Sequence record: MN106245.1
Source of the DNA: Klebsiella phage EI
Length of the DNA stretch: 64,000 nucleotides
Reading direction: 5' to 3' (one strand)
Below, piece by piece: positions 1 through 64,000 of the stretch. The stretch's first letter is position 1. Every line of letters starts with the position of its first letter. The notes beneath the pieces were generated by a model. It did no database searches, was not told where the DNA came from, and saw only the letters and a program-made list of their open reading frames with translations. The position numbers were made by a program, and so were the translations under genes.

Positions 1-2147
1 TATTTGGATTGTTCGGCTGCTTCGAGAGCAGCCATGATTTTAACGATATCGTCAATTTGGGCCTGTTCTAGATGCCATTCGTTCAGAACAGTATCAATAA
101 CCGGGTATTTTTCATTGAACTCTTTCATTTTAACAGTGAAAGCGGTCGTAGATGTTTCTTCCAGTTTATTATAAATCTGGTTACATAAAGCTAAATCAGT
201 ATTATCTTTCACCGTAACGTTGCTCAATCGCTGGTTCATATTAACCAGACGATTCAGTGAATCAGAGTTAGCATTACCTTCTACAAAGTAAGTCAGAAGG
301 AACCCAAGTTTTTTCTTATTAATAATGTGGTTAATCACACGGTTGCTACGGAAATTTCTTGGGAGATAGCAATCATAATCTACCTCATCAATAGCATCAA
401 TGTATCGCTCGATGATATAAGCCATCATATCAACAAGATTTTCATTTTCAAATAATGCTTTACGGCAGCCTGATGGACGCATAACCAAGAACTCTGTTAT
501 ACCGCATTCTTGAGCCAAGATACGAGCATCTGTATCACTAAAGCAGCTAATGGATGATTTGGCCGGAAAAGTCATGAAATCATCTCGGCTGCGAAGCAAC
601 ACAAAACCTTCAAGTTCAGAGAGTTCGCTAGAAGTTAATTTGAGATTTTCAATAGTCCAACCATTTTTCTCAGAGTACGTATATCGGGCACCATTAGGTG
701 AAGCTGGGCGTTTCTCTGCGGGCTCATCGCTTTCTACTTTAGGCAGTTTAGCACGCAGTTCTTCACATTCAGATACTTTATACGTGACAACTTCATCTTC
801 AGCCATTAATTCAATAGCTTTTTTCAGGAAGGCCTGTTGCAGTTCTGATTCTGGGTTGATAACTAGAACAAAATCATAACGTGCAATCTTACCGGCGTGT
901 TTAAGAGCCCGGATAGTCGCTACACGCTTAGAAGTCTTGTCATCAATAAGAACAGTCAATTTCTTTTTGTCCACACCTAAGATCGAATCTACATAAATCT
1001 TAGAACGTCCACCATAGCTGTTTTTGAAACGATACAATTTAACGTCATCGCCATCGTATGCTACCGCACCAGAGTTCATCGCCATATCACGAAGCTTGGA
1101 AACATCATACTTGGCCAGAATAGTTGCAATAGAACCTAACTTAGTTTTAACGCCTGAGTTAGCAATGATGTTACGCTCGGCTCGTCCGAACTCGTTGTAT
1201 TTACGAACCAGCTCACGCTCGTTAGTGATTTCATCTAGTTCTTGAATATCTCGTTCAAGATACTCTTGGTTAATCTTAGAGACACGGGCCTGGATATTTG
1301 CCACGGTGTCTGGATCAAGAGATAACTCTTCACGAGACGGAGTAATATCTAGTTCACCGAGAGGGAATTTAATATACACTCGTGAATACCGAGCACGAAG
1401 CCACGAATCTTTAACACCTGGGACGTCGTTCAAGGGATATACAATCTTACCATAGATTGCATAGATTCCGTTATTTTCATAGCCATTGTACTGATCTGTT
1501 GTGTGTACATCTTGGTCTGGGAAGAAATCAACTTCCATCTGGGTTCCTTTCAGAACTACAGAGCCAGCACCCATAGGACGAAGAACGTACTTGATTTCAT
1601 GCTGCCATGAGCTGATATCATCTGTTTTAACCGGAACAGTGATTTCCAGACCAGTCGTTTCGCCTTCAGCCATTTCTTCATCAAAGGTAGGACGAATTTT
1701 AGGCAGGCCGCCGTCCATCATTACTGTATAACCACGAGAGCGGCCGCCATGGTTAGATACTACTGTAAAGGTGTTAGTATAGCTTAATGGAGATTTAGAG
1801 CCAAGACCCAGAGCACCGATAAAGTCGTTGCTGTTGTTCTTAGTGGATTCGAAGAAAGTAGTGTACAGGTTAATCATGCCATCTTCATCAAGACCAGGGC
1901 CAAAGTCACGAATAACAAATCGCGGGTCAAGACGAGAAGGAACCTTAATTTCGAATGGACGAGTACAACCATTCAGGAAGTGAGCATCGATACAGTTAGT
2001 AGAGAGTTCACGAACAATTGCACGAATTTTGTTTTTGTACAGGTTAGAAGACAGAACACGGAACGCTTTGGCTGAGGCTTTAATCGTGAAGTCGGTTGAT
2101 TTACCACCAGAGCCCATTACAATTTCGTCATCAGTTACGAGTTTCAT
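1..2147 (-). CDS. rIIA: rIIA protein (membrane-associated rapid-lysis/RexAB-exclusion protein), N-terminal ~715 aa; C-terminus runs off window
   Basis: Translation MKLVTDDEIVMGSGGKSTDF...RAIVRELSTNCIDAH..RLDPRFVIRDFGPG matches recalled T4 rIIA N-terminal GHKL-like region; ATG at 2147; position upstream of topo gene as in T4. Confidence 0.75.
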   Translation of the reverse strand, partial: MKLVTDDEIVMGSGGKSTDFTIKASAKAFRVLSSNLYKNKIRAIVRELSTNCIDAHFLNGCTRPFEIKVPSRLDPRFVIRDFGPGLDEDGMINLYTTFFESTKNNSNDFIGALGLGSKSPLSYTNTFTVVSNHGGRSRGYTVMMDGGLPKIRPTFDEEMAEGETTGLEITVPVKTDDISSWQHEIKYVLRPMGAGSVVLKGTQMEVDFFPDQDVHTTDQYNGYENNGIYAIYGKIVYPLNDVPGVKDSWLRARYSRVYIKFPLGELDITPSREELSLDPDTVANIQARVSKINQEYLERDIQELDEITNERELVRKYNEFGRAERNIIANSGVKTKLGSIATILAKYDVSKLRDMAMNSGAVAYDGDDVKLYRFKNSYGGRSKIYVDSILGVDKKKLTVLIDDKTSKRVATIRALKHAGKIARYDFVLVINPESELQQAFLKKAIELMAEDEVVTYKVSECEELRAKLPKVESDEPAEKRPASPNGARYTYSEKNGWTIENLKLTSSELSELEGFVLLRSRDDFMTFPAKSSISCFSDTDARILAQECGITEFLVMRPSGCRKALFENENLVDMMAYIIERYIDAIDEVDYDCYLPRNFRSNRVINHIINKKKLGFLLTYFVEGNANSDSLNRLVNMNQRLSNVTVKDNTDLALCNQIYNKLEETSTTAFTVKMKEFNEKYPVIDTVLNEWHLEQAQIDDIVKIMAALEAAEQSK

Positions 2148-2155
2148 TTTTTACC

Positions 2156-2401
2156 TTAATCATTGTGTAATTTAATCAATTCGGCGCACTCTAAGAGCTC
2201 TTCGGCCGATGCACAGTCGTGGGTTATTTTAATACGAATATCTGTGAAGCGTTCTTTAAACAACTCAGCTTCGTCGATATCAAAGAACCGTTGAATCATT
2301 CTATACTCTTTGAATATAGCATTATCTAACAAGTTCAAGTTAACTCTATAGCTTCGCATTCTGGACCACCTTATGTTGAACATATTCACGGGTAGAACCA
2401 A
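2156..2401 (-). CDS. hypothetical small protein (rIIA.1-like position)
   Basis: 81-aa ORF in six-frame track; start uncertain (internal Met alternatives). Confidence 0.3.
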   Translation of the reverse strand: MVLPVNMFNIRWSRMRSYRVNLNLLDNAIFKEYRMIQRFFDIDEAELFKERFTDIRIKITHDCASAEELLECAELIKLHND

Positions 2402-2669
2402 GCTCAGCCAAGATTCGTCTCATTTCACCCATTGTACTCTTTTCTTCGCGGTGCATGTAAATGAGCTTTAAAGTTGAGTCACGTTCAACGCTGGTTAACT
2501 CCTGGTTCATTTTAATCTTATCGGCTATGTTTCTTACAGCCAACAGGTACTTTTTCTTCCTGGCGGCGTCTGAGTCTATAAATTCAACACGCCTAATTGC
2601 AGATTCCATTACCATTCTGGCTATGTTATCTAAATTAACTATAGAATTATTTTGCATTACCAGATTCAT
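2346..2669 (-). CDS. hypothetical protein, 107 aa (start refined from track ORF 2346..2714)
   Basis: ATG at 2669 preceded by GGAGG SD (plus 2671-2680 revcomp); upstream hairpin 2679-2696. Confidence 0.45.
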   Translation of the reverse strand: MNLVMQNNSIVNLDNIARMVMESAIRRVEFIDSDAARKKKYLLAVRNIADKIKMNQELTSVERDSTLKLIYMHREEKSTMGEMRRILAELGSTREYVQHKVVQNAKL

Positions 2670-2678
2670 ATAACCTCC

Positions 2679-2696
2679 AAAGGGCCGAAGCCCTTT
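2679..2696 (-). terminator. GC-rich hairpin AAAGGGC-cgaa-GCCCTTT immediately after topo gene stop
   Basis: Perfect 7-bp stem, 4-nt loop; located between gp39 stop (2699) and next SD. Confidence 0.4.
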
Positions 2697-2698
2697 AA

Positions 2699-4540
2699 TT
2701 AAGCGGCCATCCAAGCTTTACGCTTAGATGCATCTTTACCCATCAGCATTTCAAAAAGATCTTTCCAATTTTCAGGCAGTTTAACTACATCATAAACAGG
2801 TTCTTGGATAACTCGTTCATACTCGTCGCGGGTCAAAGAACCGAGCCCTTTAATATATCGAATACTATGCTTACCAAGAGATCCTTTAGCCTTATCGTAA
2901 GAAGGCAGATCATAGAACCATTCTTGTTTTTTACCGACTTGGGCGATAATAACAGGAGTTTTTACAAAACGAATTCGACCTTGCTCAAATAGTTCCGGCC
3001 ACTGAGTGAAGAAAGCCAGCAGTGAAGGATAGATTGAACCTGTGCCGTCAACGTCAGCATCAGTCATGATAGCAATATTTCTGTAGTTCATACCTTCAGC
3101 AGATTCGCCGATAGTTAATCCGGTGATTGCACAGATATCAAAGGCTTCTTTGTTCTTTAGGATATCTACAGCAGACATACCCCATGTATTCATAAACTTA
3201 CCACGTAAAGGATATCCACCGTGAAGTTCTCGATTGCGAACTTCAATCAAATAACCAATTGCAGAATCACCTTCTGTTAAGAACAGGGTTGTGTCGGCAT
3301 CTTTGCCATACATGTTAGCCTTGATATGCTTTTCTACTTTAGCTTTAGCAGCTTTTTTATTAGCTTTAGTTTCAGCGGCCTTTTCAGCAGCTAATTTTCG
3401 AGCTAAAGCAGCTTCGACGATAGGCATAATAAGGCCTTCATCTTTCAAAATGCTTTGTGCTATCTTTTTAGCATCAATTTTAATATGGCTACGAATCTCA
3501 CCGAAAGGAGAGGTCAAACGCTCTTTAGTCTGAGAATCGAATCGCATATTAGACATGTCACGAATGAACATAACCATAGTCATGCATTCTTTAACACGGG
3601 CCTTAGTTACTTCAATACCTTTATACTTACGCTTAATACCAGGCAGAAGATGTTCACAAATATCATCAAATACACATTCAATGTGGTGTCCGCCGTTCTT
3701 AGTATGGATGTTGTTCACATAAGTAAGATGCCGGAACCCGTCTTCAGAATTAGTGAATGCCATAGAAACGTTATCTGTTTCTTGAATTACTACACTCTCA
3801 CCGAACTGCTTAGCAAACTTTTTAAAGTTGCCATCGACCTTTTTGCCGTTGAAAGTAAATTTAACATCCGGATAAATTACAGCCAGAGTTTGAAGTCGGT
3901 CTAAAGTGATTTCACTATAAACATCGGTCAGATTACTTACTTCAAAGTTAACAAAGTCTGGAATAAATGAAACCACTGTTCCTGTTTTAGCTTTGACATG
4001 TTCTTTCTTAGAGGCCGGAACTTTATTCCAGCTTATAGAATCCATACCGTTAGAACACTGTACAGTAATCTCGTTCTTTCCATCACAGGTGGCGCCTGCG
4101 AACAAAACAGAGAAGATATTGGTTAAACTACTACCGACACCATTCATGCCGCCTGTCTTACGCTCAGCGTCATCGCCAAAGTTACCACCGGCCTTTGGAA
4201 TAGTCCATGCAGCTACCGGACCTGGGATCTGTTCACCCGTTTGGGTTTCAACTAAATCTTGAGGAATACCTCGGCCGTTATCTTCGACGATAACTTTATT
4301 TCCACGGATTTCAACATCAATTTTGTTGGCGAACTTAAAGCTTGTACGAATGGCTTCATCAACAGAGTTGTCAATGATTTCATCAATCAGCTTAACTACG
4401 CCAGGAACATACATCAGAGACATATGTTTACCGAACAGAAAGCGTTCATGGGCTTCATGCGCTGAGCTACCAATATACATCCCACTACGTTTCTTGATAT
4501 GTTCAACGTCTGAAAGTACTTTAATTTCGTTCTTAATCAT
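2699..4540 (-). CDS. 39: DNA topoisomerase II large subunit (GyrB-like ATPase), fused gp39+gp60 type, 613 aa
   Basis: MIKNEIKVLSDVEHIKKRSGMYIGSS.., EDNGRGIP GHKL N-box, GGMNGVGSS; near-colinear with recalled T4 gp39; true start ATG 4540 with GAGGAAA SD (track ORF extended to 4591). Confidence 0.85.
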   Translation of the reverse strand: MIKNEIKVLSDVEHIKKRSGMYIGSSAHEAHERFLFGKHMSLMYVPGVVKLIDEIIDNSVDEAIRTSFKFANKIDVEIRGNKVIVEDNGRGIPQDLVETQTGEQIPGPVAAWTIPKAGGNFGDDAERKTGGMNGVGSSLTNIFSVLFAGATCDGKNEITVQCSNGMDSISWNKVPASKKEHVKAKTGTVVSFIPDFVNFEVSNLTDVYSEITLDRLQTLAVIYPDVKFTFNGKKVDGNFKKFAKQFGESVVIQETDNVSMAFTNSEDGFRHLTYVNNIHTKNGGHHIECVFDDICEHLLPGIKRKYKGIEVTKARVKECMTMVMFIRDMSNMRFDSQTKERLTSPFGEIRSHIKIDAKKIAQSILKDEGLIMPIVEAALARKLAAEKAAETKANKKAAKAKVEKHIKANMYGKDADTTLFLTEGDSAIGYLIEVRNRELHGGYPLRGKFMNTWGMSAVDILKNKEAFDICAITGLTIGESAEGMNYRNIAIMTDADVDGTGSIYPSLLAFFTQWPELFEQGRIRFVKTPVIIAQVGKKQEWFYDLPSYDKAKGSLGKHSIRYIKGLGSLTRDEYERVIQEPVYDVVKLPENWKDLFEMLMGKDASKRKAWMAA

Positions 4541-4580
4541 TTCATTTCCTCTTGTAGTGGAAGCTATATTATCCCGTATT

Positions 4581-4607
4581 CTAAAAAGCAAAAGGGCCTA
4601 AGCCCTT
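4581..4607 (-). terminator. rho-independent terminator (AAGGGC-ttag-GCCCTT + TTTTGCTTTTT on minus strand)
   Basis: Hairpin 4591-4607 followed by U-tract on transcribed (minus) strand; downstream of 67-aa ORF. Confidence 0.55.
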
Positions 4608-4809
4608 ATTTAGATTTTTCTACCCACTTTGCAGCGTGTAAACCAGACTTAAGAAAGGACCTGAATTCTTTCTTAGCTTCTCGCTTTTGTTTAGCTGTCA
4701 ATTTAGTTGGACGATACATCATCCGTATTCGACCAGGACCTTTAAGAGTAAAGATGTGAGTCAAATGCTTGTAATATGGATGTATGCCAAATGATTCTGA
4801 AGTAGTCAT
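4606..4809 (-). CDS. hypothetical basic protein, 67 aa
   Basis: ORF track; followed by terminator. Confidence 0.4.
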   Translation of the reverse strand: MTTSESFGIHPYYKHLTHIFTLKGPGRIRMMYRPTKLTAKQKREAKKEFRSFLKSGLHAAKWVEKSK

Positions 4810-4899
4810 CGTTTTCTCACAATCACAGTGCGGCCATCATTAAGTTTAAATTCACGCATTTCACCCGATACCATATAGATACGACGTGCCCGCATTCTC

Positions 4900-5076
4900 A
4901 TTAATAATCACCTGATTTAAGACCGTCATAGTGAACTGCAGGAGCAGACACAGTACGGTGCATTTTACCTTCGCAATTCAGGAACGGGCACTCTACCGGC
5001 TCATCCCGTTCAGAGATTTTACGAATATACTCGCGCTCTTCGTCACAAGCTTCACATTTATAGTTATACGTTGGCA
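4900..5076 (-). CDS. possible small CxxC..CxxC zinc-ribbon protein (~58 aa) with TTG start
   Basis: Frame gives ..KCEACDEEREY..ECPFLNCEGK..; no in-frame ATG; TTG at 5076 after AAGGAA; below ORF-track size cutoff. Confidence 0.2.
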
Positions 5077-5768
5077 AAACGAGTTCCTTCTAAAAATTTA
5101 ATTGCTGCTAGACGAGATTTTTCATCTGACACGATTAGTTCAATCTTTGCAGGTCCTTCAAGGACTAGTGGAACCGGATCAACAGTACCGACGTCGTTCT
5201 CAGCATCTTGAGCTTCATCAAGTTCGTCAAGTTCATCGAGATGTTCTTGAACAACTACATCGCCTTCAATGTTGTTTTTGAAGTCCGTCCAACGTCTAAA
5301 GAACGAACGTTCGGCTTGAACTAATGCCAGATTAATTTTCTGGTTACCAACTTGAACAGTTTTCACACGAGGGCTGCCAAGGCTATGGTCAACAGCTAAA
5401 ACCGTAAACCGATTTAAATGAACTAGTTCAGCAAAACGGATGTTCAATTTACTACGTTGAACCAAACCTTTTAAATTAATACAGATATAGGTTTCACCTT
5501 CTTCCCACAGCCCTGAATCACCGTCAAAGCCGGAGACTTCGACAAAGAATTCTTCCATCTCACTGCAGGTTATGTAAAGGCCATCTTTACCATGCGTAAG
5601 AGTCGCACCACTTTTAAACTGGATAGCTACTACGTTATCAATGGCAACCTGAATAACTTTAAAAATGTTATTCTGGATAGCATTAGCGATATCAATGTTC
5701 GAAGAATAGTTGGCTTCAAACTGTGCACGGGCATCATCGCTGATGAAGCGAAAATATTTGTTTTGCAT
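5064..5768 (-). CDS. hypothetical protein, 234 aa (start refined; acidic C-terminal half)
   Basis: ATG 5768 one nt after TAA of upstream ORF (coupled); track ORF 5064..5834. Confidence 0.5.
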   Translation of the reverse strand: MQNKYFRFISDDARAQFEANYSSNIDIANAIQNNIFKVIQVAIDNVVAIQFKSGATLTHGKDGLYITCSEMEEFFVEVSGFDGDSGLWEEGETYICINLKGLVQRSKLNIRFAELVHLNRFTVLAVDHSLGSPRVKTVQVGNQKINLALVQAERSFFRRWTDFKNNIEGDVVVQEHLDELDELDEAQDAENDVGTVDPVPLVLEGPAKIELIVSDEKSRLAAIKFLEGTRFANV

Positions 5769-5769
5769 T

Positions 5770-5991
5770 TTAGGCCTCGTAAGTTTCTTTCCAGTAATCA
5801 GTACCGTTTTCAGAGATTTCACGGAAGATAGCATAAGCCGGAAGAGTATCGCCTAATTTGTTATAGACATACACGATTTGGGTACAGCATAAAAATTCAG
5901 TGATATCTTTCTGCACAACTACTAAGTCCGGGTTAAACAGAACATCTTCGAATTCATCACGATTTGAATTTGTGGTAGCTACAACTTTCAT
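5770..5991 (-). CDS. hypothetical protein, 73 aa
   Basis: ORF track; promoter cassette P1 just upstream. Confidence 0.4.
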   Translation of the reverse strand: MKVVATTNSNRDEFEDVLFNPDLVVVQKDITEFLCCTQIVYVYNKLGDTLPAYAIFREISENGTDYWKETYEA

Positions 5992-6010
5992 TTTGTTTTC
6001 CTCTCATTTA

Positions 6011-6052
6011 GTTGGTAGGAACATAGTATCATGCTCCTACCTGGATGTAAAC
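6011..6052 (-). promoter_or_regulatory. early promoter/stem-loop cassette (PeSL-like) P1: -35 GTTTACA, -10 GATACT, flanking IR GGTAGGAACAT/ATGCTCCTACC
   Basis: Minus-strand GTTTACA at 6047-6053; inverted repeat brackets -10. Confidence 0.55.
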
Positions 6053-6429
6053 TACTTAATAATATTTTTCACGGCGGAACGCGGAACCACGGAGTAATCA
6101 CCGTCGTGAACTACGTTCAGCAGTTCAACGCCATCTTCAACCCACTGGTCTGTAACCCAACCGCATACGCGGATGAATGGGGTTTCGATTTGAACTGTTT
6201 TACACAGAAGATCGTCACGGATATCGTAGTCATCATCATCGAGAGCCACGGTCCCAATCACTGATACATATTCAGGCGATACATAGCCAACGACCCCGTT
6301 AGAAGAAATAACGTATTCTTTAATTTCGCCAAGCCAACCAAAACGAACGGCCTCTATAACACCGGATTTACCGGCGATACGGGAACGGGACTGAGTGGAT
6401 ACATAGACCAGAGAGTCAATAGGGATCAT
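6052..6429 (-). CDS. hypothetical protein, 125 aa
   Basis: ORF track. Confidence 0.45.
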   Translation of the reverse strand: MIPIDSLVYVSTQSRSRIAGKSGVIEAVRFGWLGEIKEYVISSNGVVGYVSPEYVSVIGTVALDDDDYDIRDDLLCKTVQIETPFIRVCGWVTDQWVEDGVELLNVVHDGDYSVVPRSAVKNIIK

Positions 6430-6608
6430 TTTATTTCCTTAGCGAATACAGTTAGAAAGTTCAATACCGGTGTCAACACCAAAATTATAACCAGCTTCCC
6501 AACCTTTCGCCATAGTTGCTTTAACAACTAAAACCATACTTGGGGAGATTTCAGGAAGAATGGTCGAGTTAAACCATTCTTCAAAGTTTTCATCATACTC
6601 AAAATCGT

Positions 6609-7292
6609 TCATCGTGTTTTACTCAATGAGAGTGGATCGGCTTCAGCTTCAGACGGACATTCATCCAGACCAAGAGCATAACGTTGTGCATATTTTAACA
6701 TCAAAATATCTTTAGCACAATCATGAAGACTGTCATGAGCTACGAAGCCTTTTAGAGTACCGTTAGGCAGAGGAGTTGTGGTCATACCGCGTACCATACT
6801 GTATGCTTCAATAGCAGTACGGATATCACGCTGATTCCAGAACTTGACAGGCTCAAGCTTAAAGGTATCGATTTCATTTTCAGGAATGCCTTCAGAACGA
6901 TACAATTCACGAATCATATCTGTGAAAATAGGAATATCGAAGCTCATTCCACGGCACCACATCTGGCTGTTCCATGGATCTACACCTTGTTCTCGAATCC
7001 AATCCAGGACAATCTTAATGCCTTCGATAACTGTTTTATCTTCGTCAGATGGGATTAAGTTCTTACGGGCTTCTGGAGATTGGTCCTTCCACCAAGCTAA
7101 AGTTGACTTAGAGAATAATCTAGCCCCTTTCTGTGAGGTGAGATCGAATTTAACCCGCAGGCCTTTAGAGATAAGTTCATCTAAAGATTGAACCACTTCA
7201 GGGTCTGGGTTATAGGCAATTAAACTCAGGTCAATTGCCGCAGAGTTAGAAGTTGTAGCAAATGTTTCGTAGTCGATAATAATATCAATCAT
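6609..7292 (-). CDS. dexA: exonuclease A (DnaQ-like 3'-5' DNA exonuclease), 227 aa
   Basis: MIDIIIDYETF.. Exo motif; identical length to T4 DexA; position upstream of dda. Confidence 0.8.
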   Translation of the reverse strand: MIDIIIDYETFATTSNSAAIDLSLIAYNPDPEVVQSLDELISKGLRVKFDLTSQKGARLFSKSTLAWWKDQSPEARKNLIPSDEDKTVIEGIKIVLDWIREQGVDPWNSQMWCRGMSFDIPIFTDMIRELYRSEGIPENEIDTFKLEPVKFWNQRDIRTAIEAYSMVRGMTTTPLPNGTLKGFVAHDSLHDCAKDILMLKYAQRYALGLDECPSEAEADPLSLSKTR

Positions 7293-7510
7293 AGTTTACC
7301 TTCATAAGCAATTGTTGACATAACTTCAACTAAACTGCTCGGAATAATGATGTCTGGAGTTGCTCCTAGATAAGATGCAACACTAATAGCATTTTCACAA
7401 ATGCAACGAACCTTATACATTGCTTCAGCTTGATGAGGCATCATGGTTTCATGGCGAGTGTCATAAGATTCAATTAATTTGTTAGCTGTGTATTCGTTAA
7501 TACGTAACAT
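7289..7510 (-). CDS. hypothetical protein, 73 aa
   Basis: ORF track, ATGA overlap with dexA. Confidence 0.4.
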   Translation of the reverse strand: MLRINEYTANKLIESYDTRHETMMPHQAEAMYKVRCICENAISVASYLGATPDIIIPSSLVEVMSTIAYEGKL

Positions 7511-7517
7511 AGTTCAC

Positions 7518-8846
7518 CTATACATAATAAACATCATGGCGTCCGCGGGTAGTGCCGACGTACAATAATTGTTGAGCTAATTCAGCATCAGCTACATGAA
7601 TACAAGGTGTATACAAGAAACTCGTATCGACCGATAACCCTTGGGCTTTATGGAATGTTGAAGCCGGCAGAGGTTTTACTTTATGAAACATGCGTTTAGC
7701 GGCCCAGAAAGATTTCCATGGAGCTTTACCACCTTTCTGCCAGTTTCGATATGTATCAGCAGCCTTGGCCAAGAAGAATTGGAACTTATTTTGTTCTTGT
7801 TCATCAGAGATAACGTTTATAGTTTCTAGATGATAATCTTCATCTTTGTCGTAAGTTTCTACCGTTAATCGCCAGTGCCGAAGCATATACTCACCAGAGA
7901 CACCTTTACAAGAAACAAAAGATGAAGCGTATTCAGCACTTACAATACGAACATATTGCCCGTTATTAAATTTAAGGTCGTTAAACCTCTTACCTTCGAA
8001 TTCAAGCTCTTTGATCAAAGGCTCTTGCATTACTATAACTTCACCTGTGATAAAAGCATCTTCTGTCTCAAGAATTCGTCGCCTAATAATAGAGTTCAAT
8101 TTATCAACAGATTTGTTCGTGAAAGCAAACATCTTGTTTTCGAACATATCTTCAGGGTCTTTAACGATTTCAAAATATTTCATCATGAAATCTTTAAGAG
8201 CTGTTGTTGATGTGAATCCGTGAACACCATGACCGTCACGTTGGTGGTCGTAGATCCATTTACCATTACGGATATCTGTAGCTACTTTAATGATAGGAGC
8301 ATTACTACGCATCACTTCATCAAGTTCAAGCTGGTCAAAATCTTTATGGCTGAAGAACGGCGACAGAGCTGGTACAGTAGAGCCAGGTTCTACAGGACGA
8401 ATCTGAGCTTTATCGCCTATAGCAATGACAAGACAATACCGTGGAATGGTGGCCATCAGAATCTGGAACAGTTTTCGGTCGTACATAGAGGCTTCGTCGC
8501 AAACAACCACCCGTAGTTCAGATACGTCTACATCGCCTTTTTGCTCAAATGTTACAGAGTCTTCATATGTCGTCGGGTTAATTTTCAACAAGCTGTGGAT
8601 TGTCCGAGCTTCAATACCAGACAGTTTGCTTAATACTTTTTTAGCGGCATGCGTAGGAGCAGCTAAAACGACACCAGATACTCCTTGAGAAATCAAGTAA
8701 TCAACGATGAATTTGGTCATCGTGGTTTTACCAGTTCCAGCCGGGCCATTCAATGTGATATGGTTTCCTTTACCGGCTTTAATACGACTGATAATATAGT
8801 CAAAGGCTTTCTTCTGACCTTTGTTCAGCATATCGAACGTAATCAA
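7518..8846 (-). CDS. dda: Dda DNA helicase (SF1B), 442 aa
   Basis: LNGPAGTGKTT Walker A, VVCDEASMY Walker B; colinear with recalled T4 Dda. Confidence 0.85.
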   Translation of the reverse strand: MITFDMLNKGQKKAFDYIISRIKAGKGNHITLNGPAGTGKTTMTKFIVDYLISQGVSGVVLAAPTHAAKKVLSKLSGIEARTIHSLLKINPTTYEDSVTFEQKGDVDVSELRVVVCDEASMYDRKLFQILMATIPRYCLVIAIGDKAQIRPVEPGSTVPALSPFFSHKDFDQLELDEVMRSNAPIIKVATDIRNGKWIYDHQRDGHGVHGFTSTTALKDFMMKYFEIVKDPEDMFENKMFAFTNKSVDKLNSIIRRRILETEDAFITGEVIVMQEPLIKELEFEGKRFNDLKFNNGQYVRIVSAEYASSFVSCKGVSGEYMLRHWRLTVETYDKDEDYHLETINVISDEQEQNKFQFFLAKAADTYRNWQKGGKAPWKSFWAAKRMFHKVKPLPASTFHKAQGLSVDTSFLYTPCIHVADAELAQQLLYVGTTRGRHDVYYV

Positions 8847-9151
8847 GCTAATTTTACCCTTTTAACATGCAGTGTGCTAATGATTTGGCGGAGAGATTTA
8901 AGTTCATCGTCACTATAATGCGTTGTCACGATAAGCACTTTAGGGAACCACCACTTACGTGGAACTACTCGTCTCTCGACAGATTTAATTCGAGTATCGA
9001 ATCTATGTTCCAAGTAAGACTTTAAACCATTATATTCATTTTTGGCCGCTGCTTCATCAGAGAAGACATTGCAGCACCCGTTGTATTCATAAGGAAGCAC
9101 GAACCCGTGTTTGTCCTTATACACCAGAGCATATCCATAGTGCATCATCAT
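8843..9151 (-). CDS. hypothetical protein, 102 aa (dda.1 position)
   Basis: ORF track, overlaps dda start. Confidence 0.45.
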   Translation of the reverse strand: MMMHYGYALVYKDKHGFVLPYEYNGCCNVFSDEAAAKNEYNGLKSYLEHRFDTRIKSVERRVVPRKWWFPKVLIVTTHYSDDELKSLRQIISTLHVKRVKLA

Positions 9152-9891
9152 TACATTTTACCTTTAATTAATTGAAGCAGTGAACAATTCAATGGCAATC
9201 CTTTTTCCAACTTCTTAGTATCCAACCAGTTACGTTTTTCTAAACGTTTAAGAGCTTCAACAATTATACCATAATTACGAACCTGTTCCTCTGCTTTAGA
9301 GAGCTTAGTAGCGTTCTTAATGCTACGGCCGTCACGAAGAGCGAATAGGGTAGCTTCTTGCCGGCCAATCTCAGCCTTAGCGCCTTCAATTCTGGCTCTG
9401 AGAGAAGCTATCATTACCTTACGGGCTTCGTCAAGATATCCTTCAGAGAGAATAGAATTCAGAGCTGCAATACGACCTTCGCGGCGGCTTTTTATGCCTT
9501 CTATATTTTTCTCAATGAGCTTAATTTTAGCCTGAGTTTCTTCAGCCAATGTTACAGGCTTATTATCAGAACCACGGACTATGCGGGCCGATTTTTCTTT
9601 AGCAAGAGCTTCCATTTTCTCTATAGAATAATTGCCTCTAGCAGAGTTATATTTCTCTTTAACCGGAATAACATTGCCAATGACGTAGCCTTTGTCGTTA
9701 TCCCATCTTTCAAGAGTTAGTGAATCGAGACCTGTGCCTGAGAACTCTTCACCCGAGTAAGCACAGTGAGTCTGGGCTAATATATTAGCCAGGTATTCAA
9801 AGGTAAGGTTGAATTCTTTGCCTCTGGACTTAGCAGATTCAAAAGTTTTAGCCAGACGACGCGCTATGATAACTTGATTAGATGCTTGCAT
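9151..9891 (-). CDS. putative HNH_3-like (degenerate His-Me finger) endonuclease-domain protein with long C-terminal coiled coil, 246 aa
   Basis: CAYSGEEF..LTLERWDNDKGYVIGNVIPV..N motif typical of phage HNH_3-type domains; ATG 9891 with GAGGA SD (track start 9930 lies inside promoter cassette). Confidence 0.4.
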   Translation of the reverse strand: MQASNQVIIARRLAKTFESAKSRGKEFNLTFEYLANILAQTHCAYSGEEFSGTGLDSLTLERWDNDKGYVIGNVIPVKEKYNSARGNYSIEKMEALAKEKSARIVRGSDNKPVTLAEETQAKIKLIEKNIEGIKSRREGRIAALNSILSEGYLDEARKVMIASLRARIEGAKAEIGRQEATLFALRDGRSIKNATKLSKAEEQVRNYGIIVEALKRLEKRNWLDTKKLEKGLPLNCSLLQLIKGKM

Positions 9892-9910
9892 GATTTTATC
9901 CTCAATATTG

Positions 9911-9950
9911 GTGTAGAAGTATAGTAACACGCTCCTACACCACTGTAAAC
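9911..9950 (-). promoter_or_regulatory. early promoter/stem-loop cassette P2 (GTTTACA.. IR GTGTAGAAG/CTCCTACAC)
   Basis: GTTTAC revcomp at 9945-9950; IR brackets -10 TATACT. Confidence 0.55.
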
Positions 9951-10141
9951 TATTGTTTATGGCTTCCGTGCTCAGCGATTTTGCGGTCGCCTAAGAAGAT
10001 TTTGCACAGGCAGTTATCGTTGACTTCCGCGTACTGCTGGGCTACCCAGTGGACGTCAGGCCCGAAGATAGTTTTTTCGAAGCTGGAATGGTAGTGTTCG
10101 CCATCTATAGTGTACCACAGCATGATTAAGAACTTGTGCAT
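9950..10141 (-). CDS. hypothetical protein, 63 aa
   Basis: ORF track. Confidence 0.3.
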   Translation of the reverse strand: MHKFLIMLWYTIDGEHYHSSFEKTIFGPDVHWVAQQYAEVNDNCLCKIFLGDRKIAEHGSHKQ

Positions 10142-10209
10142 TTTGAACCCCTATTTGCTTTAGAATTTTTAACGGTATAATGGTTTCATGGATCTTTGGC
10201 TTCAGGCTA

Positions 10210-10812
10210 TTACCAGCTGATAAGTTCCAGATGAAGAATAGTATAATCCGTCGTGTTTGTATCTGGATTAGATTTATCTTCAATACGTAATATGCGGTAC
10301 GCTGCTTCCTTCGGAAGCATAAACTCGCACTCACCTTGAACCATATCTAACTTATCCTCGCGTTGATCTTCAGTTGACACCAAACCCATGTACTCTTCAT
10401 CAGGAGCACCAAGAAGAATATTAGTGATATCTTCTTGATAATTGTATGCCCACGGGCAGTTCTGTATGCTCAGAATCAGATTTGAATCATAATGCCATTT
10501 AGAAGCAAACTGCTTGGCAGTGGAGAAATCGGAGCTGAAGCTTGTAACACGTCCTAAAGTAAATGTATCACCTTCAGCTAGATTATAAAGTTTTTGCGCT
10601 TCAATCAGTGTCACCCCACGATACAATTCTGATGGTACCGTAGTAGACATGTGCTTACGTACTATTGGGTTCAGCCTGGAATGAATAAGTTCTTCATTCT
10701 TATCATTCAAACAAAGCCACAGAGTACTTTGCTCCATATCTGTGAATTTTTCTTCCACTTTAGACTGGATACTTTGACGAACTTTTTCTTCTGAACTGAT
10801 TTGGATAAGCAT
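10210..10812 (-). CDS. modA: ModA/ModB-like mono-ADP-ribosyltransferase, 200 aa
   Basis: R-S-ExE signature: ELYRG (Arg), SFSSDF (S-x-S), QGECEF (E-x-E); same length as T4 ModA; correct locus between dda and soc. Confidence 0.65.
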   Translation of the reverse strand: MLIQISSEEKVRQSIQSKVEEKFTDMEQSTLWLCLNDKNEELIHSRLNPIVRKHMSTTVPSELYRGVTLIEAQKLYNLAEGDTFTLGRVTSFSSDFSTAKQFASKWHYDSNLILSIQNCPWAYNYQEDITNILLGAPDEEYMGLVSTEDQREDKLDMVQGECEFMLPKEAAYRILRIEDKSNPDTNTTDYTILHLELISW

Positions 10813-10834
10813 GTTAGTATCTCCTGTTTGATGT

Positions 10835-10870
10835 AAAGAGATACTAACACGTTAAAAAGAGGATGTAAAC
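10835..10870 (-). promoter_or_regulatory. early promoter P3 (-35 GTTTACA, extended -10 TGtTAGTAT) upstream of modA
   Basis: GTTTAC revcomp at 10865-10870; different IR (TAGTATCTC/GAGATACTA) nearby. Confidence 0.5.
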
Positions 10871-10879
10871 ACCTTGGAT

Positions 10880-11068
10880 TTATTTCCAAGGTGCCCATGG
10901 CGGAGGGTCACGATAATATGAAGCCAGCTCTAACAAGGCGGCGGGAGGGAGATTTATTCCGTGTTTCTGTATGATCATATCAAGTTCGTTAATCAAGTCC
11001 TCAGGCGGCGATACAGGCTCTTGAGCGGCGGCCTCGAACATTTCAAACAGATCCATTACATAAACCAC
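10880..11068 (-). CDS. hypothetical protein, 62 aa
   Basis: ORF track. Confidence 0.3.
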   Translation of the reverse strand: MVYVMDLFEMFEAAAQEPVSPPEDLINELDMIIQKHGINLPPAALLELASYYRDPPPWAPWK

Positions 11069-11559
11069 TCTAACTTTTGGTGTTGACGGATAGCTGCAGC
11101 TTTTTCATAATCTTCTACAGCGCGTTTAAAGTTAGTAGATGGTACCCAGTCTGCAGCATCAGCATTCATATAGTTCCAGATCATCTTAGCAAAATACCGG
11201 ATATCATCAGGTGCTGTATTAAGAATAATCTTATTTCCTTTCTCAATAGTACCACTGCTATCGTAATCGAAAGGAGTTTCAAAGCAGCTGATATGTTTGT
11301 AGCCGTTCTTAATAAGAGCATCGTGAACACCCCATGGGCTACCTTTACGATAATTCACATCATACATGTGCATGATACGAACTTGCCCATATTCAATACT
11401 AGGCACCCAGCTTGTATCTAGGAATTTGTCAATTAAGACCCGGGCGTCGTCAGCATACATATTGTATAATGCCACATCAAAGGTTCGAATTGTATCTTCG
11501 ATACGCCCGTTTTTATCAGCTAAGCTAATACCGACTTTATAGATTTTTGCGTCTGCCAC
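11056..11559 (-). CDS. hypothetical protein, 167 aa
   Basis: ORF track; no clear motif. Confidence 0.45.
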   Translation of the reverse strand: MADAKIYKVGISLADKNGRIEDTIRTFDVALYNMYADDARVLIDKFLDTSWVPSIEYGQVRIMHMYDVNYRKGSPWGVHDALIKNGYKHISCFETPFDYDSSGTIEKGNKIILNTAPDDIRYFAKMIWNYMNADAADWVPSTNFKRAVEDYEKAAAIRQHQKLEWFM

Positions 11560-11821
11560 AATAGGCTCCTTCAGTCATTTTGTTTTCTTCAAACCACTTA
11601 TCATTCGCAGCCATTATAGCTGGTCCTGTCTTAAGCAGAAAAATCATTGCTCTGATACCTCTATACCAGGCGTCAAAGTTGGTTTTCTTAAGTGGGCTTT
11701 TGTAGATCGCGTGTTGATAATTAGGCTTAGTCGCAACTAACTGAGCCTGAGTCACAACTGGAGTAACTGCTACCAGAGTCATATGAACTTCCTGCATAAA
11801 CTGCTGCCGCCGTAGCAGCAA
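11537..11821 (-). CDS. hypothetical protein, 94 aa (start uncertain; overlaps upstream ORF by ~95 nt in other frame)
   Basis: ORF track. Confidence 0.3.
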   Translation of the reverse strand: MLLRRQQFMQEVHMTLVAVTPVVTQAQLVATKPNYQHAIYKSPLKKTNFDAWYRGIRAMIFLLKTGPAIMAANDKWFEENKMTEGAYCGRRKNL

Positions 11822-12122
11822 TTATTGGGGTAGAATCAACGTAGTGTGAAGTATAATTAGAGCTAGAACTAGAACCGGACAAAGGAACCATACTATTCCG
11901 GTTACGCTTTCTGGCCTGTTCCGCCTCTTCTTGGATTTTCTTAAATCTAGAGGCATTAGCAATAGTCACTTCATCTAAAGCTTTTTGTAATGGGGTACGA
12001 GGGTCTTTAATAACCTCTTCCATCATGCCATCACCGACATAAACATATTCACGCTCTTTAATGAATGTCTGCTTTTCAGGAACAGGCCGTGGTGCAAATA
12101 AATTCTTTAACCAATTAATCAT
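11727..12122 (-). CDS. hypothetical protein, 131 aa, Ser/Ala/Tyr-rich low-complexity C-terminus
   Basis: ORF track; ATG 12122 overlaps TGA of upstream small ORF. Confidence 0.35.
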   Translation of the reverse strand: MINWLKNLFAPRPVPEKQTFIKEREYVYVGDGMMEEVIKDPRTPLQKALDEVTIANASRFKKIQEEAEQARKRNRNSMVPLSGSSSSSNYTSHYVDSTPIIAATAAAVYAGSSYDSGSSYSSCDSGSVSCD

Positions 12123-12292
12123 GGAATCACCAGATATTTGTTAGCTAGTTCAATAACTTCCTTTTCACTGTACTTGATAAGTTTCTTCTTTGCTTTATTA
12201 TTGCGATCCTTTTCTAAAGCATCCCAGAAATCTTGGCCGGGAGATTTCTCGTTGGCCAGCGACCAATCTAAGAATCGTTTAATCCAATTCAT
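12119..12292 (-). CDS. hypothetical small protein, 57 aa (below track cutoff)
   Basis: MNWIKRFLDWSLANEKSPGQDFWDALEKD..; ATGA overlaps both neighbours. Confidence 0.3.
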   Translation of the reverse strand: MNWIKRFLDWSLANEKSPGQDFWDALEKDRNNKAKKKLIKYSEKEVIELANKYLVIP

Positions 12293-12534
12293 ACACGGAA
12301 GGTCTCAAACGAAATATGGGTTATTTTACGCTTGCCTTTAGAGAACATCCAGTACTGGACCTCAATAGAAGCTTCAAGAGATGTACCTACTTCACGGTAA
12401 GCATGGGTAATAACATCAAAATAACAAAAAGACTCTTTATCTTGGAGCAAGGTGTAATGACGCTCAATTAGTTCATTAATACCGCCGCAGTCACCAATAG
12501 GTTTACGCCATGGTGTACTTTTAACCATCTTCAT
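12289..12534 (-). CDS. hypothetical protein, 81 aa
   Basis: ORF track. Confidence 0.4.
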   Translation of the reverse strand: MKMVKSTPWRKPIGDCGGINELIERHYTLLQDKESFCYFDVITHAYREVGTSLEASIEVQYWMFSKGKRKITHISFETFRV

Positions 12535-12572
12535 TTCCTCATGTTGTTTTAAGTATTCTACCTACTCTACTA

Positions 12573-12603
12573 AAAGCAAAAAAGGACTCCCGAAGGAGTC
12601 CTT
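12573..12603 (-). terminator. rho-independent terminator downstream of soc (AAGGACTCC-ttcg-GGAGTCCTT + TTTTTTGCTTTT)
   Basis: 9-bp stem, tetraloop, U-tract on minus strand. Confidence 0.7.
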
Positions 12604-12607
12604 AATA

Positions 12608-12844
12608 TTATACCTCGCTATCAGCCGGGACGGCTTCAAACATTTTCGCATTGGCAGTAGCCCAAGCCGCTGCATCATCAATTACTGTAGAATAAGCAGG
12701 CTTTTCAGACGGGAAAGTTTGATACCGAGCATCAGCAATGCGGTGCGAGTTAGAGTATACCTTAAAATCAACCGATACCTCAATGCCTTTAACTTCGCCA
12801 CCGGCTACGGTATGATCAAAAGTTTTAATATTTACATAAGCCAT
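12608..12844 (-). CDS. soc: small outer capsid protein Soc, 78 aa
   Basis: YVNIKTF..HYQTFPSEK.AYSTV matches recalled T4 Soc; late promoter upstream, terminator downstream. Confidence 0.7.
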   Translation of the reverse strand: MAYVNIKTFDHTVAGGEVKGIEVSVDFKVYSNSHRIADARYQTFPSEKPAYSTVIDDAAAWATANAKMFEAVPADSEV

Positions 12845-12867
12845 ATTATACCCCTTTGTGATTAATA

Positions 12868-13083
12868 TCAGGAATATTTATAACTCATTTTTACTAACTC
12901 TTTTAGGAGCTCTTCATTGGCTTCATCAACCGCAATACGGAACACCTCATTTAAAGGGTCTAATGCTTTTAAGATTTCTCGGTCGATTTCACGAGTAATT
13001 TCTTCTTGAAGGACCTTTACTAAGGCCCTTTCTTTTTGTTTTCTTTTTATTTTTAAACGGCGCTTAGATATTCTTGCAGCCAT
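12868..13083 (-). CDS. hypothetical basic/acidic helical protein, 71 aa
   Basis: ORF track; ATGA overlap with gene 56. Confidence 0.4.
   Translation of the reverse strand: MAARISKRRLKIKRKQKERALVKVLQEEITREIDREILKALDPLNEVFRIAVDEANEELLKELVKMSYKYS
12875..12882 (-). promoter_or_regulatory. T4-type late promoter TATAAATA for soc
   Basis: plus-strand TATTTATA = minus TATAAATA ~30 nt upstream of soc ATG. Confidence 0.55.
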
Positions 13084-13601
13084 TAGTAACCACGGTCTTG
13101 TCGGGCAAAGTTTTCAGCATTTTTCAGATAGTACAGTTTGAAGATCTCTTCGGCCGTCATACCAAGACCCTGGAACATGTTCAGAACGAAATGTAGAATA
13201 TCGATCATTTCGAATTTAATTTCAAGTTGGTCTTCAGGAGACAGTTCGCTAATCAAAGTATTACGGCGTTCAGCATGTTGGGCTTTCCAAGGTTTCCAGA
13301 CTGCAGAGGCATCTTTCTCGCCGTTAGACATGCCACCTAATGAAGTCAGAAGTTCACGGAACTCGTCGTCAATGTAGTCTTTCTGATTGCGAAGCCAATC
13401 AACTACATCGCCAGCACGTGCTAATGCATCAGGATGAGCATTATGCTCAGGTTTATCAATAGCCAGACGGACCTGGAGAGATTTTTGCATATCAAGCATA
13501 ACCTGCAAAGCGTCTTGTTTATTAACCCACAAGTCATAGTAAGCTTCTTGGGCTTTATCAACGCCGTCAATCAGTTGAGAACATTCATTAAAATGTGCCA
13601 T
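13083..13601 (-). CDS. 56: dCTP pyrophosphatase (dCTPase/dUTPase, MazG-like), 172 aa
   Basis: Length and MazG-like all-alpha NTP-PPase features match T4 gp56; locus between soc and 61. Confidence 0.75.
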   Translation of the reverse strand: MAHFNECSQLIDGVDKAQEAYYDLWVNKQDALQVMLDMQKSLQVRLAIDKPEHNAHPDALARAGDVVDWLRNQKDYIDDEFRELLTSLGGMSNGEKDASAVWKPWKAQHAERRNTLISELSPEDQLEIKFEMIDILHFVLNMFQGLGMTAEEIFKLYYLKNAENFARQDRGY

Positions 13602-13602
13602 T

Positions 13603-13640
13603 TTATTCCTTTCAGTTCAGGTGGTAAGTAGAGTAATTAT
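13603..13640 (-). promoter_or_regulatory. candidate middle/early promoter with -10 TATATAAT and conserved leader TTACTCTAC (shared with uvsX upstream)
   Basis: minus strand TGAGTATATAATTACTCTAC; near-identical 20-mer at 20211-20235. Confidence 0.35.
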
Positions 13641-13644
13641 ATAC

Positions 13645-14397
13645 TCACTTCTTTTTAGCGTTTTCGAAGAATTCTTCAGTCAAACGCCGGTTTTCTTTTT
13701 CTTTTTCTAACCGAGCTTCTTCTTTCTTAAAGAGAACTTTACATGCATCTCGGAAAGAAGCCTCATCTTCTGGGGTTTCAACAAACACTGTATTCATGTT
13801 TGCTAAACCTATTACAACGGCTTCTTTGTTTGCATCAAGCCAAGCAACGTCTTTCATAGGAGCTGTGCGGTAAACTTCAGATTCGATCTGTTTAAATTGA
13901 TCATAAGCCATTTTTACGTTACAACGATCTAAATAAGCATCGCCAAACTTTTCTAAAACTTCTAAAGAAACTCTGTATCCGTCAGCTTCAATATAGCCTT
14001 TGGCGACGTGTTCTTTTAAGTTGTCTACTACGGATTTAGGCTTAGGCTTAGTTTCTTTAACTTCTTTCATTGGCTCTTTAGGCCCTTTATCCACTACAGT
14101 GTATGCGTACTTTTCATTATTGGCAAGTTCTTCTATACGAGAAGCATACACGTAAGCTAGGCCTTCCACGCTAGTTTGCTTGTTTCTGACGTTTTTAATC
14201 CAAGCCCGCTGGTCTTCAACGGGCTTTTCTTCGATTGCACTATAAACCTTGTTAAGGCTCGAATCCAGCTCAGAAACTAACGCATCCGAACAAATCAGCT
14301 TTTCTACTTTAGACGAAGCTTTAGAGCAATCAAACGAAGCAGCTTGGGCCGAAAAAGAAGCAATGGTTAAAGCAACTGCAGTTAAGATAATTTTCAT
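13645..14397 (-). CDS. secreted/periplasmic protein with LprI/DUF1311-like N-domain (lysozyme-inhibitor fold), 250 aa
   Basis: Signal peptide MKIILTAVALTIASFSAQA; CSKASS.VEKLICSD.L..LD..LN.VY....QRAWIKNVRNKQ pattern typical of LprI domain. Confidence 0.5.
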   Translation of the reverse strand: MKIILTAVALTIASFSAQAASFDCSKASSKVEKLICSDALVSELDSSLNKVYSAIEEKPVEDQRAWIKNVRNKQTSVEGLAYVYASRIEELANNEKYAYTVVDKGPKEPMKEVKETKPKPKSVVDNLKEHVAKGYIEADGYRVSLEVLEKFGDAYLDRCNVKMAYDQFKQIESEVYRTAPMKDVAWLDANKEAVVIGLANMNTVFVETPEDEASFRDACKVLFKKEEARLEKEKENRRLTEEFFENAKKK

Positions 14398-14414
14398 GAG
14401 GGTCTTCTCCTTTA

Positions 14415-14459
14415 GTGTGTAAGAGCAGCACTATATCATGCTCTTACAACGCTGTAAAC
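14415..14459 (-). promoter_or_regulatory. early promoter/stem-loop cassette P4 (IR GTGTAAGAGCA/TGCTCTTACAAC)
   Basis: GTTTAC revcomp 14454-14459; IR brackets -10. Confidence 0.55.
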
Positions 14460-14462
14460 TGT

Positions 14463-14744
14463 TTATTGGACGAACCCTAAGTTTTTAGAGATTTCTCGGT
14501 ACCGAGCCATTTTATCTACCTTAGCCCTCGTAGCATATGCATCTTCTGTGAACCTGAAATCAGTTTCTAAGGTCAAATTTAGAACAGCCCCTAGAATATC
14601 ATTGAGTTCTTCAGTCAGACGTTCTCTGTTGGTCTTACCGGCATATTCAGAGTCGAAGCCGAACTGCATAATCTTAGAGCAAATCTGAGCTACTTCATTG
14701 CACTCTTCTGATAGCTTAAGAAGAGCGTGTTGTGTACTATTCAT
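14463..14744 (-). CDS. hypothetical protein, 93 aa; possible small MazG/HisE-like NTP pyrophosphohydrolase
   Basis: LSEECNEV..ERLTEELNDILGAVLNL resembles MazG-like helix pair (weak). Confidence 0.35.
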   Translation of the reverse strand: MNSTQHALLKLSEECNEVAQICSKIMQFGFDSEYAGKTNRERLTEELNDILGAVLNLTLETDFRFTEDAYATRAKVDKMARYREISKNLGFVQ

Positions 14745-14746
14745 CT

Positions 14747-14754
14747 ATAAATAC
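14747..14754 (+). promoter_or_regulatory. plus-strand late promoter TATAAATA
   Basis: Exact TATAAATA followed 8 nt later by AGGAGGA SD and ATG 14773. Confidence 0.5.
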
Positions 14755-14772
14755 CTTTAACAGGAGGATAAC

Positions 14773-14973
14773 ATGGGAACATTATTTTATCAAATTTGGA
14801 AATTATCGGATAAAAGGGACAGGGAATTGATGGTAGGCTTCCTTGCCTTAGATGTATTCCTTTGGAACCTTTTGGTGGTCCCTATAGCAGCTACCCAAGG
14901 AGTGATACTCCCACAAGTTACTGTGGAGCACGTGCTGAGTATTATAAACTTTTTTGCCGGAGTTATAGATTAA
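14773..14973 (+). CDS. small hydrophobic (membrane) protein, 66 aa; only convincing plus-strand gene in window
   Basis: Late promoter + strong SD AGGAGG + ATG; TM-like LALDVFLWNLLVVPIAATQGVIL. Confidence 0.45.
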   Translation: MGTLFYQIWKLSDKRDRELMVGFLALDVFLWNLLVVPIAATQGVILPQVTVEHVLSIINFFAGVID

Positions 14974-15989
14974 ACTTTAGCATAACGACTTAACCTCATT
15001 TTAGCCATTAGCCCAGAAGCAATATTCGTATTCAGATATTTGAGTATTTCTTCAGGTGTAGCCCCTTCGTCCTTAATCATATCATTGATATCTTTAGATG
15101 CCCAAGGAGCATTGTCCCAGAACACGACACGTTCGCCAGCTTCTACCAACCTCTTCATACGTTTAATGGTATCCTCATGTCGAGGTTCATTATCCATAAT
15201 CCAAGCACGGTTCTCTTTAAAAGGAACCGTGTTCAAATCCATAGACCCGCCTGTAATAGCAATAGCATTATGTACAAACAATGAATCTATTGGTCCTTCC
15301 ATGACCCATACGAGTCTTGACTCATCCACTGTATCGAGCCCGTAGATTTTAGTTGCGTGTTCGTGTGCTTTGATTGTGATGTATTTCTGCGGAGCATCTT
15401 TTCGAAGTGCACGTCCTTGAAATGACTCGATGTCTCCTCGGGCGTTGAAGATTGGGATAACCAAGCGCGGTTCGCTCTTTTCATCTTTATATGTTCCTGG
15501 ATTAACTGAGTTAACAAGAGCAGGCCATTCCATAGTAAACCACAAACGTTTCCAGTTTACTTCAGGAATGCAGCGGGCCTTAACATACTTAACAATAGGG
15601 TGATCGGCTGGTAATCTATCCAGACGCTCACAATTTGGCAACTTCTCAATCACAGGCATCTTTGCTTTAATCTTTTCAGAGATAGATGGGGCCTTTTTCT
15701 CCCTATACATGTTCTCTTTACGACGTTCTAGCAAGAATTCACGGTACAGCATTTCATCGGTTTCTTTAAGGAACTTGGTGAACCAAGCCTTGTAGTCACA
15801 GTTGAAACATCCCACGCGTAGTCCACCCTCTACTTCAAAGCACCAAAAACGAGCTTTCATCTGGTTCTTCTGAGAGTCCCCGCATATAGGACAACGACAG
15901 TTTAATTTAAAAGTACTTCCTGGGAGTTTTCGGTAACGAGGCAGAACAGACAATGCCCGTTCTGCAAATTCATAGTCAACAAAGTTCAT
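14970..15989 (-). CDS. 61: DNA primase gp61 (zinc-binding + TOPRIM), 339 aa
   Basis: CRCPICGDS..CFNCDY zinc motif, PRLVIPIF..FQGRAL, colinear with recalled T4 gp61. Confidence 0.85.
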   Translation of the reverse strand: MNFVDYEFAERALSVLPRYRKLPGSTFKLNCRCPICGDSQKNQMKARFWCFEVEGGLRVGCFNCDYKAWFTKFLKETDEMLYREFLLERRKENMYREKKAPSISEKIKAKMPVIEKLPNCERLDRLPADHPIVKYVKARCIPEVNWKRLWFTMEWPALVNSVNPGTYKDEKSEPRLVIPIFNARGDIESFQGRALRKDAPQKYITIKAHEHATKIYGLDTVDESRLVWVMEGPIDSLFVHNAIAITGGSMDLNTVPFKENRAWIMDNEPRHEDTIKRMKRLVEAGERVVFWDNAPWASKDINDMIKDEGATPEEILKYLNTNIASGLMAKMRLSRYAKV

Positions 15990-16023
15990 ATTTACCTCTT
16001 GGAGTTATTATATCACTCTTCAG

Positions 16024-16180
16024 AAGGCTTATCTTTGCGCTTTTTCTGAGAAAGGGTTTCAGGGCCCTTATTGACAACATCACCAGTTGTTGTGCCGGAA
16101 GCGATGTTGGTTGGAGAGCCGCCAGAATCGCCGGCGACCATTTCGGATAAAGATTGTTTGTACTTTTCAAGTAAAGTCAT
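16024..16180 (-). CDS. hypothetical small protein ~57 aa (MTLLEKYKQSLSEMVAGDSGGSP...)
   Basis: ATG 16180 behind strong SD AAGGAGAAG; preferred over track ORF 15976..16170 which lacks SD. Confidence 0.3.
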
Positions 16181-16204
16181 GTAGCTTCTCCTTAAATGTT
16201 TTAT

Positions 16205-16495
16205 TTATAGCCCGATAACGTCGCAGTGGATTCCTTCCCAAGAATTCTCAAATTCCTGCCGTTGAATTATCTGTTCCCAGTCCTTTCGGAAAGCCCGGCG
16301 CATTTTTCTCAGTTGTCGCTTTGTAGGTTTACAGACAAATGTCTCAGACAGAACGTGTCCAAAGACAACTTTATCTGTGCTTCCACGGTCTAATACTACT
16401 TCCCAGTGAGCGTCAGACATAATAGGACGCTTAGTGTAGAGGCCAGAAATACAAGCCTTGTGGTACATAATATAAGTTCTCATAATCCAATCCAC
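16205..16495 (-). CDS. hypothetical protein, ~92-96 aa
   Basis: ORF track. Confidence 0.4.
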   Translation of the reverse strand: MDWIMRTYIMYHKACISGLYTKRPIMSDAHWEVVLDRGSTDKVVFGHVLSETFVCKPTKRQLRKMRRAFRKDWEQIIQRQEFENSWEGIHCDVIGL

Positions 16496-16761
16496 TCTAA
16501 AGTTTCTTTAGCACTAAGGTTTTCACAGAAAAGATTAGTTGCGGCTACAACTATCTCCCCGTTATTGATGTTTTTGATCTGGGTTAATTGATTTTTATCA
16601 GCGGCTTTTTCTAACTCTTTTATAACTACACCTCGTAGCACAGACATATCAGAAGATATGGCTAACTCGCACAGCGGAGAACTGTAGTCAGCTTTGGCAA
16701 AGGCCGGCTGTGCGCCACAGGCAGAAAGAGCGAAAATTAAAGAAAGAATAGCTTTTTTCAT
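16480..16761 (-). CDS. sp: spackle-like periplasmic protein (superinfection exclusion; inhibitor of gp5 lysozyme), 93 aa
   Basis: MKKAILSLIFALSACGAQPAFA signal peptide and size resemble recalled T4 Sp (61.3); adjacent to gene 61 as in T4. Confidence 0.5.
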   Translation of the reverse strand: MKKAILSLIFALSACGAQPAFAKADYSSPLCELAISSDMSVLRGVVIKELEKAADKNQLTQIKNINNGEIVVAATNLFCENLSAKETLEWIGL

Positions 16762-16783
16762 TACATTTTCCTCAAAATTAAGC

Positions 16784-17158
16784 TTATTCTACATCTAAAA
16801 GAGGTACGTCTGCACGAGAGTCCCGATCAAGGTTTCCGTCCTGGTCTGCCCACCATCCACAGACACGAACTTCAGAGTTCTCGTGTTTATACAGCTGCCG
16901 AACAAACACAGCTTTAGATTTCCCTTTTACTTTAACAGGAAAACCGTAGCGAATTTCTGGGCGGGTAAGATAATGGTAAGCACACTCGTACCCATCTAAC
17001 ACAAAGCCATTAGCCGAAAGACCTAAATTAATGAAAGCTCTTCCATTATACTTTTCTAAGTACTTGTTAGGAACTTTTTCTTGTTCACTAACATTATAAA
17101 GCCCGCCTTTTACTAAAGTAGCATCTTTATACCCAGGATAAGAATTTTCGTAGTTCAT
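16784..17158 (-). CDS. hypothetical protein, 124 aa
   Basis: ORF track; promoter cassette P5 upstream. Confidence 0.45.
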   Translation of the reverse strand: MNYENSYPGYKDATLVKGGLYNVSEQEKVPNKYLEKYNGRAFINLGLSANGFVLDGYECAYHYLTRPEIRYGFPVKVKGKSKAVFVRQLYKHENSEVRVCGWWADQDGNLDRDSRADVPLLDVE

Positions 17159-17177
17159 GTCAGTTCCTCACTTTGTT

Positions 17178-17218
17178 TGTGTAGAAGCATAGTATCATGC
17201 TCCTACACAGATGTAAAC
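17178..17218 (-). promoter_or_regulatory. early promoter/stem-loop cassette P5 (IR GTGTAGAAGCAT/ATGCTCCTACAC)
   Basis: minus: GTTTACA-tctg-TGTAGGAGCATG-ATACTAT-GCTTCTACAC. Confidence 0.6.
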
Positions 17219-18651
17219 TAGAATTTTAAATCTTCTGCCAGCTTATCAAGGTCAGCTCGTGATGAAACCTTTTTCTGTTGATTATCAGCGGCTTGCTTCA
17301 TCTGAGTGCCTTGGGCTTCACGCTGGGTATTAGTGTGAGACGGTCCACCTTCTTGGGCAATTTCTACCCACCGTTGGTTGCCTTTGCGAACGCCCATATT
17401 GAACTTGTTGTAGATGTTTTTATCACCATAACGAGATTTAATCTGTTTGATTAACTGTTGCTTCATCTCGGCTAGTTCAGGCGTTTCTATTACGGCCAGC
17501 ATAAAGTCTGCTGTAGCAGGTAGGCCTGCTGATTCTGCAACATCTGACATGTCAATATCACTCGAGTCCCAAGCACTACGACCGGTCTGAGCCGCTGACC
17601 ATACAGCTGTCTCGGTTTCAACTGCTAAACCACGAAGTTCTTCAGCAATTGCTTTAACTAAGGTATAGCTGTTTTCAGTGTACTGCTTAATACGGCAAGA
17701 AGCACAGATACCTAAGTAGTCGATAATGATGATTGTCGGGACGAAGTTCTTTTTAAGTTTCAGTTCATTTAATAACGCGCGGAAGTTATTGGCTGAAGCA
17801 CCACCAGTAGGGTATTGCTTGATAATCAAACGACCTAGAGTGGAGGTCTTACGCCATCTTTCCATCTTGGCTTTATATTCAGAGTATGATACACAGCCAT
17901 CATCAATATCATCAAGTGATACATCAAGAAGGTTAGCATCGATACGCTTAGCACATACTTCTTCGGCCATCTCCATGGAGATATAAAGGACATTATGACC
18001 AGTCTGAAGATAATCTGCAGCCAATGAACAAAGACCAAGAGACTTACCTACGTTGACCCCTGCCATCAAAATATTCAATGTGCCCGTTTCAACACCACCT
18101 TTGGTAATTTTGTTCAGGATACCCAGTTTAAATGGAATCTTACGAGATTTGTTTTGGTAAGCCAACCAACGAGCTTCATAGTCATCCATCCAGTCATGGC
18201 CTATATAACTATCGAAAGATACTGATAAGGCTTCACGCATGATGTCTGGAATGGCACCTAAACCAGGCAGACGTTTATCACGTTGCTTTTCGTCTAATTG
18301 GTCATTAGCCTGGATTTCAATAATTCGAGAAGTAGCATTATACATTGCCTTTTCTTGAACATATTTTTCTGTCTCTTTGGTGAGCCAGTTTAAATCTTCA
18401 GGAGCATCTGTAAGTTTAGATAGAAGTTCTTTAGCACCGCTCAATTCCACATCCGACATAGAAGACTTGTCTAATGCGATATTAACCGCAGTCTTCGACG
18501 GGATTCCATTATATTCATTAACATGGTGATGAATAGTCTTAAACAAAGTAAGAGCTGGGCCTCGTTCAAAATATTCATCTTTCATGTAAGGCCATACTTT
18601 ATTAAAGAAAGCCTGATTGAAAAGCAAATTAGCTAAAATTGTTTCTACCAC
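17218..18651 (-). CDS. 41: replicative DNA helicase gp41 (DnaB family), 477 aa
   Basis: NILMAGVNVGKSLG Walker A, IIIIDYLG, DnaB-like N-domain; T4 length match. Confidence 0.9.
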   Translation of the reverse strand: MVETILANLLFNQAFFNKVWPYMKDEYFERGPALTLFKTIHHHVNEYNGIPSKTAVNIALDKSSMSDVELSGAKELLSKLTDAPEDLNWLTKETEKYVQEKAMYNATSRIIEIQANDQLDEKQRDKRLPGLGAIPDIMREALSVSFDSYIGHDWMDDYEARWLAYQNKSRKIPFKLGILNKITKGGVETGTLNILMAGVNVGKSLGLCSLAADYLQTGHNVLYISMEMAEEVCAKRIDANLLDVSLDDIDDGCVSYSEYKAKMERWRKTSTLGRLIIKQYPTGGASANNFRALLNELKLKKNFVPTIIIIDYLGICASCRIKQYTENSYTLVKAIAEELRGLAVETETAVWSAAQTGRSAWDSSDIDMSDVAESAGLPATADFMLAVIETPELAEMKQQLIKQIKSRYGDKNIYNKFNMGVRKGNQRWVEIAQEGGPSHTNTQREAQGTQMKQAADNQQKKVSSRADLDKLAEDLKF

Positions 18652-18660
18652 ATTGACCTC

Positions 18661-19002
18661 TTAGAAAAATAATCCTCGCTTTTTAGGCACCATCTCAAAT
18701 TGTCTTTTAAGACACTGCATGACATGAGGATATAAAATGTCTTTATCGGATGGTGTACTGAATTTAACAGCCACTTCACCGTTTGGCTTAATGTCCAGTT
18801 CATGGATATAAACGATGTGTTCTTCACCGTCTAATCTTATCACCATTTCTTGGATAACACTAGCCATTGCTTCTTTGATTATACTATGGGATTTGTCGAA
18901 GATTCTTTGAGAGCGTTCAAACTCCCCTTCTTCAAGGGGAGCTTCAGCTTCAATTTCTTCGGCCAGAGACTCTAGGTCCAGGTCTTCGAAGTTATTCTTC
19001 AT
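18661..19002 (-). CDS. 40: gp40-like head vertex assembly chaperone, ~113 aa
   Basis: Position between uvsX and 41 as in T4; start refined to ATG 19002. Confidence 0.45.
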   Translation of the reverse strand: MKNNFEDLDLESLAEEIEAEAPLEEGEFERSQRIFDKSHSIIKEAMASVIQEMVIRLDGEEHIVYIHELDIKPNGEVAVKFSTPSDKDILYPHVMQCLKRQFEMVPKKRGLFF

Positions 19003-20161
19003 CAGCGAAATTGTCCAGTTCGTCTTCAATATCAGCAGCACTAGGGGCCGATTTGGCTTTTACTGGAATTTTAGTTGATGGCTTAGAAGATAACAGGTCA
19101 GCAACCGCATCATCAACTTCTTTAATAGAAGAAATAGCACCGAGTTTATACTTGGTTTCGATTGCATCACGGAACGGCTTATGTTTAAACAAAGGACCCC
19201 AGAATTCTACATCATCTGTGGCTTTAGCACGCCATGACTTTTCTTCTTGAACCATTTCACCAGTTTCTTCGTCTAAGAAAGCACGAGAATACCAGCCTGC
19301 TTTAGGTTTAACAACGAAGCCGATTTCCGTGGCCAGTTCAAGCAGTCCGGAGAACGGATCGATACCGCCTTTGAAGTTAACAGTGATCGGGAACGTGGAT
19401 TTCTCTTGAACTGTACGAGATTTCTCAGCTTTAAGAGTAAAATCATACCCAGTTAGTTCAGTACCTTCTTTAACCTGACGTTTAGAAATAAAGAATACGG
19501 TACTTGCAGAATAAAGAATGCCGGTACCACCGCCCATAACTTCTTTAGGATACATACTGCCGATTTCCATGGCTGTATGGTTAATAGCCACACAAGGGAT
19601 ATCTTTAATCGTCAAATAAGGTGTAACGATACGGAACAGAGATTTAAGAGACTTAGCACGAGTCATGTCACCAACCTGTTTCTCGTCTAAAGCATCTTGC
19701 GTTTCTTTCTTAGAAGCTGTGTTACCAATAGAGTCGATGAACATAATTACTTTGTCACCACGTTCTATAGCTTCCAGCTGGTTGACCATATCGATTTTCA
19801 GTTGTTCAACTGACTGAATTGGAGTATGGACAACACGTTCTAAGTCAACACCCATTGAACGGAAATAACTTTCAGAAGCACCAAATTCACTGTCGTAGAA
19901 CAGACAAATTGCATCTGGGTATTTCTTCATATATGCAGCGACCATAGTCAGACCAAACAGAGTTTTAAAGTGTTTGGACGGTGCTGCAAAGATTGTTAAG
20001 CCACTTTGTAAACCTGTATTCAATCCACCACCTAATGCAATATTCAGCATAGGAATTCGCGTCATAACTTCATCACGACCATTGAACAGTTTTGATTTAG
20101 TCAGATCAGCAGTCAGTTTAGTGGTAGAAGCTTTAATCAGGCGAGATTTCAAATCGGACAT
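18992..20161 (-). CDS. uvsX: UvsX recombinase (RecA/Rad51 family), 389 aa
   Basis: RecA-fold motifs (FAAPSKHFKTLFG, IMFIDSIG); length matches T4 UvsX. Confidence 0.9.
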   Translation of the reverse strand: MSDLKSRLIKASTTKLTADLTKSKLFNGRDEVMTRIPMLNIALGGGLNTGLQSGLTIFAAPSKHFKTLFGLTMVAAYMKKYPDAICLFYDSEFGASESYFRSMGVDLERVVHTPIQSVEQLKIDMVNQLEAIERGDKVIMFIDSIGNTASKKETQDALDEKQVGDMTRAKSLKSLFRIVTPYLTIKDIPCVAINHTAMEIGSMYPKEVMGGGTGILYSASTVFFISKRQVKEGTELTGYDFTLKAEKSRTVQEKSTFPITVNFKGGIDPFSGLLELATEIGFVVKPKAGWYSRAFLDEETGEMVQEEKSWRAKATDDVEFWGPLFKHKPFRDAIETKYKLGAISSIKEVDDAVADLLSSKPSTKIPVKAKSAPSAADIEDELDNFADEE

Positions 20162-20184
20162 TAATATTTACCATTAGTCACCAT

Positions 20185-20240
20185 TATATTTTTCTCACGT
20201 TGTTTATAAAGTAGAGTAATTATACACTCAAGGTTTAACA
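20185..20240 (-). promoter_or_regulatory. candidate MotA-dependent middle promoter for uvsX (MotA-box-like TTGCTG ~19 nt upstream of TATAAT)
   Basis: minus strand aaTTGCTGttaaaccttgagtgTATAATtactctac; shares 20-mer with gene 56 upstream. Confidence 0.35.
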
Positions 20241-20244
20241 GCAA

Positions 20245-20514
20245 TTAAATCTTTAAACTTGTTTGCTTTGCCTGCTCTTCAGCGATAAGAGCATCCATCT
20301 TAGCGTCGTGTTCTCGCTTCATAGCCATTGCTTCTTCATGGTCACTAGAGTAGTGAACTTGGTTAGAGTTTGCATTACGGACATAGCCTATATTGTTGCC
20401 GCCGACGGTAAAGATTGTACCAACATCAGAAAGACGGTATGTATTTCCGTCTTCATGTTGAGCACACCCATTAAGAGTTAATGCGGCCAGTACGAGAATT
20501 AATTTAAGTTTCAT
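20245..20514 (-). CDS. putative lipoprotein, 89 aa
   Basis: MKLKLILVLAALTLNGC lipobox; ATG 20514 with GGAGAA SD (track start 20547 inside promoter). Confidence 0.45.
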   Translation of the reverse strand: MKLKLILVLAALTLNGCAQHEDGNTYRLSDVGTIFTVGGNNIGYVRNANSNQVHYSSDHEEAMAMKREHDAKMDALIAEEQAKQTSLKI

Positions 20515-20527
20515 AGTTCTTCTCCAA

Positions 20528-20580
20528 GTGTAGGAACACTTTAACACATTCCTACACTATTGTAAACCGCACGGTTTACA
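20528..20580 (-). promoter_or_regulatory. early promoter/stem-loop cassette P6 plus palindromic -35 (GTAAACCGcACGGTTTAC)
   Basis: IR GTGTAGGAACA/CATTCCTACAC; GTTTAC present on both strands. Confidence 0.5.
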
Positions 20581-20588
20581 AAATAAAT

Positions 20589-21488
20589 TTATTCATTAAT
20601 TACTACTTGCTTATAAGCAGGAATATTATATGGAGAATTTATTTTAGCCTTAAAATAGATGAACTCTGCTAGCCCAGGATGGAACACTTTTTCAGGGTCT
20701 TCAAAGTACTGGATAGTTGGCTGACCCATTAGTACTTGGTAGTATTCTTTCTTGGTTAGGCGCAGAACGTGGATCTTGGCTTCTTTAGGATACTGTTCAC
20801 GTTTGAAACTCATGTTCGGGTCTGTGATATACAAGACACGATCTGCTGCAATAGCGCATTCAACAACTTGGTCAAAACGATAACAAGGGTCACTGATACG
20901 GAATGGATGAAAAATACCATCAAGATGGATTGGTTCCAGGCCTTCTGTATAACGTTCCATGACACTTGGGTTGACGACTCGTTGATCTACAAAGATACGG
21001 TCTGGAATTGCACCAGCCGCTACGAGAACGTCTTTCTGACCGTGATTAAGAACAAATGTTGCTACAGACTTGTTCACAGATTCAACGTCAATGTCAATAA
21101 ACTCGTCAATATAATACCGAGGATTCTCAGGGTCTTTAGTTATATTAAAAACAAAGAATACCTCATGGTTGCCTTGATATCCAGTAATATCTGTCACTAG
21201 ATAAGAGCAGTCGTAGTAATCAACCAAAGAATCAACTATAAACTGATTTTCTTCCCAGAAATGTTTACGAGTTTCATAAGCATTTTCCTTGTACCAAAGA
21301 GGAACAAATTCAAACTCTGGGAATAGTTCTTTACATTCTTCGATATCACTTGCGTTACGTGGAACCGCGATGATATCACCAGCACTAGCACGATTCAAAT
21401 GTAACTGGAAGTTGCCGTCCTTAAGGACGGCGTATTCACCAGTTTCATAGCTTCGCATACTAAAGATTGGTACACGGAAATAAGCCAT
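20589..21488 (-). CDS. hypothetical protein, 299 aa, occupying the T4 beta-glucosyltransferase slot; candidate DNA-modifying transferase
   Basis: ATGA-coupled to gene 42 stop; no recognisable motif by eye; position between 42 and uvsX. Confidence 0.5.
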   Translation of the reverse strand: MAYFRVPIFSMRSYETGEYAVLKDGNFQLHLNRASAGDIIAVPRNASDIEECKELFPEFEFVPLWYKENAYETRKHFWEENQFIVDSLVDYYDCSYLVTDITGYQGNHEVFFVFNITKDPENPRYYIDEFIDIDVESVNKSVATFVLNHGQKDVLVAAGAIPDRIFVDQRVVNPSVMERYTEGLEPIHLDGIFHPFRISDPCYRFDQVVECAIAADRVLYITDPNMSFKREQYPKEAKIHVLRLTKKEYYQVLMGQPTIQYFEDPEKVFHPGLAEFIYFKAKINSPYNIPAYKQVVINE

Positions 21489-22201
21489 CAGATAAAACCT
21501 CTTACATAATCAAAATCACGTTCAAAGACGTGGGCTGAAACCATAGTGTGAGAATACGTACCTAATTGTACACCACATTTATCGGCAATGTATTGCATTA
21601 ACTTGCCTTGCAGATAAAAGTCTAGCTGCATCACTACGGCACAGTTCTGTGAACGCATATGTGTATGGGCATAAAGCTTGCCTTCACGGATATAGTACGT
21701 TATAGAATCTGTACACGGGTATTCAAGTGATTCATCTGAATCTAGAAGTGCTTGGTCTTGCTCTTGGAGAATTTGGAACACAACACGTCGCGAGTTAGGC
21801 TTTTCTTTAAGCTCTTTAAGCAATGCAGGGAGTTGGGCAGCAATTCGAGGTCCATAGAAAGTGTTGAAGTTTGCAGGCAGTACGTCACTTTTCGGCTTAT
21901 CAATGAACTTAGCAACATTCGGGTATTCCTTAAATGCTTCAGCGGCATCAGTACCACCAGAAATCATGAATTGCCAGAATGCTTCAGCATAATCATAATC
22001 AATACGGTTGATACGAGAATCGGTGAATTTGAACGTTGTCGGATCGGTTACTTCGATTGAAGCAGAACCGATTTCATTACAACGGCCAATACGAGAATCA
22101 ATAACGAACTGCGGATTGTTGAGAATCTCTTCGTTCAGTACTTTGAATGCGGTTTGGAAAGACGGGTATGTAATATGTTTCATTCTGTTGTGCTCTGACA
22201 T
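21488..22201 (-). CDS. 42: thymidylate-synthase-fold deoxypyrimidylate hydroxymethylase (gp42-like dCMP hydroxymethylase), 237 aa
   Basis: TS-family core (PNSRRVVFQI, HTHMRSQNCAVVMQ vs T4 gp42 PDSRRGIMIY, AVVNMRSNDVV); locus next to 43. Confidence 0.65.
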   Translation of the reverse strand: MSEHNRMKHITYPSFQTAFKVLNEEILNNPQFVIDSRIGRCNEIGSASIEVTDPTTFKFTDSRINRIDYDYAEAFWQFMISGGTDAAEAFKEYPNVAKFIDKPKSDVLPANFNTFYGPRIAAQLPALLKELKEKPNSRRVVFQILQEQDQALLDSDESLEYPCTDSITYYIREGKLYAHTHMRSQNCAVVMQLDFYLQGKLMQYIADKCGVQLGTYSHTMVSAHVFERDFDYVRGFI

Positions 22202-22217
22202 TAAAAAATCCTATTAT

Positions 22218-22245
22218 ATACTAAAAGAGGCCGAAGCCTCTTTGC
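22218..22245 (-). terminator. rho-independent terminator (AAGAGGC-ttcg-GCCTCTT + TTTAG)
   Basis: Between U32-like gene stop and gene 42; followed on minus strand by TATATAAT. Confidence 0.6.
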
Positions 22246-23406
22246 TTATTCCGGGTACCGGAGTTCGTCGTCTGAACTAGTAACATCTACGATCTGGATA
22301 GAATCCAGAGGCCGGTCATTTTTAGATAACTGGCGCTTGTAGTAACGTTCGCAGTAAGTACAAGTACTACCGCAGACTTCATTAGCACAGTCAAATGTAG
22401 GATGTTTGAACCAACGTTTTTCAAGGAAGCCATCTAACAAAGAAGTCTCGATATTCACAGTATGGCTATAGTTAGCGTCAGATTCACCGTTGTAGATAGT
22501 TTCGAGAGGTTTCCACAACTCAAGAAGGTTACCTTCAAATTGCTCTGAAGAATACGCTTCAAGAACCTTCATGATGTATTCGGTTGAGCCTGTTCGACCA
22601 GAGACTTTGAACTGCGTGATGCCAATATCACGATACAGTTTTAGGTCTTGTGGACGCACAAAACGTGTGCGTAGCCAGTTGAAAGGGTCGGTGTCTCGAG
22701 CTTTAATGCAGTGCTGCATTGGATAACCGTCGAGCGATTTTGCATCTTCTGCAGTAATGTCGGTACTGTGGAAAATATAGCAAGAATCACGATAACTACA
22801 ATGAGTCGTGTAACCCTTGCCTGCGTTTGAGCAGAACTCATTAACGAGGACTTCAAAGATAATACCATTTTCATTACAAAATGCTGCGGCTTGTTTCAAG
22901 AAGTTAACTGATCTGTTCTTATGAATCCCACAGCACACTTTCTTAATGTTGTACTGATCATGAAGATATTTTATTTGAGTAACAGCATCAACATGCAGGA
23001 TAGTTGATACCTCAATTTCAATTTCTTTATTTACTTCACGAACAATTTCCATTACAACCGGGTTAGCTATAGTGATACGCCAAACACCAATAGAAGATAA
23101 GTACTGTACGTAATCTTGAATGGCTTGTTTTTTCCATTCTGTCAGTTCGCGTTTGGTCCCTGGGTTTATACTGTTTAAAGTATAATTAAAGCAAATACCG
23201 AGTTCGTTACAACGTCGAACGTAAGTTTCCAGCTGGCCATCTTTAACATCAGGCAAACGGAAGTCCGGTCGAGCAGCGACAAAGGCCATCGCTCGTGTAC
23301 TACCATAAACTTCATTAATCAGTGACTGTGGATTCTTAGCATTCAGCTCAACGATTTTATCCAGAAGAGCCAAGTCAAAATTAGTTCCGACCTTAAATAC
23401 GTTCAT
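22246..23406 (-). CDS. peptidase-U32-family protein (RlhA/TrhP/UbiU-like putative Fe-S, O2-independent hydroxylase-type enzyme), 386 aa
   Basis: U32 core pattern (ICFNYTLNSINPGT..; VWRITIANPVVMEIVREV..EVSTILHV) and Cys-rich E-x-F..C..C..C segment (NEFCSNAGKGYTTHCSYRDSC) plus C-terminal CANEVCGSTCTYC. Confidence 0.45.
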   Translation of the reverse strand: MNVFKVGTNFDLALLDKIVELNAKNPQSLINEVYGSTRAMAFVAARPDFRLPDVKDGQLETYVRRCNELGICFNYTLNSINPGTKRELTEWKKQAIQDYVQYLSSIGVWRITIANPVVMEIVREVNKEIEIEVSTILHVDAVTQIKYLHDQYNIKKVCCGIHKNRSVNFLKQAAAFCNENGIIFEVLVNEFCSNAGKGYTTHCSYRDSCYIFHSTDITAEDAKSLDGYPMQHCIKARDTDPFNWLRTRFVRPQDLKLYRDIGITQFKVSGRTGSTEYIMKVLEAYSSEQFEGNLLELWKPLETIYNGESDANYSHTVNIETSLLDGFLEKRWFKHPTFDCANEVCGSTCTYCERYYKRQLSKNDRPLDSIQIVDVTSSDDELRYPE

Positions 23407-23942
23407 TTAATACCTGTTTTATTTTCAATATATGCGAAAAGGCGTTTAGCTTCGTCTTCATTATATCTCAAAACCCGATTAAAGCCATCATGCTCTAAAA
23501 GCTTAAACACGTTTTCAAAGTTGCGCTCGTACTCGGTAATAGTCAGATTAAACTCATCTTTAGTCAGTTTAATCAAATCATCTTCGAAGTCTTCGTCAAG
23601 TTTGTTGCGTGACAAAATGACTTCAACTATGTCAAATTCTTGTTTGAATCGAATCCAATCTCTAAGGTGTTCATATGGGTCTATTTCACCACGAAGGAAT
23701 CCAGAATAAACTATATTACTAGGGTACCCTCGGTCAAGAATATAGACAAAATTAGGATCTAAGAACTTGTATAAGGTTTCGACCAAGGCTTTATCGTTAT
23801 CTGTACCTAATGAAATACACTTGCCATTAATTGATTTAGGAAAATCAATTAGTTTTACCTTAGGATTCCTAATAAGAGCCTTAATAAAAGATGACTTCCC
23901 TGAATTATCAGGGCCGTCTACAACAATAATTTTAGGACTCAT
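23403..23942 (-). CDS. P-loop (d)NMP/nucleoside-kinase-like protein, 179 aa
   Basis: IVVDGPDNSGKSS Walker A; LDRGYPSNIVYS (DRY/ERS-like lid motif of Tmk/dNK families). Confidence 0.5.
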   Translation of the reverse strand: MSPKIIVVDGPDNSGKSSFIKALIRNPKVKLIDFPKSINGKCISLGTDNDKALVETLYKFLDPNFVYILDRGYPSNIVYSGFLRGEIDPYEHLRDWIRFKQEFDIVEVILSRNKLDEDFEDDLIKLTKDEFNLTITEYERNFENVFKLLEHDGFNRVLRYNEDEAKRLFAYIENKTGIK

Positions 23943-24298
23943 GGATGATATGCCTTGTATGTTTCAAATGTGCCATCTTGAATCATTTTCTTAAAGTGAT
24001 CAGGTCGAATTGCTCGGTCGTCAATAATAAAATCATAACTTGGTTTATGTGTAAGCAGATTATGATACTTCAGACCAATTTTTTCAAGGTTCTTGACAAG
24101 AGCAGGGACAACTTCAGTCAGAATTCGACCTGGGCCGCAAGAGGTCATACCGCGAGCAGTGTACAAGGTTATCTCGTGGCCTTCATCATAGAGCTTGTTA
24201 ATTATGGCCACCATTTCATGGTCTGGTGCAAAGTTCAGATAATCACGATTGCTATTCCATACCGTGATTGTGTTGTCGATGTCGAAGCAGAGATTCAT
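23939..24298 (-). CDS. small HAD-superfamily phosphatase, 119 aa
   Basis: Motif I FDIDNT (DxDxT), TLYTARG (motif II Thr), K..IDD motif IV. Confidence 0.6.
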   Translation of the reverse strand: MNLCFDIDNTITVWNSNRDYLNFAPDHEMVAIINKLYDEGHEITLYTARGMTSCGPGRILTEVVPALVKNLEKIGLKYHNLLTHKPSYDFIIDDRAIRPDHFKKMIQDGTFETYKAYHP

Positions 24299-24345
24299 TA
24301 ATAGGCCTTATAGTTAAAGACGATTCACAGGTCAATACTTTATAA
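24299..24345 (-). promoter_or_regulatory. sigma70-like promoter TTGACC-N17-TATAAG upstream of HAD gene
   Basis: minus strand TTGACCtgtgaatcgtctttaacTATAAGgcctattaATG. Confidence 0.4.
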
Positions 24346-24354
24346 AGAAATGTA

Positions 24355-24392
24355 TCTTTAAAAGATTTAGGAGGAGGCATTTTAGCCTCCTT
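24355..24392 (-). terminator. hairpin AAGGAGGC-taaaat-GCCTCCTCC + T-rich tail downstream of NTase-kinase gene
   Basis: 6-8 bp GC stem; could alternatively be SD+ATG of a 42-aa ORF (MPPPKSF...). Confidence 0.4.
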
Positions 24393-24415
24393 AACAGTGT
24401 CATTACGAACTAGAA

Positions 24416-26080
24416 TCATCCGATTCGTTCCCACTGGTGGGCGATGTTACCGCCAATTGGTTTATATTTTACACCAGTTTCTTTATCAAGCAATTCCCAT
24501 TTATCAGGGCATCTGGTAATAATAGAAGCTGTGATTGGGTCTTTAACTTCAGTCACTTCGGTGCCATCGATAAGTTTACGTTTGCGAGGCCGCCTTTTAA
24601 GCAGCACACTCAGCTGATACAGACCATGATAATAAGCGCCAATAGCCTTAAGAGGGTTGTTCTTGAAATACCCTGCTAAAGCCATCCAAATAACGGCAAT
24701 CCACAGTTTATGCTTAAAGGTACACATAGGGATATCATCTAACGGCATTACTTTCTCAATGTCGACAAACATTCTAGGGCCATTCCGAGAAATACCACCC
24801 CATAGTGGATCTGCGTTAAATTTATCGTACCCATCAATAGAATAAAGCACTTTAGCTTCATCATAAATGGTAGGGCCGTACTGACTACTACCAAAATAAC
24901 CACGCGGGTCTATAATTTTAATATCACCCGAATCGGTAAACATAATGTTAGAATAATGCGGGTCGCCGTGGATCAACTGGTACGGTTCTTTATGCTCGGA
25001 TAGAATTTCTAATGCGTGTTCCAGCAGTTTTTCTGGTTTACCTACTTTAAAATCGTTAACATGGGTAATGCCTTGAGGTGCAAAACCTTCTAAAAGTTCT
25101 TTAATAGAATCGTTGCGGATTAATACCTTATCAAGAACTTCTTTCTTAACATCTGCATACCATTGCTCGTCGGTAGGAATATAGATATCGCCACCTAATG
25201 ATTTCAGAGCACTGATTACTTTATATACCATTAATACTTGGGTATCTTTGGTCATCAGAGGATATGCATCTGCCATGGTTTTACCGTAGATTCGTTCCAT
25301 CTTAATAAATTCACCTGGCGTGAAATCTACAATAGTAGGAATAAATTTCGATTGTACAGAATTATACCATTTAAGCTCTTTAGCTTGAATTTCTTTACCA
25401 TATTCATTAGTCGGGATTTTAATAGCATGTTGTTCTGTGAATTTGAGCTTGTTAAAGTCACGATTAATCTCTGAGGTTTTATGCGCTTCGGCTAATTTAA
25501 GCTTATCACCAATGTCAACAACTGACTCTAGCTTACGCTCGGTCATATAAACCATCGAATCTAAATTGTCGGCAAGGTCTTCGCCATAGTTACCTTCAAA
25601 AGAATAGAACCCGGGCCATTGAGCCACTTGATACATGCCAACCACGCCACCACCGGTCCCGATTTCACGGAAATACGGTTCTTCAAAAGTGAAACGACAA
25701 TCTGTACCAAAGGTATAGCAATAATCATTACCCCATTCTACTTCATGGCCTTCCGGAATAATGTCGCACCAATTGAACAGTACATTATGGCCTACAATAT
25801 CATCAGCAATACAATCAATAGCGTGCGCAGAACCTATAGATACATCAACATGACGAATGGTAATATCACTTATTCCAACAGACTTCATGTACCCACGAAC
25901 TAGCCCGTCAAATTTACTGTGAATTACTAGAATAATTTCATCTGATTGATTTTTATACAAATCAACCAAGTGTTTAAAAACTGTGTGCTGTTTGTAGTTT
26001 ACAAGCACTTTAGGGATTTCGTTTGTAATCGGGTATAAACGCGACCCAAGACCGGCACCCAAGATAACTACTTTACGCAT
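24416..26080 (-). CDS. bifunctional sugar-1-phosphate nucleotidyltransferase (N-term, GlmU/RmlA-like) / APH-fold sugar anomeric kinase (C-term), 554 aa
   Basis: N-term ILGAGLGSRLYPIT..PKVLV signature; C-term HGDPHYSNIMF..IKIIDPRG Brenner/APH catalytic + DxG motifs (NahK/AmgK-like). Confidence 0.6.
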   Translation of the reverse strand: MRKVVILGAGLGSRLYPITNEIPKVLVNYKQHTVFKHLVDLYKNQSDEIILVIHSKFDGLVRGYMKSVGISDITIRHVDVSIGSAHAIDCIADDIVGHNVLFNWCDIIPEGHEVEWGNDYCYTFGTDCRFTFEEPYFREIGTGGGVVGMYQVAQWPGFYSFEGNYGEDLADNLDSMVYMTERKLESVVDIGDKLKLAEAHKTSEINRDFNKLKFTEQHAIKIPTNEYGKEIQAKELKWYNSVQSKFIPTIVDFTPGEFIKMERIYGKTMADAYPLMTKDTQVLMVYKVISALKSLGGDIYIPTDEQWYADVKKEVLDKVLIRNDSIKELLEGFAPQGITHVNDFKVGKPEKLLEHALEILSEHKEPYQLIHGDPHYSNIMFTDSGDIKIIDPRGYFGSSQYGPTIYDEAKVLYSIDGYDKFNADPLWGGISRNGPRMFVDIEKVMPLDDIPMCTFKHKLWIAVIWMALAGYFKNNPLKAIGAYYHGLYQLSVLLKRRPRKRKLIDGTEVTEVKDPITASIITRCPDKWELLDKETGVKYKPIGGNIAHQWERIG

Positions 26081-26130
26081 TTCGTGTTCCTCATTTGTTG
26101 ACGAGCTATTGTACTACATAATAATTAAAG

Positions 26131-26160
26131 CGAAGCCCTAGAGTGATTCCAGGGCTTCAC
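26131..26160 (-). terminator. hairpin GAAGCCCT(11-nt loop)AGGGCTTC downstream of gene 43
   Basis: 8-bp stem; weak U-tract. Confidence 0.35.
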
Positions 26161-26173
26161 GGCCTAATCTATA

Positions 26174-28879
26174 CTACCATCCTAAGATATCATCTAAGGT
26201 TGCAACGTGCTCATAGTTGATTCTAGCCGCTGATGTAAAGCCAGACAGCGGTTTAACAAACGTTTTTTGGAACAGCGTTGAGTAGTCAAGGTACTTTAAC
26301 ACATCTTCACGAATGCTAGGATCGATCTGAGTACCTGATGGCCATGCTATGCATTTGTCACCAAACGGGTTCTGGTCCCGTAACGGTAGTACCATTACTT
26401 TAGACCCTTCAACAATCGCTTCTGCATCTGGGATGTTTTTAGTAGCACGGTTATAAGCCAAGATTCCACGAATATGGAACGGGCATTTGTACCCAGGATA
26501 ACCGTTATCATCGTACTGAGCAATATTGTTCGCAGAACTAACACCAGCAATAGTCATATAATGCTGTTTACGGAATTCTTGTTCAAACTCTTTATAGTAG
26601 TCCTGTAATGAGCTTTCACCTTCTTGAAGCATACGGCGAATACATTCTTTCAATGCTTTCTGGCATGCTTTAGGAGTACTTGACTTTTGAGTTTCAAGGC
26701 CCATAATTTTCATTTTAGGGTCCGCGTAGCGAGTCCCTTCCATGTCATACACGTTCAAAGCGTATCGCTTCTTACCAGTCCAGAAACCACCAAGACCTTT
26801 AGAACCTAATGGAGGACAAGCAATAGCTTCTCGGTCCATAAACATCAGCTGTTCTTTGTTGTTCATGTAGTCGCACATATCCTGGAATGCACGGCCGATA
26901 GCTGGCTCTAATTTTTCTTTAGCAAACTTATCTAAGAAGTCTACTAAATGGTTCGTATCACGGAACTTGTCTTCACCGATCTTCTCGATTAATGGGTCTA
27001 CACACATATAGATTGAGTCTGTGTCACCATAGATAACATACTTATGGTTATCAGTCTTCAGTGTTTCATTGTAGAACTCGTTCACGCGGCGTTCAATCCA
27101 TTGCAAGGCTAATTGTCCGAACAAAGTGATTGCAGTTGCGTTACGAAGGTCGTAATAACGGAAGTGTACGTTACCAAGAGCACCATAAAGTGAGTTGATA
27201 AGTAGCTTACGACAGATCTGAGCTGTCATACCAGCGATTTCAGTACGAGTTGCTTTATCAAGCATACTCATCAAGATAGCTTCGTTAAAATCGTGAAGCT
27301 GCGCCTTAATACTTTCTTCCATATCGAAACGATAATCAAGAGTCGGTTCTGGCTTATCAGAGCTCTTTGGATTATGCAATGCTTCTTTAATCAGTTCTGC
27401 ATTACGTTGAGCCGCCAACATAAATCCTTTATGAAGTTTACGCTGGTCGAATACTTTCTTAATTTCAACAGGTACAACGCCATCAATATCTTTACGATAC
27501 ATCCAGCCATTAGGAGAACAAGAGTATTCTTCACTCGGTTTTGGAGCAGTACCAGCAATGTATTCATGAAGTGGGCGGACAGCAAACTGGCTATGCAAAG
27601 TTTCCGGGCTTATGTTAACTTGTCGAATAATACTCGGATACAGAGACGTCAGGTCAGCAGATACAACGTACTTATAACTATTAGGAGTAGGCTCTTTAAC
27701 AAATGCACCTGGGTAACTTTGTGGAATGTGGTGCTTTTTCTGAGGAATGACTTTATTGTCGTTCTTCAACGAGTTAAAGATGATTGCGTCCCATGTCTTA
27801 ATAGGGCTGAATACCGACTGCATCTGCATTTTAGCGTAATAAGCCATATCTAACGACAGGTTCAAGAACTGGCGTTTTTTATCGATTTGTTGTACTCGAG
27901 CAACGTCAATAATGTTATACGAAATATACCGTTGGTGGTTAGTTTCACGAAGTTTGTTGATAGGGCCGTCATATTCTAATTTACCCACGCCAAGTTCATA
28001 CTCAGCTACATAGTCAAGACGATACGAAGGCTGGTTCGTAAAACTAAATTTCTTGTATAAGTCTAAGTAATCAAGAACACTGATACCCATCGGTGTGATA
28101 ATTTCACGTTCATCACCAAAGTTATCTGCAATAATTTTGCTATTGACTTTACGAAGAGGGCTTAAACGCCTAGCGGTCTTTTCACCAAACACGTTCTTCA
28201 GTCGATTATAAACGTACGGGTTATCGAAACCTTCTACGTTCCAACCAGTTAGAATAACAGGGGTCTGTTGTTCCCACAGATTCAAGTATTCGAGAAGAAG
28301 TTCTTGTTCGTTATCAAACGGCAGATAAACAACTCGGTCAAGAATATCCTGAGGGATTTCATCACCACCTTCAGCTTCTGATTTACCGGCTAATACCGGG
28401 TCCCACTTAGTTACTTTGCCGTAAGGAGAATTCAAAAGGTCAAACACATAGAACTTATCAGCAATACTATCATAATGAGTTAATGCATCGATAGGATACT
28501 TGGCTTCATTAGGCTTCGGAAATTCTGGAGCTGTTACTTCGATGTCATAGTTACACTGGCGAACTAATGTCGGGTCAAAATGAATTTCACCTGGGTACCT
28601 ATCAGACAAATAAGCCAGCTTAAAGTCATCCATACCCATTGCATCTTGCCCGATGTCTTCCATTCTACGAATCCAGTTACGGGCTTCCTTCATATCTAAG
28701 AAATGTTTTTTCTTACAATTCATTCCGTAGATATCTTTGTACTTTGATTCAGTATCAGAATGATAGAACAGGGTTGGTTTATAATCAATCTGACGGGTCT
28801 GTTCAACCCCGTTTGAATCAATATATCGTTCGTGAAGTGTATTGCCAAGCTGTTCGATAGTTAAAAAGAATTCTTTCAT
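26174..28879 (-). CDS. 43: DNA polymerase gp43 (family B, with 3'-5' exonuclease), 901 aa
   Basis: Exo I FDIE, pol motifs DxxSLYPS, YGDTDS; length ~T4 gp43. Confidence 0.9.
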   Translation of the reverse strand: MKEFFLTIEQLGNTLHERYIDSNGVEQTRQIDYKPTLFYHSDTESKYKDIYGMNCKKKHFLDMKEARNWIRRMEDIGQDAMGMDDFKLAYLSDRYPGEIHFDPTLVRQCNYDIEVTAPEFPKPNEAKYPIDALTHYDSIADKFYVFDLLNSPYGKVTKWDPVLAGKSEAEGGDEIPQDILDRVVYLPFDNEQELLLEYLNLWEQQTPVILTGWNVEGFDNPYVYNRLKNVFGEKTARRLSPLRKVNSKIIADNFGDEREIITPMGISVLDYLDLYKKFSFTNQPSYRLDYVAEYELGVGKLEYDGPINKLRETNHQRYISYNIIDVARVQQIDKKRQFLNLSLDMAYYAKMQMQSVFSPIKTWDAIIFNSLKNDNKVIPQKKHHIPQSYPGAFVKEPTPNSYKYVVSADLTSLYPSIIRQVNISPETLHSQFAVRPLHEYIAGTAPKPSEEYSCSPNGWMYRKDIDGVVPVEIKKVFDQRKLHKGFMLAAQRNAELIKEALHNPKSSDKPEPTLDYRFDMEESIKAQLHDFNEAILMSMLDKATRTEIAGMTAQICRKLLINSLYGALGNVHFRYYDLRNATAITLFGQLALQWIERRVNEFYNETLKTDNHKYVIYGDTDSIYMCVDPLIEKIGEDKFRDTNHLVDFLDKFAKEKLEPAIGRAFQDMCDYMNNKEQLMFMDREAIACPPLGSKGLGGFWTGKKRYALNVYDMEGTRYADPKMKIMGLETQKSSTPKACQKALKECIRRMLQEGESSLQDYYKEFEQEFRKQHYMTIAGVSSANNIAQYDDNGYPGYKCPFHIRGILAYNRATKNIPDAEAIVEGSKVMVLPLRDQNPFGDKCIAWPSGTQIDPSIREDVLKYLDYSTLFQKTFVKPLSGFTSAARINYEHVATLDDILGW

Positions 28880-28927
28880 TTGGTTCCTTAGACGAGTAAT
28901 TGTCTTTTATTTGGTGAATGAATTATA

Positions 28928-28953
28928 CTCCAAAATGGGACCGAAGTCCCATT
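28928..28953 (-). terminator. rho-independent terminator after regA (AATGGGAC-ttcg-GTCCCATT + TTGG..)
   Basis: 8-bp stem tetraloop. Confidence 0.55.
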
Positions 28954-28963
28954 GCTTAAATCT

Positions 28964-29332
28964 TTAACTACCGATAGTGTACTTAGATTTCAGAGTCCAT
29001 TCAGGTTTCTGCTTAAATCCTATAACACGGAAGTTATTAGTCATTTCGTGCATGAACGTACGTTGACCTGGGGCAATCTCAATCAGACCCCAGTCTTCAA
29101 GCAGCCAAGCAATTGAGTCACGACGTTGTTCATCTTCTTCAGAAATAACTACAGGTCGACCGTCCAGTTTCAGCATTTCTTTAAAATGAACGATGTAGTA
29201 CAGGCCTTGCTTCTGAAGAATGTGACAGCTCTGATATAATACCTTATCACGATTATTAGCAATACCCATACGGGTCAAGGTTTCTTTGACCTTCAGAAAA
29301 TCCTCAGGCTGTTTTAATGTAATTTCAATCAT
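28964..29332 (-). CDS. regA: RegA translational repressor, 122 aa
   Basis: MIEITLKQPEDFLKVKETLTRMGIANNRDKVLYQSCHILQKQGLYYIVHFKEM.. near-identical to recalled T4 RegA; start refined to ATG 29332. Confidence 0.9.
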   Translation of the reverse strand: MIEITLKQPEDFLKVKETLTRMGIANNRDKVLYQSCHILQKQGLYYIVHFKEMLKLDGRPVVISEEDEQRRDSIAWLLEDWGLIEIAPGQRTFMHEMTNNFRVIGFKQKPEWTLKSKYTIGS

Positions 29333-29334
29333 AT

Positions 29335-29907
29335 CTACCATTCCAATGCTTGTTTTTTGAGTTGTTTTTGTTCTTTCACATTTTTAGTAATACTCTTAAC
29401 CATTTCATCTGTAACAAGAGCTTTAGCCTGTTTTAAGAAAGAAAGTAGATTACCTTTAGCGAACATTGTCTTATGATACATATCAGCATCATAGACGTTG
29501 ATTTTATAAAATGCTTGAATTACTTTAAGCACAAGCATTTTATTTGAATCTTCAGTTAGTTTAGCCCACTTACCATACCGCTTACCTTTAGGAACAGCAT
29601 GCTTCATATAGTTAAAGTGTGCTTGGTCTGAGAGACCTTGTCCCACCAGGTTCATTACATAAACGGCTGGCATACAATCAGCGTGTTGACTTAAAGCATT
29701 TTCAATCATGAACTTGCTGTAGTCCATTTGAGACACGTTGATTTGTTGCTTGGTATCATTAATTGCACCGATCAATCTGAAGAACTCGCTTTCAGCCGAT
29801 TCTTTAAACTGGTCTGCACATTTCTGAACCGCCGACCAATCCTTAGTCAGCCATGCGATTTGGTGTTCATTATATTCTGGTTCATCATCAAAAAAGAATA
29901 AACTCAT
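29335..29907 (-). CDS. 62: clamp-loader small subunit gp62, 190 aa
   Basis: NEHQIAWLTKDWSAVQ..FYKINVYD matches T4 gp62; ATGA overlap with 44. Confidence 0.85.
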   Translation of the reverse strand: MSLFFFDDEPEYNEHQIAWLTKDWSAVQKCADQFKESAESEFFRLIGAINDTKQQINVSQMDYSKFMIENALSQHADCMPAVYVMNLVGQGLSDQAHFNYMKHAVPKGKRYGKWAKLTEDSNKMLVLKVIQAFYKINVYDADMYHKTMFAKGNLLSFLKQAKALVTDEMVKSITKNVKEQKQLKKQALEW

Positions 29908-30863
29908 TTCCACTGCATCTCGATAGCTAATTGAATGAACATATACACGATGTGAAGTTCGGTTGAAGCCGCCACACCTTTGTATTGGTTGTTTTCACCA
30001 ATAATTTCATACATACGTACGATACTTGGTCCTGTGACCATAGTATACAGTTCAGACGATAGCTTATCTACGAACCATGCATAATCGGCTGCATATTTCG
30101 GGGCCAAAGCACGAAGAGATTTGATATCTTTATTTCGAAGTGCTTCGATAACTGCTTCGATTGAATCAGAGGCCTTAGTGACAATGTTTAAGATGCCTGC
30201 ATCAATAATTCCTTTAGAACTATAATGGTCTAGCATATTAATTGTCTTGCGAAGTTCAGGAAAGTTCTTAGATACTAACGCAGCCAGAACTTTACGGTCT
30301 TCAACAACAATACCTTCGTTTTCACAAATGGCAATACAGCGTTTCAACATTTCGCGTTGCATCGATTTGGCGTCTTCTTCAGAAGGAGAACCAAATGTGA
30401 TTACACGACAGCGAGACTGAAGTGGCTTGATAATACCATCAAGGTCGTTAGCAGTAATAATGATTGAACAGTTACTTGAGTATTGTTCCATGAAAGAACG
30501 TAAGTGACGCTGGGCTTCAGCTAAGCCACTACGGTCGAATTCATCGATAACGATGATTTTCTGACGACCTTCCATAGAGATAGAACTTGCAAATCGAGTT
30601 AATTCGTTACGAACAAAATCGATCTTACAATCAGAACCGTTGACAAACAACATCTCAGCGTTAACATCATGACACAATGCTTTAGCTACGGTAGTTTTGC
30701 CTGTTCCTGGTGAATTACTTTGGAGGATTAAGTGAGGAATCTGCCCTTTCTTAATAAGAGCCTGAAATATTTCTTTATCACGAGCCGGAAGAATACACTC
30801 TTCAATAGTGCTTGGACGATAACGTTGTTCAAACATGAACTCATTTTTATTTACTGTCAGCAT
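29904..30863 (-). CDS. 44: clamp-loader large subunit gp44 (AAA+), 319 aa
   Basis: SPGTGKTT Walker A, IIVIDEFD, SRC motif; start refined to 30863 with GAGGAAAA SD; same length as T4 gp44. Confidence 0.9.
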   Translation of the reverse strand: MLTVNKNEFMFEQRYRPSTIEECILPARDKEIFQALIKKGQIPHLILQSNSPGTGKTTVAKALCHDVNAEMLFVNGSDCKIDFVRNELTRFASSISMEGRQKIIVIDEFDRSGLAEAQRHLRSFMEQYSSNCSIIITANDLDGIIKPLQSRCRVITFGSPSEEDAKSMQREMLKRCIAICENEGIVVEDRKVLAALVSKNFPELRKTINMLDHYSSKGIIDAGILNIVTKASDSIEAVIEALRNKDIKSLRALAPKYAADYAWFVDKLSSELYTMVTGPSIVRMYEIIGENNQYKGVAASTELHIVYMFIQLAIEMQWK

Positions 30864-30909
30864 CAATATTTTCCTCAGTTCAGAGGGAGCCGTAGCTCCC
30901 ATTTAAATT

Positions 30910-31614
30910 TTATTGAAAGTCGAAAGTCGAATCGATTTCCATTGCTGTGATGTAAGTGTAGTTATCACTTTCAAATTTAGCAGCGGTTTGTTTCTTGCCA
31001 TCAGCCAGGTTTTTACCCCATAGCATCAGTTTGTAATCGGCAGGAACCATTTTCAAGTTATCGCGGTTAATAACAAAGTTGAAGTTTTCAGTACCATCAT
31101 ACTCACCAAGAGTTAATGCGTATTTAGGTTTAACCAGTTCCGGATCTTCAGTTTTGTTATAAGCCTGCATAACGATTTCACCAGACTTATTAGAAATGGT
31201 AATCGTGTCGAGGTTCAGACCGCTTGCAACACGTTTCAGCTGTTGAAGATCTTCAGCCTTCAGTTCAGTGATAACGTTTGCTACTGGGAAGCTTGCTTTG
31301 GCTTTCGGTACGACGATGGTAGATTTATCAGCACCGGCCCAGTACACCGCAGAACGATTGCTCTTGATTGCAATTTGGCCATCGTCTTGAAGAGTTACTT
31401 CGGCATCGTCGCCGACCAGAGACAGAACACTTAAAAAGCCAGACAGGTCATAGATTGCCAACTCGTTATCAATTTCATCTTGAATTGTTGTGTCTGCATA
31501 AGTCGTTCCGATAATAGAACGAGTCATAACAAAATTACCTGGAGTCAGAACGATACCAGAGTTAATGGTTGCAAAGTTTTTCAGTACTGCGATGGTTTCT
31601 TTAGAAAATTTCAT
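30910..31614 (-). CDS. 45: sliding clamp gp45, 234 aa
   Basis: MKFSKETIAVLKNFATINSGI.. colinear with recalled T4 gp45. Confidence 0.9.
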   Translation of the reverse strand: MKFSKETIAVLKNFATINSGIVLTPGNFVMTRSIIGTTYADTTIQDEIDNELAIYDLSGFLSVLSLVGDDAEVTLQDDGQIAIKSNRSAVYWAGADKSTIVVPKAKASFPVANVITELKAEDLQQLKRVASGLNLDTITISNKSGEIVMQAYNKTEDPELVKPKYALTLGEYDGTENFNFVINRDNLKMVPADYKLMLWGKNLADGKKQTAAKFESDNYTYITAMEIDSTFDFQ

Positions 31615-31632
31615 TTTATACCTTTCAAATCA

Positions 31633-32028
31633 TTATTTAGAGAATTCAGCGATAACTTCTTCAGCGACGAACCGGCCAGCAATAACCAGCTGTTCATCTG
31701 CATCTACGCAGTAGTCGTCTTCAAGACGTTCGCCGCCATTACGATCTACAACGGTCTTAGCACCGGCTTTAATAGAATCGGCATAATGAGCTCGCATCAA
31801 TTCTAACCATTTGTCGTTTACAGCAGAATCAAGAGCTTCATAATACGCCCAGCGAGCTCCAGGGGTTTTGATTTTAGCTTTAATAGCGGCTTGAGTGCCT
31901 TCGTCAAGAGCCAAAACCCAAGACTTACGAATTTTGTTCTGATTGTTAGGGTTCGAATCAGTACGCACGTTTTTAACTTGGATATCTTTAGCGGCCAGAA
32001 TGTTCATAGTATACTTATACCTTATCAA
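31633..32028 (-). CDS. rpbA: RNA polymerase-binding protein RpbA, 131 aa
   Basis: Size/position after 45 as in T4. Confidence 0.6.
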   Translation of the reverse strand: MIRYKYTMNILAAKDIQVKNVRTDSNPNNQNKIRKSWVLALDEGTQAAIKAKIKTPGARWAYYEALDSAVNDKWLELMRAHYADSIKAGAKTVVDRNGGERLEDDYCVDADEQLVIAGRFVAEEVIAEFSK

Positions 32029-32226
32029 TTAATCAATGTAGTCTTCAAGGAACCATGCAGAATGTCTGTTTGACATGATGCGATTATAATCTGTTTCTTT
32101 AAAAGCATTTTTAATCATTTGTTCAGTAACGATATGTTCATCGCCACTGAACGCGTTTGTAAGCCTGAAACGTTTCACTTCAGGCCAGGCCAGCAACCAC
32201 TGGCCTGTAATTGCATCTTCATTCAT
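32029..32226 (-). CDS. gp45.2-like small protein, 65 aa
   Basis: Position between rpbA and 46. Confidence 0.45.
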   Translation of the reverse strand: MNEDAITGQWLLAWPEVKRFRLTNAFSGDEHIVTEQMIKNAFKETDYNRIMSNRHSAWFLEDYID

Positions 32227-33905
32227 TCCATCACCGTAAAACGACCAACTTTCTTCATCTGTAGATGCTGGCCGTAAGCTTGTGGGTCATGGTCTCGGTG
32301 ACTGATAATAAACACATTAACATCAGCCATAGTATTCAGTATAGAACCTATAGATTTTATACCTTCAGCATCCGCGGCAGAGTCAAAAATCTCATCGAGG
32401 AAAAGACAGTTTATTTTAACACCGGATACCTTTTCGGCAATATCACGCCAGGTAAACAACAAGGCTATATCAATACGTGCTTTTTCACCTTGACTAAATG
32501 ACGCATAACTAAATTCTTCTCGACCTCTAGACTTAATAGTCTCAGAGAACTCTTCATTCAGTGTGAATGAGTAATCAGCTTCCATTACTTTCAAATACTG
32601 ATTAATATGTTTATTAAACAGTGGGATATATTTCTTGATAATAGCGCCTTTAATGCCAGTATCTTTCAACATGTCAGTGAGAATACCACGGTGATATTTT
32701 TCCATCACTAACTTAGTTTTCTCGGCCACCATTTTATCTAGTTCTACTTGGAGCAAAGCAATCTCTGAAGCGTGGTCAATGAATTCTGAAGCCGCTTGGT
32801 CTAGAGCCGCTTTAACCTTCTTAGCTTTCTCAACCGTGGATACTAACGCCTGTTTCTTAGAGCGAATATCTTGGGCGAGAGATTGCTGGGTCCTAACATT
32901 AGCTTCGTATTCGGCGACTAGCGTCTCCAGTGACTCTCTGTGGGCTTCTAAACTAGCGGCTGATGATTCACATTCATGAACCTTATCCGCTATCTTAGTG
33001 ACAACAGGATCGCCTGGGTGCAGTAAGCTCATACAGCTAGGACATTCGCCACCAGCATGATACATTTTAACAACTTTATTGAAAGAATTTATCTTACTCT
33101 GTAAGGTTGCAGTTTTCTGCTGAATCTCTTGCAGTGCAATTCTAGGGTCTTCATCTAAAACGATATCAGCTAAACGTGTAGCAGATTTTTCGATATCAGA
33201 TTTAATTTGACGAGCTTCAGAAGCAAGGTCATCATACATAGATTGCAAACGAGCCACATTTTCGCCGGATAGTTTCTTTTGGCGTTCTACGTTATCGTTA
33301 TAGATTTTAATCTGTTGAATGATGCCTTCTTGGCGGGCATCTATAACTTGGACTTGTGAGTTAATCTCACGGATTGAACTCTTATTTAGCTTATCCATAT
33401 CTGCTAGTAGAGATACTTCAAGAAGGTCTTCAACTAGTTTTCTTCGAGCTGGAGTTGATAGGCCCATGAATGGAGTATAGCCGGCAGTTCCAAGTACGAC
33501 AATTTGCTTAAAAGATGAATACGTCATTCCAATAAGCTCTTCGAAGTAAGCCTGGAAATCCTTTGAACTTGCGCTTTCGTCAAGTTTATCACCGTCTCGT
33601 ACAATTTCAAAAATATTAGGCTTCTGACCACGCTTGATGTGGAATGTGTGCCCGTCGTACTCCATCCAGAGTTCAACAACCAGATTCTTCTTATTGAAGG
33701 AATTAATTAACTGGCCTTTCTTGATATCACGGAAAGGTTTGCCGAATAAAGCAAATGTGATAGCTTCGAGCATAGTACTCTTACCGCCGCCATTTTTACC
33801 TGTAATTAACGTCTTATGGCATTTATCAAGTTGGATATCGATAGGTGCCTGACCTACCGACATAATGTTTTGGTACTTGACCCTATTTAACTTAAAAACT
33901 TTCAT
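32223..33905 (-). CDS. 46: recombination endonuclease subunit gp46 (Rad50/SbcC-like ATPase), 560 aa
   Basis: GKNGGGKST Walker A, long coiled coil, C-terminal LFLDEIFDS signature/D-loop; same length as T4 gp46. Confidence 0.85.
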   Translation of the reverse strand: MKVFKLNRVKYQNIMSVGQAPIDIQLDKCHKTLITGKNGGGKSTMLEAITFALFGKPFRDIKKGQLINSFNKKNLVVELWMEYDGHTFHIKRGQKPNIFEIVRDGDKLDESASSKDFQAYFEELIGMTYSSFKQIVVLGTAGYTPFMGLSTPARRKLVEDLLEVSLLADMDKLNKSSIREINSQVQVIDARQEGIIQQIKIYNDNVERQKKLSGENVARLQSMYDDLASEARQIKSDIEKSATRLADIVLDEDPRIALQEIQQKTATLQSKINSFNKVVKMYHAGGECPSCMSLLHPGDPVVTKIADKVHECESSAASLEAHRESLETLVAEYEANVRTQQSLAQDIRSKKQALVSTVEKAKKVKAALDQAASEFIDHASEIALLQVELDKMVAEKTKLVMEKYHRGILTDMLKDTGIKGAIIKKYIPLFNKHINQYLKVMEADYSFTLNEEFSETIKSRGREEFSYASFSQGEKARIDIALLFTWRDIAEKVSGVKINCLFLDEIFDSAADAEGIKSIGSILNTMADVNVFIISHRDHDPQAYGQHLQMKKVGRFTVME

Positions 33906-34924
33906 GCACTGGCCTCGATATACAGTTGAGTAGCTAATGCTTTAAGAGCATCGATGTCATCTTGAGATGTCGCGTCAGGAAGAGCTTCAATATATTCCAT
34001 CATCATATCAAGCAGACCCACTACTTCTTCTTCGTCGGCTTCTTCAGTGTCAACAGAGTTATCTACTTTAGAAACTGTGCGAAGTTCATGAACTACTTTT
34101 TCAAGCTCACTTTCGAAGGCTGGTAGTTTATCGTCTACCTTGGTAATAACTACACGAACTGCTAGATTTTTAAATTCATTTGCATTAAATGGCCCTGTTA
34201 CAGGGTAGAAGATTTTCCTGTGCCATGTTGTTTCGTTAGGGATGAAATCAAATGTTTGTAGCCGAGTGTCTTGAACCCAGAATCCTCGCGGGTCGTTCTC
34301 GTCACCCGCTGTAAGCGTCCAAGGCGTTCCGATGTACTTAACGTTTGCTGCGCTTGATATTGTGTGGAAGTGCCCAGACCATACTTGTTTGTACTTTTTG
34401 AGGAAATCTGGTTCGAGCCCATGAGATTTCATACCTTTATAAAAATAGAAGCCATTTAGCTCCCAGTGACCAATACAGTATTCAGCGCTAGACTGCTTGA
34501 TATGGTCCATGATTTGAGTTGTGTTTTCATCGCACATCCATGGAATCAAATCAATCAGGGTTCCATCGAAGTCTAAAGTCGTAGGCTTTTCAATAACCGT
34601 AACGTTATCGTATTTTCCCATTACTTCTTGAGCCGCGTTAGGAGTTAGAGTATTTTTATAGTGGCAGTCATGGTTCCCAACAATTGTAATAAGCTTAATA
34701 TTAGCATCATCAAGCTCTTTAATAATTTGTCGAGCAAACTCCATACACTTGTGAGTAATTGCTTTACGGACGTCAAAGATATCGCCGTATTGGATGATTG
34801 TGTCAATACCATTATCTTTAGCGTATTGAATATGGTCTCTGATGCCTTTCAATTGTATTTCTTGGACCCATGGGTCGTCAGCTTTAACACCTAAGTGCCA
34901 ATCGCCGCTATGAATTATTTTCAT
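33902..34924 (-). CDS. 47: recombination nuclease subunit gp47 (Mre11/SbcD-like phosphoesterase), 340 aa
   Basis: MKIIHSGDWHLG, GDIFD, GNHD phosphoesterase motifs; start refined to ATG 34924. Confidence 0.85.
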   Translation of the reverse strand: MKIIHSGDWHLGVKADDPWVQEIQLKGIRDHIQYAKDNGIDTIIQYGDIFDVRKAITHKCMEFARQIIKELDDANIKLITIVGNHDCHYKNTLTPNAAQEVMGKYDNVTVIEKPTTLDFDGTLIDLIPWMCDENTTQIMDHIKQSSAEYCIGHWELNGFYFYKGMKSHGLEPDFLKKYKQVWSGHFHTISSAANVKYIGTPWTLTAGDENDPRGFWVQDTRLQTFDFIPNETTWHRKIFYPVTGPFNANEFKNLAVRVVITKVDDKLPAFESELEKVVHELRTVSKVDNSVDTEEADEEEVVGLLDMMMEYIEALPDATSQDDIDALKALATQLYIEASA

Positions 34925-35525
34925 TTCGAATTCGTTCCCACATTTTAGTAGCTGCTGCAGAAGCAGAGCCTGGAAGTTTACCTTTAACCCACCCATCAGG
35001 AACATTATCAGGATGAATCATCTTATGTTCTATTCCGTTATTATACCACTTCTTACCCTTATTGTGGCAAGATGCTTTATACTTCGGAGAACGGCCTTCT
35101 ATAAATCCTTCTGGGATAAATGGTGCAAACGACTGTTCTAAAGTTTCAGGATGATAAGAATGGATATTACCAGAACCGTTATGGCTTCCATATAGAGGGT
35201 GCTTTTCTTTAGAAACATCTCTCCCAAAACAACCGTTAGGTACAGCAAAAGACATATTCATGAAAAGAGGAGAACGAACTACGTCATGAAGTTTTTGATA
35301 GTGCAACTCATTTGCAATAGCTTCTTGCCTGGTTTCAAATTGCTCTAAAAGAATTGTATCGAATAATTCAGGATGCTCTTCTTTCTCTTTATCATAAATT
35401 TCTTTGTATGCTTTAGAAATAACAGTACCGGTATAGCCTTCCATATGTTTCTTTAAGGAAGAAGAGCCAATGTAGAAAGGAGGGAGTTTATCTCCAGAAT
35501 AAATTGTTAGATAAGTTATATACAT
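34908..35525 (-). CDS. GIY-YIG homing-endonuclease-like protein (Seg-like), 205 aa
   Basis: N-terminal YITYLTIYSGDKLPPFYIGSS GIY-YIG motif; inserted where T4 carries alpha-gt. Confidence 0.55.
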   Translation of the reverse strand: MYITYLTIYSGDKLPPFYIGSSSLKKHMEGYTGTVISKAYKEIYDKEKEEHPELFDTILLEQFETRQEAIANELHYQKLHDVVRSPLFMNMSFAVPNGCFGRDVSKEKHPLYGSHNGSGNIHSYHPETLEQSFAPFIPEGFIEGRSPKYKASCHNKGKKWYNNGIEHKMIHPDNVPDGWVKGKLPGSASAAATKMWERIRNENNS

Positions 35526-35530
35526 AGTTA

Positions 35531-35556
35531 CCCTAAAAGGGCCGAAGCCCTTTAAA
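35531..35556 (-). terminator. terminator hairpin AAAGGGC-ttcg-GCCCTTT
   Basis: Overlaps stop of 62-aa ORF. Confidence 0.45.
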
Positions 35557-35740
35557 TTTTACGATACGTGATAGTACCTTCAGCTTTAGCTTTATCGTAA
35601 GCGAAATTGAACCGGTTAATCATTTCATTCTTATCGCTACGAATCTTTGCATAATCAATTGCTTTTTCCAAAGCTTCAGGAGAATACATAGCCCCGTTAC
35701 GAGATAATGTATTCGCTTTAGCTATTACAGCTTCCATCAA
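35552..35740 (-). CDS. hypothetical protein, 62 aa
   Basis: ORF track. Confidence 0.35.
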   Translation of the reverse strand: MMEAVIAKANTLSRNGAMYSPEALEKAIDYAKIRSDKNEMINRFNFAYDKAKAEGTITYRKI

Positions 35741-35822
35741 CCTTCACCGAAGCCGACCTTGGTTTCTACAACGCCAAGATCGTCTACATCATGGATAAAG
35801 TATTCAGAAGAATCAGGTTCTC

Positions 35823-36020
35823 TTACCATTTATACCACCTTTTAATTTGTGCAGTGTCAGCCCATACAAGCTCTTTCGGATCAGCTTTAATAATCACCCC
35901 TGTTGAGCCTAGAATGCGATAGTGCGTTTCTGATATTTTAACAGCCATAGTACCATTAGCTATAGACAGAGTGAATCCTGCGTTAACCTGCAAACGTTTA
36001 AATTTTACCTGCTTGATCAT
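35823..36020 (-). CDS. hypothetical protein, 65 aa
   Basis: ORF track. Confidence 0.35.
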   Translation of the reverse strand: MIKQVKFKRLQVNAGFTLSIANGTMAVKISETHYRILGSTGVIIKADPKELVWADTAQIKRWYKW

Positions 36021-36366
36021 TGATAATGTCCCAAATGATTTTGCGAGAGGTCTGCCAACCGGTCAGAATAATCTCATCAGTGTATGGTTGGCGTAAGATG
36101 TCACGAGATTTCTCGATAGCATACTTATACGCCGGGAAGTTATTGTCAAGAACAGCTACTTGAGCGTGTTTATACAAACGGTCAAGTTCATGACGGTTCT
36201 TACGGTAAATTTTATTAGCTTTTGCCTGCGCCTGACTTTCAGCAATAGCTTGCTGAGCCAGAATCGCTTCTTCAATTTCGTCCTTCTTGACACCACGTTT
36301 TTCTAGTGCTTCAGTGATGCTATCAATTTCAATCTCAGTCATTTTATACCTTAGGAATGTAATCAA
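35998..36366 (-). CDS. hypothetical protein, 122 aa
   Basis: ORF track. Confidence 0.4.
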   Translation of the reverse strand: MITFLRYKMTEIEIDSITEALEKRGVKKDEIEEAILAQQAIAESQAQAKANKIYRKNRHELDRLYKHAQVAVLDNNFPAYKYAIEKSRDILRQPYTDEIILTGWQTSRKIIWDIINDQAGKI

Positions 36367-36601
36367 TTACTACGCTAAATCCGTCATCAGAAACATTATA
36401 CTGATGGTTAATTAAAGCAGTTTCGGATGTGATATCCGTATCGTGTGGGTTCTTAGGGTCAATGTGAATATCAAGGTCAAGTATTTCCCTTAGATACATT
36501 TTAAGCAAATAAGGGATAGCATCTTGGTCTTGCACTTCTTCTAAAAATCCTTCGAGGTTAATCTTGAGCCTCATATAAAAATTCCAATTCATTACCTTCA
36601 A
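36344..36601 (-). CDS. hypothetical acidic protein, 85 aa
   Basis: ORF track. Confidence 0.4.
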
Positions 36602-37097
36602 CTACCGGTTCACTCTTTTTATCAGACCCAGGTGCCTTGTATGCTGAGGTTTCGTATTGCGTCATTTTATCGTAGATGTCCTGAATAAAGGTTTCATCTG
36701 CTAACGCAACCATATCATCGTCACGACTATCATAAACGTTGTGAACGAAGTAGCTATATTTCTTTGCCATTTCTTTGCGTTCTTTTTTGATACGCTGGAC
36801 GAAGGCATTAAAACAAGCCATTGTAATATATGCATGAGGGTTGGTGTATTTGGTTTCGTCGAAGTTATGAAGACCTTTAATTGCGGCTTCAATACCGTCT
36901 GCAATCATTTCTTGCTTCCAAGACTGGGTATATCCTGAGAAGTTGAATCGTTTGCTCAGACCTTCGGCTATTAACATGATGGCAAGGCCAATCGTGTCAT
37001 TTTGTCGCGCTTTAGTCCCTTCGGGAGCATTTCTAACCTGTTCCTTCCAAGCACAAATAGCTTTGTACAACTCCTTATTATTTACGTAATCACTCAT
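36558..37097 (-). CDS. 55: late sigma factor gp55, 179 aa
   Basis: [51 protein letters not shown].. near-identical to recalled T4 gp55; start refined to ATG 37097. Confidence 0.85.
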
Positions 37098-37163
37098 AAT
37101 TGGCCTCATCAAATAGTATATATTCATTATATCATCGGATGCGAAGAGGCCGCTTAAAGCATA

Positions 37164-37430
37164 TTACAGCTTACGAAGAATGCAGTACATTTCAAATAAA
37201 CGTTCACAGATACTAAGGAACTGTTCATAGTTTAAAGAAAAAGTTATTCCGTTTTCTTGTTGGTATTGTACCAAGCCTTTATATAAGCGTTGATAATGGC
37301 TGTGGTTCAGTTCAGACACGTGGAAATTATACGAATCATCTGATGCATCACCAAATGGTAAATAATACACACCCATGTAACTATCTACAATAAAATGTTC
37401 ATCGTTAGCAATCAAAGTTAAGCTGTTCAT
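37164..37430 (-). CDS. hypothetical protein, 88 aa
   Basis: ORF track. Confidence 0.4.
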   Translation of the reverse strand: MNSLTLIANDEHFIVDSYMGVYYLPFGDASDDSYNFHVSELNHSHYQRLYKGLVQYQQENGITFSLNYEQFLSICERLFEMYCILRKL

Positions 37431-37702
37431 AACATACCATAGATTTCAGAGAATTTACGAATCATGAATTTCCAGTCCAGAACAGTTATTGCATATTCAG
37501 TATCAGGGTTTTCTTCATGAAGATAATCTAAAAGTTCTTTTAAAGATTCAGCGAACTCAGCATCTAGCATCTCATAGATGTCCATAACGTTGCGTTGCCA
37601 ATTCCCACACATCAGTTCGCCATCTTCAAATATTGTGAACTTTAATCCAAGGTTCTCAAAATAATAATCAACGTAATCCATCAGCGTAGATTCCTTGCAC
37701 AT
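37427..37702 (-). CDS. hypothetical acidic protein, 91 aa
   Basis: ORF track, ATGA overlap. Confidence 0.4.
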   Translation of the reverse strand: MCKESTLMDYVDYYFENLGLKFTIFEDGELMCGNWQRNVMDIYEMLDAEFAESLKELLDYLHEENPDTEYAITVLDWKFMIRKFSEIYGML

Positions 37703-37908
37703 TCATGAGCGTGTTCAAATACACCGAAAGCGTCAACAGAAATAAATGTATCTGAAGAAGTGTATTCGTATACCCACCAGGCATCAAAGTCTTCTTCAAT
37801 GAGCCAATCGATACCATTGGATGAACCTTCAATCAAAACACGCCCATCTTCGGTATGACTTATCAGATAACCAAGGTATCCGAGTTCAGCTAGTTGTTCT
37901 TCAGTCAT
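37681..37908 (-). CDS. hypothetical protein, ~75 aa (start refined)
   Basis: ATG 37908 just after upstream stop. Confidence 0.35.
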   Translation of the reverse strand: MTEEQLAELGYLGYLISHTEDGRVLIEGSSNGIDWLIEEDFDAWWVYEYTSSDTFISVDAFGVFEHAHECARNLR

Positions 37909-38182
37909 TAAGATAATCCTCAAGCTCTTTAAGTGTAAGACCTTCGGTCCAGCTTTTACTAAGACCTGAATAATCAGGGTGGTCCGCACTCATCATATAG
38001 AATCGGCACTTAACCGGAAGCCCGTGTTCTTTGTGCGTGAGACCAGATGTATGCAGGTTAACGTATCGTTGAACCATTATGATAGAAGCATAGCTATCAA
38101 CTAAATAAGGTTCACCGTTTCTTAGTTCTAAGATACGGAATCGTACACGTTTCGGGCAGCCTCGTTGATTAAGAACAATCAT
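37901..38182 (-). CDS. hypothetical protein, 93 aa
   Basis: ORF track, ATGA overlap. Confidence 0.4.
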   Translation of the reverse strand: MIVLNQRGCPKRVRFRILELRNGEPYLVDSYASIIMVQRYVNLHTSGLTHKEHGLPVKCRFYMMSADHPDYSGLSKSWTEGLTLKELEDYLND

Positions 38183-38511
38183 TTTGCCGCCTTAACGATC
38201 TTCAGATCGTTGAAACCTTTTTTACGCTGATTTTTCATTTTACGAATACAGGTATCAGAAATTTCGCCGGCTTTCTTGACAACTGACTGGACACCAAAAG
38301 CATCAATATCAAATTCGTCAATGATATAGCAGACTAGTAGTTCACGAATACGAGCTTTACCAATTTTCTGCTCATTTTCAACCATAGTTCCGTGAAGGTC
38401 TTTTTCCCACTGATCTAAAATTTCAGGAGTAACAATGCCACCCTTCTTACGGATTTCTTCGACTTTGTCAAAAGCAAAAGAGTGCAGAACATTTTTGATA
38501 GCCTGAGACAT
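38179..38511 (-). CDS. hypothetical protein, 110 aa
   Basis: ORF track. Confidence 0.45.
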   Translation of the reverse strand: MSQAIKNVLHSFAFDKVEEIRKKGGIVTPEILDQWEKDLHGTMVENEQKIGKARIRELLVCYIIDEFDIDAFGVQSVVKKAGEISDTCIRKMKNQRKKGFNDLKIVKAAK

Positions 38512-38548
38512 AGTATTTTCCTCTGTGGTTTAAATTTTATTATCCAAG

Positions 38549-38575
38549 GAGGACATTATACTAGGTCCTCACGAG
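38549..38575 (-). promoter_or_regulatory. inverted repeat GAGGAC..GTCCTC bracketing TATAAT (promoter -10 inside stem-loop)
   Basis: minus: GAGGACctagTATAATGTCCTCC 30 nt upstream of 38511 start. Confidence 0.35.
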
Positions 38576-38583
38576 TTCTTAAA

Positions 38584-38868
38584 TTACGAGTGTTGCCAGC
38601 CTTCGTTGGCTTTGCGAGCGTAGTATTTGTCAGTTTTGAGTTCAGTTTCAGAATCGTAGTTCAGTTTCAGACGACGTTTGTCGGCCCGTGCATAGCGATT
38701 CTGATCTTCTTTAACTGCAGAGTCCAGGCCTTTCCACCGCTTAGGCTTATCAGAGTGGAAGATGTTATCTGCCACAGTTTCATCAGAGATGCCTGCTGGA
38801 GCCTGACGGCGCCCTGACCAGTATTCACCTTTCGATTTGATATCTTTACGACGGTATGTTTTACCCAT
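38584..38868 (-). CDS. hypothetical basic protein, 94 aa
   Basis: ORF track; TAATG overlap. Confidence 0.4.
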   Translation of the reverse strand: MGKTYRRKDIKSKGEYWSGRRQAPAGISDETVADNIFHSDKPKRWKGLDSAVKEDQNRYARADKRRLKLNYDSETELKTDKYYARKANEGWQHS

Positions 38869-39125
38869 TAAAATATTTCCAAATGTTGATTAATTACACT
38901 AGCCATATGCGAAGCTTCATCTTCAGTTATTTTAACGCCGATTTCTTTAAGCTTAGTTTGAAGATGGACGTATTGACCCTTTTTAATAAAGCATACTTTT
39001 GAACCAATAGAGAATTCAATCTGGATTCGGCCTAGTTCAGCAGTGGGCCACATAGTGATGAACATAACTTTGCATTCATCAACGATACAACGAATAATTA
39101 CCTTTGCATCTTCAATTTTAATCAT
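38868..39125 (-). CDS. hypothetical protein, 85 aa (start refined)
   Basis: ATG 39125 overlapping TAA of upstream ORF. Confidence 0.4.
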   Translation of the reverse strand: MIKIEDAKVIIRCIVDECKVMFITMWPTAELGRIQIEFSIGSKVCFIKKGQYVHLQTKLKEIGVKITEDEASHMASVINQHLEIF

Positions 39126-39382
39126 TAGATTAACCCCAATACTAAACGGCCGATCTCGTTTCGCTCGTAATCGCACATCTCAGGAATCAAAGCAACCACG
39201 GCATTAATCGCTTTGCCAACATGAGCTTTAGCAGCCATGGTATTGCACTCAGTACACTTCCCACGACTACGGAAGAAGATTGTAGAACCGCGAACCTCGA
39301 TCATAAGGTCCTGAGTATACCCGTTTGAAACTTCGACTTGCACGTGAGCAATGATGTGGCGTTGGATTTCGACAGTTTTCAC
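39125..39382 (-). CDS. hypothetical protein, 85 aa
   Basis: ORF track; promoter cassette P7 upstream. Confidence 0.4.
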   Translation of the reverse strand: MKTVEIQRHIIAHVQVEVSNGYTQDLMIEVRGSTIFFRSRGKCTECNTMAAKAHVGKAINAVVALIPEMCDYERNEIGRLVLGLI

Positions 39383-39400
39383 ATTGTATCTCCGTTGTTA

Positions 39401-39440
39401 GTGTAGGAGTATACTAACATGACTAAAGGGCGTTGTAAAC
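39401..39440 (-). promoter_or_regulatory. early promoter P7 (GTTTACA -35, TTAGTAT -10; partial IR)
   Basis: GTTTAC revcomp 39435-39440. Confidence 0.45.
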
Positions 39441-39443
39441 ACC

Positions 39444-39749
39444 CTAATCTTCAATTAAATCTCGGTCATAGCCTTTGTCAATAAGGAACTGCTGGAAATC
39501 TTTAAGAGATGGGATGAACTGATTATCTACAAAGATAACAGGATACTTGATAGAGAGTGAAGGGAATTGGCCTAGACGTTTAGCCAGAGATTCGATGAGT
39601 GGTTTATCATAAACAGGCCCGGTGTCACCAGGACTTATTACGTCGATAAAAGTATATTCAACGTTCAAAGAGGCCAAAAGGCCTCTTATCCAATGACATC
39701 CAGGACATCTCCAGACTTGTTCTGGGATGCCGTAGATTTCTATATTCAT
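39444..39749 (-). CDS. glutaredoxin/NrdH-like redoxin, 101 aa
   Basis: CPGC active-site CxxC near N-terminus, thioredoxin-fold length. Confidence 0.45.
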   Translation of the reverse strand: MNIEIYGIPEQVWRCPGCHWIRGLLASLNVEYTFIDVISPGDTGPVYDKPLIESLAKRLGQFPSLSIKYPVIFVDNQFIPSLKDFQQFLIDKGYDRDLIED

Positions 39750-39946
39750 TTGAAAAGCTTTTCAATCTTATTAGTAAGCTCTTCCATTCGACGAGTCATT
39801 TCTTCTTTAGAAACACTCGGTTGCTTAGTACCACGAATAGCTTCAGCAACCATAATCAGTGCAATGGCTGGGACTGCAACCAGTGCAGAGAAGAACAGAA
39901 CGATATAAACGATGATGTTTGCTACGATATCACGGAACTTAGTCAT
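39746..39946 (-). CDS. small membrane protein, 66 aa
   Basis: Single TM (IVYIVLFFSALVAVPAIALIMVA). Confidence 0.4.
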   Translation of the reverse strand: MTKFRDIVANIIVYIVLFFSALVAVPAIALIMVAEAIRGTKQPSVSKEEMTRRMEELTNKIEKLFK

Positions 39947-40061
39947 TTTAATCCTTAGTAAGAGAAAAAGAACAGGAAGGAAAACATCGCTGGGAATTCA
40001 GAGCCGAAACGTAGAACAGTTTCATTGCCGCAGTCGATAAAGTCGTTCACAAAGTTCATAA

Positions 40062-40535
40062 TCATTTTAACGATTTCCTCAGTTGTTTTTTGAATGAAGC
40101 TTGAAGCTTCGTTTTAGTGTCGGATTCATTATATACAAATCCGGCTTTAAGCATTTCTTGAACCATCTCTTCTTTACTGAGACGTCCAAATTCTTTTGAC
40201 TTATCAGTCACATACTCTGGGTGGATGTTAGCTCCAGAGTAGTCTTTTTCGAGGTACGCCACTAATTCTTTCAACCAAACGAGGTAGTCGATATCTTGAC
40301 CTTTCAGACCTGAACGGTTGAACTTGTGTTTCATCATACCTTCGGTTACGTTACATAGATTGCAGAGCAATGCACGCACCTTACCAGCTTGAGGACCTGA
40401 TAAAGCATGGTCGTGGTCCAAGTGATTGGCTTGTACGTCATTATCTAGAGGGCGTTTACATAAAGGACATACACCGCCCTGCAAATCAAATAGTCTTTGT
40501 TTTTCTTCTTTGTAGAGTTTACCAGCCAATAACAT
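40062..40535 (-). CDS. 49: endonuclease VII (Holliday junction resolvase) gp49, 157 aa
   Basis: MLLAGKLYKEEKQ..CPLCKR..DVQANHLDHDH..GKVRALLCNLCN..KHKFNRSGLKGQ near-identical to recalled T4 gp49. Confidence 0.85.
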   Translation of the reverse strand: MLLAGKLYKEEKQRLFDLQGGVCPLCKRPLDNDVQANHLDHDHALSGPQAGKVRALLCNLCNVTEGMMKHKFNRSGLKGQDIDYLVWLKELVAYLEKDYSGANIHPEYVTDKSKEFGRLSKEEMVQEMLKAGFVYNESDTKTKLQASFKKQLRKSLK

Positions 40536-40570
40536 AGATTCACCTCATAAGTAGATGAATCTATTTATTA

Positions 40571-41011
40571 TTAGAACGGTCTGTCAGAAAATCTCAACTG
40601 AGCTTCAAGCCACTTAATGTGTTCAATAGTAGCTTTAATTACATTTGCATCGTAATAGTTATACTCAGCGTCAAATTCCCTTTCAATACGTTTTAAGCGG
40701 TCAGGCAGATATTGCCCGTCAAAATAACCCGTGCTAGCTATAGAACCAAAAGATTCTGGCGGGATTTCTTTAATTTCGTCCATAGAGGCCGGGGCCCAAA
40801 GACACCAGAAAGATGAATCTACAGAATCGATATCAATAACGGTTCCGTCTTCTAAAATAATACTTTTAATGCCGTGGTGATGGCATGATTCTTCAGCACC
40901 AGTACGCAGAACCTTGAATTTGACGCCTACCTTCAGTTGTGGAAACAACACTGAAGTGCCGTAACCGTCTTCATTATCTTCTTTAACGATTTCAAAACAT
41001 TTACCGATCAT
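40571..41011 (-). CDS. hypothetical protein, 146 aa
   Basis: ORF track. Confidence 0.45.
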   Translation of the reverse strand: MIGKCFEIVKEDNEDGYGTSVLFPQLKVGVKFKVLRTGAEESCHHHGIKSIILEDGTVIDIDSVDSSFWCLWAPASMDEIKEIPPESFGSIASTGYFDGQYLPDRLKRIEREFDAEYNYYDANVIKATIEHIKWLEAQLRFSDRPF

Positions 41012-41127
41012 AGTAATCCTCTAAATCAAGTAGATCATTTACCGTAGGTTCATCATAACATGATTCAGACTCAGTGTAAACTGGTTCTTCAGGCTCGAGA
41101 GTTTCCCAACGAGCGCTGTACCATGGC

Positions 41128-41445
41128 TTACTCATCACGCCAATAGCTAGAAACTTCGAAGTCAGGACCGCCGTAATCCCATGACCAAGGGCCAACAGGA
41201 TCGTAGTCTACTTCACCTGTTTCTTTATTACGGATTTCTTTATAGTCGGCCGGTTCAAGACCCACGTATTGCCACTGAACTGTGTAAGCTACGCCTTTAA
41301 TAACAACTTCATTTTCGCCGTACGCGTTTTGGACGGCCCAGTCAATACCGAATTCGTTAGCGCGCTTGACCATGAATTCATAAAGCATCCATTCAAGGTC
41401 TTCTTCACCTTTGGCTTCATTTAAAACAATTATTTCATCTTTCAT
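41128..41445 (-). CDS. hypothetical acidic protein, 105 aa
   Basis: ORF track. Confidence 0.4.
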   Translation of the reverse strand: MKDEIIVLNEAKGEEDLEWMLYEFMVKRANEFGIDWAVQNAYGENEVVIKGVAYTVQWQYVGLEPADYKEIRNKETGEVDYDPVGPWSWDYGGPDFEVSSYWRDE

Positions 41446-41630
41446 AGTGATTCCATAAATTCACAAAGTTCTTCACGAACTACAGTATCAGACCAACCCC
41501 ATTGTTTGGCTTCATCTTTAATAGACTGTGGACAATGGAAGAACACTGTACCGACCTTATGGTCGGTTTCCAGTTCACAGTTAAGAAAATCTACTGTATC
41601 TTTAAATTCGGCAAATTCTAGATCATTCAT
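41442..41630 (-). CDS. hypothetical protein, 62 aa
   Basis: ORF track; ATGA overlaps. Confidence 0.4.
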   Translation of the reverse strand: MNDLEFAEFKDTVDFLNCELETDHKVGTVFFHCPQSIKDEAKQWGWSDTVVREELCEFMESL

Positions 41631-41794
41631 TTGAAGTTCCAGAAAGAAGCGATGATTAAAGCAATTGGCCAGAACAAGAAGCCTGCGATGAAAACTGTGC
41701 CTTGAGCAGAGCCGTCATCTAAAGCAACTAGAGTTTTACCGTAGCCAATACCGATAACAAAATAAGCAATAAGAATTAAGAAAGCTATAGTCAT
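41627..41794 (-). CDS. small two-TM membrane protein, 55 aa (below track cutoff)
   Basis: MTIAFLILIAYFVIGIGYGK..FIAGFLFWPIALIIASFWNFK; ATGA-coupled to both neighbours. Confidence 0.45.
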   Translation of the reverse strand: MTIAFLILIAYFVIGIGYGKTLVALDDGSAQGTVFIAGFLFWPIALIIASFWNFK

Positions 41795-42054
41795 TTATAA
41801 GTTGCTCGTAATTCGTCAAAACCGCCAATATGGGTGCCATCAGGTGCAAAAATCTGAGGCATCGTTAATCCTACTTTGCTCTCGCGATTAAGGCGTTTAA
41901 GTAGGTCATCAATAACAGCATCGTCAAAAACACCTTTTGAAGGCATGACATTGATGAATTCGAATGGCTCCTTTTTGATTGTAAGGAAGCGTTTCGCATT
42001 GTCGCAATACGGGCAGCGATGGATAGTTGAATCATAACCGAATACTGTGTACAC
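41791..42054 (-). CDS. nrdC: thioredoxin NrdC, 87 aa
   Basis: MYTVFGYDSTIHRCPYCDNAKRFLTIKKEPFEFINVMPSKGVFDD.. near-identical to recalled T4 NrdC (CVYC->CPYC). Confidence 0.85.
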   Translation of the reverse strand: MYTVFGYDSTIHRCPYCDNAKRFLTIKKEPFEFINVMPSKGVFDDAVIDDLLKRLNRESKVGLTMPQIFAPDGTHIGGFDELRATYK

Positions 42055-42331
42055 TTTTCTGTTCCTTAACTTGAATCATGAATTCTTTATAAGCGTCTTT
42101 ATACGCAGGACTAGAGATAGCGTCCCAATACGATTGGATCGGGGCCGTTTTAATTTTCAAACTACGACGAATTTCGTCATGGATATCTGAATGAATTTTA
42201 TTATAACTCTTAGTCAATGCAGATTTTAATACGCTGAAATCAGGAATCTGATCGTGCTCTTCAGAATAAGCAATTAATAAGCGAACAATAGCTCGTTCAG
42301 CTTCTTCCAGATATTTTTTACGTTTAGCCAT
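42032..42331 (-). CDS. hypothetical protein, 99 aa
   Basis: ORF track. Confidence 0.4.
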   Translation of the reverse strand: MAKRKKYLEEAERAIVRLLIAYSEEHDQIPDFSVLKSALTKSYNKIHSDIHDEIRRSLKIKTAPIQSYWDAISSPAYKDAYKEFMIQVKEQKSVHSIRL

Positions 42332-42837
42332 TATAACCCCGGGAAAGCTTTCTTGATTTTCTCTGCTACAGCCTGGTCGATGATTGAAGCAAAGTTCTGA
42401 TTAACACGGTCAACAATGATTTTCTCGATACGACGAGTAGCAGATTCTATTTTGTATTCGATATCTTTCATTGCTTTATCGGTAGCATTCTTAATTACAT
42501 CGCTAATAATAGAGTCAATAGCATTACGTGCTTCGCGGTTAGCAGCTTCGCGAAGACGATCTTTAAGAACACTAGAGGTTTCATAAGGAGCCCCATAACC
42601 ACGACGGCTGAACCATGATTCGACTTCTTTCTGAACAGCTGTCGATACATCAGGAACAACTAAGCCGTAAGCATTGATTTCATCTTGAATCAGTTTACGA
42701 ACTTTGTTGCCTGTATCTTTAACGATAAGGTCTTTAGCAATGTTAGAGATAACAGATTGCTGTAACTGAGAATAAGCTTCAGTGCCTTCTGGGAACATCT
42801 GTCGTACTGCGTGGGTGTCTAATTTAATACTAATCAT
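42331..42837 (-). CDS. hypothetical protein, 168 aa
   Basis: ORF track. Confidence 0.45.
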   Translation of the reverse strand: MISIKLDTHAVRQMFPEGTEAYSQLQQSVISNIAKDLIVKDTGNKVRKLIQDEINAYGLVVPDVSTAVQKEVESWFSRRGYGAPYETSSVLKDRLREAANREARNAIDSIISDVIKNATDKAMKDIEYKIESATRRIEKIIVDRVNQNFASIIDQAVAEKIKKAFPGL

Positions 42838-43058
42838 TTTAATGTTCTCTCAAACTTGTGTTTGCAGGTCCGACATTTCATTTTCAGAATATCAGAGCTC
42901 CAGTCAACTAATTGTACTTGCATACTACTACATTTTTCACAAGGGACAACTTGTTTTGCTGCAGCTTCGCGTCTATCAACCATTTCTAAGGCTGCTTTCC
43001 AGTCAATTTCAAAATCCTCGTCATCCGTGACAAGGTCGGCTTTCAGTTGGTTTCTCAT
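42834..43058 (-). CDS. zinc-ribbon protein, 74 aa
   Basis: CEKCSS..(x)..CRTCKH four-Cys ribbon. Confidence 0.4.
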   Translation of the reverse strand: MRNQLKADLVTDDEDFEIDWKAALEMVDRREAAAKQVVPCEKCSSMQVQLVDWSSDILKMKCRTCKHKFERTLK

Positions 43059-44002
43059 TTCAGTGCCTGAATTGCGCGCAACAGCTTGCCGCGCTGGGTT
43101 GTAATGTTGGTAAGATGCTTACGGGCATCTTCCACCTTCTGTTCTGCTTCTTTAACCATATCATCGAGCTTAGACACTACTTCAAGCATCTGGGAAGCAA
43201 AGTGGCGTTCAGCTGGAACTAACTCAGGCTGAGCAACAGTAGCAATAAAGGATTTATCTACTGTATATTTTGATGAAGAGACTTTACCATTTAGAATTTC
43301 TTCGTCAAACTCTTTAACCGGTTTTGTATCTTTCAAGAACACCATATAAGTACCGCTATGGCCATTAGCCGGTTTCCATTCATAAGAAGCTACGTTAGGA
43401 ATAATGCACAGTGCCTGTGCAACCTGCTCTTTAATGACCTGTAGAGCACGAAAATCTTTGTATGCTTTGTCTTTGTTGATGCGAATATCAATACAAACCG
43501 AATCATTCAGACCTAACATAGAAGGTCGACGAGCAATTACTTCAACAGTTTTCTGGTGATCGAACAGTTGATGGCGGTTAGTATCACGCATCGTTTTAGA
43601 AGCAAGCTTCAGAATCAGATCACGATCATAGTTGAATTGGCCGATGAAGTACTCAACATGGTTAGTAATAACTGCTTCAGCGCCACGATATTCTGCTGCT
43701 CGCAGGTCATAACGTTGGCGAGTGCTTGAAATAGTTCCAAAATTGCTGAGACGTTTACGAGCCATGATGTTAGACAGAATACGAGAGTGCTTGAAGAACT
43801 CTTTGAAGTCGTAATGATGAGTAAATCCTACGCGCCACTTCCGACTCTGGGTCGAGTTAAACAGATGGGCAAAGTCGCCGAACTCGTTCTTCAGACGATT
43901 AGACAGAACATCAATACGTTTTGCCTTAGGGAACCCTACCGTTTCAGCCTGAACGTTGATAAAAATTTCGTGTGCTTTTTCAATAACTTCGTTACGGGTC
44001 AT
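43055..44002 (-). CDS. hypothetical protein, 315 aa
   Basis: ORF track; coiled-coil C-terminus. Confidence 0.5.
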   Translation of the reverse strand: MTRNEVIEKAHEIFINVQAETVGFPKAKRIDVLSNRLKNEFGDFAHLFNSTQSRKWRVGFTHHYDFKEFFKHSRILSNIMARKRLSNFGTISSTRQRYDLRAAEYRGAEAVITNHVEYFIGQFNYDRDLILKLASKTMRDTNRHQLFDHQKTVEVIARRPSMLGLNDSVCIDIRINKDKAYKDFRALQVIKEQVAQALCIIPNVASYEWKPANGHSGTYMVFLKDTKPVKEFDEEILNGKVSSSKYTVDKSFIATVAQPELVPAERHFASQMLEVVSKLDDMVKEAEQKVEDARKHLTNITTQRGKLLRAIQALK

Positions 44003-44012
44003 GCTATTTTCC

Positions 44013-44285
44013 TCAGAATATTTTACGAATTAAAGCTAACAGTGGCAGTCCTGCAATAGCTACTACCCAGAACACAGCAAAGATAGGCCAGAAAGTTACA
44101 ATCCATGCTATCTCAGTGTCTTCAGTGACGTCATCATAGATACCAGTCCAACCTGATGTAGCGATGAACAACTTCGTCATCAGGATTCCTATCATAACAT
44201 AGCAGAATACACAAAGTAAACCAAATAAAATTTCCATTCTTTTTTCACCGAGTATAGAGTGTAATGGAATCATCCATGAAACCAT
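44013..44285 (-). CDS. membrane protein, 90 aa
   Basis: Two+ TM helices. Confidence 0.4.
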   Translation of the reverse strand: MVSWMIPLHSILGEKRMEILFGLLCVFCYVMIGILMTKLFIATSGWTGIYDDVTEDTEIAWIVTFWPIFAVFWVVAIAGLPLLALIRKIF

Positions 44286-44296
44286 TATACCGACAT

Positions 44297-44731
44297 TTAT
44301 TTTAAAGCAAAACGACTGTTGTCAATGATACGAAGTTGGGCCTGTTTGTAGGTGTAAATGCCTTCTTTAATCTGAGCATTAGACACTTTAAGATGGTCAT
44401 TGTACCACTTGTTCAGGTCTTGGTGCTTTTTGAACACGGTCTGAAGCTTGTTATTGGCTTCAATGAGGGCTGCTTGTAAATCATCGAAATATTTTTCGAT
44501 TACTTCACGTTTAACCGAACCGTCGTAATTAGTAGAACATAAAACACTGGTATGGCGCCAGAGCTCCCTGAGGTCGCCTAGGACGTTTTTGTCTTTACCC
44601 CAATTAAACTTATACAGTTCTTCACAAATGGCCTCAGCCTGCTTCTCTTGCTTTCCTTTAGGCATTCCGGCGTAGATATATGCCGGAGGGTATAAAGCAG
44701 TGTTTTCGATCCAATTAGATAAAATAATCAT
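44297..44731 (-). CDS. hypothetical protein, 144 aa
   Basis: ORF track. Confidence 0.45.
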   Translation of the reverse strand: MIILSNWIENTALYPPAYIYAGMPKGKQEKQAEAICEELYKFNWGKDKNVLGDLRELWRHTSVLCSTNYDGSVKREVIEKYFDDLQAALIEANNKLQTVFKKHQDLNKWYNDHLKVSNAQIKEGIYTYKQAQLRIIDNSRFALK

Positions 44732-44961
44732 TTGCGCTTGTCCATGAAACGATAGATGCCGCCGAACGGAAATGTTACGATTTTAATGAGTGATTCCAAA
44801 ATACCCAAAATAACAGGAGCAGGCCAAAGGGCTATTACTATCTTGAAATCATGCTCTGTATCAGTCATTATGTGACCACGTAACTTCATGCAGCAGGCAA
44901 CAATATTACCGATAACAAGGTAGCCAATGAAGGCTACCAGAACCCATACTACTATTTCCAT
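44728..44961 (-). CDS. membrane protein, 77 aa
   Basis: TM helices; ATGA overlap. Confidence 0.4.
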   Translation of the reverse strand: MEIVVWVLVAFIGYLVIGNIVACCMKLRGHIMTDTEHDFKIVIALWPAPVILGILESLIKIVTFPFGGIYRFMDKRK

Positions 44962-45734
44962 CAGATTTTAACCTTAGTTGGTCGTTTGAAGAATGCGTGA
45001 GTTTTATCATCACGAGCCTGTTCGAATGTAGCACTGAATTCGATTTCACCACGATGGTCCAGTGGTACACATTTCGGCAATGTTCCGTAGACAGTAGATT
45101 TGTTTTCTAACACTACAGTCATCTTAGAAACAATACCATAGTAATCTTCGAAGGTCTTAACAGATACAACACGTCCTTTTACTACCTGTTTGCCCACAGG
45201 AGCTTCGCCTTTGTCCTGTTTCATACTCTCGAATAGGTTATTAAACCATTCATTAGAGTATTCCTGGATCGCTTTCAGGATGTCCTGGTGAGCTCGTACT
45301 TTAACCATTAGAACTTCGGTATTCGTCTGTTCCATAGTCCAACGCTTATAAGGAATTTGGAACTGGATACCGTAGATATCGAAGATCTCGTCGTACATTT
45401 CTTGTGTTAAACGAAGCTTCCACCATCCGTGGTCACCTGTATACTCAGGTTTATCCATGTTATCAAGTTCAGTAACATATGGGAGATAACTCCCGGCATG
45501 ATAAGCTTCTACTTCACCCAGTTCGTTTTCCCACAGATATCCGTCAAATGGAGCATGCGGACGGTCATCGACTCCCCAGGTAGGTGCAACTACTTTATCG
45601 AATCCGTCACGTCCGAAACGGGACTTGCACCATCCAGCATTCAACTCCTCGGCGCGTTTTTCAACTTTCGCTCGGTGTGCTTGGCGGGCTTTACGATTTT
45701 CTTCAATAATTTTCATTACGATTTCGTTTAACAT
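44961..45734 (-). CDS. hypothetical protein, 257 aa
   Basis: ORF track; GGAGAT SD; promoter P8 upstream. Confidence 0.5.
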   Translation of the reverse strand: MLNEIVMKIIEENRKARQAHRAKVEKRAEELNAGWCKSRFGRDGFDKVVAPTWGVDDRPHAPFDGYLWENELGEVEAYHAGSYLPYVTELDNMDKPEYTGDHGWWKLRLTQEMYDEIFDIYGIQFQIPYKRWTMEQTNTEVLMVKVRAHQDILKAIQEYSNEWFNNLFESMKQDKGEAPVGKQVVKGRVVSVKTFEDYYGIVSKMTVVLENKSTVYGTLPKCVPLDHRGEIEFSATFEQARDDKTHAFFKRPTKVKI

Positions 45735-45749
45735 TTTTGCATCTCCGTG

Positions 45750-45792
45750 TTGGTGTAAGATGATAGTATCACCATCCTACACCGTTGTAAAC
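45750..45792 (-). promoter_or_regulatory. early promoter/stem-loop cassette P8
   Basis: GTTTAC revcomp 45787-45792; IR GGTGTAAGATGAT/ATCACCATCCTACACC. Confidence 0.5.
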
Positions 45793-45977
45793 TACTTTGT
45801 TAGGCACTTTAAGAAAATTAGTGGCCAACCTAAGACAATACTGATAAAGGTTAAAATTGACTTAAGCTGGCTTTGTTTGCCATAGGCCCACCAGATTTTA
45901 GTGTATAAATTAAACCCATACCATAAGTACACCGAACACAGTACAACAGCTGCAAACAAACTTAAAATGAGTTCCAT
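45792..45977 (-). CDS. small membrane protein, 61 aa
   Basis: TM helices. Confidence 0.35.
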   Translation of the reverse strand: MELILSLFAAVVLCSVYLWYGFNLYTKIWWAYGKQSQLKSILTFISIVLGWPLIFLKCLTK

Positions 45978-45980
45978 AAT

Positions 45981-46190
45981 TTACATCACCGTTAAGATAT
46001 ACCAGCACCAAAGGGGCCAAAACAGGATAATCAAAATGTTCTTCGGTAGACGCTCTACCGCAGTCCGACCTTTGACCCAGCCGGACGTCATTATTGCTAT
46101 TACACAACCGGCGGCCATCCACACAATCAAGAGCAAACTTGCCAAAGCTAAACCTAGAGCAGTAAACATTACCGGTCTCCTGTGAACCAA
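45981..46190 (-). CDS. small membrane protein, 69 aa
   Basis: TM helices. Confidence 0.35.
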   Translation of the reverse strand: MVHRRPVMFTALGLALASLLLIVWMAAGCVIAIMTSGWVKGRTAVERLPKNILIILFWPLWCWYILTVM

Positions 46191-46522
46191 ACGGATTTAT
46201 GAGCCTTAAGTTGTGCTTCATTCATTTTAGCTTCAATCTCTAAATCCAGCTCATCTAAAGCTTCTTTGAAGTCTTTTGCTGCTTGGATCTGGTCGTGATC
46301 CATAATAATAAGATGAATTGCTTTAGACTTCAAGATATGTCTTTTTCTAAACTCGATCATACCATGTGGATACATTCTCACATAGTGATAGGCTAGATTA
46401 ACAGCCTGCGCATACTTGATTGCAGCTGCAATCATATCAGATGCAAAGACATCTCGGATTTTAAGGTATTTTCTTACACAGCTCATTAGTAGAACTCCAC
46501 TGCTAAGTACCAGATAAGCCAT
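46169..46522 (-). CDS. hypothetical protein, 117 aa
   Basis: ORF track. Confidence 0.4.
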   Translation of the reverse strand: MAYLVLSSGVLLMSCVRKYLKIRDVFASDMIAAAIKYAQAVNLAYHYVRMYPHGMIEFRKRHILKSKAIHLIIMDHDQIQAAKDFKEALDELDLEIEAKMNEAQLKAHKSVWFTGDR

Positions 46523-46689
46523 AAAGGCCAGGTGAACATGTTTAACGCCAAAAAGAAATTTCTTACTTTCTGGTCGTTACGCCCTGGCATAGCCCAATCG
46601 GTCTTATGGTTGATACAAAAACCTACAGACATCCAAAGCATCAAAAACAGTAAAGCACCCATTATGATTTCCTTTCCATGATGTAGCAA
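46486..46689 (-). CDS. small membrane protein, 67 aa
   Basis: TM helices. Confidence 0.35.
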   Translation of the reverse strand: MLHHGKEIIMGALLFLMLWMSVGFCINHKTDWAMPGRNDQKVRNFFLALNMFTWPLWLIWYLAVEFY

Positions 46690-47120
46690 TAAGGGTCGTC
46701 AATGTCCATACGGAGCCAGAATACACCGAGCTGAATATTTCCAGGATCCGAAGTCTTAGAGCCGGTGCAACGACCACGATCTCGACGAGAGTAGCGGTGG
46801 TGGCCATTTTCGTCCATCACGGTTTCATAGCCAGTACGCTTTTCTTTAACGTTAAGGTCTTTGAACTCGACGATTTTAACTTTCTTGCCTTCTAGAGTTT
46901 CGTAGGTATGGCCTACTTCAAAGTAAGAATGCTGACCGCCTGAGACCATCACGATAACATCTTCAACATTCTGCTCTGGGAAAGATACCCCATTTGTCTG
47001 GCCGTGTTGGAACACCGCTTGGTATTCGTTTTCGGCGCTGATAGAAACTTTACGGAACTTGCCGTCCCATATACCGTCAACAAAACGTTTGAATTTGATT
47101 TCATATACATATAATTTCAT
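46662..47120 (-). CDS. hypothetical protein, 152 aa (start refined)
   Basis: ATG 47120 with GAGGAA SD; track ORF extended to 47186. Confidence 0.45.
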   Translation of the reverse strand: MKLYVYEIKFKRFVDGIWDGKFRKVSISAENEYQAVFQHGQTNGVSFPEQNVEDVIVMVSGGQHSYFEVGHTYETLEGKKVKIVEFKDLNVKEKRTGYETVMDENGHHRYSRRDRGRCTGSKTSDPGNIQLGVFWLRMDIDDPYCYIMERKS

Positions 47121-47296
47121 AAGTTCCTCACATAAATGTAAAGTCTGATTCCTGGAGTGTGTAGCAACGCCCTGTGGCTTTTTCAAGAAAAGTGTAATAC
47201 ATTACACCTTCTACCTCACGTTGTTCCTGGAGCACACCTATAATCTTATTAGGGCCAAAGCACCACATAATAGCTTTCATATTTACCTCTTTAGTT

Positions 47297-47334
47297 GTGT
47301 AGGTCTATAATATCATGACATACGAGGATGTAAA
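47297..47334 (-). promoter_or_regulatory. early promoter P9 (GTTTACA -35, TATTAT -10)
   Basis: GTTTAC revcomp 47329-47334. Confidence 0.5.
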
Positions 47335-47340
47335 CACCTA

Positions 47341-47368
47341 AACGAAAAAAGGCTCCCGAAGGAGCCTT
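47341..47368 (-). terminator. rho-independent terminator (AAGGCTCC-ttcg-GGAGCCTT + TTTTTTCG)
   Basis: 8-bp stem, U-tract on minus strand, right after stop of 47373..47633. Confidence 0.7.
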
Positions 47369-47372
47369 ACTT

Positions 47373-47633
47373 TTATTTGAAAGGACGAGGACCTTTCGGC
47401 AGATGCTTTTTGATTTGGCTCTCAGCTAAATTAGCCGGAATAGAAATTAGCCAACCGATAGCGTGGTAGAAGCCAGACCAGATAACAATAGGAAGCCAGA
47501 ACAGAACGTACGTCCACCACCCTAAAGAAGATTCGATGTAGTCAGTAGCAACCATCTTGTTAGCAATGATGAACCCAACTACAAAGTACGCAATAGCAAT
47601 CACGATAGGCATAGCAATCCAAAATAAGCTCAT
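47373..47633 (-). CDS. membrane protein, 86 aa
   Basis: Three hydrophobic segments. Confidence 0.45.
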   Translation of the reverse strand: MSLFWIAMPIVIAIAYFVVGFIIANKMVATDYIESSLGWWTYVLFWLPIVIWSGFYHAIGWLISIPANLAESQIKKHLPKGPRPFK

Positions 47634-47646
47634 AATATTTCCTCTT

Positions 47647-47691
47647 GTGTGGTAGAAGATTATACTACCACACGTTAAAAGCTTTGTAAAC
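47647..47691 (-). promoter_or_regulatory. early promoter/stem-loop cassette P10 (perfect IR GTGTGGTAG/CTACCACAC around TATAAT)
   Basis: GTTTAC revcomp 47686-47691. Confidence 0.55.
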
Positions 47692-48716
47692 TACCGATAA
47701 TAAGACCGGTGGTTCTCAAGATAAACTTTCTCGACGAAGTCGTTCCAGAAAGTCATGTCGACTTTATCGCGCATTCCGTTCTTATGAGCAAGTGCTGCTA
47801 AGCGTTCAACCTGGTCAACAGTGTCTTCTAGAAGTTCTTGAACATATTTGAACGGTAACTTACCAGCTTTGATTTCTTTAATCAAATCTGCTGATGATAG
47901 AGGGAATACTAAATCACCGGTGTGGTAAATTTCACGTAACTGGATGCCAGCACGATATGCGTGGCTCAAAGCTTTCCAGTCAACACCTTCGTTAGCTTCT
48001 GCTTTGCGAGCACGTTCACCGTATTCGGATTCAAGCTTAGTCAGACTGTACTTAATTTCAGCAACAGTGATTGTATCTTGGAACTTACGGCCTAGAACGT
48101 TATAGAAACGCTGAACACCCATTTTAGAGTCAACGTCGTCTTTCCAGAACAAGAATTCTGACGTAGGCAGAAGGTGTTCAATTTCGCCTAATTTCCAGCG
48201 TTGGTTGTGAGCCTTATCTTTAGGCCGATCAGCATATTTCCATTCTGGATATTGGTTCAGAACTTCTAATACGCGTTTCAGTTCAGCTAATCGAGAACCC
48301 TTTACACCATACTTAGCGGCTTGCTTACGGACATACCCTAAATATGACTTCATGTCTGTAGTATAGAACCGAGAACGGTTGTCTTGGATGAATTTCCAGA
48401 CATCAGGCAAATCAGATTTAACAACCAGGTCTGATGGAGTATGCAGCATATCAAGTGCTACGGTTTCACCAGACTGAGCCAGTTCAAAGAAGTATTTCAG
48501 ACTATAAAGCTCATGGTCAACATCATCATGAGTGTTCTTAGTAGCCGTGTTGTTGGTGTTCATGTTAAAGTGATTCGGTGCTCGTCCCATTAGAATATCA
48601 CGAGGGTGCGGAACGAAGATTTCTTTGAAATCTACATCACTTTCCGGAGTAGAGGTCCCATAAAGATGAGACCCGAAGTAAGCTTTTACAATTGTTTTCA
48701 ATCTGGTGTACCCCAA
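47691..48716 (-). CDS. Pol-beta-superfamily nucleotidyltransferase-domain protein, 341 aa
   Basis: N-terminal FGSHLYGTSTPESDVDF = hG[GS]-x9-13-D-h-D NTase signature. Confidence 0.5.
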   Translation of the reverse strand: MGYTRLKTIVKAYFGSHLYGTSTPESDVDFKEIFVPHPRDILMGRAPNHFNMNTNNTATKNTHDDVDHELYSLKYFFELAQSGETVALDMLHTPSDLVVKSDLPDVWKFIQDNRSRFYTTDMKSYLGYVRKQAAKYGVKGSRLAELKRVLEVLNQYPEWKYADRPKDKAHNQRWKLGEIEHLLPTSEFLFWKDDVDSKMGVQRFYNVLGRKFQDTITVAEIKYSLTKLESEYGERARKAEANEGVDWKALSHAYRAGIQLREIYHTGDLVFPLSSADLIKEIKAGKLPFKYVQELLEDTVDQVERLAALAHKNGMRDKVDMTFWNDFVEKVYLENHRSYYR

Positions 48717-49255
48717 CGAAGACCATGGAATTTTTCAATCATACACTTGTCAGTAAAGTTAATCTGCAGACCGCCGCCATCCGGGGTGCTTGCAAACATC
48801 ATCTGACCATTAGAACTAATCGCCAAGATTTCAAACGTGTTGCCGGATTTAACGAATGAATCACCTACTTCAACTGGGGCCCAGACATACTGTTCACCTG
48901 CACGATTGTAGCTAAGGTCTTTAGGACTTACCTCTTCACGGAAGTTACGAGCCGTCCGATGCATGCATTTTACACGGTGGCAAGATACTTTATATTCTGT
49001 AAAGATAGCAATTTCACAGTACCCAGTATTACTTCCTTTAACTAAATACCGGGCACCAGATTCAGCCAAGAAAATATTATAAGTACCGTGGTTGTTAAAA
49101 GAGATAAAGTCGACGTTACATTCGATTTTATATCCGTCTTCAGTAAGAATCTCAAGAGAATCCTGTCGAGCCAAAGTATCTTTCAGCTGGACTTTAGATT
49201 TGACCTGTTTAATAAACATGTTAACCTCGTTTACCTGAGTGCCATTGGCCGTCAA
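48698..49255 (-). CDS. hypothetical protein, 185 aa
   Basis: ORF track. Confidence 0.45.
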   Translation of the reverse strand: MTANGTQVNEVNMFIKQVKSKVQLKDTLARQDSLEILTEDGYKIECNVDFISFNNHGTYNIFLAESGARYLVKGSNTGYCEIAIFTEYKVSCHRVKCMHRTARNFREEVSPKDLSYNRAGEQYVWAPVEVGDSFVKSGNTFEILAISSNGQMMFASTPDGGGLQINFTDKCMIEKFHGLRWGTPD

Positions 49256-49454
49256 AATAAATGTCTAAATCAAATGGCTTATTGTCTTCAACATACTGTT
49301 TAGAAGAAATAGTATTATGAATTACCTTAAGCACTTCACCGTTGTCTTTAAAGACAAATACAGCAACAGGGAAATAGAACATGCCACTTTTAATCACTGT
49401 TGCATTAAAAACGGCCTCTCGGCCGTTTACTACATAAGTTTGATCGTTTTTCAT
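49221..49454 (-). CDS. hypothetical protein, 77 aa
   Basis: ORF track. Confidence 0.35.
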   Translation of the reverse strand: MKNDQTYVVNGREAVFNATVIKSGMFYFPVAVFVFKDNGEVLKVIHNTISSKQYVEDNKPFDLDIYFDGQWHSGKRG

Positions 49455-49885
49455 TTGAACTCGATAAAATGACAGGTTTTGTCTTTGAATGATTTATACG
49501 CTGACTTAATGAAGCCTGGCTCAGGTTTAACATACGTACCATTTGCACGAGCTTCGTATTCTTCAGCTTCTTTACGAGATCTACGTTTTTCGTAAAGATA
49601 CCAAATACAGTAGATAGGACTGGCGATAAGTCCAAGAATTAACACAATCGCCATCAGACCGGTTAATGTTGCTGGCAGAAGCATAAAACCTGCCGAGCTA
49701 ATACCAAGTGCAGTAAAAATACTTACACCCGTGGATCCGAACCACAGAAGTAAACATACTGCTAAAGCAATAAACACCATCAGAAGCCAGAGCACTTGAC
49801 GAATGTATCCGCAGAGATCTCTCTTAGGAGAATCTAGCAGATAAGTGACCATTTTGCAGTGCCAAGAATCACGTTTGATAATCAT
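49451..49885 (-). CDS. membrane protein, 144 aa
   Basis: Multiple TM segments. Confidence 0.45.
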   Translation of the reverse strand: MIIKRDSWHCKMVTYLLDSPKRDLCGYIRQVLWLLMVFIALAVCLLLWFGSTGVSIFTALGISSAGFMLLPATLTGLMAIVLILGLIASPIYCIWYLYEKRRSRKEAEEYEARANGTYVKPEPGFIKSAYKSFKDKTCHFIEFK

Positions 49886-49887
49886 TT

Positions 49888-50139
49888 TTATTTGTCCATA
49901 GTTGGAATAACAGAATTCAGATAAGCAACAAGTGCCTGAGCTTCAGCTTTAGTAAAGGTGACCCAGTTAAGTTCATCTTCCTTTTCATCAAACTGCTTTA
50001 CATGAATGACGTCGCAGTTAAGTTCTGCAAAATTAGAAGTAGGAAATACCGACAGATCTGTGTCGGATTCACCGGGAAAGTCTGATTCAATTTTAGCCGC
50101 AGAAGATGATGTTGGGTACTGCCACTTTAGTAAACTCAT
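49888..50139 (-). CDS. hypothetical acidic protein, 83 aa (start refined)
   Basis: ATG 50139 with GAGGAAAA SD. Confidence 0.4.
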   Translation of the reverse strand: MSLLKWQYPTSSSAAKIESDFPGESDTDLSVFPTSNFAELNCDVIHVKQFDEKEDELNWVTFTKAEAQALVAYLNSVIPTMDK

Positions 50140-50159
50140 TTTGTTTTCCTCGTTTGTTT

Positions 50160-50199
50160 GTGTAGGAATACTATACCACAACATTACCAGCTTGTAAAC
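50160..50199 (-). promoter_or_regulatory. early promoter P11
   Basis: GTTTAC revcomp 50194-50199, -10 TATAGTAT. Confidence 0.45.
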
Positions 50200-50452
50200 T
50201 CTCTGCTGCACGAGTCATTACTTCAGCCCAAGCATCAGCATTGCTTATACGAACGATACGGACGCTAGCCGGTTGGCTATCAATATCTTTAACAAACCTT
50301 TCTTGGTTATATTTCAAGATAGCTTCAGGGTGATATACCATATACATTAAACTTCCTGTAGCGCCGCGGTACTGGCAGATTTCTACAGATTCATCGCCTG
50401 TGTAAGTACGGGTTAAAATCAAATCACCAACTTCAAGTTTACCAATGCTCAT
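50171..50452 (-). CDS. hypothetical protein, 93 aa
   Basis: ORF track. Confidence 0.4.
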   Translation of the reverse strand: MSIGKLEVGDLILTRTYTGDESVEICQYRGATGSLMYMVYHPEAILKYNQERFVKDIDSQPASVRIVRISNADAWAEVMTRAAESLQAGNVVV

Positions 50453-50706
50453 CTCATGCTCCTATGCCAGCAGTTACGTGGCTCACGTTTAAAAATTTCA
50501 TCGTTCATCTCCTGACAACTGATGCAGTATATCACACCTTTAATTGCCTGGCGTCTTGCTTCAGGAATAGGTTCTTCACACTCAAAGCAACGATAAAGCG
50601 ATTCACGTTCGGTATTGAACTGGGAGCGAGCGTGAACTACTGCAGCCTGTACAACTGCAGCGATTTCATCTTGCTCAGCTCCGTCTTTAGCAAACCCAAC
50701 AGCCAT
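50449..50706 (-). CDS. DksA/TraR-type C4 zinc-finger protein, 85 aa
   Basis: CFECEEPIPEARRQAIKGVIYCISCQ = CxxC-x17-CxxC. Confidence 0.5.
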   Translation of the reverse strand: MAVGFAKDGAEQDEIAAVVQAAVVHARSQFNTERESLYRCFECEEPIPEARRQAIKGVIYCISCQEMNDEIFKREPRNCWHRSMR

Positions 50707-50746
50707 TACAGCTCCTTAAGATAATCGAAAGGTTTTTGATCTGTGG

Positions 50747-50932
50747 TCATAGCCGTTCCACAATTTCGTTAACGCGTTTCTGGAGTTTTTCCATACGAGC
50801 TTTATGCTCTAAAGCTGGGAACGTAGGAGTAACTGCGGCGCCAAACAGAACGGAAGCTTCTTTAAGCTCGAAAATAGCTTTAATCAATTCTGCTTTTACA
50901 GAGGAATTTACCATATTCATTAGAGCACCCAC
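50747..50932 (-). CDS. hypothetical protein, 61 aa
   Basis: ORF track. Confidence 0.35.
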   Translation of the reverse strand: MGALMNMVNSSVKAELIKAIFELKEASVLFGAAVTPTFPALEHKARMEKLQKRVNEIVERL

Positions 50933-51186
50933 TCAGCGATTTCTTTAGCAACACGTTCAGCTTCACCATCGGCTAGCCAACTGAACTCATCTTCAATAAG
51001 AGTAGTTTTCTCTTCTACCGAAGCAGAAGTTTCTACCCAGAATCCGAACGACGCATTAACTGAAAAATCTTCAGTGCAGATGCCGACTTCATCGATAGCT
51101 GGGATGAACTTAAAGTTAAGAGTCAACGGTCTGCCGTCTTTGTGAAGCACTTTCATTTCGCCATACTTACGGAATGTGTTAATCAT
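50920..51186 (-). CDS. hypothetical protein, 88 aa
   Basis: ORF track; promoter P12 upstream. Confidence 0.4.
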   Translation of the reverse strand: MINTFRKYGEMKVLHKDGRPLTLNFKFIPAIDEVGICTEDFSVNASFGFWVETSASVEEKTTLIEDEFSWLADGEAERVAKEIAEWVL

Positions 51187-51204
51187 AATATTCTCCTCAT
51201 GTTT

Positions 51205-51244
51205 GTGTAAGGATATACTAACATGTCCTACTACCGTTGTAAAC
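51205..51244 (-). promoter_or_regulatory. early promoter/stem-loop cassette P12 (IR GTAAGGA/TCCTAC)
   Basis: GTTTAC revcomp 51239-51244. Confidence 0.5.
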
Positions 51245-51248
51245 CCCT

Positions 51249-51272
51249 AAAGGGACCAAAAAGGTCCCCTTA
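51249..51272 (-). terminator. hairpin AGGGGACC-ttttt-GGTCCCT
   Basis: Downstream of 51277..51663. Confidence 0.4.
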
Positions 51273-51276
51273 AGAT

Positions 51277-51663
51277 TTAATCTAATGAAAGCAAGTACTT
51301 AGTTTGATAGCAAAGAGCATTAATCTCATCAATGATGTTTTTAATGGCCCCAGGCATAGTTTCATAGATGCGTTCTGACTCACTTATGATGTGATCAAGC
51401 ATCTTTATTGCATCAGGCGGGAGATCTTTTTGAGCAGGAATAGCAGGAGAGTATTTCTTTCCAGAAAATCCTAACCAAGTTTCTCCAAAAGAATCTGTTA
51501 ACGCCGGAATGTTGCTAAAAAAGTTATCGTATGCTTTGTGTCGCGAGTAACTTTTGGTTTCAAAATGCGCCGAGTGAAAATATGACGCAGAAGCCATTAA
51601 AAGACCTAAGTAATTATCTGCCTCATTAGGTTTACCAGATGTTACAAACTCATTGAACTTCAT
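51277..51663 (-). CDS. hypothetical protein, 128 aa
   Basis: ORF track. Confidence 0.45.
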   Translation of the reverse strand: MKFNEFVTSGKPNEADNYLGLLMASASYFHSAHFETKSYSRHKAYDNFFSNIPALTDSFGETWLGFSGKKYSPAIPAQKDLPPDAIKMLDHIISESERIYETMPGAIKNIIDEINALCYQTKYLLSLD

Positions 51664-51931
51664 GGTCTAATGGTATCCTCATTTGGGATGCATACTGTAG
51701 TCCGGCGTTGATGCCGGTAACAGAGCATTCACTAGTACAATTTACAGTTGACCATTTGTTTTTAATAAAGCTATAGAACTGCTCTGACTCTTGTTTACTT
51801 GGTTTTTGGAACTGGGCGTAAACCTTTAAAGCGCCTTCGACGTATTGATTAAATCCTTCTGTTTCTGTTGCTACAACAGGAAGACTAATACAAACACCTA
51901 CGGCGAGACAAAGTGAGTGTTTAAAGGCCAT
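51650..51931 (-). CDS. secreted protein, 93 aa
   Basis: Signal peptide MAFKHSLCLAVGVCISLPVVA. Confidence 0.4.
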   Translation of the reverse strand: MAFKHSLCLAVGVCISLPVVATETEGFNQYVEGALKVYAQFQKPSKQESEQFYSFIKNKWSTVNCTSECSVTGINAGLQYASQMRIPLDHEVQ

Positions 51932-51939
51932 AAGGCCTC

Positions 51940-52158
51940 CTATTTTTGACCAGTATTACGTTTATGCTGTAAAACAGCCTTAACTGCATCGAGGTATCTT
52001 TCGTGAGAACGCATACGCTTATAGTCCGCTTCAGAATCAGTTTCTTTATAAGAAATACGAAGTGCTGAAATAATGTGCCCAACCTCAAGTCGAATTTCGT
52101 CTAATTGAGAAATGGTCAAATTACGGAGTTGCTTATGTGACAAATGCTTCATATACAC
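51940..52158 (-). CDS. hypothetical protein, 72 aa
   Basis: ORF track. Confidence 0.4.
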
Positions 52159-52310
52159 CTCTTGAGTTAGTTTACAAACGTATTTATCAGCTAAAAATTA
52201 ATTTGCATTTACATTTAGGTTCTTTATTTTTAAGACGCTTGGTAGCAGTCCTAGGCGCCTTATTATAATCATAGACGTGTAGACAACGATAGCACATCAC
52301 CCATTTCATA

Positions 52311-52892
52311 TTATTTTCCAGTCACTAATTCGAACCAATGTTTACGGCAAAGAGAAACATATCTGTCTTCACCACCTAATTCAATTTTATCACCTTCTAG
52401 TACAGCATTACCTTCTTCATCAATACGCGCTACCATTGTTGCTTTACGACCGCAATGACAAACACCTTTAAGTTCTACCAACTTATCGGCAACTGCTAAT
52501 AAAGTTTCTGATCCTTCAAATAGATTACCTTGGAAATCTGTACGAAGGCCGTAGGCCATCACAGGAACGTTGTATTGGTCTACAATTTTACACAGTTCTA
52601 TCACGTGGTGCCGAGTTAAGAACTGGGCTTCATCGACAAATACACAGTGGATGTCACGCTGCGTTTGGGCCCATTTAAAGAATTCGAATATATCCATATC
52701 AGGAGTAATGATATTCGCTTCCTGTCTAAGCCCGAGTCTAGATACAACTTCAGTAGATGAATCACGGCCATCAACGCCAGGCTTAAGAATCAATGTACCC
52801 ATACCACGTTCTTTGTAGTTATGAGCGGCCGTCAACAGGTTGGCGGACTTACCAGCGTTCATTGCTGCGTAGTTAAAGTACAATTGAGCCAT
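52311..52892 (-). CDS. tk: thymidine kinase, 193 aa
   Basis: MNAGKSANLL P-loop, VDEAQF, C-terminal CxCG..C zinc ribbon; same length as T4 Tk. Confidence 0.85.
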   Translation of the reverse strand: MAQLYFNYAAMNAGKSANLLTAAHNYKERGMGTLILKPGVDGRDSSTEVVSRLGLRQEANIITPDMDIFEFFKWAQTQRDIHCVFVDEAQFLTRHHVIELCKIVDQYNVPVMAYGLRTDFQGNLFEGSETLLAVADKLVELKGVCHCGRKATMVARIDEEGNAVLEGDKIELGGEDRYVSLCRKHWFELVTGK

Positions 52893-52893
52893 T

Positions 52894-53066
52894 AGTTACC
52901 TCGAAGTTCTTCGATTTTATTTTCTATTTGCTGCCAAAGAGTTTCGTATTCTTCTTGAAGTTCTTTAATGTACCGACGGGATTTATTCCACTTATTTTCT
53001 TCAAAAGCGATATCAGACGCCAAAGAAGAATAAGATTGAATCATTTCTTTTAATTCACAGCCCATT
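52894..53066 (-). CDS. hypothetical small protein ~55 aa (MGCELKEMIQSY...)
   Basis: TAATG overlap with tk start; below track cutoff. Confidence 0.3.
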
Positions 53067-53230
53067 AATAAAATCCTTCAAAGCGTTCCAGGCATTAGCG
53101 TGGTCAAGACCTTCATCGTCGCAGTCCCAACCACCATCTGCTAGCCAGGTATAAGCATAATGAGCACCAACGTACTCATCGATTAAACGAAACATCTCGG
53201 CCTTTTGTTCAGTAGTCACCTTCGATGCCA
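53054..53230 (-). CDS. hypothetical small acidic protein ~58 aa (MASKVTTEQKAEMFRLIDEY...)
   Basis: fills gap 53071-53208; below track cutoff. Confidence 0.3.
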
Positions 53231-53409
53231 TCCATACTTAAAACTTGTAGACGTTGTTTATCTAAAGCTATAATAGATTGGATATATGCATCATCTGTAC
53301 CGATGATAGAAGCAGTACCAACCTTTTTAGCTAAACGGATTAGTTCATCGATGTTTTCGATGATATACTCTTTTTCTTCTTCAGACATATTCATTATGAA
53401 CCGTCCCAA
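53209..53409 (-). CDS. hypothetical protein, 66 aa
   Basis: ORF track. Confidence 0.35.
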   Translation of the reverse strand: MGRFIMNMSEEEKEYIIENIDELIRLAKKVGTASIIGTDDAYIQSIIALDKQRLQVLSMDGIEGDY

Positions 53410-53858
53410 TCTACTACAATAATGTTAGTATGGTCGGTGAACATATTAATGATTGTTTCGATTTTAGCCCAATCACCACCAGCTATACCGGCTCCAATCC
53501 GAGGAATATAAACTGTTAGAGGAGTGATTTGATTTTCAGATATCATATCAAGACGTCTGAAGGCGTTCAACAAGGCCCCGTAATCTAGATTCCGACCAGG
53601 ATTATATTGGGTATATAAATTGAAGCAATACGCCTTTCCTTCAGGCTGGCTATTTGCTGCTATAGTAATAAGGCCGAGTTTTTCTCGGTCGCCAAGCTCA
53701 GTTTCACGGATATCTGCTTCTAATACTTGTGGAAAGGCTTTAGCAAGCTGACCAGCTATACCAGCGCCCATTTGGTGATGGCAATTACAGCCATGCGCGA
53801 TATGATGCCCGGTTTTAAACAGTTCTACGATATTGCCGGAGATGTATTGGGTTATCAT
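53394..53858 (-). CDS. macro-domain protein (ADP-ribose binding / O-acetyl-ADP-ribose deacetylase or ADP-ribosylhydrolase-like), 154 aa
   Basis: GNIVELFKTGHHIAHGCNCHHQMGAGIAGQ..IGAGIAGGDW classic macro motifs. Confidence 0.6.
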   Translation of the reverse strand: MITQYISGNIVELFKTGHHIAHGCNCHHQMGAGIAGQLAKAFPQVLEADIRETELGDREKLGLITIAANSQPEGKAYCFNLYTQYNPGRNLDYGALLNAFRRLDMISENQITPLTVYIPRIGAGIAGGDWAKIETIINMFTDHTNIIVVDWDGS

Positions 53859-54205
53859 TTAGAGTTTAAACCTCTATTGTATGAGTCGACTAAACGGTCG
53901 ACCATAGATTCGCATATTTCTTTATACTTGACATCAGATGGAATACATTCTGTTGTAAGCAGCCTATTTTCATAACGATCCGAAAGTGAATTTTCACGGA
54001 ATCGAGATCTCGAGTCCATCTGACCGTCTTTAAAAGCCATAATAACTTGGTTAGAGAACTCTGTTATGCATTGAACGTTTTTTGGCGAACAGTAGTCTTT
54101 AGCGGTCCTGTGTGCGTATTCGAGGATGCTGGATTTATCGGTACTCTGTGCCGCATTAACTCCCAAACATAAAAATAATCCAAGGGCTAAAGATAATTTT
54201 TTCAT
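53855..54205 (-). CDS. secreted protein, 116 aa
   Basis: Signal peptide MKKLSLALGLFLCLGVNAAQS. Confidence 0.4.
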   Translation of the reverse strand: MKKLSLALGLFLCLGVNAAQSTDKSSILEYAHRTAKDYCSPKNVQCITEFSNQVIMAFKDGQMDSRSRFRENSLSDRYENRLLTTECIPSDVKYKEICESMVDRLVDSYNRGLNSK

Positions 54206-54207
54206 AT

Positions 54208-54747
54208 CTATCCACTAATTAAAATTTCATGCGATTTAAGATAATTCGCCTTTTCTATAACTTGGGAGGCGTATTTATTACCTGCCTTTACGTTCCACCC
54301 CGCATTATAACTAGAGATAGCTTTACGAATATCTCCGTTATGTATATTTAACCAATAACTCAGTTCAATATACGCCCAGCGGGCCGAATGCTTACGATCT
54401 GATAGCATTCTTTTGATTTCTGTATCAGAAAGATTCCAGTTATTTTGTGCAGCCCTATTGCGAACTGTAGGCAAGTAATTTTGAAACACTCCATAAGCGT
54501 GGTGTTTCTTTTTATTCTTACTGGTGTTAATGCCTGCACTTGACTCTTGCCAAGCTATCGCGGCCATAATGTAGCCAAGTCCTTTCTTATCACGAGTCTC
54601 GTGAGTTTTATACTTACCGTCCTTAGTGAATTGTTCCCCGAATTGATATGCGTATTGCAAATTATCGAGTTGGACACTACTGAAGTGGTGCTCAGCACTA
54701 AAAACAGATGCAGAAAGCATCGTAAGTGCCAGGATCGCTTTTTTCAT
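54208..54747 (-). CDS. periplasmic SLT-domain lytic transglycosylase-like protein, 179 aa
   Basis: Signal peptide; AIAWQESS (catalytic E-S), YGVFQ, SSYNAGW motifs of family-1 lytic transglycosylases. Confidence 0.5.
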   Translation of the reverse strand: MKKAILALTMLSASVFSAEHHFSSVQLDNLQYAYQFGEQFTKDGKYKTHETRDKKGLGYIMAAIAWQESSAGINTSKNKKKHHAYGVFQNYLPTVRNRAAQNNWNLSDTEIKRMLSDRKHSARWAYIELSYWLNIHNGDIRKAISSYNAGWNVKAGNKYASQVIEKANYLKSHEILISG

Positions 54748-54756
54748 GTTTTCCTC

Positions 54757-55215
54757 TTAGAGATTAATAACGTATGTGCTGATCTTACCTTTTAAACGTT
54801 TATTGTTAACAAAAGCCATTCGGCATTTCAATGAATACCAACGACCTGGAATATGGTTATCCACAGTCATACCCAGCCATAAGGTGCCATCAGTGACTTC
54901 AAGTCTCTGAGGACGATACACCACATCAGGATCGATATCAGCAGTATCTATAGGCAGAGGTGGTAATTTCAAGAATTCTGAGATCTCTTCGACATGAAGA
55001 TGAATCTTTTTGAAGAGGGCGAATACATACTCTTCATCGATATCGCGTTGGATAGCACGGTCCAACAGATGATTAGAGTATTTAATAAAGAAAGGTTGAA
55101 TTCCAGCCTTGATAGCGGCAGACTTCACAGAAGAATTGATATCTCTGAAAGTAGTTTCAAAGACACGACGGAGCTTATTGCGGCGGATGAAAACGCTTGG
55201 ATCGATGTTAGTCAT
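54757..55215 (-). CDS. regB: RegB endoribonuclease, 152 aa
   Basis: VFIRRNKLRR.FE..FR.IN..YS.HLLDRAIQR.IDE.YVF.LF.KI.. matches recalled T4 RegB. Confidence 0.8.
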   Translation of the reverse strand: MTNIDPSVFIRRNKLRRVFETTFRDINSSVKSAAIKAGIQPFFIKYSNHLLDRAIQRDIDEEYVFALFKKIHLHVEEISEFLKLPPLPIDTADIDPDVVYRPQRLEVTDGTLWLGMTVDNHIPGRWYSLKCRMAFVNNKRLKGKISTYVINL

Positions 55216-55234
55216 TTTAATTTCCTCTCATTTT

Positions 55235-55275
55235 GGTGTAGAAGTACTATACCATACTCCTACACACTTGTAAAC
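55235..55275 (-). promoter_or_regulatory. early promoter/stem-loop cassette P13 (IR GTGTAGAAGTA/TACTCCTACAC) upstream of regB
   Basis: GTTTAC revcomp 55270-55275. Confidence 0.55.
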
Positions 55276-55571
55276 TAGTACTTTTCTTCAGGCCGGAACA
55301 CTGCTCGGCAGGCCCACATAGAAGCTTCTTTAAGACGGTCTTTAGCGAGCACTATAGCACTTAATGCCTGAACATCAGAATTAAAATCTTCATCGCTTTG
55401 ACCTGGGACATGTTCACGCAGTTCGTCTTCGATGGCTGAGAAGATCAGTCCAAGACGGACTTCAGCATCTTTGATGGCATTAACACGGTTAATCTTTTCG
55501 GCGGTGTGCGGTTTGTAACCTTTGATATCTTCAACGGCCATAAGGAATTTCCTCATCTGTTTCTTTGTCAT
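55275..55571 (-). CDS. hypothetical protein, 98 aa
   Basis: ORF track. Confidence 0.4.
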   Translation of the reverse strand: MTKKQMRKFLMAVEDIKGYKPHTAEKINRVNAIKDAEVRLGLIFSAIEDELREHVPGQSDEDFNSDVQALSAIVLAKDRLKEASMWACRAVFRPEEKY

Positions 55572-55848
55572 ATTCGACTAGCTCGATTTCTGACGAGTAG
55601 CCACGAGTGCCAAGGTATGAAGTTGCTTCTTCATACTTCATGGTTTCTGGGTTCCAGTCGTCGGCCCAGGCTTCCATCAGCCCTTGCTCACCACTGTTAC
55701 TGAACCAATCACAAAAGGCTTTAATAGCCTTATCTGAACCTTTAATAATAACCTGGGCCATGTTAACCACCGGTTGTGTAGCGGATAGAAATGTCCAACT
55801 TGATAGGCTTTTTAAACAATTCGATAGCTCGAATAAGTTTACGATCAT
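55531..55848 (-). CDS. hypothetical acidic protein, 105 aa
   Basis: ORF track. Confidence 0.4.
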   Translation of the reverse strand: MIVNLFELSNCLKSLSSWTFLSATQPVVNMAQVIIKGSDKAIKAFCDWFSNSGEQGLMEAWADDWNPETMKYEEATSYLGTRGYSSEIELVEYDKETDEEIPYGR

Positions 55849-55999
55849 AACAAATCAGACTACGAGATACTAGACCACAAAGTGGCCCAGTAACAAATAT
55901 GATTTCAATATCTGGCTTAGAATTCAGCTCTTCAATAGTCGCTTCTGTCTGAATAACAGACCGTTCAAAAGGACCATCCATAAACATATAACGCGTCAT
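55763..55999 (-). CDS. hypothetical protein, 78 aa
   Basis: ORF track. Confidence 0.35.
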   Translation of the reverse strand: MTRYMFMDGPFERSVIQTEATIEELNSKPDIEIIFVTGPLCGLVSRSLICYDRKLIRAIELFKKPIKLDISIRYTTGG

Positions 56000-56514
56000 T
56001 ACTGAATCCCCAAAACGAAAAATAAAGGTAACTTAGGCTTATTTACAGAGTAGCAAACAGAAAGGTCGTCCCAAGCTTCGTAGAACTTATACATCTCTGG
56101 AATACGAATAGGTTCTTCAATTATAAAGAGTGTCCTCTTAAGCGAAATGCCTCGGAATTTATCTTTTCCACTGAGGAAACTGCGCACAGTATCATGCATC
56201 AGTACGCCATTTTCTTTATCAATATTTTCTAAAACTTTCCAGCGGCGTTTAATACGGTCGCAAGTATCTCGAGCGTATTCGCTTTTGTTTGCAATGACTA
56301 CAACAGAATTGCCTTCTGAAAGCCAGTCTGCAGCGAATTGAGAGACTGCTTCAGTTTTGCCGGTTTGACGGCCGCCATCAAGACGTAGTGTTCCATATTC
56401 TTGAAGCATAGCAATAGGGTATTGCCACGAATTTTCTGGGTTATCTAAACGACTGATTGCGTGGTCTGTGAAAGCATGCATCAGAGATAGATATTGAGCT
56501 GTTAAGTATTTCAT
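55999..56514 (-). CDS. P-loop-containing protein, 171 aa
   Basis: DGGRQTGKTEAV Walker-A-like. Confidence 0.4.
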   Translation of the reverse strand: MKYLTAQYLSLMHAFTDHAISRLDNPENSWQYPIAMLQEYGTLRLDGGRQTGKTEAVSQFAADWLSEGNSVVVIANKSEYARDTCDRIKRRWKVLENIDKENGVLMHDTVRSFLSGKDKFRGISLKRTLFIIEEPIRIPEMYKFYEAWDDLSVCYSVNKPKLPLFFVLGIQ

Positions 56515-56587
56515 GATAGTTCTCAGTTAGTAGGGCCGTTCCTTGGCACGTGGTAGTCCTTGGCAAAGGGAATTCTCTACACTAAAC

Positions 56588-56887
56588 TTATAGAGAACCG
56601 CGACCTTTAATTGTATTCATTCGACCTTTAGCTTGAAGTTCAGCATCATCTAATTCGAATGCACCCATAACACCCCAAGCCTTTTTAATTTTAGCCAAAG
56701 AGCCTTTAGATACAACGATATTAAAAGTGTTGCCTTTAGTAAAATCAACGAAATCTACTTCTACACCCTGTTTAGTGATGCTTGACACAATAGCATCGAC
56801 GTAGTCTTTGTCTAAATTTCCTTGAGCAGCAATTTGAAAAACCTTTGGGGCTTTTGCTTCAGTGATAAATTCTTTATAAGTTTTCAT
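56588..56887 (-). CDS. internal-protein-like capsid-targeted protein (IPI-like), 99 aa
   Basis: N-terminal capsid targeting sequence [11 protein letters not shown] shared with the two other IP genes (T4 IPs: MKTYQEFIAEA); start refined to ATG 56887. Confidence 0.55.
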   Translation of the reverse strand: MKTYKEFITEAKAPKVFQIAAQGNLDKDYVDAIVSSITKQGVEVDFVDFTKGNTFNIVVSKGSLAKIKKAWGVMGAFELDDAELQAKGRMNTIKGRGSL

Positions 56888-57078
56888 TTTATATCCTAGG
56901 ATGGTAAGATTTAAATTAAATGGGGCCATTCCTTGGCACATGTTTAATCCATCGACACACTATGTAAACCCCTTACCGCACTTGCGCTCGACCTTATTAC
57001 AGGTAGGGAAAGCTACTTCACTCAGAGGACTCGACGTTCATGAGGAGAGGTCGTGTTCAGCTTTATTAGGAATTAGTT

Positions 57079-57651
57079 TTAATTACGGGCTGCATTAGCA
57101 ACGGCGTAAGCGTACTGAATATTAGCGTCTTTAAACGTACCTTTAGTGGTATCTAGATCTGCCTTAAACCCGCCTTTAGCCATAACCTCGGCGAATTCTT
57201 TACGGAAAGCCATTGCATCAAGACCTTTCCATGCTGATTTGTGTTTGGCGAATTCAAGACCGGCAAAGTTGACGGCCTTAGCCAATTTATTGTCAATAAC
57301 CCATTTACCAGCTTTAGGCACAAACACCGGGCCTTTCTGTTTGGAGAACAATTTTAAATTCCAGCGGCGAAGGTCTGCATCGGCTTTAACAAAAGCTGAG
57401 TCCAAGTTACTAGCAACAACATCTTGAATATGGGCAAATTTAAGTCCGCCAGCTTCAATATTTAGATCGTTACGCCAGCGAAGTCCTTCCCAAGCGAAGC
57501 TTTTAAAGTCAGAAGCCTTTGTAGCTAAATATCGTTCAATAGGAGCTGTTTTAGGGTCAAAGCCGTTTCCTCGGTAGGTCCACTCATCTTTATTAATGCC
57601 ATTGACCTTTCCTGCAGAAGCTTCAGTGATAAATTCTTTATATGTTTTCAT
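57079..57651 (-). CDS. ipIII: internal protein III-like, 190 aa
   Basis: [15 protein letters not shown]; length ~T4 IPIII; start refined to 57651 (AAAGGA SD). Confidence 0.6.
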   Translation of the reverse strand: MKTYKEFITEASAGKVNGINKDEWTYRGNGFDPKTAPIERYLATKASDFKSFAWEGLRWRNDLNIEAGGLKFAHIQDVVASNLDSAFVKADADLRRWNLKLFSKQKGPVFVPKAGKWVIDNKLAKAVNFAGLEFAKHKSAWKGLDAMAFRKEFAEVMAKGGFKADLDTTKGTFKDANIQYAYAVANAARN

Positions 57652-57695
57652 TTTATATCCTTTAAGTTGATAGAAGCATTCTATCAAAGCTTATC

Positions 57696-58103
57696 TTAGT
57701 TGTAAATAGCCTTACCATAATGTTTATACCACTGAGGCCTTTGTGCAATTTTTTCATCCAAACGAGCCTGACTTAAAGCGATGTCAGCTTCAGATGGAGT
57801 AAAATCATTCATTAAACATAGCGGGATATCCGATACGTCAACATGGGTATTTTGAATCTGGAACCCGCGCTTTAAAAGTTCCTCAATAATAGCATTTTGC
57901 CGCAAGAACAAAAAGCCAATTTTATCGTAGAAGAACTTAACATGACCTGCGCCGAGGCGGAAGTCTTTAGGAATATCGCTGAAGCCTTGTCCTTTAGCCA
58001 AACGATCACGAACAGCACCGAAAATGCGTGGCAGTTCACGATACTCAGCCATCAGGTGTTGATCAGCGAGTTCAGAAACAAGAGTTAAGTTAATACGTGT
58101 CAT
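57696..58103 (-). CDS. denV: endonuclease V (pyrimidine-dimer DNA glycosylase/AP lyase) DenV, 135 aa
   Basis: [31 protein letters not shown].. and ..[21 protein letters not shown] near-identical to recalled T4 DenV. Confidence 0.85.
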
Positions 58104-58104
58104 A

Positions 58105-58133
58105 GTAGCCTCCATTAAGTTTGTAAGGCTACT
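58105..58133 (-). promoter_or_regulatory. hairpin AGTAGCCT(13-nt loop)AGGCTACT overlapping denV Shine-Dalgarno
   Basis: 8-bp perfect IR; SD GGAGG partly in 3' arm (mRNA sense). Confidence 0.35.
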
Positions 58134-58161
58134 ATATCACAGCTATCGTAAAAGTAAATTG

Positions 58162-58464
58162 TTATTTACCTTTAATTGCTTTAGCTGCTTCGATAGCCGC
58201 TTGCTGAAGGTCATCCATAGACATACCGAACTTAGAAGCAAAGTTATCAATTTTCTTTTCGACAGAATTCAAAGGCTTGGCCTGTTTACCTTCATTAGCG
58301 CCAGGGAGAGCGAGAATACGCTCTTTGTCAATATAAAGGCTTACAAGTTTCTTACGGTCTTTATCGGGCAAATCATTAAATGAATGGGCCTTTTTATTTA
58401 CGGCGGCTTCTAATTTACCCGCACTTACTCGCGCTTCGGCGATAAATTCTTTATAGGTTTTCAT
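58162..58464 (-). CDS. ipII: internal protein II-like, 100 aa
   Basis: [29 protein letters not shown].. CTS; same length as T4 IPII. Confidence 0.6.
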
Positions 58465-58945
58465 ATGCTTTCCAAGTTCCTGTTTTAAATGTCGAAATAA
58501 CCCGTTTAGCTCTGTTAGGAGTCTGATTATACCACCTAGATTTGGCTAAATTAATTGCTGCATCGTCCCAACGTTTCTCTTTAAGCATACGCAAAGAATT
58601 GGTGAACCCTGCGACGCCAGTAACGCCCATTTGGAAGACCATATTAATTAATGCCGCTTTACGTACAGCATCAAGAGATTCATATACAGGCTTCAGAACT
58701 GGGTTGCCTAAGATACCACGGGTGGCTTTGTCTACTGAATTCAAGAACAATTTCTCTGCTTCAGCACGAGTGATAACGCCATTACACTTACGGCCAATTA
58801 GTTTATCAAGCTCAGCTTTAGCAACATTAATATCAGGGCTCTTGGTTAAGAGCTGGCCAATACCGATTGTGTAATAACCTTCAGTGTCTTTATAAATTTT
58901 GTTGTCGTATCCTTCATCGATACGAAGCATGTCAAAAATGTCCAT
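58451..58945 (-). CDS. e: lysozyme (endolysin) e, 164 aa
   Basis: [30 protein letters not shown] (catalytic E11, D20, T26) ~75% identical to recalled T4 lysozyme. Confidence 0.9.
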
Positions 58946-58951
58946 ATGGAC

Positions 58952-58979
58952 CTCCTATCTATTGATAGGAGTATTTATC
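58952..58979 (-). promoter_or_regulatory. gene e translational-control hairpin (CTCCTATC-aata-GATAGGAG sequestering SD) with adjacent late-promoter-like GATAAATA
   Basis: Perfect 8-bp palindrome 58952-58971; SD AGGAGG in 3' arm; TATTTATC (minus GATAAATA) at 58972-58979. Confidence 0.5.
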
Positions 58980-59424
58980 ATGCTACATTAGGATACAACT
59001 TCTGCATAATACGGTAAAGAGACAGCCCCATTACATGTTTCCACATCTCAGGTTTAATGCATGCGAATGCATCCATTTCAGGAATAGAAGACCCATCTTC
59101 AAACGTGTGATAAGCGGTGCATTTGCAATTCCTGAAGCTCTCGATGTCCACGAAGCGCATATAACTAAACAGATGAATATTCTTATTCCGAGCGTACTCG
59201 TGCTCGCCTAGGTCATACAGGGCTTCAGGATTAAAGTCTGTGAATCCAGTTTCTTCTTGGCATTCACGGATTGCTGCTTCTTTAGGAGATTCGCCCGGTT
59301 CTACGTGACCTTTAGGAATGTCCCATCGAGAACTTCCGTCTTTACGCTTAATGCCGGTCATACGAGCCATGAACAGACGATGGTCTTTAGTAAAGAACAT
59401 AATCCCGGCGCTTAATTCTTTCAT
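58978..59424 (-). CDS. nudE: Nudix hydrolase NudE, 148 aa
   Basis: Nudix box GHVEPGESPKEAAIRECQEETG. Confidence 0.8.
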   Translation of the reverse strand: MKELSAGIMFFTKDHRLFMARMTGIKRKDGSSRWDIPKGHVEPGESPKEAAIRECQEETGFTDFNPEALYDLGEHEYARNKNIHLFSYMRFVDIESFRNCKCTAYHTFEDGSSIPEMDAFACIKPEMWKHVMGLSLYRIMQKLYPNVA

Positions 59425-59723
59425 TCAAAATAATCCTTCACGTTAAATTCGCCATCATAAAGGCCGTAGTGAATAGCCTTCAGCACATCATACATATCAT
59501 AGTACTTTTCACGTTTCAGAGTACCATAATACTTTTCTTTAATGGTATCCCATTCACCGAGTTTACCACTTGCTAATTGGCCAGGTTGAATGCCGAGTTC
59601 AATGAACTTCAGAATTTTAATCCCGACTTCCTGGTGAGAAGGAGGAACCCATCCCCAGTTAAAGTAGATTCGACCTGTTTCCTGGCCATCTTTAAATGAA
59701 ATCAAATAAGTTGGAGCACTCAT
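59421..59723 (-). CDS. hypothetical protein, 100 aa
   Basis: ORF track. Confidence 0.4.
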   Translation of the reverse strand: MSAPTYLISFKDGQETGRIYFNWGWVPPSHQEVGIKILKFIELGIQPGQLASGKLGEWDTIKEKYYGTLKREKYYDMYDVLKAIHYGLYDGEFNVKDYFE

Positions 59724-60019
59724 TTTCTACACCCTTTGACCCAGTTCATAAAGTTACGTTCTTCAATATATTTCTTGTATTTTTTCGAGTACAACTTATC
59801 AAGAACAACCGTGAAAATGTATGCAAGAATAGCAGCGGCTAACGGGAACCCTAAGATACTTACCGCTGTAACAAATACCCATACAAGAGGAATCGGACTA
59901 AACAGGCCGTATATGCCTAAGGCTCCTAAGTTAATAAAAATAAGAGCAAAGCCAATCTTAAATCCTGCCTCGTCATCATCAATCCAAGTACGTGGACGGC
60001 GACTACTCATAGTATTCAT
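59720..60019 (-). CDS. membrane protein, 99 aa
   Basis: Two TM helices; ..WVKGCRK-like paralogous tail with next ORF (NFMNWVKGCRK / FANWIKGCRK). Confidence 0.4.
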   Translation of the reverse strand: MNTMSSRRPRTWIDDDEAGFKIGFALIFINLGALGIYGLFSPIPLVWVFVTAVSILGFPLAAAILAYIFTVVLDKLYSKKYKKYIEERNFMNWVKGCRK

Positions 60020-60432
60020 TTTCTACATCCTTTAATCCAGTTAGCAAACTCGGCTTCTTTAGCTTGTTCAAGCTTAAGTTTGTCGTGCTTGGTTTTTCTG
60101 AACCCAGCGATGGTTCCAGCAATACCACATCCTATAGCGCCACCAATCAACAACCCACTAAGAGTACCCATAACACTCACTAAAACAGAAAGCAAAACCA
60201 GTTCCAGTGCTGTAAAAACAGTCCAATTACAATAGAGAAATAAAGATACACTTAAAAACGGTCCGATAAAACTACCTACTTTAGAGCAATTATCTACAAA
60301 GGTATGAGGATATTCTACGCTGTATTCTTTATATTCGGCCATTTCTTTCAAGACTCCAGTCATTCTCGGGTCAATATGACGGACGCCAATAGCGTCCTTA
60401 TCATACTCGTTACGATAGATTGTCATTACCAA
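60016..60432 (-). CDS. membrane protein, 138 aa (paralogue of previous: shared C-terminal ..NWIKGCRK)
   Basis: TM helices; conserved C-terminal motif. Confidence 0.4.
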   Translation of the reverse strand: MVMTIYRNEYDKDAIGVRHIDPRMTGVLKEMAEYKEYSVEYPHTFVDNCSKVGSFIGPFLSVSLFLYCNWTVFTALELVLLSVLVSVMGTLSGLLIGGAIGCGIAGTIAGFRKTKHDKLKLEQAKEAEFANWIKGCRK

Positions 60433-61115
60433 CCTTCCATAGGGAACTCAAGATAAACCTGAGCATTCACTCGGATTTCGTTCGTAATTTTCTTAACGCG
60501 GTCAGTATTGCGGGAGACTCGTCCGAACCAGCGCCAGCCGTTAAGAACCGCTTTAGAACCAGTGTGCCAGGTATCATGGTTGAATTGAAGAAGTGTACGG
60601 TCCGGAGCTTCCCATTGCTTAAGTGTACCTTCTTCGATGTGACGTAAGACTTCTGGATGCAAGTGTTTGTAGACCGTAGCACCTTCAGGAACTTCAGAAA
60701 ACTCAGCCACACCAGTAGCAAAATGAGTGGGACAAATATAGGCATTAGCAAGACCAATAATATGCTCGGCACGATAGCGAGGGTTGTCATAATCAGGTTG
60801 ACCCGCAGTTAAGAAATGTTGACCGGCCGGAATATCAGGACGCGGTACGTCATCGTGGTGATAACCTGGAATAGCAGGATACCAGCCAGGCATCAGCATG
60901 TGGATACGAGTGTCAATTACTAAATCAGGTCCGCACTGCCAATCTTCTGGAAGGTTTTCAATAAAGCTACGAGTGATAGGACCGCCATGTTTCCAGGCAA
61001 AATACACATCACAGTTAAAGAACATTGTTTCATTTTTGATCACTTCGTTGGAAATACCCATAGCGAAACGACCTACATCTTTGGCTTGGCTGTTAAAAGT
61101 TTTTGGACCGTTCAT
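60426..61115 (-). CDS. hypothetical protein, ~229 aa (start refined to MNGPKTF..)
   Basis: Track ORF start 61199 lies inside promoter cassette P14; ATG 61115. Confidence 0.45.
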   Translation of the reverse strand: MNGPKTFNSQAKDVGRFAMGISNEVIKNETMFFNCDVYFAWKHGGPITRSFIENLPEDWQCGPDLVIDTRIHMLMPGWYPAIPGYHHDDVPRPDIPAGQHFLTAGQPDYDNPRYRAEHIIGLANAYICPTHFATGVAEFSEVPEGATVYKHLHPEVLRHIEEGTLKQWEAPDRTLLQFNHDTWHTGSKAVLNGWRWFGRVSRNTDRVKKITNEIRVNAQVYLEFPMEGW

Positions 61116-61136
61116 AATATTTTTCTCTCTAGTGTG

Positions 61137-61177
61137 GGTGTAGGAGTATAGTAACACGTTCCTACAGCTGTGTAAAC
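61137..61177 (-). promoter_or_regulatory. early promoter/stem-loop cassette P14 (IR GTAGGAGTATA/CGTTCCTACAG)
   Basis: GTTTAC revcomp 61172-61177. Confidence 0.55.
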
Positions 61178-61179
61178 AC

Positions 61180-61584
61180 TTATCGCAAATCTTTTGCAAA
61201 GCCTAACGCAAGTTCACGTTCGCGGAGAGCTAATTCACGCTCTTTGAGTTCCAGTTCTTTCTTGCGGACCTTATATTCTTCTTTGTCAAGCCGTTTACCT
61301 TTGGCATCCATCTTATTAGTTGCTTCTAGCTTCAGATGATAACACCAACGCAGTATCCAGTAAACTACCGTACATGCTACTACGCAAAGACTAATAAACC
61401 AGACTTGTGGTAGCAATAAAGTTGAAACAAAAATTAAAAGCCCGTTAAACGTTAAAACACCAAATCCTACTGAAGTAATCGCCATAACTAAAAGATATAA
61501 AAAGAACTTCTCCTGTTTATAAAGATTCCCGCTATTGGTCCAGTACAAATATAATGCTTTAGTAATCATCTTGGGTTCTGCCAT
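61180..61584 (-). CDS. membrane protein with C-terminal coiled coil, 134 aa
   Basis: TM helices then KELELKERELALRERELAL. Confidence 0.4.
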   Translation of the reverse strand: MAEPKMITKALYLYWTNSGNLYKQEKFFLYLLVMAITSVGFGVLTFNGLLIFVSTLLLPQVWFISLCVVACTVVYWILRWCYHLKLEATNKMDAKGKRLDKEEYKVRKKELELKERELALRERELALGFAKDLR

Positions 61585-61656
61585 GTAATTTTATCGGCTT
61601 GACAATAGCGAACATGCTCTACAAAGTAATTGTTGCTATTGTACCTGATTCTAATG

Positions 61657-61689
61657 ACCTGCCCACACTTGGGGCAGGTTTTTTCTGTA
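61657..61689 (+). terminator. plus-strand-oriented rho-independent terminator (CCTGCCC-acactt-GGGGCAGG + TTTTTTCTG); A-tract upstream makes it potentially bidirectional
   Basis: 8-bp GC stem with U-tract on plus strand, A6 on other side. Confidence 0.45.
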
Positions 61690-61702
61690 AACGGCTTAGG
61701 CA

Positions 61703-62665
61703 TCATTTCTGAAACGGCAGAATCAAATGCTCATTTTTGTGAAAGCGATCAATATAATCGTTCACACCCAGAGTTTTGTACATATGAACTACCTTATGGT
61801 AGTTCTCCCAAGCGTATTCACGGAACCAGCCTGAAGTAATCGACGTACACACTTTCTCAAGAGCCATCATGAAGGAATGCTCAGAACTTACATTCTGGAA
61901 GTTATTAGGGACCTGAGAACGCTCCAAGGCCAAGACACAGGTTTCTTCGTAAACGCCGGCCAGTTTAATAGCCTCTGGTAGCGACTCGAACTTCTCGCGA
62001 GAAGTCATGACTTCAGAGCCATCTTTCATGTAGAAAGTATAAGCGGGACGGTCTGCCAGAGCTACAGCCCGGTGGATGCTGTCATGGTCAAGCGTATAAA
62101 TGGTATCATTAAAGAACGTACTTTTGTTCACATCCAGCTTAGGATGGTTGTAGTTCAGAGTTTCTTTCTGACGAAGGAGCATAATCTCTTCCATAGCCAA
62201 AGAGAGTTTAACCCCTTTGTTACGCAAGAAGCGAATATGATGCATTGTTTTACGGAAGAATGGGTTATTCTTTTTGAAACGATGGCTCATTTTGATAGCC
62301 AAGCACATTTCTGGAGTAGCCCAGTAAAATCCAGAAATATTGTCCTTAGTGAGGAACTCTTCAGAATAACGTAAGAGTTCAAAGCTCGAAGTGAAATCCT
62401 CTGGTAGCATCTTATTAACTTCCTGGCGGATTCGAGTAATAGAAGGAACGATATATGCTTCAAAGTGAGTTTCACGGCCATTATGCATGCATTTGAATGC
62501 ACGTACATCAGGATTATTGACTGCTACTTCAATACCTAACATTTGGGCCTTAAAGGCATTCCAAGAACCTTGATCTGCGATGAAGTCCCAATCGCTGTTT
62601 TTGATGTCATCGTAACCGATAAGACCGTGGTGTTCAAGAGCGCGAGAACCGATAACTAGCATCAT
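61703..62665 (-). CDS. hypothetical protein, 320 aa
   Basis: ORF track; promoter P15 upstream. Confidence 0.5.
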   Translation of the reverse strand: MMLVIGSRALEHHGLIGYDDIKNSDWDFIADQGSWNAFKAQMLGIEVAVNNPDVRAFKCMHNGRETHFEAYIVPSITRIRQEVNKMLPEDFTSSFELLRYSEEFLTKDNISGFYWATPEMCLAIKMSHRFKKNNPFFRKTMHHIRFLRNKGVKLSLAMEEIMLLRQKETLNYNHPKLDVNKSTFFNDTIYTLDHDSIHRAVALADRPAYTFYMKDGSEVMTSREKFESLPEAIKLAGVYEETCVLALERSQVPNNFQNVSSEHSFMMALEKVCTSITSGWFREYAWENYHKVVHMYKTLGVNDYIDRFHKNEHLILPFQK

Positions 62666-63042
62666 AATATTTTCCTCAGTTGGTTTGTAGGAGCATTATA
62701 CTGATTTTTAAGGCGGTTGTAAACTCTTTTACGGCATAAAGCTAAAAACATTTCATGCTCTGAAGGAGGCTCTTTCCAACGCTGTTCTTCAAAGTCGTAG
62801 ATTAGAACGGGAAGAGATGTACCACGCAGAACAGGATACTGGTCATGCATATCGTATAGTAGTTTACGACCTATAGACATATGTTCTAAGGCTCTTGAAA
62901 TCTCTCCAGCCCAATTGAACAGATTCAGACATAGGTTGTGGTGCTTATCTCTTTCCCACCAATGGATATACCCGTTCTTATGGAACGGGGTTTGAGTTTC
63001 GATACAGTAATCAACAGTCAAGTGAGCTACTCTGCCAGCCAA
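62662..63042 (-). CDS. hypothetical protein, 126 aa (possibly continuous with 63011..63208 via frameshift)
   Basis: ORF track; 32-nt out-of-frame overlap with upstream 65-aa ORF. Confidence 0.35.
   Translation of the reverse strand: MAGRVAHLTVDYCIETQTPFHKNGYIHWWERDKHHNLCLNLFNWAGEISRALEHMSIGRKLLYDMHDQYPVLRGTSLPVLIYDFEEQRWKEPPSEHEMFLALCRKRVYNRLKNQYNAPTNQLRKIL
62684..62723 (-). promoter_or_regulatory. early promoter cassette P15 (within 3' end of upstream ORF)
   Basis: GTTTAC revcomp 62718-62723; GTAGGAGCATTATACT. Confidence 0.45.
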
Positions 63043-63208
63043 GGATTGAAATATTATTGTAGCCTACTTGAACAGCGCTATGAATATTCAGGCCACTTCG
63101 GTCGTCGAAGTAAATATCGACATTTTCATTTTCTTCTGCACAAAGCTGGAACAGATTTTCCAGAGCAGCTTTGGCAATGCGTACAGCACAATCTAATTCA
63201 CGAGACAT
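63011..63208 (-). CDS. hypothetical protein, 65 aa
   Basis: ORF track. Confidence 0.3.
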   Translation of the reverse strand: MSRELDCAVRIAKAALENLFQLCAEENENVDIYFDDRSGLNIHSAVQVGYNNISILGWQSSSLDC

Positions 63209-63482
63209 GTTTACCTCTGCAATATTTGATGAAGCGGTTAATTTCAGCTTCAGTGATTTGTTGGTTTTCTACTATGATCCATTCACCGTCAATGAATTTA
63301 GCATCAGGATAAGTGAATCCATCTAATTCTTGGATAAGCTTTTCATAAAGATATGCGGCCGCTTTTACCTTTTCACGAACAGTGTACTGGGTGTACAGCA
63401 TATGCAAATACGCTACAGAACAAGTGCTTTCGAAGCCATGTTCATTTTGGTAATGCAAATAGCAATTTTTAACGAAAATCAT
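63198..63482 (-). CDS. hypothetical protein, 94 aa (start refined; AGGAGGA SD)
   Basis: ATG 63482; track start 63503 inside promoter. Confidence 0.45.
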   Translation of the reverse strand: MIFVKNCYLHYQNEHGFESTCSVAYLHMLYTQYTVREKVKAAAYLYEKLIQELDGFTYPDAKFIDGEWIIVENQQITEAEINRFIKYCRGKHVS

Positions 63483-63491
63483 TGTTCCTCC

Positions 63492-63531
63492 TGTAAGGGT
63501 CACTATAACATGACCCTTAGTGAATGTAAAC
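63492..63531 (-). promoter_or_regulatory. early promoter/stem-loop cassette P16 (perfect IR TAAGGGTCA/TGACCCTTA around TATAGT)
   Basis: GTTTAC revcomp 63526-63531. Confidence 0.55.
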
Positions 63532-63767
63532 TAGCAGTTCTGCATAGAGCTGGAATACCAGAAGCCTTGGTCGTGAGGCAGATAGTTATCATCACGAATC
63601 CATTTGTAGCTTTCCCACTCATCAGAGGTTACAGGGATATACTCTTCATTGCCAGCGCAGAAATGCTCGCCCGTTGCTTCTGCCATAGCTTCACCTTCAG
63701 AGATCAGTTTAGAAATGGCTTGTTCGACATCGCGGATTGTTCCAAGCTTAAATTCTGCTTTAATCAT
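63531..63767 (-). CDS. hypothetical acidic protein, 78 aa
   Basis: ORF track. Confidence 0.4.
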   Translation of the reverse strand: MIKAEFKLGTIRDVEQAISKLISEGEAMAEATGEHFCAGNEEYIPVTSDEWESYKWIRDDNYLPHDQGFWYSSSMQNC

Positions 63768-63777
63768 TTTATTTCCT

Positions 63778-63933
63778 TAACAAGAGCTAGGATGCCAAAT
63801 ACGACCATCTGCTTCTACATTAAATTCACGTCCAGCTTCTTCGCCATAACAAGAACTGTTCAGCCAATCTTCGAAACGAATAGAACCGTCGTAGGTGTCA
63901 AATTCAATACCGAAGTTCTGTTCACTAGCCATT
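63778..63933 (-). CDS. hypothetical small protein ~51 aa (MASEQNFGIEFDTYDGSIRFEDW...)
   Basis: below track cutoff; ATG 63933. Confidence 0.25.
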
Positions 63934-64000
63934 TTAGAAACTTTGTTAAACAGGATAGCCAGTTCTTTTGCAGCTGCTTCTAATTCGGTTACATTACTCA

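Follow-up and report, generated by a model that had tools for sequence, protein, structure and literature searches.

Early-promoter/stem-loop elements (PeSLs) have been described in phages RB49 and phi1 (Arbiol 2010, PMC2839356), where five subclasses are distinguished, one of them with a stem overlapping the -10, and in T4/PST and KVP40/nt-1 (Comeau 2014, PMC4122927). A further system is provided by the T4 genes e, soc, 49 and I-TevI, in which the translation initiation region (TIR) is sequestered in long transcripts and the promoter lies inside the hairpin (PMC3014915).

The window analysed here, a 64,000-nt stretch of Klebsiella phage EI (MN106245.1), belongs to a Marfavirus, a T4-like Klebsiella phage, and shares 99% identity with Klebsiella phage Potts1. 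Its repeated cassettes fit the published PeSL class. As in RB49/phi1 (PMC2839356), they combine an intergenic sigma-70-type early promoter with a stable stem-loop, an SD and a start codon, occur in tens of copies per genome co-oriented with the genes, often carry the stem over the -10, contain G-T pairs in the stems and adjoin some differential genes. The PeSL-like label given in the original prediction is thus borne out by the T4-type promoter anatomy and by the published stem-over--10 subclass. On the other hand, GTTTACA/TAnnnT with TGn is found here instead of the near-perfect TTGACA/TATAAT of RB49/phi1, the arms resemble GTGTAGGAG/CTCCTACAC rather than Gn/Cn, and the sequence 5' of the -35 in the window cassettes is not AT-rich, in contrast to the tract reported there (PMC2839356). 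The consensus TTTACW-N17-TAYWAT is shared with T4/PST, whereas the stems of the latter are drawn just 5' of the promoter (AGNA-loop-TCNT) and those described here extend across the -10 or as far as the SD (PMC4122927). Additionally, pairing with the downstream ribosome-binding site is seen in many copies but is absent from the descriptions in PMC2839356 and PMC4122927, and the promoter, terminator and mini-circle roles are, unlike in RB49/phi1, putative here.

Census and anatomy of the cassettes

By their sequence, the cassettes are T4-type early promoters, with a -35 GTTTACA, TGn and a -10, followed downstream by an SD and a start codon. About 20 copies were found in the window, all of them on the minus strand, which is the gene strand. 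The pattern GTTTACA-N17-TAnnnT matched 16 times, always on the minus strand, against 0.29 +/- 0.52 matches expected from 100 shuffles, while GTTTACA alone matched 27 times in the window (expected: 11.6), with 21 matches on the minus strand. In an unsupervised repeat search, the top direct-repeat families, D1-D3, corresponded to the cassette, with a 57-nt unit running from the SD through the -35. In relatives, 18 minus-strand hits per locus were obtained versus 0-1 on the plus strand, and 127/127 unique cassettes lie on the gene strand.

All 16 minus-strand sites listed originally hold GTTTACA followed by TAnnnT after 16-17 nt, and four extra members were identified (41081, 57707, 58159 and the degraded 38584). 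The -35 was therefore described correctly, whereas the -10 is not strictly TAnTAT, since TACTAT, TAGTAT, TATAGT, TATAAT, TATTAT and TAAAGT all occur (that is, TAnnnT). The extended -10 TG is present in nearly all copies, with T22/G23 conserved to at least 90% across 90 cassettes. An SD and a start codon follow every copy, the latter 13-34 nt past the predicted transcription start, which was assumed to lie 7 nt past the -10. The claim that cassettes occupy nearly every intergenic gap was overstated, as our own rough gene tiling places one in about 17 of some 40-45 gaps that are 40 nt or longer. Some of the remaining gaps carry intrinsic terminators or MotA-box-like middle promoters.

Three designs were distinguished. 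In class A, the spacer pairs with the discriminator/+1 region, leaving the -10 inside the loop (the inverted repeat noticed originally); in class B, the partner of the spacer is the leader and SD of the gene downstream; and in class C, that gene's SD-to-AUG stretch is paired with the -10 plus discriminator. Cassettes are named by the coordinate of the 5' end of the -35 on the minus strand, and all features below are on this strand.

5989..6052, minus: cassette 6052, class A; -35 at 6052-6046; -10 at 6028-6023, in the loop of stem GGTAGGAGCATG/TATGTTCCTACC (-18.3 kcal/mol); would drive a 73-aa ORF (ATG 5991, SD GAGGA)
9889..9950, minus: cassette 9950, class A; -10 at 9926-9921; stem GGTGTAGGAG/CTTCTACACC, -16.4 kcal/mol; 246-aa ORF downstream, ATG 9891
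10810..10891, minus: cassette 10870, class C, including an upstream hairpin CCTTGG..CCAAGG (10872-10891) that adjoins the -35; 3' gene RNA-polymerase ADP-ribosylase-like (phrog_832), 200 aa, ATG 10812
14395..14459, minus: cassette 14459, class A; arms TGTAAGAGC/GCTCTTACA, -13.8 kcal/mol; 250-aa ORF downstream, ATG 14397
17156..17218, minus: cassette 17218, class A; stem TGTGTAGGAGCATG/TATGCTTCTACACA, 14 pairs, -19.9 kcal/mol; 124-aa ORF, ATG 17158
20512..20580, minus: cassette 20567, class A, -14.3 kcal/mol; ATG 20514; second hairpin TGTAAACC-gtgc-GGTTTACA, whose 3' arm is the -35
38509..38584, minus: cassette 38584, degraded; -35 ATTTAAG; -10 TATAAT at 38560-38555; ATG 38511; stem GAGGAC/GTCCTC kept
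39380..39446, minus: cassette 39440, class C, also with a hairpin holding the -35 in its loop; 85-aa ORF, GTG start 39382
41009..41081, minus: cassette 41081; ATG 41011 of a pin-like protease-inhibitor gene; spacer TCTGAATCA pairs with SD-adjacent TGATTTAGA
45732..45792, minus: cassette 45792, class A, -19.7 kcal/mol; 257-aa ORF, ATG 45734
47278..47368, minus: cassette 47335, no -10 stem; ATG 47280; preceded by intrinsic terminator AAGGCTCC-ttcg-GGAGCCTT-TTTT (47349-47368)
47631..47691, minus: cassette 47691, class A, register shifted; arms GTGTGGTAG/CTACCACAC, -14.2 kcal/mol; 5' arm takes in the first bases of the -10
50137..50199, minus: cassette 50199, overlapping the 3' end of the upstream ORF; no significant hairpin in the dG scan
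51184..51271, minus: cassette 51244, weak stem; preceded by terminator-like hairpin AAGGGGACC-ttttt-GGTCCCTTT (about 51249-51271)
55213..55275, minus: cassette 55275, class A, 5' of regB; -16.2 kcal/mol; ATG 55215
57649..57707, minus: cassette 57707; -35 ATTTACA; stem TGATAGAA/TTCTATCA, -8.6 kcal/mol, with the -10 within the 5' arm; internal-protein-like gene, ATG 57651
58101..58159, minus: cassette 58159, class C, 5' of denV; -35 ATTTACT; ATG 58103
61113..61177, minus: cassette 61177, class A, -10.2 kcal/mol; 229-aa ORF, ATG 61115
62663..62724, minus: cassette 62724; -10 TATAAT with no stem around it (0.0 kcal/mol); 320-aa ORF, ATG 62665
63480..63531, minus: cassette 63531, class A; divergent arms TAAGGGTCA/TGACCCTTA, -15.8 kcal/mol; SD 2 nt past the stem; ATG 63482

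The hairpin around the -10

Our preferred reading, to which a probability of about 60% is given, is that the cassette is an early promoter with a hairpin that can form only in read-through RNA, in one of the three designs. It is built on the promoter motifs, the strand bias, the covarying hairpins and their geometry relative to the predicted start. Each cassette would be a sigma-70 early promoter, with GTTTACA, a 17-nt spacer ending in TGn and TAnnnT, that starts at the A of a conserved CCTACAC about 7 nt past the -10 and drives the gene immediately downstream on the minus strand; the actual start sites and the early timing are inferred. The 5' strand of the hairpin would be encoded in the promoter half missing from the promoter's own transcript, so that the hairpin would arise only in RNA entering from an upstream promoter.

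A strong hairpin around the -10 (dG <= -10 kcal/mol) was found in 10 of the 16 sites listed originally (6052, 9950, 14459, 17218, 20567, 45792, 47691, 55275, 61177 and 63531), and it was weak or absent in the dG scan of the other six (10870, 39440, 47335, 50199, 51244 and 62724). Thus, the statement that an inverted repeat brackets the -10 in most copies holds for about 60% of them and fails for the rest; in four window copies no convincing stem of any sort was detected. The arm complementarity is copy-specific (self mean -9.99 versus -6.55 +/- 0.62 for permuted pairs, matched by 0/2000 permutations). In a set of 90 distinct cassettes taken from related phages, the arms covary with a score of 0.251, compared with 0.185 +/- 0.008 for shuffles (0/500) and 0.11-0.15 in slid registers, and both-side changes occupy 129 cells versus 88.5 +/- 7.2. 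Both results support the proposed selection for structure rather than sequence, as do the copies correctly recognized as carrying different, still self-complementary arms (47691 and 63531). The former is conserved in Marfa and pzk-kv8, the Marfa orthologue of the latter has arms CTAGGGCCA/TGGCCCTTA, the CIP9 orthologue of 45792 maintains its stem through compensatory inner changes, and the orthologues of 38584 in Marfa, pzk-kv8 and CIP9 show an intact GTTTACT/ATTTACA with an identical stem.

The least probable of the alternatives is that the cassettes are mere strong promoters, with stems that are by-products of the consensus (TGnTAnnAT, CCTACAC) and of shared ancestry. The inner three class A pairs (aTG with nAT of the -10; pairs 21-23) do follow from the consensus, and conservation of the 3' arm CCTACAC extends to copies without the 5' arm. 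However, this explanation is already contradicted by the consensus-preserving mix-and-match and shuffle controls, which were exceeded in all trials, and by class B/C stems 20-fold over the permutation null; arms departing from the consensus are also still complementary.

It is also very improbable that the inverted repeat, centred at -12/-11, acts at the DNA level, either as an operator for a dimeric phage protein shutting early promoters or as a cruciform that affects promoter opening or serves as an endonuclease VII substrate. In the majority of class A copies (register i+j = 37), the axis of the palindrome coincides exactly with the upstream edge of the -10, and the mechanism of T4 early-promoter shut-off has been stated to be unknown (PMC2988021, PMC3014915). 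Nevertheless, the complementary arms vary widely (GATAGGAAG, GTCTGTAGGA, GAGGAC, GGGTGTCTTA, TAAGGGTCA), and since they are diverse yet complementary, a single sequence-specific binder is excluded. The 5' arm is missing in about 40% of promoters, and class B/C arms, which lie 25-45 nt apart and span the start site, are too distant for a cruciform and covary as strongly as those of class A. Moreover, on the sense strand G.T mismatches exceed A.C (24 versus 10, p = 0.024), mostly at one recurrent position and among non-independent orthologues, and the sense fold was more stable in 65 comparisons versus 26 for the antisense fold, where symmetric selection was applied.

In the preferred reading, the hairpin of class A, located about 12 nt past the upstream stop codon, would be foldable only by read-through RNA, because the predicted start falls within the 3' arm. 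It would serve as an end mark for the upstream unit, by attenuation or 3'-end protection, and would also keep the anti-SD-like discriminator CUCCU off the SD of the next gene, whose predicted accessibility is 0.58 both in read-through RNA and in the own transcript.

Termination and gene shuffling

According to the full classical PeSL view, which we consider doubtful, the stem is a terminator or attenuator and the cassettes are recombination sites for mini-circle excision and insertion and for modular shuffling. The anatomy agrees with the published description, including the subclass with a stem overlapping the -10, and in a reporter one RB49 stem was as efficient a terminator as rrnB T1 (PMC2839356). 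Class A hairpins resemble intrinsic terminators in being stable and soon after a stop codon, but they precede A/C-rich sequence: no U-tract was found after any of them, and the terminator scan called none terminator-like. Stems of this kind are thus not canonical terminators, and a terminator function is not evident. Cassettes without a -10 stem tend to have a separate upstream hairpin (30% of non-A versus 8% of clusters, a trend only, p = 0.085), twice with a T-run. Two true intrinsic terminators lie just 5' of 47335 and 51244. The terminator model leaves the class B/C pairing with the ribosome-binding site unexplained.

Concerning recombination, several breakpoints of indels or replacements are no farther than 35 nt from a cassette. 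Cassette 14459 and its ORF form one 840-bp insertion relative to Potts1, with a breakpoint 25 nt 5' of the -35 (14484); relative to Marfa, an indel breaks 32 nt 5' of the -35 of 45792 (45824) and a further breakpoint lies at the 3' edge of 51244 (51204); a pzk-kv8 deletion has a breakpoint at 57688, inside the spacer of 57707; and 61127-61132, in cassette 61177, was hit by two different rearrangements, versus Potts1 and versus pzk-kv8. Such copies near some indels among close relatives, as well as degraded half cassettes (4643, 56969 and 61692), recall T4/PST and KVP40/nt-1 (Comeau 2014, PMC4122927), and JS98-type phages have one and the same cassette 5' of two unrelated genes. Nevertheless, among the four genomes compared, about 6 of the 19 indels reach a cassette versus about 4 under a random-gene-boundary null, which is not significant, so that the proposed shuffling at cassettes could not be distinguished statistically from breakage at gene boundaries. 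None of the indels is flanked by two cassettes, unlike the mini-circle prediction, and an HNH homing endonuclease, the largest of the insertions specific to the window, carries no cassette. The link to gene shuffling is therefore weak.

Promoter sequence paired with the ribosome-binding site

The pairing between promoter and downstream ribosome-binding site was not part of the original prediction. Of 148 cassettes, 9.5% have a class B stem of 9 bp or longer versus 0.6% with permuted spacers, class C stems with a score of at least 10 are present in 10.8% versus 0.5% in the null, and 48 of 74 orthologue clusters show at least one of the three designs. Pairing onto the SD/AUG was observed in the class C cassettes 10870 (GTGTTAGTATCTCTT with AGGAGATACTAACAT, -20.3 kcal/mol), 39440 (CATGTTAGTATACTCC with GGAGATACAATG) and 58159 (TATAGTAGCCTT with GGAGGCTACTATG, -19.4 kcal/mol). 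Additionally, the short spacer TCCTC of 47335 pairs with its SD GAGG, and the discriminator CUCCU of 62724 is predicted to pair with the SD.

As thermodynamic predictions on short RNA pieces, which take no account of co-transcriptional folding or of ribosomes that terminate on the upstream gene, SD accessibilities in read-through RNA versus the own transcript are 0.06 and 0.44 for 10870, 0.01 and 0.89 for 39440, 0.10 and 0.64 for 58159, 0.01 and 0.73 for 47335, and 0.03 and 0.60 for 62724. The corresponding values are 0.13 and 0.52 for class B, and 0.23 and 0.62 for unclassified cassettes, in which the discriminator carries half of the SD pairing mass. On this modelling, the effect of some copies appears to be translational silencing of the following gene instead of a stop to transcription. 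The class B/C gene would be translatable only from transcripts begun at its own early promoter, which is predicted to confine expression to the immediate-early burst and not to postpone it; all effects on termination, RNA stability and translation are, in this sense, putative.

This logic would be that of T4 e, soc, 49 and I-TevI, moved to early promoters. In both cases, the inhibitory helix has its 5' strand upstream of the proximal start, only read-through RNA folds the helix while the proximal transcript is translatable, and SD and AUG are held in an 11-16 bp helix (10870, 39440, 58159; T4 regB and denV). The internal promoter is an early sigma-70 one here and a late one there, and many genes, predicted from sequence, are concerned here versus four there (PMC3014915).

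Upstream of denV, the stems covary strongly across 26 distinct phages, with arms that differ yet compensate. In these phages, the MFE is -18.9 for the self combination versus -11.3 with a swapped promoter (p = 3e-7), and the predicted TIR accessibility rises from 0.32 (self) to 0.46 (swapped) and 0.69 (own transcript). T4 denV likewise has a spacer-SD stem at the upstream early-type promoter motif, and T4 ipII has a class A stem. The regB orthologues of CIP9, JS98-type phages and T4 (-22.4 kcal/mol at the early-type promoter motif of the latter) carry a class B spacer-SD stem instead of the class A stem found here, which argues against a gene-specific need.

T4-type early promoter cassettes in the window

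The original prediction had listed 16 cassettes resembling the promoter-early stem-loop (PeSL) elements, and all 16 coordinates proved real, each being a minus-strand GTTTACA followed by TAnnnT 16-17 nt on. In the window, the pattern GTTTACA-N17-TAnnnT was found 16 times against 0.29 expected, always on the minus (gene) strand, and the cassette also made up the three largest direct-repeat families returned by a motif-free repeat finder, as a 57-nt unit running from the Shine-Dalgarno sequence (SD) to the –35 box. A relaxed –35 rule added the cassettes 41081, 57707 and 58159, named here by the window coordinate of the first –35 base, and a copy with a degraded –35 was located at 38584, giving 20 members in total. 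An SD and a start codon lie 3′ of all of them (20/20), and in most cases the stop codon of the upstream gene directly adjoins the –35 or overlaps it (for example TAGTTTACA). Fourteen of the 20 fall among the accessory genes at 38.5-64 kb and six at 6-21 kb, with none in the replication core at 21-38 kb. The relatives Marfa, pzk-kv8 and Enterobacter phage CIP9 show the same orientation, with 18 minus-strand versus 0-1 plus-strand cassettes per 45-48 kb. Additionally, three 'half' cassettes were observed:

4643, minus strand: GTTTACA –35 without a usable –10
56969, minus strand: GTTTACA –35 without a usable –10
61692, minus strand: GTTTACA –35 without a usable –10

The CIP9 orthologue of 56969 keeps an intact –10, and 61692 is followed by a hairpin, CCTGCCC/GGGCAGG, which reads as a plus-strand terminator.

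The consensus of 90 distinct cassettes from the window phage and its relatives is GTTTACA-AC-N-cATGnTAnnAT-GnTCCTACAC-nAACAA, in which the TG of the extended –10 is nearly invariant (T22 and G23 conserved in at least 90%). The promoter form reported for T4/PST is TTTACW-N17-TAYWAT (Comeau et al. 2014, PMC4122927), T4 early promoters are of the UP/–35/TGn/–10 type (Hinton review, PMC2988021), and the T4-type motif was also found upstream of T4 regB, denV, ipII and ipIII. Judged by its sequence, the cassette promoter is thus a T4-type early promoter. Only this specific motif is informative, unlike a generic σ70 scan of the window, which gave 54 matches versus 48.8 in shuffles and therefore no excess.

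A previous study described the PeSLs of RB49 and phi1, about 50 per genome, as strong σ70-like early promoters combined with stem-loops, which lie mostly between the boxes or overlap the –10, with an SD and a start codon downstream; termination was demonstrated for one stem and promoter activity for one cassette, and gene shuffling via mini-circles was proposed as their role (Arbiol et al. 2010, PMC2839356). Later work added T4/PST and KVP40/nt-1 to the class, the stems being specific to each group (Comeau et al. 2014, PMC4122927). The window cassettes share with it the σ70-like boxes about 17 nt apart, the intergenic and gene-oriented placement, the stem within or abutting the promoter, and the SD with start codon. 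However, they differ in that the AT-rich tract upstream of the –35 is missing: the 30 nt preceding it average 59.5% A+T, compared with 59.6% in the window, with no UP-like tract. The PeSL-like early-promoter/stem-loop label was therefore right, since promoter motif, stems, SD and start codon agree with the published class. The cassettes belong to that class as new cases of it and, as the class is already published, they are unsurprising in themselves. Neither of the two PeSL studies mentions translation, SD sequestration or Klebsiella phages, and in the paper collection searched, the term 'PeSL' was not found in the Klebsiella phage literature, nor were these cassettes described in work pairing Marfavirus with 'promoter'. 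What the present analysis adds is the 20-member list, the covariation, the read-through-only stems, which are not canonical terminators, and two predicted SD-sequestering designs.

Hairpins enclosing the –10 box

In class A cassettes, the spacer pairs with the discriminator, leaving the –10 in the loop. When the spacer, the –10 and the next 16 nt were folded, 10 of 19 copies reached a dG of –10 kcal/mol or lower, the –10 being always in the loop, and in four further copies a hairpin lay on the –35 or 5′ of it. The complementarity of the arms is copy-specific: swapping 5′ and 3′ parts between copies cost a mean of 3.4 kcal/mol, and 0/2000 permutations reached the real value. The 3′ arm (nCYTACAC) is kept in almost all copies, including those devoid of a 5′ arm; the discriminator/+1 region is thus the conserved partner and the spacer the adapting one. 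In Marfa, pzk-kv8 and CIP9, the arms differ and are still complementary (GATAGGAAG/CTTCCTATC, GTCTGTAGGA/TCCTACAGAC, GAGGAC/GTCCTC, GGGTGTCTTA/TAAGATACCC). Among the 90 distinct cassettes placed in a common register, changes on both sides occupied 129 cells against 88.5 ± 7.2 in shuffles, and the covariation score was 0.251, versus 0.185 ± 0.008 in shuffles (0/500) and 0.11-0.15 in slid registers. The stems are thus clearly under selection, and the suggestion that structure rather than sequence is selected was correct, because the arms are both copy-specific and covarying in relatives.

In a search with strand-symmetric selection and mismatch counting, the sense strand carried 24 G.T mismatches versus 10 A.C (p = 0.024), and the sense fold was the more stable one in 65 cases, the antisense fold in 26. 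This asymmetry lends modest support to sense-strand RNA as the acting form, and only modest since orthologues are not independent. Both window strands were also searched against Rfam at the gathering threshold, with 0 matches.

The start site, predicted about 7 nt after the –10, falls inside the 3′ arm. Therefore, RNA begun at the cassette's own promoter would lack the hairpin, and the fold is possible only in read-through RNA, transcribed from an upstream promoter. A reading of the class A stems as intrinsic terminators was not adopted, given that they have no T-run or U-tract and none was called terminator-like; as far as sequence tells, they are not canonical terminators. Only a separate hairpin at 47349-47368 qualifies as an intrinsic terminator with G+C-rich stem and U-tract. 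Terminator-like hairpins lie directly upstream of cassettes 47335 and 51244, and a tendency of non-A cassettes to compensate with an upstream hairpin fell short of significance (p = 0.085). The window also contains a pair of nearly identical intrinsic terminators, GGACTCC/GGCTCC-ttcg-GGAG(T/C)CC then T6:

12540-12600, minus strand: intrinsic terminator
47340-47368, minus strand: intrinsic terminator

A MotA-box-like promoter comes after the first of them, and early cassette 47335 after the second. Translational coupling, in which a ribosome ending on the upstream gene would melt the 5′ arm, was not adopted, as the arms start about 7-10 nt past the stop codon, just outside the estimated ribosome reach.

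Promoter segments predicted to pair with the ribosome-binding site

Two further designs were recognized in a survey of 148 unique cassettes with leaders. Class B cassettes have an anti-SD in the spacer, immediately 3′ of the –35, which pairs with the leader and the SD (ATCTCCTTTTAGT/ACTAAAAGGAGAT, TTCTCCGGTGGTT/AACCACTGGAGAA, CTCCGTTTG/CAAACGGAG); such stems of at least 9 bp were found in 9.5% of the 148, compared with 0.6% with permuted spacers. Class C cassettes instead pair their –10 and discriminator with the stretch from SD to AUG, as predicted in the window at 10870 (GTGTTAGTATCTCTT/AGGAGATACTAACAT, –20.3 kcal/mol), at 58159 upstream of denV (TATAGTAGCCTT/GGAGGCTACTATG, –19.4 kcal/mol) and also at 39440; stems scoring at least 10 reached 10.8% versus 0.5% in the permutation null. 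SD-pairing stems are thus about 20-fold above permutation nulls, and 48 of 74 orthologue clusters have class A, B or C. With the start set 7 nt after the –10, transcription in the SD-pairing copies would begin between the two helix strands.

Predicted SD accessibility in the cassette's own transcript was 0.52-0.62 across all classes, and in read-through RNA class A remained at 0.58, compared with 0.13 in class B and 0.23 in the remaining cassettes, with values of 0.01-0.10 for 10870, 39440 and 58159. In the unclassified group, half of the SD pairing mass falls on the discriminator CUCCU. In 12 of the 43 non-A clusters, where about two were expected, the duplex between promoter and translation initiation region (TIR) was among the best 5% when compared with those of non-orthologous promoters.

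The denV upstream regions of 26 distinct T4-like phage sequences nearly all carry a GTTTAC-type promoter and an SD-burying stem, with class C solutions (TATAGTAGCCTT, TATGATGTCTTCC, TAGTGTTCTC or TATAGTAGTCTTC) or class B solutions (TCTCCTGTAG, TCCTCCAAGG or CTCCGTTTG), and these stems covary across phages. Their minimum free energy was –18.9 with the promoter of the same phage versus –11.3 with a swapped one (p = 3e-7), and predicted TIR accessibility was 0.32 with self, 0.46 with swapped promoters and 0.69 in the own transcript. The regB cassette is of class A in Marfavirus and of class B in CIP9 and JS98-type phages. In T4 itself (NC_000866, 62500-68500), the spacer of the early-type promoter motif pairs with the gene's own SD at regB (TTTCCTCTTGACTG/CAGTTAAGAGGAGA, –22.4 kcal/mol) and at denV (TCTCCTGTAG/CTACAGGAGA, –18.0 kcal/mol), and ipII presents a 14-bp class A stem with a –10-like box in the loop; the known T4 gene e hairpin was recovered as a control. 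Taken together, these comparisons argue that the predicted SD-sequestering designs are kept through compensatory change across Tevenvirinae, including T4. In JS98-type coliphages, practically one cassette, GTTTACA-TCTCCTGTAG...TACTAT...CTACAGGAGA, precedes the unrelated genes denV and regB, suggesting a duplication or conversion of the cassette together with the SD.

For the T4 genes e, soc, 49 and I-TevI, it is already known that the TIR of long transcripts is hidden in a hairpin, and that a late promoter inside this hairpin yields a translatable RNA (PMC3014915). The SD-pairing cassettes are predicted to share with these genes an SD and/or AUG paired in upstream-started RNA and a start between the helix strands, whereas their promoter is of the early σ70 type instead of late (TATAAATA). 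By analogy, they look like the gene e mechanism moved to early promoters. From sequence and folding models, we infer that the cassettes may insulate early units and, in classes B and C, make translation specific to the promoter of origin. A general early-promoter rule for Tevenvirinae, absent from the PeSL papers, can be proposed on this basis, to which we would give a probability of roughly 40%. Under this rule, the half of the promoter that is not transcribed (spacer, –10 and discriminator) would provide the 5′ strand of a helix formed only in read-through RNA, and the partner of that strand would set how the next gene is read. With SD/AUG as partner, translation would proceed only from the gene's own early promoter, as a strict immediate-early pulse, the exposed GGAG being then open to RegB; with the discriminator as partner, the SD would be free in all transcripts. 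The gene e/soc paradigm, with its four cases based on late promoters, would thereby be widened to dozens of early genes, T4 regB and denV included.

If the SD-pairing versions work as predicted, T4-like phages would have in them a simple means of making translation depend on the promoter from which an RNA originates. This may bear on two T4 questions, namely the resistance of some GGAG sites in longer transcripts to RegB and the sharp cut-off of early expression, and direct tests on T4 regB and denV can draw on established genetics and on the existing RegB system. As regards annotation, sequence alone is enough to delimit about 20 transcription units within 64 kb of a genus of therapeutic-candidate Klebsiella phages.

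Gene content and rearrangements

An 8-kb piece of the window showed 99% identity over its full length to Klebsiella phage vB_KpnM_Potts1 and 91-98% to other Marfavirus genomes. According to the Potts1 and Marfa annotations, the window is a T4-like early and replication region with all genes on the minus strand, including regB, tk, denV, internal proteins, lysozyme, gp55, gp46/47, gp45, gp44/62, regA, DNA polymerase, uvsX, gp41, gp61, dda and ADP-ribosyltransferase. Pfam gave almost no matches for seven ORFs of the variable modules.

The proposed link of such cassettes to modular gene shuffling proved weak. In the comparison of the window with Potts1, Marfa and pzk-kv8, about 6 of some 19 indel or replacement events had a breakpoint no more than 35 nt away from a cassette; about 4 would be expected with breakpoints at random gene junctions and a cassette at about 15% of them, and the excess is not significant with four genomes. 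Gene tiling was approximate, so that counts of intergenic gaps are rough. The association of cassettes with indels in these four genomes is thus compatible with PeSL shuffling but does not demonstrate it. At breakpoint 14484, an 840-bp insert comprises cassette 14459 and one ORF:

13645-14397, minus strand: 250-aa ORF, phrog_4675, with a weak Pfam match to LprI lysozyme inhibitor (E = 9e-5); absent from Potts1

Further breakpoints near cassettes are 45824, 51204 and 57688, the last inside the spacer of 57707, and the site 61127-61132 was used by two different rearrangements. None of the approximately 19 events was an indel flanked by two cassettes, and the window-specific insert 37431-37680 has no cassette. 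The largest window-specific insert (34925-35534, 610 bp) is missing from Potts1, Marfa and pzk-kv8, each comparison giving the same breakpoints; it is likewise without a cassette and corresponds to a homing endonuclease gene, which adjoins the gp46/47-like recombination nuclease genes:

34908-35525, minus strand: HNH homing endonuclease, 205 aa, phrog_10820 (E = 2.7e-81), without a Pfam match

The block 4822-13642 shares only 80-84% identity with Potts1 versus 97-98% in the flanks, which suggests that it is a recombinant (mosaic) piece exchanged inside a single species. On the right it ends at 13642-14484, the place where cassette 14459 and its ORF are inserted.

A 57-nt repeat is common to three genes (56841-56897, 57605-57661 and 58418-58474), spanning the ribosome-binding site and the N-terminal codons (MKTYKEFI...), and pzk-kv8 is without two of the three. 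The repeat may resemble the leader that targets T4 internal proteins to the capsid, in which case this would be the variable internal-protein locus. Finally, a 40-nt inverted pair, 85% identical, resembles middle promoters:

10154-10193, plus strand: MotA-box-like middle promoter
44272-44311, minus strand: MotA-box-like middle promoter

Each copy reads TGCTTTA-N13-TATAAT, then GGTTTCATGGAT. The MotA-box-like copy at 10156 aims antisense into the ADP-ribosyltransferase-like gene 10210-10812, and seven MotA-box-like promoters were found on the window minus strand.

Follow-up and report, generated by a model that had tools for sequence, protein, structure and literature searches.

A Marfavirus version of the RB69-type cassette for arabinosyl-5-hydroxycytosine, predicted between uvsX and gene 43 of Klebsiella phage EI

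The six-gene block between uvsX and gene 43 of Klebsiella phage EI very probably represents the Marfavirus version of the cassette known from phages RB69, HY126 and DLP3, by which each cytosine of the phage DNA would be exchanged for arabinosylated 5-hydroxycytosine (5hoC). The base predicted from the sequence is arabinosyl-5-hydroxycytosine and not a derivative of 5-hydroxymethylcytosine (hmC). An earlier note on this DNA had proposed a cytosine hypermodification module with its own activated non-glucose sugar in place of the T4 glucosylation genes, which agrees with our analysis. Its suggestion that the system may be undescribed is refuted, since all six proteins have orthologues in the RB69 cassette and Marfaviruses are already named among the carriers of the syntenic cluster (PMC13326640).

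Locus, gene order and relatives

The window analysed here, a stretch of 64,000 nucleotides (sequence record MN106245.1), shows 98.6% identity over its whole length to Klebsiella phage Potts1 (Marfavirus F48). As described in the earlier note, the minus strand carries six ORFs in head-to-tail order, flanked by gene 43 (26174-28879) and uvsX (18992-20161). The start/stop overlaps reported there were read directly as ATGA at 23403-23406 and 23939-23942, while the overlap at 21488 is TGATG. Comparison with RB69 identified all six proteins as full-length orthologues of members of the gp45-gp53 cassette in the same uvsX-43 slot, with identities of 40-86%.

The gene of the gp56-type dCTPase is located elsewhere (13086..13601, minus strand), outside the interval flagged by the earlier note, and its product has 86.7% identity to RB69 gp56, which is counted among the pathway members (Table 1 in PMC13326640). 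We infer from this that the enzyme is the pool-clearing partner, supplying dCMP and keeping unmodified cytosine out of the DNA. The flagged interval also contains an ORF for a small predicted lipoprotein (MKLKLILVLAALTLNGC..., 20245..20514, minus strand), which corresponds to Potts1 gp100 and belongs to PHROG 1754, a group of unknown function. This ORF is Marfavirus-specific (loci L013, L014 and L017 only, absent from other genera) and probably stands outside the modification pathway.

The T4 genes imm, imm.1, beta-gt and segA gave no tblastn match anywhere in the 64 kb. The same result was obtained in the window for alpha-gt, both neighbours of which are there (gene 47 at 33908-34924 and gene 55 at 36561-37091). 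The claimed lack of imm, beta-gt and alpha-gt is therefore borne out for the 64-kb window. Neither of the two hallmarks of T4-type glucosyl-hmC, a gp42 orthologue with Asp169 and an alpha- or beta-glucosyltransferase, was found. T4 (gp42, alpha-gt, beta-gt) relies on folate-dependent hydroxymethylation and host UDP-glucose, whereas flavin/O2-dependent hydroxylation and the phage's own UDP-arabinose are predicted here.

An internal sigma70-like promoter had been suggested at 24299-24345. A matching site is present (TTGACC-17-TATAAG, 24317-24345), but sigma-70-like sites are no commoner in the region than in shuffled sequences (17 versus 19.1 ± 4.4), so that the promoter claim is without statistical support.

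Sugar genes and glycosyltransferase

The largest protein of the cassette (554 aa; 24416..26080, minus strand) is a fusion of a predicted N-terminal sugar-1-phosphate nucleotidyltransferase (NT) and a predicted C-terminal APH-type sugar kinase. Both domains pass the Pfam cut-off (NTP_transferase 31.1 bits, APH 25.6 bits). With 43-44% identity over the full length to RB69p053+p052 (gp52:53), it is, judged by sequence, the orthologue of RB69 gp52:53 and of HY126 AfhE, which acts as arabinose-5-phosphate 1-kinase and UDP-arabinose pyrophosphorylase (PMC13326640). It belongs to a subtype found in Marfaviruses and Proteus phages, with 72% identity between those groups.

The predicted HAD-family sugar-phosphate phosphatase (119 aa; 23939..24298, minus strand; PHROG 1238) shows 66% identity to RB69p051 (gp51). 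Its match to NCBIfam TIGR01689, a family of capsule-biosynthesis HAD phosphatases, has an E-value of 1.9e-13 and lies under the family cut-off. It is regarded as the orthologue of RB69 gp51 and HY126 AfhF, the latter of which converts arabinose-1,5-bisphosphate to arabinose-1-phosphate (PMC13326640). An AfhE-like fusion and an AfhF-like HAD protein, with predicted activity for UDP-arabinose formation, are hence both encoded. Between the HAD and U32 genes lies the gene of a putative thymidylate-kinase-like P-loop nucleotide kinase (179 aa; 23403..23942, minus strand; PHROG 761 'thymidylate kinase', E 1.4e-34). It is orthologous to RB69p045 (gp45; 40% identity), the gene of which adjoins uvsX in RB69.

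An arabinose-5-phosphate isomerase (SIS domain) was searched for by tblastn in the 64-kb window without a match, in line with the earlier note, and none was found within ±10 kb of the Marfavirus loci. The isomerase gene occurs in 276 phage records; the names that appear at least three times among these do not include Klebsiella. Klebsiella makes its own arabinose-5-phosphate for Kdo synthesis via KdsD/GutQ. A phage isomerase would thus be dispensable and an accessory feature.

The protein of 299 aa (20589..21488, minus strand), listed as unknown in the earlier note, gave no match in a Pfam search. It is the orthologue of RB69 gp46:47 ('arabinosyltransferase 1') and a predicted DNA glycosyltransferase of the GT-B fold. 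Its gene adjoins the hydroxylase gene, as is characteristic of the syntenic enzyme predicted to be the DNA arabinosyltransferase. A second transferase of the RB69p003 type had no match, neither in the window nor among the Klebsiella phage records, and the 299-aa protein is the only GT-B enzyme of this kind in the Marfavirus lineage. A single transferase points to mono-arabinosyl-5-hydroxycytosine as the predicted product, as in Shewanella phage Thanatos.

The layout of Marfaviruses and Proteus phages might instead reflect a 5-hydroxycytosine base carrying a sugar other than arabinose, or another entry substrate, which we consider unlikely. This reading draws on the missing isomerase and on the strong divergence of the P-loop kinase and the NT/kinase (43% identity to RB69). 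All isomerase-less loci (L013, L014, L017 and L026) carry the 43%-type NT/kinase, while the RB69-type NT/kinases (61-79% identity to RB69) are all accompanied by an isomerase. The Marfavirus NT/kinase subtype always co-occurs with isomerase loss and a divergent, relocated P-loop kinase. Glycodiversity on 5hoC is also documented, with galactose and glucose in RL38J1. However, the glycosyltransferase (66-72%) and the HAD protein (66%) are no further from RB69 than their counterparts in isomerase-bearing genera, and the host supply of arabinose-5-phosphate makes that gene dispensable. Arabinose remains the preferred sugar.

TS-fold enzyme and U32 protein

The predicted 5-hydroxy-dCMP (5hodCMP) synthase (237 aa; 21488..22201, minus strand) has a thymidylate synthase (TS) fold (Pfam Thymidylat_synt, 51.2 bits). 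It shares 78.9% identity with RB69 gp48, and likewise with the HY126 protein, compared to only 25% with T4 gp42. Structure-linked matches show the same difference, with E-values of 2.5e-130 to PDB entries 9iqc/9ir2 and 2.5e-5 to T4 gp42 (1b49). In E. coli ThyA numbering, Cys146 is kept and the exchanges L143E, D169N and N177D were observed. The aligned motif reads QRSCDVFLGLPFN in E. coli ThyA, MRSNDVVFGFRND in T4 gp42 and MRSQNCAVVMQLD in both RB69 gp48 and the protein of the window. The signature that defines a 5hodCMP synthase, namely Cys146, N177D and D169N (PMC13326640), is complete.

TS homologues of the RB69 gp48 type are flavin/O2-dependent 5-hydroxy-dCMP synthases and not hydroxymethylases (PMC13326640, PMC13390438), and the activity of orthologues was demonstrated, with 18O2 labelling (PMC13326640). 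The protein can thus be inferred to be a 5-hydroxy-dCMP synthase rather than a dCMP hydroxymethylase. Its previous label as a gp42-like hydroxymethylase is wrong in view of the identity values and D169N, and so is the hmC-based product that was deduced from it. In RB69-type phages, arabinose is ether-linked to 5-hydroxycytosine (PMC13326640, PMC13390438). This chemistry was demonstrated in RB69 and DLP3 (PMC13326640), and 5-ara-dC in a Mosigvirus was reported independently (PMC13390438).

A new hmC hypermodification, in which a gp42-type hydroxymethylase would be combined with a novel NDP-sugar on the hydroxymethyl group, is highly improbable. Like gp42, the protein has the TS fold and the N177D exchange that specifies dCMP, and RB69 was first reported to contain arabinosyl-hmC (PMC6024577). 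That assignment from 2018 has been corrected to 5-hydroxycytosine (PMC13326640) and is described as 'erroneously identified' (PMC13390438). Moreover, the protein is far more similar to a proven 5hodCMP synthase than to gp42 and carries Asn instead of the Asp169 of gp42 and ThyA.

The U32-family protein (386 aa; 22246..23406, minus strand) has a Peptidase_U32 domain (45.3 bits, cut-off 22.4) and the U32 TIM-barrel fold, both of which are expected of the U32 hydroxylase family. The earlier note took its presence as a difference from RB69, but it is the orthologue of RB69 gp50 with 86% identity. Ten cysteines are invariant among 36 homologues. C203 and C209 align with the four-cysteine, 4Fe-4S cluster-binding motif of RlhA, with a spacing that departs from the canonical pattern.

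Downstream of the U32 gene, a 44-bp spacer (22202..22245, minus strand) marks, based on alignment with phage PWKp16, the site where a 176-bp deletion took out a chorismate mutase (CM) gene. PWKp16 encodes an 81-aa protein at this position (Pfam CM_2, 39.5 bits, cut-off 27), and Potts1 has the same gap as the window. The gene is retained in sibling F48-type phages, and its loss is recent. A terminator had been claimed at 22218-22245, and the hairpin in the spacer is real and folds at about 22222-22245 (8-bp stem, UUCG loop, -11.5 kcal/mol, z = -2.3).

A chorismate mutase gene adjoins the U32 gene in 51 phage records and in 13 of the 15 T4-like loci. A DAHP-synthase/CM fusion is adjacent to it in 8 of the 39 divergent loci, and in two loci (L008 and L009) the complete shikimate pathway is encoded next to it. 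In uncultured phages, U32 genes are located inside arabinose/glycosyltransferase operons, together with DAHP synthase-chorismate mutase fusions or the complete shikimate pathway and with no TS-type hydroxylase nearby. This neighbourhood of prephenate-supply genes, combined with the lack of a nearby TS-type hydroxylase, suggests a prephenate-dependent, O2-independent hydroxylase, and the U32 protein may be a candidate for such an enzyme acting on C5. The known O2-independent hydroxylases of the family, RlhA (ho5C2501 in 23S rRNA), TrhP (ho5U34 in tRNA) and UbiU/UbiV, act on C5 of pyrimidines or on aromatic rings, with prephenate as oxygen donor. They share with the protein of the window the U32 domain, the TIM-barrel, many conserved cysteines and the linkage to prephenate supply. 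In contrast, identity to the E. coli U32 paralogues is only 17-22%, the cysteine spacing differs, an additional C-terminal CX4CX3CX2C cluster is present and the C-terminal RNA-associated extensions are absent.

Proposed pathway and comparison with known systems

That the sugar genes serve a target other than DNA, for instance LPS or capsule of the host, with only the TS homologue concerned with DNA, is scarcely credible: the HAD protein resembles capsule-biosynthesis phosphatases and LPS enzymes are among the GT-B relatives, but the sugar genes are translationally coupled with nucleotide enzymes, occupy the T4 DNA-modification slot and have orthologues in phages with sugar on their DNA, and export or lipid-carrier genes are absent.

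In the proposed arabinosylation pathway, the gp56 dCTPase would convert dCTP to dCMP, which the TS-fold enzyme would hydroxylate at C5 with flavin and O2. Kinases would then form 5-hydroxy-dCTP for incorporation by the phage polymerase. Since the phage has no isomerase, arabinose-5-phosphate would have to come from KdsD/GutQ of the host. By analogy to HY126, the kinase domain of the NT/kinase fusion would phosphorylate it at C1, the HAD protein would remove the 5-phosphate and the nucleotidyltransferase domain of the fusion would yield UDP-arabinofuranose. The GT-B enzyme would finally transfer arabinose onto the 5-hydroxyl, as proposed in the literature, giving the predicted mono-arabinosyl-5-hydroxycytosine.

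RB69 (gp45-gp55) and HY126 ('Afh' genes), both of the genus Mosigvirus, have the same six proteins in the same slot and share the D169N hydroxylase, the U32 protein and the gp56 dCTPase with the window. The isomerase gp55, the second arabinosyltransferase gp3 and the small genes gp49 and gp54 of RB69 are missing from the window, in which the P-loop kinase is relocated and the NT/kinase is of another subtype (43% identity). With six RB69 orthologues, including the U32 protein, the finding that the earlier note itself had named as contradicting its proposal, a known RB69-type cassette, has essentially been made.

Thanatos, with mono-arabinosylated cytosine, resembles the window in its single syntenic glycosyltransferase, its U32 protein (79% identity) and its TS homologue. 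It differs in host and genus and retains a chorismate-mutase-like gene beside U32. The cassette of Acinetobacter phage DLP3 and Lazarusvirus, associated with tri-arabinosyl-5hoC, shares the hydroxylase, HAD protein, NT/kinase, thymidylate-kinase-like protein and first glycosyltransferase. Unlike the window, these Acinetobacter phages encode three glycosyltransferases together with an isomerase, lack U32 and chorismate mutase genes, and their HAD gene directly abuts the TS gene.

Taken together, the six-gene block of phage EI is of an already known type and does not constitute a new hmC system, and its U32 gene is very conserved.

Gene content of the block between gene 43 and uvsX

Gene 43 (26174-28879) and uvsX (18992-20161) bracket six open reading frames, called head to tail on the minus strand as the earlier note had described. 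From gene 43 towards uvsX, they encode proteins of 554, 119, 179, 386, 237 and 299 aa. Pfam matches above the curated cut-offs were obtained for the 554-aa protein (NTP_transferase and APH, a nucleotidyltransferase-kinase fusion), the 386-aa protein (Peptidase_U32) and the 237-aa protein (Thymidylat_synt, a thymidylate synthase (TS) homologue). The 119-aa protein resembles capsule-type HAD phosphatases and the 179-aa P-loop kinase resembles thymidylate kinases. Overlaps between consecutive genes (ATGA at 23403-23406 and 23939-23942, TGATG at 21488) were confirmed. The only part of this observation that did not hold was the label 'gp42-like' given to the TS homologue.

The reported absence of T4 imm, beta-gt and alpha-gt was also verified: T4 imm, imm.1, beta-gt, segA and alpha-gt yielded zero tblastn matches in the 64-kb window, and the T4 neighbour genes uvsX, 43, 47 and 55 do match there. 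Between genes 47 and 55 (34925-36560), where alpha-gt and mobB lie in T4, there is no alpha-gt homologue; a GIY-YIG gene had been mentioned for this slot. A small minus-strand ORF with a lipoprotein signal (MKLKLILVLAALTLNGC), found in Marfaviruses only, is located at 20245-20514 between the glycosyltransferase gene and uvsX, in the region that holds segA/beta-gt in T4. Its product could be a superinfection-exclusion-type protein.

Two signals had been proposed to subdivide the block. A hairpin exists at around 22222-22245, where a terminator had been placed, and folds modestly better than shuffled sequences. A sigma70-like site is present at 24317-24345, but a sigma-70 scan of the region found such sites no commoner than expected by chance, and a distinct promoter inside the block was therefore no longer assumed. 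Strong minus-strand hairpins were observed directly past the stop codons of gene 43 (26130-26160, -24.6 kcal/mol, z -5.8) and of the nucleotidyltransferase-kinase gene (24372-24391, -13.5 kcal/mol, z -4.2). The Potts1 annotation puts a 55-aa ORF, gp94, in the 117-bp spacer at 24299-24415.

Over its full length, the interval is 98.6% identical to that of Klebsiella phage vB_KpnM_Potts1. Identity is 97% for some 16 further Klebsiella phages assigned to the species Marfavirus F48, and 90% for phage Marfa. All six proteins have full-length orthologues encoded by the RB69 cluster gp45-gp53 in the identical uvsX-43 slot. The identities are 86% for the U32 protein (386 aa, RB69 gp50), 79% for the TS homologue (237 aa, gp48), 66-72% for the 299-aa protein (gp47 and gp46), 66% for the HAD phosphatase (119 aa, gp51), 43-44% for the nucleotidyltransferase-kinase (554 aa, gp53 and gp52) and 40% for the P-loop kinase (179 aa, gp45). 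The cassette of phage HY126 has the same layout as that of RB69; the Afh gene names were not found in the HY126 GenBank record. PDB sequence searches with the U32 protein, the 299-aa protein and the nucleotidyltransferase-kinase returned nothing informative besides generic nucleotidyltransferases. With RB69 orthologues for 6/6 proteins and a syntenic cluster reported to reach Marfaviruses among other genera (PMC13326640), the suggestion of an undescribed module is refuted. The block is the already-described RB69-type cassette, carried by a Marfavirus.

Predicted base and its biosynthesis

The DNA of RB69 and of Acinetobacter phage DLP3 contains 5-hydroxycytosine that bears one to three arabinose units, the sugar being attached to C5 by an ether bond (PMC13326640, Nucleic Acids Res 2026). 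The TS homologue produces 5-hydroxy-dCMP with the use of O2, as followed by 18O2 labelling, and of a flavin, and the exchange of Asp169 for Asn (in the numbering of E. coli ThyA) serves as a diagnostic mark of 5-hydroxy-dCMP synthase activity (PMC13326640). Independently, 5-ara-dC was found in a Mosigvirus and the earlier hmC assignment was termed erroneous (PMC13390438).

Alignment of the window TS homologue (MRSQNCAVVMQLD) with T4 gp42 (MRSNDVVFGFRND) and the E. coli enzyme (QRSCDVFLGLPFN) yields the exchanges D169N, N177D and L143E; Cys146, the catalytic residue, is retained. The protein matches PDB entries 9iqc, 9ir2 and 9iqu with an E-value of 2.5e-130, compared to only 2.5e-5 for T4 gp42. 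These entries share a deposition series with 9iqz, 'phage HY126 glycosyltransferase'. A gp56 dCTPase homologue with 87% identity to RB69 gp56 is encoded at 13086-13601. The derivative of hmC proposed in the earlier note is contradicted by D169N, by the 79% identity to RB69 gp48 and by the published chemistry (PMC13326640), and the cassette is predicted to be one for 5-hydroxycytosine instead.

In the best-supported pathway, transferred to the window phage by orthology at all steps, a gp56-type dCTPase would yield dCMP, which the TS-fold enzyme would hydroxylate, and 5-hydroxy-dC would enter the DNA via kinases and polymerase. Arabinose-5-phosphate would be phosphorylated at C1 by the 554-aa enzyme, the HAD enzyme would take off the 5-phosphate, and the nucleotidyltransferase domain of the 554-aa enzyme would form UDP-arabinofuranose. 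The 5-hydroxyl would be arabinosylated by the GT-B enzyme of 299 aa. C1 phosphorylation, 5-phosphate removal and UDP-arabinofuranose synthesis have been reported for HY126 AfhE/AfhF (PMC13326640). Relatives provide a demonstration of the hydroxylase and sugar-activation steps; in vitro reconstitution of the first glycosyl transfer has so far been achieved nowhere (PMC13326640).

Differences from the RB69 cassette

An arabinose-5-phosphate isomerase gave no match in the window, and Marfavirus loci lack one over ±10 kb. No Klebsiella phage appears among the 276 isomerase-bearing phage records (names with at least three records listed). Host KdsD or GutQ is able to supply arabinose-5-phosphate. 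RB69 gp3, the second arabinosyltransferase, had no match in the window, though the rIIA-39 slot is present, nor in any Klebsiella phage. By analogy with phage Thanatos, with its single transferase and mono-arabinosylated DNA (PMC13326640), the base of the window phage is predicted to be mono-arabinosylated.

The P-loop kinase gene adjoins uvsX in RB69, whereas it is located between the HAD and U32 genes in the window, and both the P-loop kinase and the nucleotidyltransferase-kinase of the window are of a diverged subtype. The RB69-type layout features the isomerase, a nucleotidyltransferase-kinase 61-79% identical to that of RB69 and a kinase gene adjoining uvsX. The Marfavirus/Proteus Pm5461-type layout is without isomerase, its nucleotidyltransferase-kinase is just 43% identical to that of RB69 and its kinase gene lies between HAD and U32. 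This second layout always coincides with isomerase loss (window 23403-26080; Marfavirus loci L013, L014 and L017; locus L026). The constant pairing of isomerase loss with diverged enzymes and a relocated kinase leaves a small chance that the window phage uses a different sugar or entry substrate.

In sibling phages of the F48 type, U32 and the TS homologue are separated by a gene for a chorismate mutase (CM) of 81 aa (Pfam CM_2, 39.5 bits, cut-off 27). The window and Potts1 have lost this gene through a deletion of 176 bp, which left a UUCG-loop hairpin followed by TATATAAT at window 22202-22245 (compare the phage locus L002:3435-3680); phage Marfa is likewise without the CM gene, as is RB69, and CM is present in the siblings F48, PWKp16 and CHI14. 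The space between U32 and TS is filled by a second small gene family, with the motif YYxDAFxHSxxGxIxAE..RHINVAKRY, in phages of the RB69-like, Yersinia and Pectobacterium groups; this family is absent from the window. It was seen at L001:7158-7397 (RB69p049) and in the gaps of loci L020, L021, L022 and L027. That RB69 gp49 is a diverged CM was ruled out, since it has no Pfam hit and the RB69p049-type gene sometimes accompanies a CM gene in the same phage.

A candidate function for the U32 protein

No other member of the cassette is as conserved as the U32 protein, which shows 79-100% identity across the 221 phage records that have it, from Klebsiella to Shewanella. RB69 gp50 has been entered merely as 'sugar or heterocycle reductase' (PMC13326640). 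The characterised U32 subfamilies, RlhA, TrhP and UbiU/V, all perform O2-independent, prephenate-requiring hydroxylations, and two of them hydroxylate pyrimidine C5 (PMC5727448, PMC6599085, PMC10990095). In the phage U32 protein ten cysteines are invariant, those of a C-terminal CX4CX3CX2C cluster among them, and their pattern departs from the canonical U32 motif.

We tentatively propose, with slightly more doubt than confidence, that the RB69 gp50 family is an O2-independent, prephenate-dependent cytosine C5 hydroxylase acting on dCMP or possibly on DNA. The proposal is based on family membership, linkage to CM, joint absence of the two genes, operons of uncultured phages and the lack of a TS hydroxylase near U32 in these. 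U32 would be the anaerobic twin of the flavin- and O2-dependent TS-fold hydroxylase, a pairing that would parallel TrhP versus TrhO in tRNA and UbiU/V versus UbiI/H/F in ubiquinone synthesis. The oxygen donor would come from the CM that sister phages encode next to U32, and the window phage, with CM deleted, would rely on host PheA/TyrA. Since the TS-fold hydroxylase needs O2 and these phages replace all cytosine and destroy dCTP, they would need a second route in order to replicate in the gut and other habitats without oxygen, and U32 would open that route if it hydroxylates with prephenate. No paper linking U32, prephenate and phage DNA was found in a search not covering He et al. 2026 (Nat Chem Biol) and Mahler et al. 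2025 (Cell Host Microbe).

The CM gene directly adjoins U32 in 51 phage records of many genera and lies beside it in 13 of the 15 T4-like IMG/VR loci. In Acinetobacter phages the U32-CM unit is missing and HAD abuts TS. Among hydroxylase-bearing records, U32 occurs in 0/57 from Acinetobacter and 0/22 from Rhizobium (names with at least three records), counts in which the clades compared are not independent. About 40 Escherichia phages (QL01/IME08-like; e.g. KT176190 QL01, HM071924 IME08, MK295203) have the hydroxylase, 86-87% identical to the TS homologue of the window, and do not appear in the set of 221 records with U32, so that some enterobacterial phages can do without this gene. Given these Escherichia phages and the non-independent clades, a strict rule by which U32 is present if and only if the host is a facultative anaerobe was rejected as stated.

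About 284 U32 homologues were found, many of them 39-58% identical and encoded on uncultured phage contigs. Same-strand neighbours within ±10 kb on each contig were counted for 39 divergent U32 loci. A distant homologue of the 299-aa glycosyltransferase (GT) was present in 27/39, the nucleotidyltransferase-kinase fusion in 19, a KdsC-like phosphatase in 18, an arabinose-5-phosphate-isomerase-family protein in 12, a DAHP-synthase/CM fusion in eight, a Tmk-like kinase in seven and a gp56-like pyrophosphatase in five. One operon form reads GT, arabinose-5-phosphate isomerase, nucleotidyltransferase-kinase, (DAHP synthase-CM), KdsC-like phosphatase, U32; the other reads gp56-like, Tmk-like, GT, U32. 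In the IMG/VR loci L034, L035, L038, L043 and L054, about 5 kb upstream of U32, the genes run in the order gp56-like pyrophosphatase (dUTPase_2), Tmk-like kinase, GT-like, U32, DnaE. Such an array resembles a minimal kit for base replacement in which U32 takes the position expected of a TS-fold modifier. U32 adjoins dCMP deaminase and DnaE in other contigs. A complete shikimate pathway surrounds U32 at 7000-17107 in two phage-like contigs, L008 and L009 (ENA ERZ920188 scaffold_349; ERZ27280567 k141_715825), whose U32 is 50% identical to that of the window. The genes encode a DAHP synthase-CM fusion, DHQ synthase, shikimate kinase, DHQase-EPSP synthase, chorismate synthase and shikimate dehydrogenase.

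With a TS-family HMM, a TS gene was detected beside U32 in 15/15 T4-like loci and in only 1/39 divergent loci (±10 kb). That one locus, L031, was considered as a counter-example with TS next to the module and discarded, as its TS is a canonical ThyA (Asp169, Asn177) and no hydroxylase. With no D169N homologue near U32 in the uncultured operons, U32 would be the sole hydroxylase there. The nearest named homologues of the DAHP synthase-CM fusions belong to Bacteroidota, which are probably the hosts of many of these phages; since aerobes are among these relatives, an anaerobic habitat of the divergent U32 contigs is not established.

The cassette, its 5-hydroxycytosine chemistry and its occurrence in Marfaviruses were already published in 2025-2026, and the finding as originally posed adds little. 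As a practical prediction, Klebsiella therapeutic phages of the F48/Potts1 type would carry mono-arabosyl-5-hydroxycytosine DNA, a base that would affect sensitivity to restriction, CRISPR and type IV systems (GmrSD/BrxU), as well as sequencing and cloning. The remaining interest lies in the lack of an isomerase, the single transferase, the freshly deleted CM and the U32/prephenate lead. More valuable is that the most conserved gene of the cassette gains a testable candidate function. If true, U32 would be the first hydroxylase of its family to act in the metabolism of DNA precursors and the first to be encoded by a virus, and its role would also explain phage-borne CM and even whole shikimate pathways.
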